37,878 bases of DNA. It comes from a virus (lineage: Duplodnaviria > Caudoviricetes). The translations under genes were made by a program, and so were the position numbers. Position 1 is the first letter of the stretch. Each line of letters starts with the position of its first letter. The notes beneath the pieces were generated by a model, which was given only the letters and a program-made list of their open reading frames with translations, made no database searches and had not been told where the DNA came from. Location: the IMG/VR virus record IMGVR_UViG_3300020045_005114, positions 1 through 37,878 of that record; one strand, written 5' to 3'. Shown one piece after another: positions 1 to 37,878 of the stretch.

Positions 1-19
1 ATTTATATTAATTCTAAAT
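1..19. promoter_or_regulatory. Fur-box-like 19-bp palindrome (equivalent of 32598-32616)
   Basis: ATTTATATTAATTCTAAAT versus ideal palindrome ATTTAGAATnATTCTAAAT. Confidence 0.55.
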
Positions 20-45
20 AAAAACCCACCGTTTAAAGTGGGTTA
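20..45 (-). terminator. Intrinsic terminator after the DUF3127 gene (copy near 32617-32640)
   Basis: ACCCAC-cgtttaaa-GTGGGT stem preceded by an A-run (U-tail on minus strand). Confidence 0.6.
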
Positions 46-62
46 ATAAGTGGGTGAATAAA

Positions 63-395
63 TTAGAATGGTAAGTTGTCTTCAACTTCTGGTTCATTAA
101 CTATTTCTGGCATTTCGGTAACTTGCTCTGATTTACTAATTTTCCAGCCTTGAATAGTATTAAAGTAAACTACTTCGCCTTTAGGATTTGTCCATTCACG
201 ACCTCGCAAATTTATTCCTATCGTAACATTTTGCCCAACTTCATAACCGTTTAAAATATCACATTTATCCTGTACGAATTGAGCTTGTATATGCTGTGGA
301 TATTGTTCTTCTGTTGTAACTACTACGTTTCTACTTTTAAACGTTCCTTTTTCAATAGTTTCACCTATTACTTTAATTTTTCCTGAAATTTCCAT
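63..395 (-). CDS. DUF3127 family OB-fold ssDNA-binding protein (allele A)
   Basis: MEISGKIKVI..YPQ.I..QF.QDK..INLRGREW..YFN.IQGWKI with acidic DNLPF tail; next to SSAP. Confidence 0.85.
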   Translation of the reverse strand: MEISGKIKVIGETIEKGTFKSRNVVVTTEEQYPQHIQAQFVQDKCDILNGYEVGQNVTIGINLRGREWTNPKGEVVYFNTIQGWKISKSEQVTEMPEIVNEPEVEDNLPF

Positions 396-414
396 GTTTT
401 ATTTAATTTAATTG

Positions 415-651
415 TTATTTATTATTTCTGCGTTCTTCTCTTAATTGATATTCTCTTTCTGCTAATTGTTTTTTACCAATTTTTACAGCTCCGTAAAATA
501 TTGAATATTGTTCGTCTTTCATATTTTCTGCCCAATCACTTTTTTCTTCATCTACTCTTTTAGATGATAAATATACCATTCTTATTTCATTAGGAATTGA
601 CATATAATGTTCTTCGCTCATTCTTAAAAATACTTCTCTGTTACTTTGCAT
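415..651 (-). CDS. hypothetical phage protein
   Basis: ORF conserved in allele B (33053-33289). Confidence 0.8.
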   Translation of the reverse strand: MQSNREVFLRMSEEHYMSIPNEIRMVYLSSKRVDEEKSDWAENMKDEQYSIFYGAVKIGKKQLAEREYQLREERRNNK

Positions 652-657
652 AATTTT

Positions 658-1200
658 TTATTTTTTAAGTTCGTTATTAAATTTACCAAATTGGTAACGT
701 ATTTTTCCATTATTATCTTTACAGCCTAAATAGGTTAGTTTCCCATCTATAAACTGCGAAAACCATATCCACTCCTTTAGCTTAAAATTCCAAGTTGGCT
801 TATTTGTAGTTTTATCAAATTCGTCCGATGTTAATTGAACTTGAATAAGTGGATAATCGTACAATTCTCTGCCTATACCAAGATTAAAACAAGCTCTTTT
901 AAATGCATCAGATGCTTCACCTTTTTCTTTTTCTGTGTTGCTTTCAGTTCCTACATCTTGCTTCCAAATCCATTGACTAAGTTTGTCGCTCCAAATGCCA
1001 ACCGAACAAAACAAATGATTATCTATTAGTTCGTATTTCTTTTGCCAACCCTCAACGCTATAAACATCGTCAAGGCGTTTCATATCGACTCTGGCATCTT
1101 TATAAGCTAATATAGTAGCGTAACCTCCTTTGTTAACTGATTGTACTCTAAAGTCAATTTCGTTAATTTCTAAAGGCGTATTTATTTTTAACTGTATCAT
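658..1200 (-). CDS. Rad52/Rad22 (Sak-like) single-strand annealing recombinase
   Basis: YKDAR.DM.RLD, WKQDVG.ES, EKG.ASDAFKRA..GIGRELY motifs; adjacent to SSB. Confidence 0.8.
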   Translation of the reverse strand: MIQLKINTPLEINEIDFRVQSVNKGGYATILAYKDARVDMKRLDDVYSVEGWQKKYELIDNHLFCSVGIWSDKLSQWIWKQDVGTESNTEKEKGEASDAFKRACFNLGIGRELYDYPLIQVQLTSDEFDKTTNKPTWNFKLKEWIWFSQFIDGKLTYLGCKDNNGKIRYQFGKFNNELKK

Positions 1201-1205
1201 AATTT

Positions 1206-1415
1206 TTATTTTGAAAATTCATTAATAAAATAATCATCACTTTTAATGTCTATATTTTGTAAAACTGACATTCCACCGTGTAAGTATGCTATTTTTATTT
1301 GAGCATCTTGTATAACCTCAGCGTTTAATAACATTTCTAAAACTTCTTCATAAGTGTAGTTTTGAACTGTATCGCTTTCTATTTTTTCAATTAACTGTGC
1401 TACTGCTGTTTTCAT
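1206..1415 (-). CDS. hypothetical protein (MKTAV-type small phage protein), allele A only
   Basis: ORF in operon orientation. Confidence 0.7.
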   Translation of the reverse strand: MKTAVAQLIEKIESDTVQNYTYEEVLEMLLNAEVIQDAQIKIAYLHGGMSVLQNIDIKSDDYFINEFSK

Positions 1416-1420
1416 AATTT

Positions 1421-1582
1421 TTATTTAATTTTAGGTTTCCAATATCCGATTGCGTACTCTTGTTTTTTAACGCGTTCTTTATCAAAAAAATGAAAATTTG
1501 TAACTTCATTTAAACGCTCGTGATTCATTACTAATATATAACAACCACCACCTATGCTTTCTACTTTATAATCTTTGTTCAT
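1421..1582 (-). CDS. small hypothetical protein (53 aa, MNKDYKVESIGGG...), not in ORF track
   Basis: Read manually; fills the gap between neighbouring ORFs. Confidence 0.55.
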   Translation of the reverse strand: MNKDYKVESIGGGCYILVMNHERLNEVTNFHFFDKERVKKQEYAIGYWKPKIK

Positions 1583-1790
1583 CGTTTAATATTTTATAGA
1601 TTTCTTCATCGTAACCGTGTAATAACTCTTGAATGTCTACTGGCGAATTTTCTAAGTATATACTATGTACTTCAACATCAGGAAATCCCTCTGGGTCGTA
1701 TTGTGTCGCCGGGTAATATTTACCACTTACTGTATAATAAGCTGTTAAACTTATACCGTTTAAATCAAATGTGTGTGCGTTTAGTTTCAT
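1566..1790 (-). CDS. hypothetical acidic protein
   Basis: Conserved in allele B (33926-34150). Confidence 0.8.
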   Translation of the reverse strand: MKLNAHTFDLNGISLTAYYTVSGKYYPATQYDPEGFPDVEVHSIYLENSPVDIQELLHGYDEEIYKILNDEQRL

Positions 1791-1795
1791 AATCT

Positions 1796-1903
1796 TTAAT
1801 TATTAGCTACTATATGAAATGCACGTACCATACGGTCATTATCATTTAAGTAAATGTTATTTATTCTTTTCATCCATTGGTAAAATTTTTCTGTGTTGCT
1901 CAT
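1796..1903 (-). CDS. 35-aa protein (MSNTEKFYQWMKR...), first gene of leftward early operon
   Basis: Read manually; conserved at 34624-34731. Confidence 0.7.
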   Translation of the reverse strand: MSNTEKFYQWMKRINNIYLNDNDRMVRAFHIVANN

Positions 1904-1928
1904 AATTTCTTTGTTTTAAATTGTTTGA

Positions 1929-2031
1929 CAAATATACAACTAAATTTGAATAATACAACATTATGATGATATTTATAATAATTCTAAATTAGCTTAGTTT
2001 GTGAATTATATACTTACATGTTGTATATTTG
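1929..2031. promoter_or_regulatory. Divergent Bacteroidota primary-sigma promoters flanking a Fur-box-like palindrome
   Basis: Leftward TATATTTG at 1929-1936 with TTG 19 bp upstream; rightward TATATTTG at 2024-2031 with TTTG at 1998-2001; palindrome at 1971-1989. Conserved in allele B. Confidence 0.75.
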
Positions 2032-2083
2032 TTGAAATTAAAATAGGATATAACGTAGATGGTAATTTAAAGAAAATGTAATT

Positions 2084-2290
2084 ATGAAAAAAATAACTTT
2101 TGAACAAGCGGAACAATTTGAATTTTTAGATAAATGTGCTATTTCAGCTATGAATAGCTTAATAGCTAATGAAAAAGGTAGAATATACCAAAGTTCTGAA
2201 CAAATTGACAGAACACCAAACAGAATAGCTGAACAATCGTATAAACAAGCGGAAGAAATGCTAAAAGTTCGTTCAAAAATACGAATGTAG
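2084..2290 (+). CDS. hypothetical protein, probably related to the LRDYFAAKAM family
   Basis: LDKCAISAM...SYKQAEEML resembles 34401-34619; ends just before a TAAC cassette boundary. Confidence 0.7.
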   Translation: MKKITFEQAEQFEFLDKCAISAMNSLIANEKGRIYQSSEQIDRTPNRIAEQSYKQAEEMLKVRSKIRM

Positions 2291-2300
2291 CTATTTATTA

Positions 2301-2520
2301 TAACGTTTGCCGTTACAAAACGCCACCTGAGTGGATGCGTAGGTTCGGCGGTGGGTTGTAACGGTTGTTAGTAGCTGGACTGATTTTAAAAACTAAATAT
2401 TAATTATAAAAACTAAAATTATGAATGTAGTAAGTTTATTTTATATCTTTTTGCTAATAATTTGCATTATAAAAATAAGAAAAGATTACTTTGAAAAGTA
2501 AATGCAGTCTTGATACTAAC
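2301..2520 (+). mobile_element. Integron-like cassette C1 (hairpin 2301-2370 plus 26-aa ORF)
   Basis: TAAC-gttt-GCCGTTACAA...TTGTAACGGT-t-GTTA; GTTAGTAGCTGGACTG (2367-2382) is inverted at CAGTCTTGATACTAAC (2505-2520). Confidence 0.75.
2421..2501 (+). CDS. 26-aa hydrophobic peptide MNVVSLFYIFLLIICIIKIRKDYFEK (cargo of C1)
   Basis: Read manually; AT-rich leader; single hydrophobic stretch. Confidence 0.45.
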   Translation: MNVVSLFYIFLLIICIIKIRKDYFEK

Positions 2521-2550
2521 TATCTGATAACCGCTATAAATGTATTACAA
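2517..2550 (+). other. attI-like cassette landing site, copy 1
   Basis: TAACTATCTGATAACCGCTATAAATGTATTACAA; homologous to 35917-35950 and to 26182-26215 (minus). Confidence 0.7.
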
Positions 2551-2552
2551 TT

Positions 2553-2666
2553 ATGAAAAAAGTAATTAACACGCTCGAAAAGAGTATCGAACTCGCAAAA
2601 GAATTGAATCTCAACAGTTATACTGTTGTTAAAGATGGATTTGTAATAAATGTTAAAATAAAGTAG
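2553..2666 (+). CDS. 37-aa protein (MKKVINTLEKSIELAKEL...)
   Basis: Read manually; conserved at 35953-36066. Confidence 0.65.
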   Translation: MKKVINTLEKSIELAKELNLNSYTVVKDGFVINVKIK

Positions 2667-2671
2667 GAAAT

Positions 2672-2884
2672 ATGGATAAAAAAATAAAACAATTAATAAA
2701 AGAAATTGAAAAGGTAGAGAACATGTATTTAGATAAAAAAGTAATTTTAATTGAATTAAAAAGAATTATAAAAAACAATACTTTTTATTGTAAAAATGAA
2801 AATTTTGTAAAAAATTATCACGGTGAATATTGTAAAAACCAATGTGAAGAATGCGGTTTAAAAAGTAACAAATCTAAACCCTAA
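2672..2884 (+). CDS. hypothetical protein with C-terminal Cys4 module
   Basis: FYCKNE.FVKNYHGEYCK.QCEEC is shared with 26524-26913. Confidence 0.7.
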   Translation: MDKKIKQLIKEIEKVENMYLDKKVILIELKRIIKNNTFYCKNENFVKNYHGEYCKNQCEECGLKSNKSKP

Positions 2885-3269
2885 CCTTAGGCAAATAAAA
2901 CCATAAAAATACAAATAAACACAATATAAAAAACAGGCTTGTATAGTCTGTTTTTTTTGTTTCCTTAGTCTTTGTTATTTCAATTGTTTTAGTGATTGTT
3001 TGCCTAATGTAAATCGTTTTTGTGAGTATATTATGCTTACTTTTATCTTTTGTAATTATAACGTTCTTATATTCTTTACCGTTTAGAAACATTGACTTAT
3101 TATTATCAAATGGTTTGATAGTGAATATATCATTTAAGATAGTTTCTTGCTTTAATATTACATCATTATTAGTTGTGATAGTTCCTGATTCAATCGTACT
3201 TTTATTTAGCTTAACGTCTCGTGTTGTAGAGCATGAAATGAATAACAGTAAAATGATTAAATATTTCAT
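2874..3269 (-). CDS. putative unimolecular spanin (lipoprotein with C-terminal TM)
   Basis: Lipobox-like LLFISC, beta-rich middle, C-terminal hydrophobic helix, directly after endolysin. Confidence 0.7.
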   Translation of the reverse strand: MKYLIILLLFISCSTTRDVKLNKSTIESGTITTNNDVILKQETILNDIFTIKPFDNNKSMFLNGKEYKNVIITKDKSKHNILTKTIYIRQTITKTIEITKTKETKKTDYTSLFFILCLFVFLWFYLPKVRV

Positions 3270-3745
3270 GAAAGATATTTTTTAAGTAATTCTTTTCGGT
3301 GTTCAATACCATTTAAACCTCCGTTAATTTTTTTAGTTATTCCTATAATATCATTTTTATCAGCTAATTTATTCAATGCTTTTAAATTCCAAAACCATAA
3401 AGCACTAATCATTGCGTTTGCCTCTTGCTCTAATAATTCGGGTTTATTTAAAAAATCAATCTTAGTGTCTTTAGATAACTTTAAATAATTATAACGTCCT
3501 GTAATTTGAATGTAACCACGACCGCAATATTTTTGACCATCGTTATCATCTTCGGGGGTATTTCCTAAACTTTCAGCAAGTTTGCCAATATCATATTTAT
3601 CTAAATATTTGTCGCTTCCTAATTCACGCAAATACTTAAAACCTCCGCTTTCATGTTCAATTTGAGCCATGAAATGTGCAATTCTTAACCGAGTATTAAG
3701 TCCATATTTTTCGAATAAAGTTTTATATTTTGTTTGTAGGTTCAT
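3266..3745 (-). CDS. endolysin, glycoside hydrolase family 19
   Basis: HFMAQ..HESGGF, GRGYIQITGR.NY, ITKKINGG.NG motifs. Confidence 0.92.
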   Translation of the reverse strand: MNLQTKYKTLFEKYGLNTRLRIAHFMAQIEHESGGFKYLRELGSDKYLDKYDIGKLAESLGNTPEDDNDGQKYCGRGYIQITGRYNYLKLSKDTKIDFLNKPELLEQEANAMISALWFWNLKALNKLADKNDIIGITKKINGGLNGIEHRKELLKKYLS

Positions 3746-4049
3746 TTGTCTTGTCTTCTATAAATTCATGATGCCATTTTTTGTAAAAATTCGCATTTTT
3801 TTTTTCTTGTAATTCTTGTTCTAATATTTCACTTCTTATTTTAGAATCACGTATGTAAGTTCTTAATTTATAATAAGCAAAAAAAACACCTATTAAAGTC
3901 AATAAAAACTGTACAAAATTAGTTGCATTTGATAAATAAAACTCCCCAAACGTAAGCTTTTTTACAACGTCAATTAACGTAAACGAGTACAAACAATAGA
4001 AACTATAATTTAACGTGTTGAATAGATATTTTATTAAATGCATAATCAA
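3723..4049 (-). CDS. membrane protein, holin candidate
   Basis: Hydrophobic helix plus charged C-terminus, upstream of endolysin. Confidence 0.55.
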   Translation of the reverse strand: MIMHLIKYLFNTLNYSFYCLYSFTLIDVVKKLTFGEFYLSNATNFVQFLLTLIGVFFAYYKLRTYIRDSKIRSEILEQELQEKKNANFYKKWHHEFIEDKTNEPTNKI

Positions 4050-4347
4050 AAATTTGGGAGGTAATTATTAACAAATATAACGAAAAATAAAGTTGTTCGT
4101 TTAATAATTCGTATATGCTATTTAAGAATATAATTGCAATTATACATCTTATAAGATACACATTATTTTTTATAGGGCAAAAGAAATAATGTAATAAAGC
4201 AATAGCACATATGAAGGTATCAATTAAATCAAACGTAAAATAGTTTTCATTATAAAACCGACTATCTTTTAAAAATAAAAAACAAAATACCCAATTACCC
4301 ACTATTATAATAGGCAAGCAATTGAGTATTTTACTAAAAATTTTCAT
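4003..4347 (-). CDS. multi-TM membrane protein in lysis module
   Basis: 3-4 hydrophobic segments. Confidence 0.6.
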   Translation of the reverse strand: MKIFSKILNCLPIIIVGNWVFCFLFLKDSRFYNENYFTFDLIDTFICAIALLHYFFCPIKNNVYLIRCIIAIIFLNSIYELLNEQLYFSLYLLIITSQIFDYAFNKISIQHVKL

Positions 4348-4601
4348 TATGTTTTTTTAGGTTTTGGTAAACCTACATTATCTACTTCAGCAAATGTATC
4401 AATCTTTTTAGATGTCGGAGTAAAAAAGTTTTTTATTAAGTAACCTATTGCAGTTACAATTAAAACTTTTATTTCTGAACTAATGTTTAAAGAAGGTATA
4501 AGCGTTTCTTGTAGCCAATTTAAAACAGCTACTATTACAACCATTAAAACTGCTTTACCAAAATCCAACCAATTAAGGCTTAAAAAATTACTTGTTTTCA
4601 T
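4347..4601 (-). CDS. putative holin (2 TM)
   Basis: 84 aa, two hydrophobic helices, basic tail, in lysis module. Confidence 0.65.
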   Translation of the reverse strand: MKTSNFLSLNWLDFGKAVLMVVIVAVLNWLQETLIPSLNISSEIKVLIVTAIGYLIKNFFTPTSKKIDTFAEVDNVGLPKPKKT

Positions 4602-4611
4602 ATTTATTTAT

Positions 4612-4773
4612 TTAAAGTTTATTATAAAATTCTTTTGTTTCAAAGTCGAAGTATGGGTTATCCATTTCAACTGTCCTAAGTTGTTCGACTGCTATTTCAT
4701 TTTCTTGTAAATTGCTAATGTCCTGAGTAGCGTATAATTCTTTACCATCTTTGTTTAAAATTGTGTATATCAT
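4612..4773 (-). CDS. 53-aa protein after tail fibre (possible fibre chaperone), not in ORF track
   Basis: MIYTILNKDGKELY...NPYFDFETKEFY, read manually. Confidence 0.6.
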   Translation of the reverse strand: MIYTILNKDGKELYATQDISNLQENEIAVEQLRTVEMDNPYFDFETKEFYNKL

Positions 4774-4778
4774 GATTT

Positions 4779-5939
4779 TTAATTTGTTAGTAAAAATGAT
4801 GAATGGAACATTGAGTCTCCAGAATTAGATAATTGCCCAACTTCAAAAATATAATTGTCAATTGTCGGGTCAAATGTGTATGTGTCTATGGCAACAGAAC
4901 TATTAATCATATCTGAAGGTGCGTTACCTGTTGAAAAACCTTTTAAAGTAGTGCCTTCAATTGAAAATCTTCTTGAAATAACCTGATTTAAGTTAGCCGT
5001 ACTCCCTAAATTGCTTGCTATTATTGTCGCACCAGTCAAAGTGTTAGTCGTGTTTATTCTAATCGTTTGAGTTAAAGTTCCAGCAGTCCCAATCTTTCCA
5101 ACTCTTGACGTCATTATATTAAGAAATCCTCCACTTTTAAACGTATTAGCAGGTATCAATTGCGAAAATAAAACAGTTTGCGAAATAGTCCCTGTTATAG
5201 TCGAACCAGTTGTTGTATTAGAAATTATATTACGTGTTACATTAGCCAAATAATCATAAACAGCATCTCCACTTGGTGACTTGTCCGTTACTCCGTTGGT
5301 TATTGTTTGTGTTATTTTTGCGTCAACATCATCCGTAGTGGCTAAAGTATAATCTCCAGCTACTGTTTTTGCAGGGAAGTTTAGAGTGGTATCTACTGTC
5401 GGGTTGATTGCCTCTATATTCGTTACATAAATATCATTACGCTGTGTTATACGGACTATACCTCCTAAAACTTGAATTGCAGAACTTTTACCTAAAGAGT
5501 TATTATTCGAAGAAATTTCAACCCTATCATACTCTGTTCTTATTGCCGAAAAATTATCAGTATCCGTATTATCTCTTATAACTATTTTGAACTCTAAGTT
5601 TTCTTCGCCATCATAGTCATTCAATAAAGATGCATATCCAGTTTGATTAGAGCTTATAGTTTCTGCATAACTTCCAACATCTAAAACTTTCTGTAAATCA
5701 ATTGCATTAACCGCATCAACTGTCGGGTATTTAGTTCCCGTTCCATCAATAGCAAGGGAGTTTTGTTTATTTGCAACATCTTCTTTGCCTGATATAATAG
5801 GCGTTATATTACTTTTACGTATCTTTTTGCTCGTACCTTGTGCGCTTTCTGTTGTATCAGAAACATCAATTATATACAAAAAGTCATTATCATCTGGAGT
5901 CGTTAACTCTGTTTTGTCTGTTAATCTTGCGTTTGCCAT
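4779..5939 (-). CDS. tail fibre / receptor-binding protein
   Basis: T/S/N-rich modular protein with KEDVANK..TKYPTV.AV and ITNGVT..PS.DAVYD linker motifs. Confidence 0.7.
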   Translation of the reverse strand: MANARLTDKTELTTPDDNDFLYIIDVSDTTESAQGTSKKIRKSNITPIISGKEDVANKQNSLAIDGTGTKYPTVDAVNAIDLQKVLDVGSYAETISSNQTGYASLLNDYDGEENLEFKIVIRDNTDTDNFSAIRTEYDRVEISSNNNSLGKSSAIQVLGGIVRITQRNDIYVTNIEAINPTVDTTLNFPAKTVAGDYTLATTDDVDAKITQTITNGVTDKSPSGDAVYDYLANVTRNIISNTTTGSTITGTISQTVLFSQLIPANTFKSGGFLNIMTSRVGKIGTAGTLTQTIRINTTNTLTGATIIASNLGSTANLNQVISRRFSIEGTTLKGFSTGNAPSDMINSSVAIDTYTFDPTIDNYIFEVGQLSNSGDSMFHSSFLLTN

Positions 5940-5946
5940 ATTTTTT

Positions 5947-6513
5947 TTAATTTAAAAAGAAAGTACCATCTTGAAATAAAATTCTGTCGCCATTTTGATA
6001 TAAGAAAAAGAAAGGTTCTTCAGTTCCCATATCTATAAATCCTGCACTATTTAAGTCGCTAATAAAATATGCACTATCTTCCTCTTTACCTTGAAAATCT
6101 ATTTTAATACCGTTTAAATCGCTTTTTCCCGAACCTGTCGTATAAGTTACATTGCCTGAATTTAAACCGTTATATAGTCCAAAAATTCTATATTTACCGT
6201 TGTTATCCTTGAATAATAATCTGAACTCTAAAGAACTCAATTCGTTTATATCTTTTGTACTTGAAGTCGGAAAAGTCAAAGAAATACTTTGATTATAAAA
6301 CTTACCACCATTATTTATTTCCATTGTTTCAGTTGGTGTAGGGTTTTGAACGCTATTAAATTCGTATATAAAAGTTTCAGGAAAAGAAACTAAATAATTT
6401 CCATCAGTAACTATTTGACTCCTGTTATATTTCTTAAATTTTAATAGCCAAATATTACTTACACCCGAACTGCCGTCCTTACATTTACGATTAAATCCGT
6501 TTATAATTTCCAT
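5947..6513 (-). CDS. tail-tube-like structural protein, paralogue of 9994-10503
   Basis: G.NRKCK.G..GV..I.L, KD.NG, GL.NG, TG.GKSDLNG align with 9994-10503. Confidence 0.65.
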   Translation of the reverse strand: MEIINGFNRKCKDGSSGVSNIWLLKFKKYNRSQIVTDGNYLVSFPETFIYEFNSVQNPTPTETMEINNGGKFYNQSISLTFPTSSTKDINELSSLEFRLLFKDNNGKYRIFGLYNGLNSGNVTYTTGSGKSDLNGIKIDFQGKEEDSAYFISDLNSAGFIDMGTEEPFFFLYQNGDRILFQDGTFFLN

Positions 6514-6995
6514 CCTGCTGTTAAATTCATTCCCTTAATAGCATTAACTTCATCTTGGTAACATTTATACTCTGGTAAGTAATTTTTACAAATCCACTTG
6601 TTAAATCTAATCACATACATCTGAGCCATATTTTTATACTTACCAGCTAAAAATTGTACTTCTTGTTTATCTACAACCTCTATTTTATCGCCAGTATGCT
6701 TATAAATTCCTGCATTATCAACCATATAAGAAGCAATCTCTATATACTGCGCTACTGATTCATTTTTAGTGATTGGCTTTATAAAATCATTGTATAATTC
6801 CAAATACAAACCGCTTAACGTATTAGCTGTTTTGTCAGCAACTATTTTATCATACAATTGGCTACCAAGTAATGGTTCGATAGTTGTTAACTGAACGTTT
6901 GCGATACAAAAAACAAATTTATCCGTATCTGTATTTCCACTCAATATTGTTGAGCTTGTCATTTCTTGAGGTGTTATAAATAATAATTCTGCCAT
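6501..6995 (-). CDS. head-tail adaptor protein
   Basis: Follows portal; Q...IEPLLG.QLY.KI motif. Confidence 0.65.
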   Translation of the reverse strand: MAELLFITPQEMTSSTILSGNTDTDKFVFCIANVQLTTIEPLLGSQLYDKIVADKTANTLSGLYLELYNDFIKPITKNESVAQYIEIASYMVDNAGIYKHTGDKIEVVDKQEVQFLAGKYKNMAQMYVIRFNKWICKNYLPEYKCYQDEVNAIKGMNLTAGWKL

Positions 6996-8671
6996 TATTG
7001 AAATCTTTTATTTGTTGGTAAAAATCCATTGTAAGGCATATCTTTCGGCTCTTTATAAACTAAGCTATTATTTGCTTCTGGAATAAATTTATTTTCTTTT
7101 CTTGTTTGAGCAGGTGTAACTTCAACTGATAACGGACTGTTAACATCGGGATTTTTGCTTCTATCTTTTTTTGCATATATCACTCTATACCATTTATGGT
7201 GACAATCACCACCGCCTTTGTATAACCAAATAGAATATGTATTTGCTCCCTCAGGACCCCATCCTGCGTTTACCGATTTACTACCCATTGCAATAATATC
7301 TTCTTTACGATATATCTTTGATGCACTTACCATTTTTTGGCAAAATTCCCTTTGTGGGTTATTTGAACCTGTATACTTATACCTTACTTTATAAATGTCG
7401 CTATCTTGCGCACTCTTTGCGTTTGGGTTTGCAGTTCCTGTTGTAGCTAATTGTAAGTCGATTTTTTCTTCTTCTTCATAGTCAACTTCCCTTTCATCTA
7501 TAATATCCCATTCGTTTAAATCTTCATCTTCACCCAATCCTAAAAACTCATCTAAAGCACTCTTTTTTTTTTCGTCGTGTGATTGCATTTGAACTGCTTT
7601 TTGTTCGGTTAACGGAACAAAATATAAGTCTAAATTAATATTGTAAAACGTTAGGATTTCTTCTAATGCTTCGGTTATATATCTTTGTTTTGGTTGTATC
7701 ACACGTTTCATTAATTGAGCTTCCGCCTCGTCTAATTCGTTTGCGTTATTACCTAATCCACCATCTGACATAATACCAAATAATTTAGGACTTACAACTT
7801 TGTGTCCCGTCATTATTTGCTGTCTGCTTTCACCCGTTAGATATTCCCATTGCTTATGTTGAGCATCATTTACAGGAAAAGGTATTACGGTAATTTCAGC
7901 ATCTCGACCGTTGAAACTAATCACAAAGTTCATAGCATTTGGTGAGCCTGTTAATTTAGCTTTTATTTTATTTTCTAAATCGTCCTTTTCTTCAGGAGAA
8001 TAAGTACCACCGTCTGGAATGTTTATAATATATCCAGCACTTAAACCTTTTTTAATTGAATTAATATAAAAATTAGCCAGTTCTTCCTCCATTTCAGCGT
8101 AGGGTAAAGCACTTAAATAGTCAGGGTCTGAAAAATAATTTTTACCAGCTTTATATGGCTTAATACAATAAATTTCGATATCTTCTTTTGAAGTTCCGAA
8201 AGCAGGATAATAAGTTGGTGTGTATTTTTGTGGATTACTCCAGTCTTTAGAATGCCAATAACCATCGATTACACCATCTTCATTTTCTAAACAAGGTACT
8301 ATCTGTTGTTTCGGAATATGATATATAGCGCCTAAACTTTTTTTATCTTTTGATTTAATTACTTGAATAGACGCCTCACCGAATAACTCAAAGTCAGAAA
8401 TAATTTTACGCAATTCTTTTGAACTAAAAAGAGAAACAAAGTTTATCCAAGCACTTGTATTCACATTTTTAGAACGTAAACCACTACCATATATAAGATT
8501 ACAATAGGAATCTATAATTGCTGAATTAGTAGGCGAACCGTTGAACCTATCAATAACATATTGATAAAATGAATTTTGTTTACCGTTTAAAACCCAATTT
8601 TTAGATTTGTTTTCCTCTAATTTAGGTCTTACGTAGTTACTTAGTTGTAATAATCTTATATCGTTACTCAT
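6995..8671 (-). CDS. portal protein with extra C-terminal domain
   Basis: SPTN.AII, Y..PDY, LTG..NA..F...FN, GH.V.SP.LFGI, GLGNNA.EL, I.P.Q; acidic linker then a Cys/His domain. Confidence 0.85.
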   Translation of the reverse strand: MSNDIRLLQLSNYVRPKLEENKSKNWVLNGKQNSFYQYVIDRFNGSPTNSAIIDSYCNLIYGSGLRSKNVNTSAWINFVSLFSSKELRKIISDFELFGEASIQVIKSKDKKSLGAIYHIPKQQIVPCLENEDGVIDGYWHSKDWSNPQKYTPTYYPAFGTSKEDIEIYCIKPYKAGKNYFSDPDYLSALPYAEMEEELANFYINSIKKGLSAGYIINIPDGGTYSPEEKDDLENKIKAKLTGSPNAMNFVISFNGRDAEITVIPFPVNDAQHKQWEYLTGESRQQIMTGHKVVSPKLFGIMSDGGLGNNANELDEAEAQLMKRVIQPKQRYITEALEEILTFYNINLDLYFVPLTEQKAVQMQSHDEKKKSALDEFLGLGEDEDLNEWDIIDEREVDYEEEEKIDLQLATTGTANPNAKSAQDSDIYKVRYKYTGSNNPQREFCQKMVSASKIYRKEDIIAMGSKSVNAGWGPEGANTYSIWLYKGGGDCHHKWYRVIYAKKDRSKNPDVNSPLSVEVTPAQTRKENKFIPEANNSLVYKEPKDMPYNGFLPTNKRFQ

Positions 8672-8969
8672 AAAAGTATAGGTCGTTTGTTGCTTTAAAA
8701 TCTTGTGTTATCTGAGAAGTTGCAAAAATTTTATCTCTGTAAATTATACCGTTGGCATCTGTTATTTTAACCTGATATTTATCGTTTTCCGAAAAATTAA
8801 AATCAAAAATTAATGTCATTATTCCGTTTTGCGTAACGTAAATAGGAGTCAATGTAGTTTCTACTTGCGTTAATTCATTATATAAAAACAAATCGATTTC
8901 CCCATCAGCATAGTAACGAGGTATAATTGCGATTAAATGCGTTGTATCGTTTGGGTCAACTTTCTTCAT
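8664..8969 (-). CDS. hypothetical structural protein
   Basis: First gene of the portal operon. Confidence 0.7.
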   Translation of the reverse strand: MKKVDPNDTTHLIAIIPRYYADGEIDLFLYNELTQVETTLTPIYVTQNGIMTLIFDFNFSENDKYQVKITDANGIIYRDKIFATSQITQDFKATNDLYFYE

Positions 8970-8970
8970 A

Positions 8971-9002
8971 TTATAAAAACAAAAAAACCGCTTTTTTGTT
9001 AC
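8971..9002 (-). promoter_or_regulatory. putative late promoter TAAC-N17-GTTT
   Basis: Minus strand TAAC-aaaaaagcggttttttt-GTTTTTATAA just before the ATG at 8969. Confidence 0.65.
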
Positions 9003-9020
9003 GAAACTAAAATATTTTTA

Positions 9021-9103
9021 TATATTTGCTAAACATAAACGTATGAAGATGTACGTGTCTATTTAAAAACTAAAAGACCTTACTTAATTGTAGGGTCTTT
9101 TTT
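9021..9103 (+). promoter_or_regulatory. host-type promoter with two-hairpin leader before moron genes
   Basis: TATATTTG at 9021-9028; ACGTA..TACGT hairpin; AAAAGACCTTAC..GTAGGGTCTTTT hairpin with T-run. Confidence 0.55.
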
Positions 9104-9116
9104 AATTTATAGTATT

Positions 9117-9335
9117 ATGGGAACATTTTTATTAGAATCAGTAAATAGTGAAAAAAAACCTATCTTTAATTATTCTGAGAATATTATCGATGGTTTATTA
9201 ACCAAAGATAAAAAACAAGTAGGAGAAAGGCTTATTATTAGTTTAGAGTTTATGAGCGATGGAGAAACATCTAAATTTTCAGATGGAGAAATTCATAGTG
9301 CAATATGGAAAGTTTTAACAGAACTAAAAAAATAA
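9117..9335 (+). CDS. moron, hypothetical protein
   Basis: Counter-oriented in the structural region, own promoter. Confidence 0.7.
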   Translation: MGTFLLESVNSEKKPIFNYSENIIDGLLTKDKKQVGERLIISLEFMSDGETSKFSDGEIHSAIWKVLTELKK

Positions 9336-9455
9336 ACTTATGAAGTATTTTCAATAATTAACATAAAAAATAACACAAGATAATAATAGAGTAAAAATGT
9401 ACGCTAATTATAGGTCTTATTCTTATTTATAAAAAAAACATTAATTTATATTATT

Positions 9456-9956
9456 ATGAACTTTACAGAAACATTAGTAGAAATCGGCTATAAACCATAT
9501 ATATTTATAAGCAAAAACAAATGGAATGCAACTGCTGAAAAACAAGCTAAAAATATATTAAACAATAATCCTGTTGGTATTGTTTTTAAAAGTGGAAGTT
9601 TTAATTCAGAAGAAAGTAGTTTTTTCGTGCCATGTACATTTAATCACATTTATACTTCTGCGAACTTTAACTGTATGCAAAATGGAGGAACTACCGTATA
9701 TTTTATTAAAGATAATAATTTTGAAAATCCTTTAGTTTTCGGATTAAATGAATATAATCAACCACCTACATTGATTTTTCCAAGACCTAATATAAAGTAT
9801 ATATTTTTTAATGAAAAGATAAATGAAAAAGATTATTATACTGAAAGATATGATTTGGCTATGAATTTTTGTTTAAAAAATGAAACCCCAATAGAAATAT
9901 TAAACGCTATTAAGTCAGGTTTTATATTTAATTATGATGTAACAAAAAACCCATAA
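9456..9956 (+). CDS. moron, hypothetical protein
   Basis: 166 aa, counter-oriented, ends in bidirectional terminator. Confidence 0.75.
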   Translation: MNFTETLVEIGYKPYIFISKNKWNATAEKQAKNILNNNPVGIVFKSGSFNSEESSFFVPCTFNHIYTSANFNCMQNGGTTVYFIKDNNFENPLVFGLNEYNQPPTLIFPRPNIKYIFFNEKINEKDYYTERYDLAMNFCLKNETPIEILNAIKSGFIFNYDVTKNP

Positions 9957-9972
9957 ATTAATTATGGGTTTT
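9944..9972. terminator. bidirectional terminator
   Basis: AAAACCCATAA-attaa-TTATGGGTTTT between convergent genes. Confidence 0.75.
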
Positions 9973-9993
9973 AAATAGAAAAATAAAAAAGAA

Positions 9994-10503
9994 TTAAACC
10001 AAAGCCAAAAATGCTGTTACGGTTGTAGCATCTAATTTAGGAGAAAGTGAACCTGTTGTAGAAACACCCGTAAGCGTGTAACCGTTTAAGTCTGCTTTTG
10101 CTCCACCTGTTGACTGAGCTACTGTAAAATCTATACCATCATCTATTCCGATAGCGTGAAAAATACCGTTTCTATCTTTTACGACTGCCATAGGGAAACC
10201 GTAAGCTAATATGTTCATTTGAGCCGAAGTAACTGCGTCAATTTTCTTAAGCACAAAAGTACTTGTTTGCGTGTTTACTGTCGTACCATTATTTCTGTCT
10301 GGTACTAAAGATTCTGCAACATTATTTCCATCTCCCTCAAGTTCATACTCAAAGACTGTTGTAAGGAGTGGATTAATTGCTGTTGCAACCCCTGCTAATA
10401 CCGTGAAAGGATTTTCAACAAAATTAAAAAGATATAGTTTCCCGATACCTCCTAAACCTTGCTTACAAGCCTTTTCTCTACCTGCTGTAATATCACAAGC
10501 CAT
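9994..10503 (-). CDS. major tail (tube) protein
   Basis: Follows capsid gene; MAC.IT.GR...CK..GGI, D.NG, G..DG, DLNGYTLT motifs. Confidence 0.7.
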   Translation of the reverse strand: MACDITAGREKACKQGLGGIGKLYLFNFVENPFTVLAGVATAINPLLTTVFEYELEGDGNNVAESLVPDRNNGTTVNTQTSTFVLKKIDAVTSAQMNILAYGFPMAVVKDRNGIFHAIGIDDGIDFTVAQSTGGAKADLNGYTLTGVSTTGSLSPKLDATTVTAFLALV

Positions 10504-10521
10504 ATAATTATTTGTTTAAAT

Positions 10522-10547
10522 TAAGGGCGATAACTAAACCGCCCTTG
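10522..10547 (-). terminator. hairpin after major capsid gene
   Basis: AAGGGCG...CGCCCTT inverted repeat. Confidence 0.55.
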
Positions 10548-10559
10548 TTACTTATTTAA

Positions 10560-11468
10560 TTATGCGATAGGTCTTGCCCAAACAATCTCAGCACCATTGT
10601 AGTAACCTACTCCAGCATTGTAAACCATAGTTCCGATAATTTTACCGTTAAGTAAAGTATCATCTTGGTCAATCATTCTAACCTCGTTGTGGTCTGCCAA
10701 TAATCCAGTTGCAAAGATTAAGTTTTTAGGTTCAGCAATAACGATTGTGTTAGCTGGCAATCCGTTAACCTCTTCAATCATGTATTTACCAAACTTCAAA
10801 GTTGTGTTTGCATCACCGCCCAATCCATTAGAAATTCCTTTTGAAATTAACCAAAAGTTATAATATTGTGCGATGTCTGGAGAAACACCAACTTTCAAAC
10901 CTTTTCTTCTTGTGTCGATAGGTACTGCGTTGATAGCAAGTTTAATCTGAGCTTCAACGTTAGCCTCAGTAACGGTGTCTAAATCAACATCGATAACAGT
11001 TGCATCAGCTAAAAATTGTTTCAAGAAACCATCAAATTCGTCTGCGTTTGTAGCGTCACCGTTCCAAATATTGTCATCTAATTCCTCAGCAGTTTGAGCC
11101 AATTTTTCAACAAGAATTGCATCCATTACATCTTTTGGTGCGCTGTCATTGTGAGCACTTGCACCCATAGAATCTTCACTCCATTGCGCTCTGAAATCTT
11201 CTTTACAAACTTCGAAATCATCTTTAAATTTCTTAGGTTCTAAAACTTTTTCGCTTAGTGTAATAGCTCCAGCAGGAACGTGTCCGCAAGTGTATTCTCT
11301 TTTACCACCTGTTAGGGCTATTTTTCTAAGATTTAGTTTATAATTTACGTTTGGAAATACAGTTACAAATCCTTTTGCAATTGTATCCGCTTCTTTGAAT
11401 GCTTGTCCTACTATCTCGCCCGCTTCTTTGCCTGCGTAGTTGGATGTTACTGTTGTAGTTGTAGCCAT
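10560..11468 (-). CDS. major capsid protein
   Basis: 302 aa after protease/scaffold; Y.G..AG, C.EDF...W, IW.GD, FDGF, NL.F.TGL..D.NEV. Confidence 0.85.
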   Translation of the reverse strand: MATTTTVTSNYAGKEAGEIVGQAFKEADTIAKGFVTVFPNVNYKLNLRKIALTGGKREYTCGHVPAGAITLSEKVLEPKKFKDDFEVCKEDFRAQWSEDSMGASAHNDSAPKDVMDAILVEKLAQTAEELDDNIWNGDATNADEFDGFLKQFLADATVIDVDLDTVTEANVEAQIKLAINAVPIDTRRKGLKVGVSPDIAQYYNFWLISKGISNGLGGDANTTLKFGKYMIEEVNGLPANTIVIAEPKNLIFATGLLADHNEVRMIDQDDTLLNGKIIGTMVYNAGVGYYNGAEIVWARPIA

Positions 11469-11471
11469 ATT

Positions 11472-12569
11472 TTAGTTTTTGTTTTTATTGATTGTGTTAA
11501 AAATTCTCTCTTTTGCACTCATTTTAGAAAAGTCTACTTGTACAGGTGTGCCGTTAATTGGTTTACTTGCTGGTTGTTTTGACAATTCAGTTATTTGAGT
11601 TTGTAATGTTTCGATTTGTTTCGATTGTTCGCTGTATTTTATCAAAATAGATTTGATTGCGCTTTCGATTTCGCTTGCGATTTTAGCATCGTTCGACACT
11701 TTACCATCTTCATTGCCTAAATCTTGTGCAGGTGCAGGCTCTCCCTCTGGTTCGCTTGCTGGTTTAATTTCTTCAACTATACCCTCAGTTACTACAATCA
11801 AGATAGTCCCATCTTCAAGAGGGTGTTCACCTACTGGTACAGGAACTTTCGTGCCATCTTCAGCAGTTACCCAGCATGATTTTCCTGCCTCTAAAACGTC
11901 TCCCTCAAATTCAATCTTAACGCTTCCATCCATAAGCATAACTTCACCTAATTTTATTTCGGTTTTTGCAGGATTGAAAGCAAGTAAAATCTTTTCAAGT
12001 AAAGAGTTTGTTTTTGCTTGTTCACTCATATTTATATTTGTTTTTAAATTTACTTCTTCTAAGCTAAGCATCGCATCAATTGAAAATCCTTGTACTTTGC
12101 CAGTCTTAACATAATCATTCCAAACTTCTTCACTATCTACTTTCATAACAGCAACCCATGACCCTTTAGGATATTTAAAACCAAAATTTGTTGATTTGTC
12201 AATATCAGGATTTTCGACTATCCAACTTTCAGTAAAAGTTACGCCTTGAATATTTTGCTTAACATCGTGCTCAATAGTTGAATTTGAATGACTATTATTT
12301 TTAAAGAAACCGTATGATAATTCTTTTATAGTTTCTTCATTAAAAACTATATTAAATTCCTCACCGTTTTGATTTCTGTAAATTGGTTTATTAGGTTCTA
12401 AAACTAAACCCATTAATATTTTTTGCTCCTCGTCTACGGTCTTAAATTGTATTTTCTCGTCCTTAGATAAAGCAATAAACAAACCCTCCATCGCTGGGTT
12501 TTCAACTAAAGAAATGCCATATACTCCTTTATTTGTAAGTGGATTGTATTTAGCTTGGTAGGTTTTCAT
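11472..12569 (-). CDS. XkdF-like prohead serine protease fused to scaffold domain
   Basis: ISLVE.PA.E, P.KPIYR, EH, ESW, GSW...MKV, GFSID; acidic coiled-coil C-terminal half. Confidence 0.85.
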   Translation of the reverse strand: MKTYQAKYNPLTNKGVYGISLVENPAMEGLFIALSKDEKIQFKTVDEEQKILMGLVLEPNKPIYRNQNGEEFNIVFNEETIKELSYGFFKNNSHSNSTIEHDVKQNIQGVTFTESWIVENPDIDKSTNFGFKYPKGSWVAVMKVDSEEVWNDYVKTGKVQGFSIDAMLSLEEVNLKTNINMSEQAKTNSLLEKILLAFNPAKTEIKLGEVMLMDGSVKIEFEGDVLEAGKSCWVTAEDGTKVPVPVGEHPLEDGTILIVVTEGIVEEIKPASEPEGEPAPAQDLGNEDGKVSNDAKIASEIESAIKSILIKYSEQSKQIETLQTQITELSKQPASKPINGTPVQVDFSKMSAKERIFNTINKNKN

Positions 12570-12570
12570 A

Positions 12571-12945
12571 TTATTGAAATGTGCTTGGGTCTTTAAAACC
12601 TGCTATTGTTGACCAAATTTCTTTTGCTACTGTTGCATTCTGATTTAAAGCGTCGTAACCCTTTATTTGACTTGGTGAAATTCCCAATTCTTTTGCTTGT
12701 AATTGAACTTTATTAGCAAGTGCTTTGCTATCAGCTTCTACATTACCAACTGAATTATATGTGCTAATCATTTTTTTATAAGGAACATCCGCCTTTGTTA
12801 AATAATCCTGATATGCTTTCCAAGAAACATCCGCATTTTTTAAAATAGTCACTGAATTACTATTCATTTTGGCAATATCATCAATCAAAGCAAGTTCGAT
12901 TTTTTGATTACTTTCAAACGCTAATTTTATTTCTTCTACTTTCAT
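12571..12945 (-). CDS. hypothetical helical protein (KIELA motif)
   Basis: First gene of the head operon. Confidence 0.75.
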   Translation of the reverse strand: MKVEEIKLAFESNQKIELALIDDIAKMNSNSVTILKNADVSWKAYQDYLTKADVPYKKMISTYNSVGNVEADSKALANKVQLQAKELGISPSQIKGYDALNQNATVAKEIWSTIAGFKDPSTFQ

Positions 12946-12960
12946 ATTTTTTTGTTATTT

Positions 12961-12992
12961 ATAATTAAACTAAATTATGTTACTATTGTTAT
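12961..12992 (-). promoter_or_regulatory. putative late promoter TAAC-N17-GTTT
   Basis: Minus strand TAAC-aatagtaacataattta-GTTTAATTAT upstream of 12945. Confidence 0.65.
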
Positions 12993-12999
12993 ATTTTTG

Positions 13000-14595
13000 C
13001 TAACCAAGTGATGCTTCACTTACTATATTCCTATCTAAACTTTGCGAAGTGCTTACGTCTGAACTTACTACATACGCTTTAATCGGTGCGCCTTGTTGTG
13101 CTAATCCTTGCGCTATTTGATTTGTTCCTGTGCCTTGTACTAAATTGAAAGATGGTGCGCTTGTTGTTGTTCCACCAGTCGAACCTCTACCTACAGCGTC
13201 ACCACCTCCACCACCTCCGCTTCCTAATAATTGCTTAGCTTTAGCAACATTTGAAAATATCATCGAAGCACTATTGGCGTAACTCGCAATGGTTGCTAAA
13301 GGACCTACAAAAGGCGCTGCTGGTCCTGCAACTGCTGCTGCTTCTTTTCCTGCTTTTATTGCCATTGGTATAGCTGTTGAAATCGCTGTCGAAGTATCGA
13401 CTGCAATTTGAGCAAGTGCGATTCCTTTTCTAATTGTTTGCGCTGCCTTTGATTTTTTTAATCCTAATGCTTCCAAAGAATCTATAATTGAAGCTGTGCT
13501 TTCAGCTATTAAAAGAGTTGCATCTTTTACATTTTGCTCTGTTTGTATTTTATTTTTAGCGTCTGTTTCTCTTTGCTTTTGCTGAGTTTCATATCTTTTT
13601 TGAGAAAGCATTAATTCGCTTTCCATTGTTTCTGATTTTTTCTTTTTATCTTCTTCTGCTTTTTCGAAATCAGTTTTTAACTTTTCGTCACGCAATACTT
13701 CAAACTCTTTTTCTACTTCATTAAATTTGCTTAACTCGTCTTTTCTGTCCTGTATCTTTTTTTCAAGTGCTTTTTTAGCTTCTTCTTTTGCTTTTTCAGA
13801 CGCTATTTTGTTTTCTTCATTGATTTTATCTTGCGCTTCTTTTCTAACCTTTGCTAAATCTTCATTACGCATTTTGTCAATAGCCAACAACTCACGATTC
13901 AAACGTTCAGCAAGTTTCTTTTGATTTGCACCCTCCTCTTTTATAGCTTCGTTATACGCATTCTTTGCATCTATTTTAGCTTTTGTATATTTATTAACTA
14001 AATCGCCCTCCTCAGCCATGAACTTTTTATTCATAGCTAAAGATTTATCAGCTTGCTCTGTTAAACTTGCTAAGGCTCTTTCTGCTTCACTTGTAACTCC
14101 TATAAAATCAGTAAAACCATTTACTAAATTTTCTACAAAATCCCCCACCTTTGCAAGTCCCGGAACAACATTTAAAACCGCTTGTTTAACTTTATCAAAG
14201 TTTGCAATTAACAAACCTAAACCAACAACCAAAGCACCTATACCTGTTGCAACTAAAGCGATTCTAAACAACTTCATTGCACCTGTCGATGTGCCTACAA
14301 CGGTACTGTAAATTGCTTGCTGGATTGACGCTAACTTTTGACTTTTAGTAAATAAAACAGACGCTTCAACTGCATCCTTTACAGTCATAGCAAGTCCACC
14401 TGTTGCATCGTTAAGCAATCCCATTGCACCGCCATTTTCTAAGACAGCATTTGAACTGTCGCCCATAGATTTAGCAACGCCATCATTTGTTTTAGAAACT
14501 TTATTAAGCGAACTGTTTAGCTCATCAACTTGTTTATTAACTTTATCGATTCCAGTTTCTTTAACAACTATGTTTATTTGTTTCTCGATAGCCAT
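13000..14595 (-). CDS. tail tape measure protein
   Basis: A/K/E-rich coiled coil, ATGIGALVV hydrophobic segment, C-terminal IKAYVVS.DV...Q. Confidence 0.85.
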   Translation of the reverse strand: MAIEKQINIVVKETGIDKVNKQVDELNSSLNKVSKTNDGVAKSMGDSSNAVLENGGAMGLLNDATGGLAMTVKDAVEASVLFTKSQKLASIQQAIYSTVVGTSTGAMKLFRIALVATGIGALVVGLGLLIANFDKVKQAVLNVVPGLAKVGDFVENLVNGFTDFIGVTSEAERALASLTEQADKSLAMNKKFMAEEGDLVNKYTKAKIDAKNAYNEAIKEEGANQKKLAERLNRELLAIDKMRNEDLAKVRKEAQDKINEENKIASEKAKEEAKKALEKKIQDRKDELSKFNEVEKEFEVLRDEKLKTDFEKAEEDKKKKSETMESELMLSQKRYETQQKQRETDAKNKIQTEQNVKDATLLIAESTASIIDSLEALGLKKSKAAQTIRKGIALAQIAVDTSTAISTAIPMAIKAGKEAAAVAGPAAPFVGPLATIASYANSASMIFSNVAKAKQLLGSGGGGGGDAVGRGSTGGTTTSAPSFNLVQGTGTNQIAQGLAQQGAPIKAYVVSSDVSTSQSLDRNIVSEASLG

Positions 14596-14714
14596 ATGCG
14601 TTTTATTTTTTTAAATGTATTATCTAAACTATTTTTTCCTTTCGCTATCTCTATATATTTACCCGCCCCGTAAAATGGATTAGATTGCAGTAATGTTATT
14701 ATCTCAGATATCAT
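14574..14714 (-). CDS. 46-aa protein (MISEII...YIEIAKG), not in ORF track
   Basis: Read manually; overlaps both neighbours as in translational coupling. Confidence 0.6.
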   Translation of the reverse strand: MISEIITLLQSNPFYGAGKYIEIAKGKNSLDNTFKKIKRIWLSRNK

Positions 14715-15250
14715 TTTCCTTTCCCTATTCTCGTTACGCATAAATATCTGTTTTTGATTGTCATCCCAACAATAGGGTTAACATATAGTAAACCTCCGTT
14801 ACTAAGGAATGAAGCCCCTACTGGTAATATCCAACTTGCAGAAAAGTAATCGTCTAAACCAGCGCCTTTTACAATCGGTTGGCTAACTGACCTATAATTA
14901 ACACCCCCAACTTTTAGAAAAACAGATAAAGATAAGTTTGTGCCTACGGGAACTACGCCCGTAAATGAAAAATCAACTCCTATAATGTCGTTAAGTGCCA
15001 CAGGTGTTATCTTAGCATTTGAATCCATCAAAGTCAAACCTCCATTTTCTTCTGGAGTTGCCGAGAATGAAACTAAATTATCCGTCAAAGCGGTGAGTGT
15101 TTGTGTATTTGTCGTGTCCGAAATACTTTGAAATCCAGTAGCGCTATATAACTCGTCAAAGTTATCATTTGTTTTATCGAATGCGACTCTTAAAACATCA
15201 CCTGTCCCATCGCCTGCCGTTGTTCCTATTCCTATTGTTTGTTTAGCCAT
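14711..15250 (-). CDS. tail tip / baseplate-associated protein
   Basis: N-terminal IG....DGTGD.LR.AF.K.N.NF.ELY resembles the N-terminal motif of T4 gp9/gp10-type baseplate proteins. Confidence 0.65.
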   Translation of the reverse strand: MAKQTIGIGTTAGDGTGDVLRVAFDKTNDNFDELYSATGFQSISDTTNTQTLTALTDNLVSFSATPEENGGLTLMDSNAKITPVALNDIIGVDFSFTGVVPVGTNLSLSVFLKVGGVNYRSVSQPIVKGAGLDDYFSASWILPVGASFLSNGGLLYVNPIVGMTIKNRYLCVTRIGKGK

Positions 15251-17570
15251 TGTCTGCTGTTGTTATATTGTTATCCGCTGTTATTATATTATTGTCTGCT
15301 GTTACTATTCGTGGCGCTTGTTGACAAAATATATCTATTACTTGTAATGTTGTTGTATTAGTAATTGAAACATTTGTCGAACGTGTTGCACCCGTGTTAT
15401 TTTCTTCAAATGCAAAGTAAACATTATCGCCTGAACTTGTCAAAGAAAGCCATGTTCCTGACTCTATTATATAACTATATCCTGCAAGATTTGTTATTGT
15501 AACGGTTTGAGTTTGCGCTCTATAATCTGCATATAATACATTTACATCAGCATTAAATCCATTGATTGTATTATCAAAAGAGTTAATTAAATTAAGAGAT
15601 ACTTCACCACTTAAAAGATTAATATTATAGTTATCAATCCTATAATAATCATGTTTTATCTGTAAAACATCATTCAATTTTAATTGCGTTAATATCCTTA
15701 ACGGTAAAATTGCTTTATATTTAAAATTCCTACGCTTAATATTAAATACTGAGTCTACATAATCTTTATGATAGTTTTTATATAAGGTATTTTCCGAAGC
15801 TACACCGTTCCATTCATTATTTTCTATGCCAAAAACTAAGTTGTATTGCGGATTAATAAAGTCAATTGAGTGACTTGCTATGTTAACGCTTCCGTTAATT
15901 AACTCTTTGCCACCTATATCGTTTATAAATCCTAAAGTTTTAGTTCCTACCGTTGTCGATACGTTATAAAATAAATGTACTTTTGGATTTACGGGTGTAA
16001 TTGTTTCGTCAAATATCCCTCCGTACATTATATTTGTATTGATATTGTCTTTTAAATCGATTAATCTTTCATAAACAATTTGCTCAAAAGGTAATTCATA
16101 AGATAAACTTTCGCCATCTAAGGGTTTACCAGTAGCTGTGCCATCATCTGTTAAAATTGTTTCCTCATCACCATAAGACAAACCAGTATTTACTTTAAAT
16201 TGTTTGTTTAAAATAGTGATAGGCTCTTGAAACTTAAATTTAATTTCATTTAATAACGAACCCCTTTCAATATCTATTGAATTATCGTTTATGTATTTAG
16301 AAATATTCCAAATTGAACCCTTAGAATAGAAACTTTTTAAAGTATCAACATAAATATTATCGTATTCATCAGCAATTACCACCAATTTAAACATTTTAAA
16401 TAATCCGTTTAAGAAGTCAATTATCTTTATCTTAGGTAAATTATTAATTACTTGTAACTGTCCTGTAATTGTTTGTTGTGGGAATGTAGCTGACATTCTA
16501 TAACTTTCATATCTAAACTCAATCGTTAACTTACTTGTGAATTTAAATTCTTGATTTGCTGAAATATACCAAGAATGTTTTTGTCCTGTATTTCTTTCGA
16601 TGTCAAAATAAAATACATCCGTTCCCGTACTTTGACTAAATCCACCTGCTAAATTTCCATCGATTGTATGTTCAATATTATACTTTACATTTTCATACCC
16701 CAAAGCTGGCACTATATCGATAAGCGAATAAATCCTTTTACCACCTGCCACAAAAGTATCTTCTACTATATCAACTACACCACCTCTACCATCAATATCG
16801 CCTGTATTAGTGAAGTCCATTCTGACTTTATTATTTTGGGTATTGACTAAATTAGAATCGTTGTTAAGCCAAATAAATAACTCTGTAAAATCAGTACGCC
16901 CGAAAAAGTCACGTGAAAAAGTTACCCCGTATTTTGTTTCGATGGCTTCAATAATATTTAAGACTCTTAAAGCTGGTCGTAACTCATTCCAAGTTAAACC
17001 TGTGTTTGCACTTAAAGGCAAGTATGATATATTAGCTAACTTATCCGTATTAGTTCCCTCTTGTGATGAATCATAATATAATTGCTTTTTAACGAACAAC
17101 GGATAAATTAAATTTCCACTAAACAAACTTGAAGTCAAACCTGTTTTAACATTTGCAGGATTAAAAGTGTGTTGAAATTCTGAAAAGTCCAAAGAACTTA
17201 ACTCATCATTTTTAAGAGTATCTTTTAATGAAACTAAGTTACCCCAAAAAGTAAGTGTATAGGCATAAGGTCGTCCTTGCTTAACACTAACTTTGTCTAA
17301 TCTAAATTTCCCGTACTTAAAGGGTATGCCATCTAATTCTATTCGCCCATCTTGTTTAACCCTCGCATCAAATGAATTATCTATATTGGCATCGTAATAG
17401 TGTTTAAAAATACGATTGTTTTTATTAGTAGCAGGAACGGTAAAGGAGCGTGAATAATCAGTAGTATTTTTTGTGATATCGTTGATGTTTGCAATAGAGC
17501 TGTTTATCTCTATACTTTCATCTTTGAACCTGTCCAAGTCATCGTTACCTATGTATAATTTTACAACCAT
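15243..17570 (-). CDS. large tail (hub/tip) protein
   Basis: 775 aa; YS.SFTVPA...NN.IFKH, F..GLFKMF.L; C-terminal beta domain and ITADNN repeats. Confidence 0.75.
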   Translation of the reverse strand: MVVKLYIGNDDLDRFKDESIEINSSIANINDITKNTTDYSRSFTVPATNKNNRIFKHYYDANIDNSFDARVKQDGRIELDGIPFKYGKFRLDKVSVKQGRPYAYTLTFWGNLVSLKDTLKNDELSSLDFSEFQHTFNPANVKTGLTSSLFSGNLIYPLFVKKQLYYDSSQEGTNTDKLANISYLPLSANTGLTWNELRPALRVLNIIEAIETKYGVTFSRDFFGRTDFTELFIWLNNDSNLVNTQNNKVRMDFTNTGDIDGRGGVVDIVEDTFVAGGKRIYSLIDIVPALGYENVKYNIEHTIDGNLAGGFSQSTGTDVFYFDIERNTGQKHSWYISANQEFKFTSKLTIEFRYESYRMSATFPQQTITGQLQVINNLPKIKIIDFLNGLFKMFKLVVIADEYDNIYVDTLKSFYSKGSIWNISKYINDNSIDIERGSLLNEIKFKFQEPITILNKQFKVNTGLSYGDEETILTDDGTATGKPLDGESLSYELPFEQIVYERLIDLKDNINTNIMYGGIFDETITPVNPKVHLFYNVSTTVGTKTLGFINDIGGKELINGSVNIASHSIDFINPQYNLVFGIENNEWNGVASENTLYKNYHKDYVDSVFNIKRRNFKYKAILPLRILTQLKLNDVLQIKHDYYRIDNYNINLLSGEVSLNLINSFDNTINGFNADVNVLYADYRAQTQTVTITNLAGYSYIIESGTWLSLTSSGDNVYFAFEENNTGATRSTNVSITNTTTLQVIDIFCQQAPRIVTADNNIITADNNITTADNG

Positions 17571-18644
17571 CTATATATTGTTAACATCGTTAAATGCGTA
17601 TTCAAACTCCATTTCGTAATTAATCAAACGGTCTTTTTGTCGTGTCTTATATTCCAAAGATTTAGTCCCTAATTTCAAAGGAATGTAATCAGTCCCATCG
17701 GTAACCTGCCAAACTCGTTCGGATAAAAGTAATTGTTTATAAGAGTCATTTACTGATTCATTTACAAATCCACTATTGATTTTAAACTTAGATTTACCCT
17801 GAACGTTATACGTTACATATTGATGATAACCTACATTTGGTTGTCCTCTGTCGTTTTCGTATTCCTCACTTGTTACATTTGTAGAGTCTGTTTTTGCCTT
17901 AAAAAATGTAAGCAATTGCAACGCACCCTCTTTATTTTGAAAGGCCATGTCAATCGGAGTGTATCTGCATTCGTCCTGAACCAATAACGTACACGTATAG
18001 TCTAACTCTGGGATTGTAATTTCAATAACATTATCATCTAAAGTATCTATAACATTTACCCATATGTTTTTGATTAATTGCGAACTGTTAGTAGTGGGCG
18101 ATATAATAGTGCTATAATTTAAAGTGTTTATTGGATATGATTTTACGCTTAATGAATAAGATAAAGTTTCACTTATCATTAAAGGCAAACAAAAGAAACC
18201 GTTTCGATTTACTTTAAACTCGTCACCTGATAAAAGCACCCCACTCGATTGAGCATTTTCACCATCTAATCCATAACCGTAACCACGTGTTAATAATTGG
18301 ACACTTTCTAATTGAACCACATCTAAATCTAATTCGTTATCAGTCGTATAAATCACTTGTGTTTTAACCCATGCCTGATTGTTTCCGTTATAGACTCCTG
18401 TTATAGTCATTTCATTAGGCATGAAATCTATATAATCATTTACTAATCGTGCTATATTTACTTTATCATTACCGCCTGAGCCAGTCGGATTTTTCTTTGT
18501 AACCCGATAAACTGACTCGGTAGGTACACTTGCTTTCAATCCATCCCAAATAAATACTTGTAATGTGTAAGAAGTACATATAGCATCAGTCAGCGGACTT
18601 GTAAATGGTATCTCTAAGTAATAAGGCGATAAACTTTTTATCAT
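17571..18644 (-). CDS. tail protein (distal-tail-like)
   Basis: F.NK.GA, NSGFV.E, LLLSE.VW, LINY..EF motifs; position in tail module. Confidence 0.65.
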   Translation of the reverse strand: MIKSLSPYYLEIPFTSPLTDAICTSYTLQVFIWDGLKASVPTESVYRVTKKNPTGSGGNDKVNIARLVNDYIDFMPNEMTITGVYNGNNQAWVKTQVIYTTDNELDLDVVQLESVQLLTRGYGYGLDGENAQSSGVLLSGDEFKVNRNGFFCLPLMISETLSYSLSVKSYPINTLNYSTIISPTTNSSQLIKNIWVNVIDTLDDNVIEITIPELDYTCTLLVQDECRYTPIDMAFQNKEGALQLLTFFKAKTDSTNVTSEEYENDRGQPNVGYHQYVTYNVQGKSKFKINSGFVNESVNDSYKQLLLSERVWQVTDGTDYIPLKLGTKSLEYKTRQKDRLINYEMEFEYAFNDVNNI

Positions 18645-19168
18645 AATTTTAATGCTATTTTTAATTTCTCATCAACTTCCAAAGAGTAAGCCATATATAT
18701 ATCGTCTGGCAATCTTTGAAAGGCTTGTTCGTATGGTTTAGTAAAAAAGTTTGTTGTTGCAATTCCTTTATTCCAAATCGAACGCATTATCAAAAATGCA
18801 GTTGATTTATAACTTAGAAACTTACCTGTTTTTTTATCTTTAAATTGAATGCGTTTTCTTGACACCCAACCGTTAATGCCATTTGTTAATCCTCCTTTTT
18901 TTCCTGTTCCTGTTCCGAACTTAAACGGACTTAACGGTGCTTTTGCTGAACTACTAACTCCTTTTACCCCTTTATCTACAAACTCCCAGTAGTCATCAGC
19001 ATTCCCAAACGTAAAAGATAAAGTAGTTATGTTGTCGTTGCTTTCAACTTTATAATTAACGCCATCATACAACGCACTTGTATCTTTCTTTTTTCTTTTA
19101 GATAAGTTAGATTTAGCCTGTTGTTTAACATACTTACCGAACTTATCTAACTCATTAGCTACCGACAT
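18641..19168 (-). CDS. neck / tail-completion protein (HK97 gp10-like)
   Basis: Basic; Y..FVDKGV.G, AFLI.RSI..KGI..T.FF.KP. Confidence 0.6.
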   Translation of the reverse strand: MSVANELDKFGKYVKQQAKSNLSKRKKKDTSALYDGVNYKVESNDNITTLSFTFGNADDYWEFVDKGVKGVSSSAKAPLSPFKFGTGTGKKGGLTNGINGWVSRKRIQFKDKKTGKFLSYKSTAFLIMRSIWNKGIATTNFFTKPYEQAFQRLPDDIYMAYSLEVDEKLKIALKL

Positions 19169-19170
19169 AA

Positions 19171-19245
19171 TTAGTATTTATCAAAAAGCATTCTCGCTAC
19201 CCATCCAACCGCTATCAATCCAACTATTAAAAATAAATTATACAT
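19171..19245 (-). CDS. 24-aa membrane peptide MYNLFLIVGLIAVGWVARMLFDKY
   Basis: Read manually; fills intergenic gap; single TM. Confidence 0.5.
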   Translation of the reverse strand: MYNLFLIVGLIAVGWVARMLFDKY

Positions 19246-19261
19246 AACTTTATATTTTAAA

Positions 19262-19723
19262 TTAAACGATTTCACATAATGATAATTCCGTATTTGGAAC
19301 TTCTACTTCAAAAGATAAACGAACGCCATCTAATAATTTAGCACCCTCAAACGAACCTAATTCAAACGATGGATTTTCGCTAGAGGTGATATTATTGTCT
19401 TCAAAATCAGCATACATTTTAAGCCACATTCTGTTTAAAATTGCAATACAAAGATTGTGATTATCTACTTCATTATCGTTTCCGAAAAAGTTATCTTCAT
19501 TAATTTCTTTATTAATATCCCTTTGATTAAAGCATGATAATTCTATATTGAAGTTAACTGTTTGACCGTTAGTGAACCCTCCAGAAACTATGTTAATATT
19601 AACCAATGGGTACATGATTTCTTTTTTCAAATCAATATCCTGAGTTTTCATAACAGAATTTACCGAACTATCCGACTCAGCTAATTGCTTAAGATATAGA
19701 TATAACTGTGTTAGTTGATTCAT
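19262..19723 (-). CDS. tail terminator-like protein
   Basis: Acidic, 153 aa; IDL.K...YPLV.I motif. Confidence 0.6.
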   Translation of the reverse strand: MNQLTQLYLYLKQLAESDSSVNSVMKTQDIDLKKEIMYPLVNINIVSGGFTNGQTVNFNIELSCFNQRDINKEINEDNFFGNDNEVDNHNLCIAILNRMWLKMYADFEDNNITSSENPSFELGSFEGAKLLDGVRLSFEVEVPNTELSLCEIV

Positions 19724-19993
19724 TATAATTCGATTGTATTAGTATTATTATTCATAATCTTATGTTTTAATTTCTGCTTATCAATTTTGTGAGCTAAGAA
19801 AATATGCACCTCATGAACATTCATTTTTAATATAGTATCTATTTTCCATATTTTACCCTTTGCCAGTTCTTCTATTGTAGCATACCATCCCCACTTTTCG
19901 AAATAGTTTCCTGCGTTTCTTCCCTCACTTGTTCCACCATCATATATTTCTGGGTATAATTGATTAATTCGTTCGCTAAACTCGAAAAAAAAA
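19723..19993 (-). CDS. -1 frameshift extension of tail chaperone (GT-like)
   Basis: -1 frame is open from the T9 run (19985-19993): FFEFSERINQLYPEIY...FEKWGWYATIEELAKG...NTIEL*; its stop overlaps the next ATG. Confidence 0.75.
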
Positions 19994-20474
19994 CCAATGA
20001 ACCGTTAACAATAGATAAAGGCATGTGTTTCATTATGTCGGAATACTGCTTAGTTCCTGTATAATTAGCTATTTCATAATTACCTAAAATATCTTTCTTT
20101 TTAATAGGTCGAAATAAAACAGCCATTAGCTTATGTAAGTTTTCAACGCTTGAACCGTGTGTAGATATATCCACGAACTCCCCCTGAGTAATCTTATCAA
20201 AGTCCGTTATAAATCCAAATTCAACATCTTTAATAAAAAATGTAGGTTTAAAATCGACTGTTTGATTTAATGCTAAATCTATCTGAGTTAACATCATTTT
20301 ATAATCAACTGAACCAATCAACTCTATTCTATTGCGCTCTATTCCTGTAAAGATTTGAATCTTTCTTTTATTAAAATTGTATTCGTCTAAATCATCACGC
20401 TGTAATAACTCATCGTATTGCTGATATTGCAATAAAGTTATATCGTGAATTGATTCTGGAAGTGTTACTTGCAT
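19872..20474 (-). CDS. tail assembly chaperone (G-like)
   Basis: ITL.QYQ, FGFI..FD.I..GEF.D, LH..MAVLFRPI; slippery T9 near 3' end. Confidence 0.7.
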   Translation of the reverse strand: MQVTLPESIHDITLLQYQQYDELLQRDDLDEYNFNKRKIQIFTGIERNRIELIGSVDYKMMLTQIDLALNQTVDFKPTFFIKDVEFGFITDFDKITQGEFVDISTHGSSVENLHKLMAVLFRPIKKKDILGNYEIANYTGTKQYSDIMKHMPLSIVNGSLVFFSSLANELINYTQKYMMVEQVREETQETISKSGDGMLQ

Positions 20475-20477
20475 ATC

Positions 20478-20507
20478 TTATAAACTATTTATTTGCTTTT
20501 TTGTTAT
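20478..20507 (-). promoter_or_regulatory. putative late promoter TAAC-N17-GTTT
   Basis: Minus strand TAAC-aaaaaagcaaataaata-GTTTATAA just before the ATG at 20474. Confidence 0.65.
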
Positions 20508-21703
20508 CTTATTTCGATTTTATAACCCCCTGTTAAATTATACGATACATTGTATCTTATTGCGTCAATTGCGTGATTCCAATTATCACAAAATAACTTA
20601 CTGCCTTTGTCGGTATAAACATAATTGTTTAACTCTTTACCTATATTCTCACCCTCTACAACTAATTTATAATCCTGCATTAAAGCAATACCAGCGCTAA
20701 TACTACCAGCTCCTTTTGTTGTCGGCACTACTCGACACCCTTGACTAACCAACTCATCAATTAATCGAGGCTCGGCACTATCCGCTACTATTAATTTATT
20801 TCCGCAAATAGACTTATTAATATGTGCTATTTCTGTTGTGGTTAATTTAGGCTTATACAGATGTTCTTTTAAATAAATTATCTTTTTGCTTTTATCAATT
20901 GCAACCTCTATTAATGTTGTAGGGTCGATGCTAAATCCGTAATCTTGACCAAATGAAGTTTGTAAATTATTAGGATTGAACGTGCCAAACTCCCAATTTG
21001 TAAAAACAACACCCTCCGCTTTATCCAACCAACCACCTAATATAACATGGTTGTATTTTTTAGGGTTTGAAGTTTTTACACGTTCTACTTCATCTAAGAA
21101 AGATACATCTAAATTATCGATGTTATCCAAGTAAGTGGTATGAATGTAAGTTACATTTCCTTTCGTTCCGTTAAACCCCTCTTTTATTCCCTCACTCTCA
21201 AAGAATCTTTTATAAATCCAATGTTCCTTAGTGGCGGGATTAAGAATAAGTATTACGCGATTCTGTTTTCCTTTTTGTCTAATTGATAAGTTAATCTTGT
21301 CGAAAACCGTTTCGTCAATTAGTTCCTCAGCTTCATCCAATATCCAAGTCGTAACCCCTTGCAACGATTTAAGGTTTGCTGTTTGGTCACCGCTCGAGGT
21401 CTTTATCCCTTTAAATATTATCTCGCTACCTGACTTCTTATTTTTAATTTCAGATTTGTTTATCTCAAAAAAATCATTCAATTCTAATAAATCTATTTTT
21501 TCTTGAAACTCTGGTATAATAGATAAGTGAGCCGAAGTCATTGTCTGCCTTGTAAATAATATACGATGCCCTGATTCAAACGATAAAAGGCTGGCAAATG
21601 TGCCAACCCCAAAAGATTTACTTGAACCCCTACCACCTGTAATTATAAAAAATCGGGTATCGTTTTCAAATAAACATGAATACTTTTTATTTAGTGTTAT
21701 CAA
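20504..21703 (-). CDS. terL: terminase large subunit, PBSX family
   Basis: GGRGSSKS Walker A, WILDEAEE Walker B, LNP, DYGFS.DP, ADSAEP, NHAIDAIRY. Confidence 0.95.
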   Translation of the reverse strand: MITLNKKYSCLFENDTRFFIITGGRGSSKSFGVGTFASLLSFESGHRILFTRQTMTSAHLSIIPEFQEKIDLLELNDFFEINKSEIKNKKSGSEIIFKGIKTSSGDQTANLKSLQGVTTWILDEAEELIDETVFDKINLSIRQKGKQNRVILILNPATKEHWIYKRFFESEGIKEGFNGTKGNVTYIHTTYLDNIDNLDVSFLDEVERVKTSNPKKYNHVILGGWLDKAEGVVFTNWEFGTFNPNNLQTSFGQDYGFSIDPTTLIEVAIDKSKKIIYLKEHLYKPKLTTTEIAHINKSICGNKLIVADSAEPRLIDELVSQGCRVVPTTKGAGSISAGIALMQDYKLVVEGENIGKELNNYVYTDKGSKLFCDNWNHAIDAIRYNVSYNLTGGYKIEIR

Positions 21704-21955
21704 TTATTTAAAATTAACAATATCTTTTAAATCAAAATTAGAAACCTCTACTTTATTATCAATCGTTTGCTTAGGCATTCCGAAATTATACTGAAAAAAT
21801 AATTTAACCGCCCAATCTTTTTCTCCCTTTAAAGCCTCTGTAAGCGCCTTAAAAGCTAAAGGCTCTAATGGAGTAAGTTTTTCAATTAAACTTTGCTCCT
21901 CTGCCTTGCTTTTACGTCCTGCGCCATCTCTTGCGCCTCCTCTTTTATCTTCCAT
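21704..21955 (-). CDS. terS: putative terminase small subunit
   Basis: RGGAR.GAGRK N-terminus, G.PKQ, directly upstream of terL. Confidence 0.7.
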   Translation of the reverse strand: MEDKRGGARDGAGRKSKAEEQSLIEKLTPLEPLAFKALTEALKGEKDWAVKLFFQYNFGMPKQTIDNKVEVSNFDLKDIVNFK

Positions 21956-21969
21956 TTGAAATAATTTGA

Positions 21970-22332
21970 TTATTCATAACTATCGAATACTTTATCTAAT
22001 TTATCAATCATTGATATTAAAGGCTTAGGACTACAACTTGCACATGGAATCCATAACTGCCTATCGAATACACTTGCATATAACTCACAAACATAGTCTA
22101 CTTGCTCTTTACTTATCGTAAGTGTTCGTACTGTTTTAAAGTCTTTCCAACTATTATATTCATGCTCGGTTAGACATCTTGCCTTAAATCGATAAGGAAA
22201 TAACTCATTTAGCTTTTCTTTTCTTTTATCGCATCCACAATCTTTACCCTCTACGAATATCTGCAATCCAGTTGCATGGATAATCTTTTCAACCGTATCC
22301 CCTAAACCTCTACTTATTCTTACTTTTGCCAT
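21970..22332 (-). CDS. Cys-rich hypothetical protein (likely start MAKV at 22332)
   Basis: GLGDTVEK, DCGCDKRKEKLN, C.SC; the longer ORF-track start overlaps a tRNA-like element. Confidence 0.75.
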   Translation of the reverse strand: MAKVRISRGLGDTVEKIIHATGLQIFVEGKDCGCDKRKEKLNELFPYRFKARCLTEHEYNSWKDFKTVRTLTISKEQVDYVCELYASVFDRQLWIPCASCSPKPLISMIDKLDKVFDSYE

Positions 22333-22348
22333 ATTTATAATTTTAAAA

Positions 22349-22453
22349 CACACTATACAGGACTTGAACCTGTAAACCTAAGAGATAAATTTAACGACGA
22401 CTTTAAGGCGCTTCCGTCAATCTACTGCCGTATTCCATTTCCACCAATAGTGT
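22349..22453 (-). ncRNA. tRNA-like RNA 1 with elongated, aberrant anticodon arm
   Basis: Acceptor ACACTAT/ATAGTGT, D-like TGGTGGAAATGGAATAC, T arm ACAGG-TTCAAGT-CCTGT; no canonical 7-nt anticodon loop. Confidence 0.65.
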
Positions 22454-22490
22454 GTTTATTTATTTTTAACATTATTTTTTATTTTATTAA

Positions 22491-22578
22491 AAGAGTAGAG
22501 AGGAATCGAACCTCCAACAAGTTCTAAATAATTATCTTGTGCATCGTGACCGCATTAACCAATCTCTGCCACTACTCT
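22491..22578 (-). ncRNA. tRNA-like RNA 2 with aberrant anticodon region
   Basis: Acceptor AGAGTAG/CTACTCT, D arm TGGCAGAGATTGGTTAATGC, T arm GGAGG-TTCGATT-CCTCT; internal ACAAG..CTTGT stem with 14-nt loop. Confidence 0.65.
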
Positions 22579-22580
22579 TT

Positions 22581-23057
22581 TTACTTTTGCCATTTCAATC
22601 TTTTATTTTTATACAAATCAATATCATTGCCTAAAACTTTCTTACGTGCTTTATCTAATTCACGATAAATTAAACCATAATCGATAAACTTATATTTTTC
22701 TGCAATTTCTCTAATACTTAAATCGTACGATTCACTAAGCAATCCGAGTTGTAAATAGCTTAGTCTATTACAATCTTCTAACAATCCCACCTCATAATCG
22801 TTTAACTCTAAAACTTCATTGTTATGCGCTAAATTGAAAAACAAGTCTAAAGATACCCTTTGCTTTTTAGATTTTACATAGTCTAAGAATAAGTTTCTAA
22901 TTACTATTATAACGTAAAAATCATTTATTTGTTTTGTCGAATCGTGCAATTTTATATACATATCATTTACTAAATCATCAGCTATCATTCTATCCTTAGA
23001 TATATTTAAGGCTATTTTTCTCCAGTAACTATCTTTTTTTGCAAGTTCTTTTAACAT
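22581..23057 (-). CDS. ECF/sigma-70-like RNA polymerase sigma factor (putative late regulator)
   Basis: Region-2-like ADDLVNDMYIKL..IRNLFLD; region-4 HTH LSIREIAEK; upstream of packaging genes; own TATATTTG at 23078-23085. Confidence 0.75.
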   Translation of the reverse strand: MLKELAKKDSYWRKIALNISKDRMIADDLVNDMYIKLHDSTKQINDFYVIIVIRNLFLDYVKSKKQRVSLDLFFNLAHNNEVLELNDYEVGLLEDCNRLSYLQLGLLSESYDLSIREIAEKYKFIDYGLIYRELDKARKKVLGNDIDLYKNKRLKWQK

Positions 23058-23095
23058 AAGTTATTGATTTATAATTACAAATATAGTGATAATTA

Positions 23096-23503
23096 TTATA
23101 TCTTCTCAAAATTAATTACACATTTCATCCCGTTCTCTTTTGCTTTCAATTGCAAGGCTTCTATTTCTTTCGAGTAGTCTGGTTGTGGTTTAAGGCGATA
23201 TTCTTTGTACGGTTTACATTTATACCATATACCTCTATTATCTCTATACTCCATTTCATTACCACTCCAAATCTTCTCATCCTCCCAACTATCGCAAGCC
23301 TTTAAAAAAATTTCAGCATCGAATGTTTCGTAAACTTCTGAAAGAAATGAAACATTTGTATTCGTTATCGTTCCTGTTTTATAAGAAGAATTATGATTGG
23401 TTAAATAAGGATATTCGCCAAAACTTGCTATATCTTTATATTTAATCCTGTCCTTAATACTATCAAACTGTTCCTGCGTGCATCTCATTGCTATTTTTCT
23501 CAT
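23096..23503 (-). CDS. hypothetical protein
   Basis: ORF in operon. Confidence 0.75.
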   Translation of the reverse strand: MRKIAMRCTQEQFDSIKDRIKYKDIASFGEYPYLTNHNSSYKTGTITNTNVSFLSEVYETFDAEIFLKACDSWEDEKIWSGNEMEYRDNRGIWYKCKPYKEYRLKPQPDYSKEIEALQLKAKENGMKCVINFEKI

Positions 23504-23730
23504 GATTTATTCATTTTAGATTCGTAAATATAATATATTGCTGTTGTTTTTAAAGGATAATATTTACAATTATCCATACTCAAGGATTCAATTTGATTTT
23601 CATTATATAAAGCTCTTTTGTCTTTTGTCTTAACTTTTTTCAAGCCTATTTTATAAATTTTATTCCTAACCGCCTTAACACTTATATTTAATTGTGTGGC
23701 TATCTGGTCAACGTTATAAAGTTTATTCAT
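23500..23730 (-). CDS. small HTH DNA-binding protein
   Basis: YNVDQIATQLNISVKAVRNKI. Confidence 0.65.
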   Translation of the reverse strand: MNKLYNVDQIATQLNISVKAVRNKIYKIGLKKVKTKDKRALYNENQIESLSMDNCKYYPLKTTAIYYIYESKMNKS

Positions 23731-23911
23731 CTTTCCAATCTCTTAAACTTTTTTCAAAATCTAATTCTTCACTAAGTTCCATACCTACTGATATAGCTAT
23801 GTATAAAGCTATACAAAGGACAAATACAATAAGTGATAATAATAATACTCCGATTAATAAAAATTCGTTATTCATAACTTTAATATTTAAATAAGTTTTT
23901 TTGATTCCCAC
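23723..23911 (-). CDS. small membrane protein
   Basis: One long hydrophobic helix; start probably at MNNEF. Confidence 0.55.
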   Translation of the reverse strand: MGIKKTYLNIKVMNNEFLLIGVLLLSLIVFVLCIALYIAISVGMELSEELDFEKSLRDWKDE

Positions 23912-23980
23912 ATAATAATACGGATATATAATCCCAAATTTGCTCTAATTTTTTCATGATGTTTTGGTTTTAAATGTTTA

Positions 23981-24021
23981 AAAAAAGCCTTAAAACTTGC
24001 TATCAGTTCTATTTTAAGGCT
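23981..24021 (-). terminator. intrinsic terminator
   Basis: AGCCTTAAAA...TTTTAAGGCT preceded by an A-run. Confidence 0.55.
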
Positions 24022-24054
24022 ATAACTACTTCTAGTTTTAACGTATTGATATTT

Positions 24055-24312
24055 TCATAATCCTTTTTCTTTTTTAAAAATATATAATACTTCTATTATT
24101 TTAAACAAGCCTCCTTTATGCCAATATAAATTTTCTCCTACTCTTTTTTGAGTTTCTTTAATAACCCATTCAGTAAAATCTATAGCAAACATATCTGTTA
24201 TACCTTCTTGTTTTTTCCAATATCCATATTTTTCAATTAATCTAATTGCTTGACAATCATTTTTGCACAACAGCAAAAACTTTATTGACTCTAATAATTC
24301 TATTTCTTCCAT
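24055..24312 (-). CDS. hypothetical protein (FAI.F.EW...KKEKGL family)
   Basis: C-terminus shared with 31950-32147. Confidence 0.7.
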   Translation of the reverse strand: MEEIELLESIKFLLLCKNDCQAIRLIEKYGYWKKQEGITDMFAIDFTEWVIKETQKRVGENLYWHKGGLFKIIEVLYIFKKEKGL

Positions 24313-24316
24313 AATT

Positions 24317-24502
24317 TTAGATTTTTATTAAATTTTCAATTCTGCAAACAGCTTCTTTTATTGTTAATCTCGGACTGCAAACAGTCCATAATTCTTTTGG
24401 TTTTATTAAAGTCGCTACATAATTACCTGTAATGCTTTTAATTGTGTAAATATGATTATTAGTATTTTTATGTTTTACCCTGTCACCAATATTTAACCCC
24501 AT
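24317..24502 (-). CDS. small SH3/KOW-like hypothetical protein
   Basis: IGDRVKHK N-terminus. Confidence 0.6.
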   Translation of the reverse strand: MGLNIGDRVKHKNTNNHIYTIKSITGNYVATLIKPKELWTVCSPRLTIKEAVCRIENLIKI

Positions 24503-24660
24503 TACACTAAGTGTTTTGGAGTTAAATCAGTACCGAACATTTCAAGGTGTAATTTACAAGCTTCTAATATTTGGATTTTAAATTTTGTATAACCACCTTT
24601 TTTAATTGCTTTTAATTTCAAAGTGTTGATTGCTTTTGTAGATTGTAATTGAGTTGTCAT
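24502..24660 (-). CDS. 52-aa protein (MTTQLQSTKAINTL...), not in ORF track
   Basis: Read manually; first ORF after the promoter at 24695. Confidence 0.6.
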   Translation of the reverse strand: MTTQLQSTKAINTLKLKAIKKGGYTKFKIQILEACKLHLEMFGTDLTPKHLV

Positions 24661-24694
24661 AATTTCTATTTTTTTATTGTTGTTATTTCTTCTA

Positions 24695-24766
24695 CAAATA
24701 TAAGACTTAATTTCATATATACAACAAAATGATATAAAATAAATGTTATTTATAATTATTCTAAAT
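24695..24766 (-). promoter_or_regulatory. host-type promoter with upstream Fur-box-like palindrome
   Basis: TATATTTG at 24695-24702, TTG 19 bp upstream, ATTTATAATTATTCTAAAT at 24748-24766. Confidence 0.7.
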
Positions 24767-24768
24767 AG

Positions 24769-25095
24769 TTAATAGATTTTAAACTTAATATACTCACTAC
24801 CTTTTTTAACTATTTCCTTGAATACGTGCATCTCGTATATAAATCTGTCGTCAACTCCGTATTTTTTTACTAAACAATCTATAAACGTTTTAATACAATT
24901 ATCTATGTCGCTTGCTTTACTGCTAAAACCAAACTCAATAGCTATCTTTATATTTGTTTCGTCTGGAATAGATAGAGTTTTTGGCAATTGTAATAAACAA
25001 TTTTTAATAAAATAGTCGTACTTGTCCGTCCTGTATTTTCGTCCTTTAAAAGCCTCATTTATTGACAGAGGCTTTATTTGTAAAAGATAATTCAT
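24769..25095 (-). CDS. rusA: RusA-like Holliday junction resolvase
   Basis: PLSIN, SDIDN..K..ID.L, DDR.I motifs. Confidence 0.85.
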   Translation of the reverse strand: MNYLLQIKPLSINEAFKGRKYRTDKYDYFIKNCLLQLPKTLSIPDETNIKIAIEFGFSSKASDIDNCIKTFIDCLVKKYGVDDRFIYEMHVFKEIVKKGSEYIKFKIY

Positions 25096-25097
25096 TG

Positions 25098-25298
25098 TTA
25101 TTTTAAAATCTTAAATAAAGGATAATTTTTAGGTAAATTAAATCCAAATCCAATATAAATTGAATAATTTCCCCAACACAATCCGATTCCAAATATTTTT
25201 ATAACTATTCCATTCATATAAACTCCAAATAAATAAGGTGTAATTGCAAAATCTTCGTTATTTGTTTTTGTATTTTGATAACCTCCTATAATTCTCAT
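25098..25298 (-). CDS. hypothetical protein
   Basis: ORF in operon. Confidence 0.6.
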   Translation of the reverse strand: MRIIGGYQNTKTNNEDFAITPYLFGVYMNGIVIKIFGIGLCWGNYSIYIGFGFNLPKNYPLFKILK

Positions 25299-25315
25299 AA
25301 TTTTTATTTTTTATA

Positions 25316-26158
25316 TTAATAAATTGTTTCAATTAAATAAGGCAAACTATCTTTATTAACATCAAAATCGAATGAATCAAAAGAAACTCCCCTTGCATAT
25401 GGGTTAGATACATTTATAGTCTTATCATCATTTACTTCTAATTCAATAACGCTCTCTGCTTTTTTCAAAACATACGTTCCCAAATGCCCTAAAGGCTTTC
25501 CTGTGGTTCCTGATTTATGTATCACAGTAGTAACGTGTATATTATAATCATAAGTCCATTTCAATAGATAGTCGCTGGCTTCTTTTGACATCACAATATC
25601 ATTAGTATTTTCAACTAAATCCGCAATCCCATCAATTGAAACTAATTTTACAGGACTTTTATAAAGTTCTTTTTGATTTTTCAAGCAATAATCAATCAAT
25701 AATAATCTTTGTGTAGAAGATAACTGCCTTGTTGTATAACATTTATAGTTTTCATATTGCACAGCTGTAATATCCTGCACCCGTCTAAATGTCCTTTGAG
25801 CGTAATATTTACCCTGTTCCGTATCAAAGTCTAAAATGGTATAATCAGTATCACGATGTCCTTTAATATTACCAAATAATACATTAGAATTACCACCAAT
25901 ATAACAAGCTAAGAAAGCACTTTTTAAGAAAGATTTCTTTGCTTTTGAAACCGCAATAATTGCACTAAATTCCCCAGCAGTCATCACAGCAGTTGGGTAT
26001 ATTTTATTCTTATATTCGTGCGTTCCAATAGATAAAAGTATCTCTGGAGCTATCATTTCTTCCGATAAATCTACAAAGCATTCGTTTTGTATAGTCAAAA
26101 AGTCTAAAACCACTTCGCTATCCGTTTTATTTTCTAAGTCATCAAAGTTTAAATCCAT
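25316..26158 (-). CDS. RecA-fold AAA ATPase (RepA/DnaB-like helicase domain)
   Basis: Variant Walker A AVSKAKKS, FDTEQG, IDGIADLV, VIH, GHLG..KKAE. Confidence 0.8.
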   Translation of the reverse strand: MDLNFDDLENKTDSEVVLDFLTIQNECFVDLSEEMIAPEILLSIGTHEYKNKIYPTAVMTAGEFSAIIAVSKAKKSFLKSAFLACYIGGNSNVLFGNIKGHRDTDYTILDFDTEQGKYYAQRTFRRVQDITAVQYENYKCYTTRQLSSTQRLLLIDYCLKNQKELYKSPVKLVSIDGIADLVENTNDIVMSKEASDYLLKWTYDYNIHVTTVIHKSGTTGKPLGHLGTYVLKKAESVIELEVNDDKTINVSNPYARGVSFDSFDFDVNKDSLPYLIETIY

Positions 26159-26181
26159 ATTTTATTAGTGTTTTAATGTTT

Positions 26182-26215
26182 TTGTAATAAATTTATAGCG
26201 GTTAGCGGATAGTTA
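26182..26215 (-). other. attI-like cassette landing site, copy 2
   Basis: Minus strand TAACTATCCGCTAACCGCTATAAATTTATTACAA. Confidence 0.7.
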
Positions 26216-26256
26216 TATTCCAGCTTCGAGCAACTTTGTAACCAAAGCTACTATGG

Positions 26257-26520
26257 CTATAATTTTGATATTTCTGTTTTTACATCGTTCCAGAATTTTA
26301 TTCTTCCGTTATTATACGCATTAGCCATTTTTCTGTAATCAAACCTTTCGTCGATTATTTCATCAGCTACTTTTAACGCATATCTTTTAGCGTCTTTCAT
26401 TGTTATAATATTCTCTTTTTCGTCCATTGGATTTTTCCAAGCGACATTGCTTACTGCATCATAATCAATTTCTATAACGAAATGATTTACTAATTGCTTT
26501 GCTTTTTCTTTTGCTTTCAT
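26257..26520 (-). CDS. hypothetical protein, MTPKEKA family (cargo of C2)
   Basis: MKAKEKA..LV, AL.VADEI, W..VK.EI.KL. Confidence 0.75.
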   Translation of the reverse strand: MKAKEKAKQLVNHFVIEIDYDAVSNVAWKNPMDEKENIITMKDAKRYALKVADEIIDERFDYRKMANAYNNGRIKFWNDVKTEISKL

Positions 26521-26523
26521 AAT

Positions 26524-26913
26524 TTATTTACTTTTTAATTTACATTCTTCACATTGTTTTTTGCAGTATTCTCCGTGATAATTTTTCACAAAAGTTTCGT
26601 TTTTGCAGTAAAAACTTTTATTTTTAAAATCTACTTTTGTTGTTTTCCCTGTTTCATTTTCAGTTAAAATAACTCCAGTTAGTTTGTTTTCGCCATCATC
26701 TGTCCATAAAAAATCACACTTAGCAATTTCAATATTTTTTAAGTTTTTAGTATCGTTTGGGATTTTTTCTCTAACAGCTTTTATTGCTTCATTGTAATAT
26801 ATCAGCCATTGCGCAAAATCATTTATTAATAATTCAATATTATCATCATTTACAATATTGCAAATTTGATTTAGCGTTTTAATCGTGTACGTTTTGTCTT
26901 TTGTGTTTTCCAT
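26524..26913 (-). CDS. hypothetical protein with C-terminal Cys4 module (cargo of C2)
   Basis: C-terminus shared with 2672-2884. Confidence 0.75.
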   Translation of the reverse strand: MENTKDKTYTIKTLNQICNIVNDDNIELLINDFAQWLIYYNEAIKAVREKIPNDTKNLKNIEIAKCDFLWTDDGENKLTGVILTENETGKTTKVDFKNKSFYCKNETFVKNYHGEYCKKQCEECKLKSK

Positions 26914-27020
26914 TTTATTTATTTATTAATTGTTGTAAAAAAAGCCGAGAATATAACAATCACTACAAGCTAGTTGCCGAAGCATTGGAATAAATAGGCA
27001 ACCAGCTTGTAGTTTTAACG

Positions 27021-27518
27021 TTATTTATAATTATCTATTTCTTTTAAAAATTCATTTGCACTATTGAAAAAAGAATTACTCACACTTTCAAATGAAAACT
27101 CTTTTTTTATCAAATCTATTATTTCTTTTTCATTTTCTTGTAATAAATTAATATTACCATTTTCTTTATAGTTTAAATGGTCTAATTCAAAGCCTTTCGA
27201 TAATAAAAATTCTTCTATTTTTTTGCTATTAATATTTTTATGCAAATTTTGCAAATGAAAACATAAAGGTTCTTTTAAAATATCAGATGTGCTTTTTATA
27301 GCTGTTTTAATATTTCCGTGATAATGTAAATTTTGATTAAAAGTATAACATAATAACTTTGCAAATAGTAAATTATCATTAACATACTTTATTTCGCTAT
27401 TTTTAAGCTCGTCATTCAATTGTTTTAACGCTTCTATATCTTCTTTATAGATTTTATCTTTTGAACGTTTAAAGACATTAAAAACTCTTTTTAGTGCGTT
27501 CTCTGTTTTCCAACTCAT
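27021..27518 (-). CDS. hypothetical protein in replication module
   Basis: 165 aa; its stop codon is the TAA of the cassette TAAC. Confidence 0.8.
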   Translation of the reverse strand: MSWKTENALKRVFNVFKRSKDKIYKEDIEALKQLNDELKNSEIKYVNDNLLFAKLLCYTFNQNLHYHGNIKTAIKSTSDILKEPLCFHLQNLHKNINSKKIEEFLLSKGFELDHLNYKENGNINLLQENEKEIIDLIKKEFSFESVSNSFFNSANEFLKEIDNYK

Positions 27519-27736
27519 AATTTTTCTATTTCTTGTTTTAACTCTTTTAGGTTTTTTAATATGTAGTCAGAATATCCATTTAATATCCCTTTTCCATATC
27601 CAAAATGATTAATTGTACCTTGTTCAAGCATTTTATCAACCGCTACTAATGCGCATTTTTTTGCTACGATATAAGGAACTGTATAATCAATTTTAAAATC
27701 CATTACAAATTCTTCTGCTTTTTCTTTTGGTGTCAT
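27515..27736 (-). CDS. hypothetical protein, MTPKEKA family
   Basis: Paralogous motifs. Confidence 0.75.
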   Translation of the reverse strand: MTPKEKAEEFVMDFKIDYTVPYIVAKKCALVAVDKMLEQGTINHFGYGKGILNGYSDYILKNLKELKQEIEKL

Positions 27737-27755
27737 AATTGTTTATTTTTTAAGT

Positions 27756-28412
27756 TTATAAAAGTGGTGTTTTTTTTATTACTGCTTTTCTTTCTTGCTT
27801 GTTAAGCCAATTTATAAAATGTGTGCAATATTCTGTTTTATTTATTTTTTGTTCAAACTGAACGTTTATCATGTCATTGTATTTTTTTAAAAACATTTTA
27901 GTTTCATTAGGATTGAATTTCTGTTTACTTTGCATCGAAGTATTTTCTATCCATGATTCAGATTTAATCAACTCTAAAAAAAATCTATCATTATTATTTT
28001 CTTTTTTAGTTTCTATTTCTATTTCTATTTCTCTTTGCTTCTCGTCAGGCTTCACTAAAGGCTTTTCAATAGGCTTACTAAAAGGCTTTACTAAAGGCTT
28101 GCTTATTTTACCACCCTTTGCCCCTGCACGTACTAATTTTAAACGGTTTTCGCATGATGGAACTGTCAAAATATTATCCTTAAAATGTATTAATTTCAAA
28201 GCGTATAATTTGTTTAAAATAGCTTCTAATTCTTCTTTTTGTACAAAAAACTTTCTAATCCAGATTTCTTTTTTAAATTCTATCTTATTATCGTTCATCA
28301 TTGCGAGGTCTATTATTTCACGATAAAGTCCTCTTTCGGATAATGATAATTCAAAAACATGCTCTGAATTTCCCCAGTCTTTTGGATACCAAGTATATCC
28401 TAATTTAGCCAT
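27756..28412 (-). CDS. replication initiator / replisome organizer (YdaU/DUF1376-like N-terminus)
   Basis: WYPKDW, LS..ERGLY..IID, G.KGG, repeat linker, HF.NWL C-terminus. Confidence 0.7.
   Translation of the reverse strand: MAKLGYTWYPKDWGNSEHVFELSLSERGLYREIIDLAMMNDNKIEFKKEIWIRKFFVQKEELEAILNKLYALKLIHFKDNILTVPSCENRLKLVRAGAKGGKISKPLVKPFSKPIEKPLVKPDEKQREIEIEIETKKENNNDRFFLELIKSESWIENTSMQSKQKFNPNETKMFLKKYNDMINVQFEQKINKTEYCTHFINWLNKQERKAVIKKTPLL
28047..28100. repeat. five AGGCTT iteron-like repeats at 12-bp period (putative origin)
   Basis: AGGCTT at 28047, 28059, 28071, 28083, 28095, next to an AT-rich (ATTTCT)n tract inside the initiator gene. Confidence 0.65.
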
Positions 28413-28425
28413 AATTTTTATAAAT

Positions 28426-28527
28426 AAAAATGCCCTACGAATTGGGAGTGGAGTCCCGCATCGTAAGGCTTTTAAAAAATTTCTTTCAGTGTATTAATGC
28501 TCCACCAATAATACAAATACAAATATA
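28426..28527 (-). promoter_or_regulatory. promoter and structured 5' leader (two hairpins with complementary loops)
   Basis: TATATTTG at 28520-28527; loops GTGGAG and CTCCAC. Confidence 0.7.
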
Positions 28528-28671
28528 ACATTTTATTTAATACCCCAATTAAAATAATCGATTTTTTTTTGTAATTCTTTAGCTTTTATTTTATCAACTT
28601 GCAATAATCTTCGATATTCTTTTTCTATTTCTTTTATATCAAAAGTAGGCTTTGTTTGTTTTTTCATAATA

Positions 28672-28711
28672 CAAATATAATAAAAAACCCGCTACTATTG
28701 TTCACGGGTTA
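28672..28711 (-). promoter_or_regulatory. terminator followed by a host-type -7 promoter element
   Basis: AACCCG...CGGGTT hairpin with A-run; TATATTTG at 28672-28679. Confidence 0.5.
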
Positions 28712-28930
28712 AATTACTCGGATTGTGTATGATTTTAAAGTAAAAAAGATTAATTAATTTAAATTCTCCGAATGGTTAGGTTTTGTGTTTATTTCATTTT
28801 TTCATTTATTATTTTTCTATAAACTTCATTTGCTCGTTCAGAATTACAACCACGTTTGCGGTAAAATTCTAAAATACGTTTAATTCTGGTTAGGTTACTT
28901 TGTTTTGCCATTTATAATATCATTAAAAGT

Positions 28931-29143
28931 TTAATAAATTAGTTCTTTGTATGCTTTTATAACATTTTCAAAATATATTTTTTCCATTGTATCTATTTCA
29001 TTGTCTTTAATTTCTTTTTCACAATATTCTATTTTTGATTTTATCTTATTTAACAATATGTTTTGTTCGTTCTTTTCTAATTCAGAAGCCTTTTTGTTAA
29101 TTAATTCTAAAAAATCTAAAATTATTTTTTTATCTTTTTCCAT
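28931..29143 (-). CDS. hypothetical protein
   Basis: ORF in operon; low complexity. Confidence 0.55.
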   Translation of the reverse strand: MEKDKKIILDFLELINKKASELEKNEQNILLNKIKSKIEYCEKEIKDNEIDTMEKIYFENVIKAYKELIY

Positions 29144-29333
29144 TGGTTATATTTTTTAATTGATTTAAAATATTTTCTTGATTTTTATCCCAATACATAT
29201 CACATGAACCATCTTTATTTATAGGTAATTCAGAAAAATACGATTGTCTATATTCGCTATCTTTTGCGGTAAATCTATAACATGATTCTTTCATATTACA
29301 GTTACCACCTTTACATTTTGTTATATCTGCCAT
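29130..29333 (-). CDS. small Cys-rich phage protein (likely start MADITKC)
   Basis: DITKC.G..C..KESCYRFTA...YRQSYF. Confidence 0.75.
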   Translation of the reverse strand: MADITKCKGGNCNMKESCYRFTAKDSEYRQSYFSELPINKDGSCDMYWDKNQENILNQLKNITNGKR

Positions 29334-29350
29334 AATTATTTTTTTTATTC

Positions 29351-29458
29351 GTTCACGTTTTCGTGAACATTGATTTTTTATGAACATTAATTTTAAATGT
29401 CAAGTTTGTATTGCTAAAAACTTGACATTTTGTAACGTTTTTGTTTATTATTTGTTAC
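29351..29458. repeat. cluster of three adjacent inverted repeats
   Basis: GTTCACG-tttt-CGTGAAC; AAATGTCAAGTTT-N10-AAACTTGACATTT; GTAAC...GTTAC. Confidence 0.7.
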
Positions 29459-29467
29459 GGTTATTCT

Positions 29468-30595
29468 TTAAAATAAATGTGTAATTCTTAAAATCTGTCC
29501 GTTTTCTTTTGAGTGTAAAAATCCTTCAACTGCTTTTTTTGCGTGTTGGTATCCGTTACGGTGATGCCAGCTATCTGTTCCGCTTGGACTTCTTAAACTT
29601 TCAATCGTAATACCAGCATAATCTTTTGATGTCTTGTGGTGTACGTGGTGTGTGTATACGTATCTGTGTTTAGTTTCGCTCCATTCTTTGCTAAATTCTA
29701 CTGCCATCAATAAAGGTAAATCCTGTTGTTTAGCTCCATCTCCGTGAGTAGTTCCAATTAAATTGTCATAATATTTAAATCCCTTTCGGTGCATTATAGA
29801 ACAATCAAAAGTAATGTTTTCACAATTTTTAAAATAGGTTTCTATTACATTTGCTAAAAAGAAACCGTTAGTATAATCGTGATTTGATGGATTAAAAGTA
29901 AAATGTACATCAGCAACGGTTAATAAAATTTCCAAAACATCTACATATAATTGTTTAGCAATTAAGAAATTAGTATGCCACATTCCGTCTGTATCCTGTG
30001 GAGTTCCTGAGGTTGTTAATCTTCTTGGGCTATCGATATGTAAAATATCATTTCCACCTATGAATAAAATTTTATCAATTTTAAAAGAAGATACTTTTTG
30101 TAAAATACCTCTAACGCCATCTAATACACGTTTAACAGCAACCTGATTATTGTAAGTTTCACCACTTTCAAAAGCGCTACATAATTTTCCAATATGAATA
30201 TCCGCTGGGTCTAACACAAGTAAATAAGAATCATTATCTTCAATCCGTTCTAATTTTGGGAACTTAGGCGAATAATTCTTTAAATCATTTATTAAAGTTT
30301 TGCTTAAGTCTTGGAAAAGTTTTTCTTCAGGTTTTACGAACAAAGGATTTGTAACTCTTATGCTTTCTGTTTTTGTTTTTAACCACAACATTGGAGTTGT
30401 GCTTGGGTCAACACTTAGATTGTCACAAGCATTTAAAACGCCTTGATTTGATTTTATAAAAGAAACATATTTTCTTAAATAATCTAATTCAGCATAAGTT
30501 CCATTTGGCAATAATTCATTTGCGATTTGGGTATTATTTTTATTTTCCTTAATCTTTTCGATAATTTCTGGGTTTAAATAATCGTATTTTTTCAT
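29468..30595 (-). CDS. calcineurin-like metallophosphoesterase
   Basis: D.HIGK, GND..H.D, SNHD, HGD, HHVHH motifs. Confidence 0.85.
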   Translation of the reverse strand: MKKYDYLNPEIIEKIKENKNNTQIANELLPNGTYAELDYLRKYVSFIKSNQGVLNACDNLSVDPSTTPMLWLKTKTESIRVTNPLFVKPEEKLFQDLSKTLINDLKNYSPKFPKLERIEDNDSYLLVLDPADIHIGKLCSAFESGETYNNQVAVKRVLDGVRGILQKVSSFKIDKILFIGGNDILHIDSPRRLTTSGTPQDTDGMWHTNFLIAKQLYVDVLEILLTVADVHFTFNPSNHDYTNGFFLANVIETYFKNCENITFDCSIMHRKGFKYYDNLIGTTHGDGAKQQDLPLLMAVEFSKEWSETKHRYVYTHHVHHKTSKDYAGITIESLRSPSGTDSWHHRNGYQHAKKAVEGFLHSKENGQILRITHLF

Positions 30596-30810
30596 AATTT
30601 ATTTAGTTTTTTTACCATTTTTTTTATTAAATCAAATTCAGAATAACATATACTTACCATTCTTTCCGAATGATTATAAATATTTATATCTATTCCCTCT
30701 CCGTTTTTCCATTCAGTAATTTCGATATAACTATGCTCTTTTGCTGTACAATCATATTCTTTTAAATTAGCAAATAGTGAATCTCTTTTGTATTTTTCAA
30801 TTTTTTTCAT
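30592..30810 (-). CDS. hypothetical protein
   Basis: IEITEW.NGEG.DI motif; coupled ORF. Confidence 0.75.
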   Translation of the reverse strand: MKKIEKYKRDSLFANLKEYDCTAKEHSYIEITEWKNGEGIDINIYNHSERMVSICYSEFDLIKKMVKKLNKL

Positions 30811-31264
30811 TTATTATTAATTCTTTATTAGTTGATGTAAAATATATTTTTTTTAATTGATGTAAATATCTAATATTATTTATTATGGTGATAGCGCCAT
30901 TTTCGTTGTTTTGTATTCCTACGGACAACATATTTGAAAATATGTTATCTTTTTTATACCAAAAATAATTTTCTGGTATTTTAAATCCAAATTTTAATAA
31001 TAATTCTTCAGTTAAAAGAATAGGTTTTGTAAAAAAAGAGTTTTCATTTGAAAGCGTAAGTAATTCTTTTTTAACTTCTTTCCAATATTCATTAGTTTTA
31101 ATTTGATTGCAACAAGTTGAAATATCTTTTCTTTTTACGGTAGAATTTAATATTTCATTAACAGCTATTAAAGCATCTTTTTTACATTTTTCTATATTTT
31201 TATCGGTGTAATTATTTAAGCAAAACTTTCCGACTAATTCTATTGCCTTTTCTTTTGGTGTCAT
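30797..31264 (-). CDS. two-module protein: MTPKEKA family plus PI.LTEE.LLKFGF module
   Basis: N-terminal half paralogous to 27515 and 32353; C-terminal half ends in LHQL...YF..T.KEL. Confidence 0.75.
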   Translation of the reverse strand: MTPKEKAIELVGKFCLNNYTDKNIEKCKKDALIAVNEILNSTVKRKDISTCCNQIKTNEYWKEVKKELLTLSNENSFFTKPILLTEELLLKFGFKIPENYFWYKKDNIFSNMLSVGIQNNENGAITIINNIRYLHQLKKIYFTSTNKELIINEKN

Positions 31265-31306
31265 AATTTATTTATTTTCATAGTGAGTTCCATCGTTTCC
31301 ATTTTG

Positions 31307-31612
31307 TCAGACAATATTCATTCTTTTGTTAGTTTGTTCCTCGTTGTACCAAGTGTTTGGTTTTTTAAATTGTTCGAACCATTCTGTAGCTACTTTTTGT
31401 TTCAAATCCTCTGAAAAATACGAACAAAATATATTTACCGTTTTGTTTACAATATCTTCAACTTCTTCCTTACTATAACTTCTTTCGGATTTCCATTTAG
31501 CGCCCTCTTTAAAACCTAATTTCAATGCTTGATAATTATTACTTTCGTGCATTTCAAAATAATTGTGTGCAAAATTTACAGATGCTTCTTCTAATGTTTC
31601 TTTATTTTTCAT
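31307..31612 (-). CDS. hypothetical protein (ETLEEA..F.EGAKW..ERSYS.EEV)
   Basis: ORF in operon. Confidence 0.75.
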   Translation of the reverse strand: MKNKETLEEASVNFAHNYFEMHESNNYQALKLGFKEGAKWKSERSYSKEEVEDIVNKTVNIFCSYFSEDLKQKVATEWFEQFKKPNTWYNEEQTNKRMNIV

Positions 31613-31953
31613 AATTTATTTTTTCTAAGTTCTTGTATTATTTTTTCTAAATATAAAACACTATCCATTTGTTCTTGTTTAGCATGTTCCAACCAATCTA
31701 ATAAACTTAAATCATCTCTATCTAATGTTACACCGTATTTTAATAATCCTACGTTAGAACGGTCTAATAATTGCTTTCTAACTGATTCAACTATTGAGCA
31801 TTGTTTTATTTCTTTAAAATAATTTTGCCAACCATCAGCAAAGCTACATAAAGCACCTGTATCATCTATAAATTTAAGGTTTGGTCTTACATTATAAATT
31901 TTACTATTTGTAGTAAATTCATCGGTTTCTCCTATATATTTATATTGTTTCAT
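31609..31953 (-). CDS. hypothetical protein, possible all-alpha NTP pyrophosphohydrolase-like C-domain
   Basis: RS.VG..KYGVTLDR.DL...DWL.H..QE.MD..LYLEK. Confidence 0.55.
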   Translation of the reverse strand: MKQYKYIGETDEFTTNSKIYNVRPNLKFIDDTGALCSFADGWQNYFKEIKQCSIVESVRKQLLDRSNVGLLKYGVTLDRDDLSLLDWLEHAKQEQMDSVLYLEKIIQELRKNKL

Positions 31954-32147
31954 AATCCTTTTTCTTTTTTGTAAATTTCTAAAAGTTCTTTAACCGTATA
32001 GTCTTTGCAATAATCTTCGCTTAAATCATCAAACCATTCTGCAAATCCAATAGCAAAATCATCAGCTATTTTTTCAATTTTTATTATCTCTTCTTCGGTA
32101 ATTAAAGAATAATAACCAGCTCTTTTAACTTGTTCTTTTAATTTCAT
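31950..32147 (-). CDS. hypothetical protein (FAIGFAEW...KKEKGL family)
   Basis: Paralogue of the 24055-24312 C-terminus. Confidence 0.7.
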   Translation of the reverse strand: MKLKEQVKRAGYYSLITEEEIIKIEKIADDFAIGFAEWFDDLSEDYCKDYTVKELLEIYKKEKGL

Positions 32148-32350
32148 AATTTTTCTATTTTATAATTAATTTTAATATTGTACCCATCTTCAAAGGCTAA
32201 TAATTCTAAGGTGCAGAACTGTATATTTCTATATCCTGTAACCCAGTTAGATAATTTTTGAGCTGATATATTGTGAAATTCAGCGTATTTCTTTTGTGTA
32301 AGTCCTGATATTTTAATCAGTTCTTTTAGTATTGTTTGGTTTTGATTCAT
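32144..32350 (-). CDS. XRE/Cro-like HTH transcriptional regulator
   Basis: GLTQKKYAE...ISAQKLSNW.TG.RN. Confidence 0.8.
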   Translation of the reverse strand: MNQNQTILKELIKISGLTQKKYAEFHNISAQKLSNWVTGYRNIQFCTLELLAFEDGYNIKINYKIEKL

Positions 32351-32352
32351 TG

Positions 32353-32532
32353 TTATAATTTTTCTATTTCTTGTTTAACTTCTTGCCAGTATTGTTGACT
32401 ATAAATGGATGCGTTATCACTTATAACTTCATCAACTGCTATTAAAGCACATTGTTTTACTAAATGATTATTACCTTCGCTTAATATCGAATATTTTAAT
32501 ACTAAATTTTCTGCTTTTTCTTTCGGTGTCAT
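32353..32532 (-). CDS. 59-aa MTPKEKA family protein, not in ORF track
   Basis: MTPKEKAENLV...KQCALIAVDEV...YWQEVKQEIEKL, read manually. Confidence 0.75.
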   Translation of the reverse strand: MTPKEKAENLVLKYSILSEGNNHLVKQCALIAVDEVISDNASIYSQQYWQEVKQEIEKL

Positions 32533-32555
32533 AATTTCTATTTATTTAATTTTAT

Positions 32556-32616
32556 CAAAGATAGTCTTTATATCAACTGGTACAACATAATGATATAATT
32601 TATATTAATTCTAAAT
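32556..32616 (-). promoter_or_regulatory. host-type promoter with upstream Fur-box-like palindrome
   Basis: TATCTTTG at 32556-32563, TTG 19 bp upstream, palindrome at 32598-32616. Confidence 0.7.
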
Positions 32617-32659
32617 AAAAACCCACCGTTTAAAGTGGGTAAATAAGTGGGTGAATAAA

Positions 32660-33034
32660 TTAGAACGGTAAATCGTCTGGTTCGTCTTTGTTAATGTTTG
32701 TTGCTGGTGCAAAAGCTTCAGCAGATGGCATTTCGGTAACTTGTTCTGTCTTAAACACTTTCCACGCTTGTAATGATGTGAAATATTTATCTTTCCATTC
32801 GTTAGTTGATATATTAAAATCAACTTTTACGCTATCCCCAACTTTGTTAAACTTATTAAAGTTTTGCACTTTTTCTTCTCCAAATATCTCAAAGCAAAAT
32901 ATTTGTTTTTTACCGTCGTAACCATCATTATTAGTAACGATAAAGTTTTGCTTTTGCCAATCGGTTCCAGCTTTTGTAACTCCTGATTCTAACGGTAATA
33001 CTTTTTCAATAATCCCTGTAATTTCTAATGACAT
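32660..33034 (-). CDS. DUF3127 family ssDNA-binding protein (allele B)
   Basis: G.I..VLP..SG....W.KQ.F, F.I...EW..KYFT.L.AWKV, DDLPF. Confidence 0.85.
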   Translation of the reverse strand: MSLEITGIIEKVLPLESGVTKAGTDWQKQNFIVTNNDGYDGKKQIFCFEIFGEEKVQNFNKFNKVGDSVKVDFNISTNEWKDKYFTSLQAWKVFKTEQVTEMPSAEAFAPATNINKDEPDDLPF

Positions 33035-33052
33035 AATTTCTGTTTTTAATTG

Positions 33053-33289
33053 TTATTTATTATTTCTTCTTTCTTCTCTTAATTGATATTCTCTTTCTGC
33101 TAATTGTTTTTTACCTATTTTAACAGCTCCATAAAATATTGAATATTGTTCATCTTTCATATTTTCTGACCAATCACTTTTTTCCTCGTCTACTCTTTTA
33201 GATGATAAATAAGAACTTCTTATATCTTCTGGAATTGACATATAATGTTCTTCGCTCATTCTCAAAAATACTTCTCTGTTACTTTGCAT
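33053..33289 (-). CDS. hypothetical protein (allele of 415-651)
   Basis: Near-identical protein. Confidence 0.8.
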   Translation of the reverse strand: MQSNREVFLRMSEEHYMSIPEDIRSSYLSSKRVDEEKSDWSENMKDEQYSIFYGAVKIGKKQLAEREYQLREERRNNK

Positions 33290-33295
33290 AATTAT

Positions 33296-33838
33296 TTATT
33301 TTTTAAGTTCATTATTAAATTTACCAAATTGGTAACGTATTTTTCCATTATTATCTTTACAGCCTAAATATGTTAGTTTTCCATCTGTGAACTGTGAAAA
33401 CCATACCCAATCTTTTAGTTTAAAATTCCAAGTCGGTTTATTTGTGGTTTTATCAAATTCGTCCGATGTTAATTGAACTTGAATAAGTGGATAATCGTAC
33501 AATTCTCTACCAATTCCGAGATTAAAACAAGCTCTTTTAAACGCATCAGATGCTTCACCTTTTTCCTTTTCGGTGTTGCTTTCAGTTCCTACATCTTGTT
33601 TCCAAATCCATTGGCTAAGTTTGTCGCTCCAAATACCGACAGAACAAAACAAATGATTATCTATTAGTTCGTATTTCTTTTGCCAACCCTCAACGTTATA
33701 AACATCGTCAAGGCGCTTCATGTCAACTCTAGCGTCTTTATACGCTAAGATTGTAGCATAACCTCCTTTATTAACTGATTGTACTCTAAAGTCTATTTCA
33801 TTAATTTCTAAAGGTGTATTTATTTTTAACTGACTCAT
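33296..33838 (-). CDS. Rad52/Sak-like SSAP (allele of 658-1200)
   Basis: 175 of 180 aa identical. Confidence 0.8.
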   Translation of the reverse strand: MSQLKINTPLEINEIDFRVQSVNKGGYATILAYKDARVDMKRLDDVYNVEGWQKKYELIDNHLFCSVGIWSDKLSQWIWKQDVGTESNTEKEKGEASDAFKRACFNLGIGRELYDYPLIQVQLTSDEFDKTTNKPTWNFKLKDWVWFSQFTDGKLTYLGCKDNNGKIRYQFGKFNNELKK

Positions 33839-33925
33839 AACTCTATTTCTTTTAATTTATTTAATAATAATGTGTTTTCGCCTTGCTCGGCTAATAAAAT
33901 GCAATAAGCTAATAATTCTTTATTT

Positions 33926-34150
33926 TTATCCTCTTTGCTCATCATTTAATATTTTATAGATTTCTTCTTCGTAATTGTTTAGTAATTCTTGAATGTCGAT
34001 TGGATTATCTTCTAATGTTATCTTATGTACTTCAACATCAGGAAATTCCTCTGGTTCGTGTTGTGTTGCTGGGTAGTATTTACCGCTAACTGTATAATAA
34101 GCGGTTAAACTTACTCCGTTTAATTCAAATGTGTGTGTGTTTAGTTTCAT
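33926..34150 (-). CDS. hypothetical protein (allele of 1566-1790)
   Basis: Homologous. Confidence 0.8.
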   Translation of the reverse strand: MKLNTHTFELNGVSLTAYYTVSGKYYPATQHEPEEFPDVEVHKITLEDNPIDIQELLNNYEEEIYKILNDEQRG

Positions 34151-34155
34151 AATTC

Positions 34156-34404
34156 TTAATTATTTAATAATTCAATAAATTCTTGTTCAGTTATTTCTGT
34201 TAAATTTTCATCAATCCACCAAATATTAAAACTATTATAAAAATCTGAAAATCTAAATGTATTTTTATAAAAACTATTTTTTACAAATTTATAATCGTCT
34301 TTATGCGTTCCTAATTTTAACTTATTATCAATACATAATTGTTTCATTCTATCACATTGTTCCTGTGATTCCATTACTACATAAGTGTTGTATATTGTTT
34401 TCAT
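34156..34404 (-). CDS. hypothetical protein, allele B only
   Basis: Coupled ORF. Confidence 0.7.
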   Translation of the reverse strand: MKTIYNTYVVMESQEQCDRMKQLCIDNKLKLGTHKDDYKFVKNSFYKNTFRFSDFYNSFNIWWIDENLTEITEQEFIELLNN

Positions 34405-34619
34405 AATTCACGTTGTTTTATCATTGCATCGGCAGTGTCATATGACAATTCAGTTACACAAAATTCAGCAAATCCTTTTGCTAAATTTCCTCTATCTATT
34501 TGATGTTTTAAAATTACTTGCATAGCTTTGGCAGCAAAATAATCTCTTAAGGTCATTCCTGAGTAGTCTTCACTTATAGTATCACAAGGGAATGCGTATT
34601 TTGTTTCTTTATCTTTCAT
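34401..34619 (-). CDS. small phage protein, GMTLRDYFAAKAMQ family
   Basis: AFP...GMTLRDYFAAKAMQ...SY..ADAM..R. Confidence 0.8.
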   Translation of the reverse strand: MKDKETKYAFPCDTISEDYSGMTLRDYFAAKAMQVILKHQIDRGNLAKGFAEFCVTELSYDTADAMIKQREL

Positions 34620-34623
34620 AATA

Positions 34624-34731
34624 TTAATTATTAGCTACTTTATGAAATGCACGTACCATACGGTCATTATCATTTAAGTAAATGTTATTAATTCTTTTCA
34701 TCCATTGGTAAAATTTTTCTGTGTTGCTCAT
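34624..34731 (-). CDS. 35-aa protein (allele of 1796-1903)
   Basis: Read manually. Confidence 0.7.
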   Translation of the reverse strand: MSNTEKFYQWMKRINNIYLNDNDRMVRAFHKVANN

Positions 34732-34756
34732 AATTTCTTTGTTTTAAATTGTTTGA

Positions 34757-34859
34757 CAAATATACAACTAAATTTGAATAATACAACATTTTGTTGATAT
34801 TTATAATAATTCTAAATTAGCTTAGTTTGTTAATTATATACTTATATGTTGTATATTTG
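34757..34859. promoter_or_regulatory. Divergent promoters with Fur-box-like palindrome (allele B)
   Basis: Near-identical to 1929-2031; palindrome at 34799-34817. Confidence 0.75.
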
Positions 34860-34910
34860 TAAAAGAAATAAGGAAGTGATATTCACGGCAATTTCTAAAC
34901 TCTTTTGATT

Positions 34911-35075
34911 ATGGGATTACATTATGTTATTTTCGACGGATCTTCTGCTTATGTTACTGATGAGCAAGATATGTTAAGTATCACTGCTAAAGACAAAGAT
35001 ACCGAAGTGGTATTCAAGTCTATGAATTTAGACAAAGCGTCTGACTTCGCAGATGATTATAATGAGAGCCTTTAA
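34911..35075 (+). CDS. 54-aa acidic protein (MGLHYVIFDGSS...), not in ORF track
   Basis: Read manually; first ORF after the rightward promoter. Confidence 0.6.
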   Translation: MGLHYVIFDGSSAYVTDEQDMLSITAKDKDTEVVFKSMNLDKASDFADDYNESL

Positions 35076-35100
35076 TTATGCTCTTTAAAAAAAATATATT

Positions 35101-35319
35101 ATGAAAAGAGATTTAGATTATTACCAAAAATGGTATAACAAATGGATTCGTGTTTTTAGATATTTATGTGATAAATGCGAACAAACACACAGGGTTAAAT
35201 ATCTAATCCAAGAAGTTAGAAAGCATTGGCAACTTATTGAATGGAGATTGCTCTGCGTGAAATGGTTTGACTTAAAAGCAGAAGAAAGTAGTATGTTTCC
35301 AAAAGTATTGAGATATTAA
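35101..35319 (+). CDS. hypothetical protein
   Basis: ORF track; operon orientation. Confidence 0.65.
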   Translation: MKRDLDYYQKWYNKWIRVFRYLCDKCEQTHRVKYLIQEVRKHWQLIEWRLLCVKWFDLKAEESSMFPKVLRY

Positions 35320-35527
35320 TAAAAAATTATTTCACATTGAATTTAAAAATACACTCGAAAACGAAAAGCATTTTTACTATGGAGATTTGACAATATTGTG
35401 CAATACTCATGAAATTGTAATTTCAAAATTTACACTTGATAGATGGAATTTTGAAACGCATTTCGAGAATGAAATTTGCATTATTCGGAAATCTGAATTA
35501 GTTATTAGTAAACGTTCTCTAAAATGA
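35315..35527 (+). pseudogene. open frame lacking ATG (..KKLFHIEFKN..HFYYGDL..IIRKSEL..)
   Basis: 70 sense codons, only ATT/TTG as possible starts; ends just before the TAAC of C3. Confidence 0.45.
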
Positions 35528-35531
35528 GTGA

Positions 35532-35920
35532 TAACGCTTGCCACTTTGCTTAGTGACGGAAAATTCAAGACTGATAACAACCAAAACAAACTAATTTTTA
35601 AATTAAAAACAAGATGGACAAAGAAACAAAAGTACCGACATTGAGCAAAACGGCTGTTAGCGGTAGTATTAATGAACTGCTTTCCAAGTTTGATAACGGA
35701 TTAGAACTGTATCGTAATAATGCGGTTTTTGCTAATTGTATCGAGCATTTAGTAAGAGGTGGAGACATTTATAAAATACTTGAACAAATAATTGTAATGC
35801 AATACAATACCCAAGAAAAACTTACTGAACTAATTACGAGCGGAGTTTTAAGACAGGAAATTATAGTTTCAAAAGAAAAATATGATGAATTAACGAGTCG
35901 TCTGTAATATTACCGCTAAC
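35532..35920 (+). mobile_element. Integron-like cassette C3
   Basis: TAAC-gctt-GCCACTTTGCTTAGTGACGG...CCGACATTGAGCAAAACGGC-t-GTTA; GTTAGCGGTAGTATTA (35656) is inverted at TAATATTACCGCTAAC (35905-35920). Confidence 0.8.
35614..35907 (+). CDS. hypothetical protein (cargo of C3; starts inside the hairpin)
   Basis: ATG at 35614 lies between the hairpin arms; AVSGS is encoded across GTTA. Confidence 0.75.
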   Translation: MDKETKVPTLSKTAVSGSINELLSKFDNGLELYRNNAVFANCIEHLVRGGDIYKILEQIIVMQYNTQEKLTELITSGVLRQEIIVSKEKYDELTSRL

Positions 35921-35950
35921 TATCTGCTAACCGCTATAAATGTATTACAA
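35917..35950 (+). other. attI-like cassette landing site, copy 3
   Basis: TAACTATCTGCTAACCGCTATAAATGTATTACAA. Confidence 0.7.
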
Positions 35951-35952
35951 TT

Positions 35953-36066
35953 ATGAAAAAAGTAATTAACACGCTCGAAAAGAGTATCGAACTCGCAAAA
36001 GAATTGAATGTCAATAGTTATACTATTGTGAAAGATGGATTTGTAATAAATGTTAAAATAAAGTAG
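35953..36066 (+). CDS. 37-aa protein (allele of 2553-2666)
   Basis: Read manually. Confidence 0.65.
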   Translation: MKKVINTLEKSIELAKELNVNSYTIVKDGFVINVKIK

Positions 36067-36067
36067 A

Positions 36068-36280
36068 ATGAAAACAAATGAAAAAAATCCAGATTGTTTA
36101 GGTGCTGTTAGCAGTAGTGTTTCTTTTCCGAAACAAAAAAGAGTGATGTTCAAATTTGATGATGATGAACCTATACACTTGAACTCAATTTTTGAAGGTG
36201 GAGAATTTATTATCAAGTTGAAAGAAGGTAAAATCAAATTTGAAAAAGAGGGCAAGTCGTTTGAGTTGTATGTCGAATAA
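36068..36280 (+). CDS. hypothetical protein (cargo of truncated cassette C4)
   Basis: AVSSS encoded across GTTAGCAGTAGT (36107); matching end at 36775-36789. Confidence 0.7.
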   Translation: MKTNEKNPDCLGAVSSSVSFPKQKRVMFKFDDDEPIHLNSIFEGGEFIIKLKEGKIKFEKEGKSFELYVE

Positions 36281-36777
36281 CGTTCCCTCGCTACAAGCGG
36301 TTTGGGAAAATTACAAAAACATCACCTAATAATTACAAATAACAACAAAAATGGACAAATCTATAAATTCAAAACAAATACCCAAATCTCTTGTAGCGAG
36401 TGTTAGTGTTTCGGTTTTTTTGGTCGGAAAAGCACAAACAGACTTTTGGAAATGGTACTTATCGAAAGACACATTAGATTCTCATAAATTAACAGGACAA
36501 CATAAGTTTTCAAACGATAATGTTATAAAAGTTGGGTTTTTAGCGGAATCATTAGTATGTCAAAATGCAATTATAATAGAATGGTTTGATAGCGTAAATA
36601 TTTATATTACTTCAAAGCCTTTAGAATACACAACTGGATTTGTAGCATGGCAGTATTCTATACGTAATTATCAAAACACTCCTTATCGATTCTCTGACAG
36701 AAAAGGTGCTTATACCGAAGCAATTATAAAAGCGAACGAGATTTATAACGAGAAGTTCTTTTAAACTGAACACTAAC
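36278..36777 (+). mobile_element. Integron-like cassette C5 (nested)
   Basis: TAAC-gttcc-CTCGCTACAAGCGGTTTGGG...CCCAAATCTCTTGTAGCGAG-t-GTTA; GTTAGTGTTTCGGTTT (36402) versus AAACTGAACACTAAC (36763-36777). Confidence 0.8.
36351..36764 (+). CDS. hypothetical protein (cargo of C5; starts inside the hairpin)
   Basis: L.GKA..DF.KW, I.EWFDSV.IYI, AI.KANEIYN; ATG between the hairpin arms. Confidence 0.8.
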   Translation: MDKSINSKQIPKSLVASVSVSVFLVGKAQTDFWKWYLSKDTLDSHKLTGQHKFSNDNVIKVGFLAESLVCQNAIIIEWFDSVNIYITSKPLEYTTGFVAWQYSIRNYQNTPYRFSDRKGAYTEAIIKANEIYNEKFF

Positions 36778-36851
36778 ATTGCTGCTAACGGTTAGTGGCT
36801 TTGTCGTTGCGACTTATGAAAACTAATATTAATTTTTAAAACTAAACGAAA

Positions 36852-36959
36852 ATGAAAAACGATATAAATTTAAATAAAAAACGATGTTTAGAGTGCAAAG
36901 CAGTTCTTAAAAACAATGGGTTGAAATATAGTATTTGCAAAGATTGTATATGTCCTTAG
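36852..36959 (+). CDS. 35-aa zinc-ribbon-like peptide (CLEC...CKDC)
   Basis: Read manually; lies in a possible degenerate cassette after the TAAC at 36786. Confidence 0.45.
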   Translation: MKNDINLNKKRCLECKAVLKNNGLKYSICKDCICP

Positions 36960-36993
36960 TTATTTTAGCCACTCACATAAAGCTATAGTATAA

Positions 36994-37389
36994 TTACACC
37001 CTAACATTAGGCAAATAAAACCATAAAAACACAAATAAACATAATATAAAAAACAGGCTTGTATAGTCTGTTTTTTTAATTTCCTTAGTCTTTGTTATTT
37101 CAATAGTTTTAGTGATTGTTTGCCTATTGTAAATCGTTTTTGCAACTATATTATGCTTAGTTTTATCTTTTGTAATTATAACATTTTTATATTCCTTACC
37201 GTTAAGAAACATTGACTTATTATTATCAAATGGTTTTATAGTAAAGATATCATTTAAGATAGTTTCTTGCTTTAAAATAACATCGTTATTAGTCGTGATA
37301 GTTCCTGATTCAAACGTGCTTTTATTTAGCTTAACATCACGAGTAGTTGAGCATGAAATGAATAATAGTAAAATTATTAAGTATTTCAT
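36994..37389 (-). CDS. putative unimolecular spanin (allele of 2874-3269)
   Basis: Near-identical protein. Confidence 0.7.
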   Translation of the reverse strand: MKYLIILLLFISCSTTRDVKLNKSTFESGTITTNNDVILKQETILNDIFTIKPFDNNKSMFLNGKEYKNVIITKDKTKHNIVAKTIYNRQTITKTIEITKTKEIKKTDYTSLFFILCLFVFLWFYLPNVRV

Positions 37390-37826
37390 AAAAAGTACCT
37401 TTTAATTTCTTTATTTCGTCTGGATAACAATAGATTGTTTTTCCCTTTCCACATTAAAAAAGCATTTGTAATACTTGTTTTATCGTTTGTATTTAATTTT
37501 ACAACTCGTAATAAAGTACTTTTTTTAAATGCACCTTGACCTACGTTATAGCAAAAACAGAACAAAGCATCAAATTGATTTTGATTAATATTTAACGGTA
37601 AATTTTCGTTTAATGTCTTTTCAAATTTAGTAGCTATTAAGAAAAACAAATGATATGCTTGCTCTTTTGTAATGGCTTTATCTTTCATAGTTACCTTTAT
37701 GCCATCTTCATAAAAAGTATTGCCTAATCCGATTGTAGGAATACCAGCAGGACATAGATAAGGCTTTAATCTTAAACCCTCTAATTCTGCTAATAATTCA
37801 ATCCCTGATTTAGATATTTTTTTCAT
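37386..37826 (-). CDS. endolysin, lysozyme GH24 family
   Basis: EG.RL.PY.CPAG.PTIG.G, NQNQFDAL..F.YNVG, STLLR, RR..E. Confidence 0.92.
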   Translation of the reverse strand: MKKISKSGIELLAELEGLRLKPYLCPAGIPTIGLGNTFYEDGIKVTMKDKAITKEQAYHLFFLIATKFEKTLNENLPLNINQNQFDALFCFCYNVGQGAFKKSTLLRVVKLNTNDKTSITNAFLMWKGKNNLLLSRRNKEIKRYFL

Positions 37827-37878
37827 TTGTCTTATCTTCTATAAATTCATGATGCCATTTTTTGTAAAAATTCGCATT

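What the first reader, a model, noticed from the sequence alone, without database searches (positions are those of the whole stretch)
2301..36789. Integron-like gene-cassette system in a Bacteroidota phage, with no integrase in the window
SEEN: four intact units (C1 2301-2520, C2 26212-27023 minus, C3 35532-35920, C5 36278-36777) and one truncated unit (C4) share one architecture despite unrelated cargo and arm sequences. On the gene-sense strand it reads TAAC, 4-6 nt, a 10-20 bp imperfect stem, loop, stem, 1-4 nt, GTTA plus about 12 nt, ORF(s), then the inverted copy of that 15-16-mer ending in TAAC. Each unit's start pairs with its own end, not a neighbour's, as expected if it excises as a circle with crossover in TAAC. 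KNOWN: integron cassettes have attC hairpins bounded by RYYYAAC/GTTRRRY and are recombined as folded single strands by IntI tyrosine recombinases. DIFFERENT HERE: cargo ORFs are antisense to the canonical cassette orientation, outer pairing is about 15 bp rather than 7, the central spacer is asymmetric, and no recombinase is encoded. INFERENCE: an atypical integron-like shuffling system using a host or helper recombinase in trans. I cannot check whether it has been described already.
Basis: partly seen in the sequence, partly recalled or inferred. Interest (0 to 1): 0.92.

Follow-up and report, generated by a model that had tools for sequence, protein, structure and literature searches.

The report
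Phage gene cassettes borrowing Xer-like recombinase
This phage keeps small accessory genes in swappable units bounded by TAAC...GTTA sites predicted to fold; other phages gain and lose such units exactly at these sites beside a Xer-like recombinase gene, which this phage lacks and likely borrows, pointing to a barely described integron-like system of Bacteroidota phages and their hosts.

Summary
C1, C2, C3 and C5 are the only four closed units (4 versus 0 in 60 shuffles). C5 sits inside C4, and the contig ends are two diverged copies of one locus.

Related phages carry different cassette rows at this site, with breaks at TAAC. Elsewhere such rows end at a tyrosine recombinase lacking the IntI insertion (45 of 48 phage loci). 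Cultured Freya isolates differ by whole cassettes beside that gene, with an AAC overlap. Genomes of one Bacteroidota order carry the same sites (106 of 150) and a related recombinase, but with cargo on the canonical strand.

This phage, like most of its relatives, lacks the enzyme. Action in trans and single-strand recombination are inferred; no circle was seen. It works like an integron but fails membership tests. Qi 2023 glimpsed one example. This scan found the system before on other DNA.

The parts
2024..2031 (+). TAnnTTTG motif (Bacteroidota -7 promoter consensus, recalled) at the far end of the row; copy at 34852-34859. It would drive cassettes towards the terminal site.
   Evidence: function inferred, enrichment not tested
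2051..2304 (+). Decayed unit upstream of C1: TAAC, 68-aa ORF 2084-2290, closing-type arm ending at 2304
2301..2520 (+). Cassette C1: 70-nt head 2301-2370, 26-codon ORF 2421-2501 (read from the sequence), closing arm 2507-2520
2517..2555 (+). attI-like terminal site A1 (TAACTA...AAATGTATTACAATTATG), followed by a 37-aa ORF 2553-2666; the RHH-like gene that usually follows is missing
26212..27023 (-). Cassette C2: head 27023-26954 starting at the stop codon of the 165-aa gene, two ORFs (26524-26913, 26257-26520), closing arm ending 26212
26182..26215 (-). attI-like terminal site B, upstream of the AAA_25-like gene 25316-26158; absent together with the cassette in relatives such as L050
35522..35535 (+). 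Closing-type arm (AAATGAGTGATAAC) of a decayed upstream cassette
35532..35920 (+). Cassette C3: 128-nt head 35532-35659; the 97-aa ORF 35614-35907 starts in the head loop and reads through the 3' arm and GTTA; closing arm 35907-35920
35917..35955 (+). attI-like terminal site A2 (same locus as A1 in the second copy), followed by the 37-aa ORF 35953-36066
36068..36789 (+). Cassette C4: left arm lost, right arm and GTTA at 36107, 70-aa ORF 36068-36280, closing arm 36776-36789; interrupted by C5
36278..36777 (+). Cassette C5: head 36278-36405, 137-aa ORF 36351-36764 starting in the head; inserted at a secondary TAAC (stop codon of the C4 ORF). Found with other neighbours in public contigs.
36786..36815 (+). 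Left arm only of a further head (no matching GTTA arm)
658..1200 (-). Rad52/Erf-like annealing protein (copy at 33296-33838); bears on the homology-driven rival only
32598..37878 (.). Diverged second copy of 1-3800 (85-98% identical segments): a terminal overlap or a join of two related phages

Best explanation
The units are mobile gene cassettes in rows that end at a fixed attI-like site, and they are likely moved by a Xer-like tyrosine recombinase (no IntI insertion) supplied in trans by a related phage or the host, which would cut folded single-strand sites inside AAC. Shown: rows vary between relatives with breaks at TAAC; the same kind of row ends at this recombinase gene in other phages and in host chromosomes; near-identical cultured isolates differ by whole cassettes with an AAC overlap; this phage has no such gene. 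Inferred steps: (1) the gene-sense strand of each head folds (core TAAC/GTTA, 5-versus-1-nt internal loop, ~20-bp stem with fixed mismatches) and plays the role of the attC bottom strand; (2) head x head recombination excises a circle whose two ends add a 14-bp outer stem; (3) the circle integrates at the terminal site, or rarely at a secondary TAAC as C5 did; (4) occasional recombination at GTTA swaps heads between bodies, changing the start codon and N-terminus; (5) expression runs from the far end towards the terminal site, so phage cassettes face the opposite way from host cassettes.
For: Own-end pairing with boundaries fixed by stems alone: 230 of 261 at >=6/10, versus 23 of 261 for the upstream neighbour; shuffled mean 3.2 versus 7.7. 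Covariation: 18 of 20 stem pairs change on both sides, 0/500 shuffles reach the score. Gene-sense strand folds better in 250 of 265 circular-form sites. Homologous cassettes keep their head in 18 of 19 pairs, and identity drops at TAAC on both sides. Recombinase link in phages: 45 of 48 loci with >=1.5 kb upstream have head-strand units upstream, 0 of 78 downstream. A close relative (L017/L389, one contig) has both an RHH-ended and a recombinase-ended row. Freya: internal junctions F10/F9 (307 bp) and F10/F5 (3198 bp) overlap only in AAC; F6 has another 472-bp cassette at the site; Danklef D5 versus D2-D4 differ by 781 bp at TAAC although the Danklef integrase has lost its 5' part. Hosts: head model hits 106 of 150 genomes; cargo opposite to the head strand in 67 of 73, versus on it in 173 of 179 phage cassettes; terminal sites share TAACT. 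Only 2 of 45 cassette-bearing relatives hold an intact gene of this clade.
Against: No circle junction in the contigs of 6 runs laid in two calls (contigs drop rare forms and no run held half of the stretch). No strictly empty terminal site in the window's close family: 74 of 78 are closed by a cassette end and the other 4 look like decayed ends. At site B the empty allele lacks the terminal site too, so the site itself arrived by another route. The RHH-type terminal site differs from the recombinase-linked one after TAACTA, so recognition by the same enzyme is assumed. Host co-occurrence is modest (72 both, 19 gene only, 34 sites only, 25 neither; odds ratio 2.8, p 0.006; genomes not independent), and only 6 of 20 host genes with enough flank showed a head within 1.5 kb. 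Heads were selected by stem score, which inflates pairing counts. Freya F1, F2 and F8 junctions lie at record ends. The enzyme lacks the insertion that IntI needs for activity (Messier and Roy 2001, title seen in a reference list).
Confidence: 0.78

Rival explanations
1. The rows in this phage are fossils: they were built by the recombinase in an ancestor or donor phage, moved here in blocks by homologous or illegitimate recombination, and are no longer shuffled.
For: The window's sites lack the RHH gene. Several units are decayed (C4, the half head at 36786, the unit at 2051). Site B was gained together with its cassette. C3 folds weakly.
Against: Relatives 88-96% identical in the flanking protein carry different cassettes joined exactly at TAAC, including those with the same RHH-less site (L001/L006, L004, L021, L024, L141). 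C5 is nearly identical to copies with other neighbours. Danklef varies precisely despite a broken gene.
Confidence: 0.12
2. The hairpins are conserved expression signals (translation-initiation stems or terminators), and the phage's Rad52/Erf-like annealing protein swaps genes at them by micro-homology, as with boundary sequences or PeSL elements (recalled; PeSL also named in note e1-5715085).
For: An annealing protein is encoded. 60 of 173 ORFs start inside the head. G-T-favouring strand bias also fits an RNA fold. Arm families recur.
Against: Overlaps of 3-4 bases with unrelated sequence on one side. Cassette-specific inverted ends hundreds of bases apart. In hosts the same fold lies on the non-coding strand. 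A dedicated recombinase abuts the rows. The C3 and C5 heads were not called as terminators; no Rfam match.
Confidence: 0.06
3. These are ordinary integron cassettes (a CALIN) captured from hosts and moved by a canonical IntI.
For: Same core AAC/GTT and the same layout. Qi 2023 called a P12002L row a CALIN, and IntI1 integrated one of its sites.
Against: 0 of 301 genomes of the sampled order pass TIGR02249. The P12002L site of this head class (attC1) did not integrate with IntI1, while the one that did (attC2) is the reverse complement of the row's terminal site. Site geometry differs. Phage cargo faces the other way.
Confidence: 0.04

Closest known systems
Integrons (IntI, attI, attC cassettes), including sedentary chromosomal and inverted-integrase types (Cury 2016, PMC4889954, passages; Ghaly 2021, PMC8618304, passages)
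   Same: Recombinase gene, fixed attachment site and tandem cassettes; crossover within AAC/GTT; ends complementary within each cassette; strand-biased fold; SAM_4 plus PF00589 domains. Phage rows have the recombinase gene in the usual intI position; host rows have it pointing into the row.
   Different: R-to-H spacing 84-92 aa versus 131 in IntI2 (no insertion); TIGR02249 below cut-off; 5-versus-1-nt internal loop and fixed mismatches instead of bulged bases; ~14-bp outer stem with an invariant T; phage cargo on the folding strand with start codons often inside the site; satellite rows ending in an RHH-like gene.
Phage CALINs of Qi et al. 2023 (PMC9892861; parts 1, 3 and 4 of the text, passages, and supplement rows read)
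   Same: Polaribacter phage P12002L carries rows of exactly this class with methyltransferase cargo and no integrase gene named among its 82 annotated CDS.
   Different: They reported 2 sites 'with divergent directions' as canonical attC. My scan finds about ten closed units there. Their attC1 is a head and failed with IntI1; their attC2 is the terminal site. They named no dedicated recombinase, terminal platform or reversed polarity in the parts I read.
XerA/XerC/XerD recombinases (NF040815; PDB 4a8e, 5hxy)
   Same: Best sequence matches, aligned without a long gap.
   Different: Genomes hold separate XerC/D-like genes that branch apart in a quick tree. This clade sits at cassette rows, and the host form has an extra ~80-100-aa N-terminal part.
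attG secondary insertion of integron cassettes (Loot et al., bioRxiv 10.1101/2022.09.11.507474, passages)
   Same: C5 lies at an isolated TAAC inside another cassette, like off-site insertion at short GWT cores.
   Different: Shown there for IntI enzymes; here only inferred from one nested unit.

Membership tests
Integron | Integrase gene in cis | tested here: not met
   No PF00589 match in the window; intact gene in 2 of 45 cassette-bearing relatives
Integron | Integrase is an IntI with the additional domain between the catalytic R and H-x-x-R | tested here: not met
   Spacing 84-92 aa in 26 phage and 17 host proteins versus 131 in IntI2; TIGR02249 below 265 bits and split in two in 8 of 8; 0 of 301 genomes over cut-off
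Integron | Fixed attI-type site where cassettes vary | tested here: met
   Constant site with variable upstream cassette; Freya gains and losses at it. By comparison of genomes, not by assay.
Integron | Crossover at G|TT (AA|C on the bottom strand) | tested here: met
   Overlap confined to AAC in Freya pairs; identity breaks at TAAC. The exact bond within AAC cannot be resolved.
Integron | Cassette ends complementary in the circular form | tested here: met
   230 of 261 versus 23 of 261; the complementarity extends to about 14 bp
Integron | attC geometry: R and L boxes, near-symmetric central spacer, extrahelical bases (recalled; figure legend seen) | tested here: not met
   5-versus-1-nt loop, ~20-bp stem, fixed C14.A133 and G25.T123 mismatches, no conserved bulged base in the 52-head alignment
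Integron | ORFs on the top strand, read away from attI | tested here: not met
   Phage: 173 of 179 on the folding strand; hosts 67 of 73 canonical
Integron | Recombination of the folded single bottom strand; excised circles | not testable with these tools
   Strand bias and covariation fit; no circle joint in contigs
CALIN as scored by IntegronFinder/HattCI | Two or more canonical attC hits without intI | not testable with these tools
   Programs not available; HattCI flagged one such head in P12002L
Ribbon-helix-helix proteins (gene after the terminal site in relatives) | Beta-alpha-alpha fold | tested here: inconclusive
   Model pLDDT 72, two helices and no strand in the monomer; 6 of 6 Foldseek rows are Arc, ParD2, SvtR, SegB, NikR, KacTA (RHH proteins, recalled) but E 4-8; DUF6290 below cut-off

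The most novel reading that the evidence does not exclude
Bacteroidota and their phages run a second, IntI-independent integron system: a Xer-like recombinase without the IntI insertion recombines folded single-strand sites that integron finders miss. It builds chromosomal cassette rows in most sampled genomes of one order and reversed-polarity rows in phages, where enzyme-less phages such as this one keep satellite platforms served in trans, and where a second crossover at GTTA shuffles start codons and N-termini between genes.
Probability: 0.55. Interest if true: 0.92.

Novelty: new variant of a known kind. Interest (0 to 1): 0.8.

Why it matters
IntegronFinder 2.0 reported a single complete integron in Bacteroidetes proper (Salinibacter; passage), yet 106 of 150 sampled genomes of one Bacteroidota order carry this site class. 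If the Xer-like enzyme recombines hairpins without the IntI insertion, that makes the origin of integrons and the role of the insertion directly testable. For phages it would be a site-specific source of mosaicism for counter-defence genes: 23 of 107 long cassette ORFs are DNA methyltransferases and 69 have no Pfam match. Cultured Freya and Danklef phages, with their hosts, already offer filled and emptied alleles for experiments.

Tried and rejected
Canonical IntI as the enzyme: none over cut-off in 301 genomes. The terminal-site pattern in genome contigs: 0 matches. The RHH-like protein as part of a recombinase: the 14 longer homologues show only HNH/NUMOD or GIY-YIG Pfam domains or none (weak search); the Atlas gave unnamed viral clusters. 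P12002L gp34, next to its terminal site, is not a recombinase (DUF6549). Terminator or known RNA: no Rfam hit; the C3 and C5 heads were not called as terminators, and sigma-70 hits were at chance level. Circle junctions: none in contigs of runs X1-X4, X6, X8; no RNA holder listed. An endolysin-anchored scan added nothing. My first own-versus-neighbour test was circular and was replaced. The careful tree did not finish; only the quick tree is cited, with long branches. The F10/F6 diff fragmented and was not used. Literature: 9 searches of PMC-CC and bioRxiv showed, by titles and abstract starts, no description of this recombinase-linked system; subscription journals and bioRxiv supplements are not covered.
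Full report
Setting. The window is a whole 37,878-base viral record with terminase, portal, capsid-like and endolysin genes. Its ends (1-3800 and 32598-37878) are diverged copies of one region. C1 and C3-C5 are therefore two fillings of one locus beside the lysis genes, possibly from two genomes; C2 is a second locus. The C3 head's best named match is in Flavobacterium phages 6H, 1H and 23T.

Observation. The four heads are the best TAAC...GTTA stems in the window. Closed units number 4, against 0 in 60 shuffles. A covariance model built from 52 heads (C3 and C5 among them) also finds C1, C2 and a half head at 36786. C4 has lost its left arm; its closing arm is at 36776-36789, so C5 is nested in it at the stop codon of the C4 gene. 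No PF00589 recombinase is present.

Variation in relatives. Loci fetched by that site, or by flanking genes, carry different rows of cassettes ending at it. Of 416 parsed cassettes, 399 clusters remained. In 19 homologous pairs the head stayed with its body 18 times, and identity fell to background just outside TAAC on both sides. With boundaries set by stems alone, 230 of 261 outer arms matched their own end and 23 the neighbour's; the closing arm has an unpaired T at position 11 in 261 of 261. Public contigs show C5 whole between other cassettes, its body behind another head, and its head before other bodies. Likewise 130 pairs share a head but diverge right after GTTA, and 20 share a body start with different heads. 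So GTTA is a second, rarer exchange point, or heads are reused when cassettes arise; I cannot separate these. Against a simple model: no strictly empty terminal site was found in this family, and at locus B the empty allele lacks the site as well.

Site structure. The head has a TAAC/GTTA core, a 5-versus-1-nt loop, and a stem of about 20 bp with fixed C.A and G.T positions. 18 of 20 stem pairs covary (heads were chosen by stem score, which biases this). The gene-sense strand folds better in 250 of 265 circular-form sites, as expected if it is the attC bottom-strand equivalent. 60 of 173 phage ORFs start inside the head, as do those of C3, C4 and C5.

Platform. In 39 of 46 loci (my reading) the terminal site is followed by a ~60-aa gene. 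Anchored on that gene alone, 69 of 83 loci show the TAAC site 28-62 nt upstream (not dereplicated). The protein is weakly RHH-like. The window's three sites lack it.

The recombinase. The head model hits 106 of 150 genomes of the order around a Crocinitomicaceae genome (Flavobacteriales, recalled). In 40 fetched stretches, chosen for strong hits, six rows ended at a 280-385-aa tyrosine recombinase pointing into the row, and cargo lay opposite to the head strand in 67 of 73 cassettes, against 173 of 179 on it in phages. The enzyme has SAM_4 and PF00589 domains, scores below the IntI cut-off and lacks the insertion. Genome-level co-occurrence is modest. A ~265-aa phage form lies directly after head-strand rows in 45 of 48 loci with enough upstream DNA and has none downstream in 78 (the best 80 of 392 relatives were kept). 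One close relative has both a recombinase-ended and an RHH-ended row. Only 2 of 45 cassette-bearing relatives hold an intact copy, so the enzyme-less state is the norm. Host, phage and RHH-type terminal sites share TAACT and then diverge.

Cultured alleles. Polaribacter phage Freya isolates differ by whole cassettes at the site just upstream of this gene. Overlaps are AAC only in F10 versus F9, F5, F2 and F1; the F9, F5 and F6 junctions are internal, while F1, F2 and F8 lie at record ends (7 of 10 Freya records examined). Danklef isolates differ by a 781-bp methylase cassette at TAAC although their integrase has lost its 5' part. That fits action in trans but cannot date the event. The isolation paper (PMC8776804, passages) reads the integrase as a sign of a temperate life and has no occurrence of 'integron' or 'cassette' in the main text; its supplements were not read.

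Known work. Qi 2023 found a CALIN in P12002L. Its attC1 is a head of this class and did not integrate with IntI1; its attC2 is the reverse complement of the row's terminal site and did. Nine literature searches showed no account of the recombinase-linked system (see Tried and rejected). Earlier notes of this scan describe the same system on other DNA; they gave me the leads to a Xer-like gene, to host rows and to head/body swapping, each of which I tested here. A look-up for Freya and RHH found no note.

Verdict. A real cassette system that works like an integron but fails the integrase, attC-geometry and polarity tests. I class it as a new variant of a known kind, interest 0.8. The window itself is an enzyme-less, partly decayed example. 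Single-strand chemistry, circles and the source of the enzyme remain inferred.

Noticed in passing
window 1-3800 and 32598-37878: The two copies carry unrelated endolysins (chitinase-like 3266-3745 versus phrog_7 type 37386-37826) and different SSB alleles; the contig may join two phages.
   Followed up: partly
window 2758-2868 versus 26528-26638: A 111-nt inverted-copy match (80%) links the 70-aa gene after site A1 to the end of the first C2 ORF.
   Followed up: no
L289 (G024:C1) 9989-10921 and 14483-15415: Two identical 310-aa tyrosine recombinase genes each start just after a head on the same strand; possibly an IS91-linked element inserting at these sites (link recalled).
   Followed up: no
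L313, L321, L334: Host contigs end exactly at the GTTA of the terminal site, as if assemblies break where the first cassette varies; 10 of 30 end within 600 nt of the gene.
   Followed up: partly
L113, L147, L149; P0002, P0006-P0008, P0010: GIY-YIG or HNH endonuclease genes insert between the terminal site and the RHH-like gene, or fuse to it.
   Followed up: no
L497 about 6960-7030 (Danklef_5): The last cassette end and a head fragment are joined into the middle of the integrase gene, replacing its 5' part.
   Followed up: partly
window 2542-2550, 35942-35950: TGTATTACA, a perfect 4-1-4 inverted repeat, is conserved in RHH-type terminal sites; a candidate operator.
   Followed up: no
Cellulophaga phage Ingeline, Polaribacter phage Leef_1 (hits H14-H27): These cultured phages also encode relatives of the recombinase; their surroundings were not checked for rows.
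   Followed up: no
L389 4941-5921 and 5146-5853: A C5 methyltransferase cassette overlaps a 235-aa ORF in another frame on the same strand.
   Followed up: no
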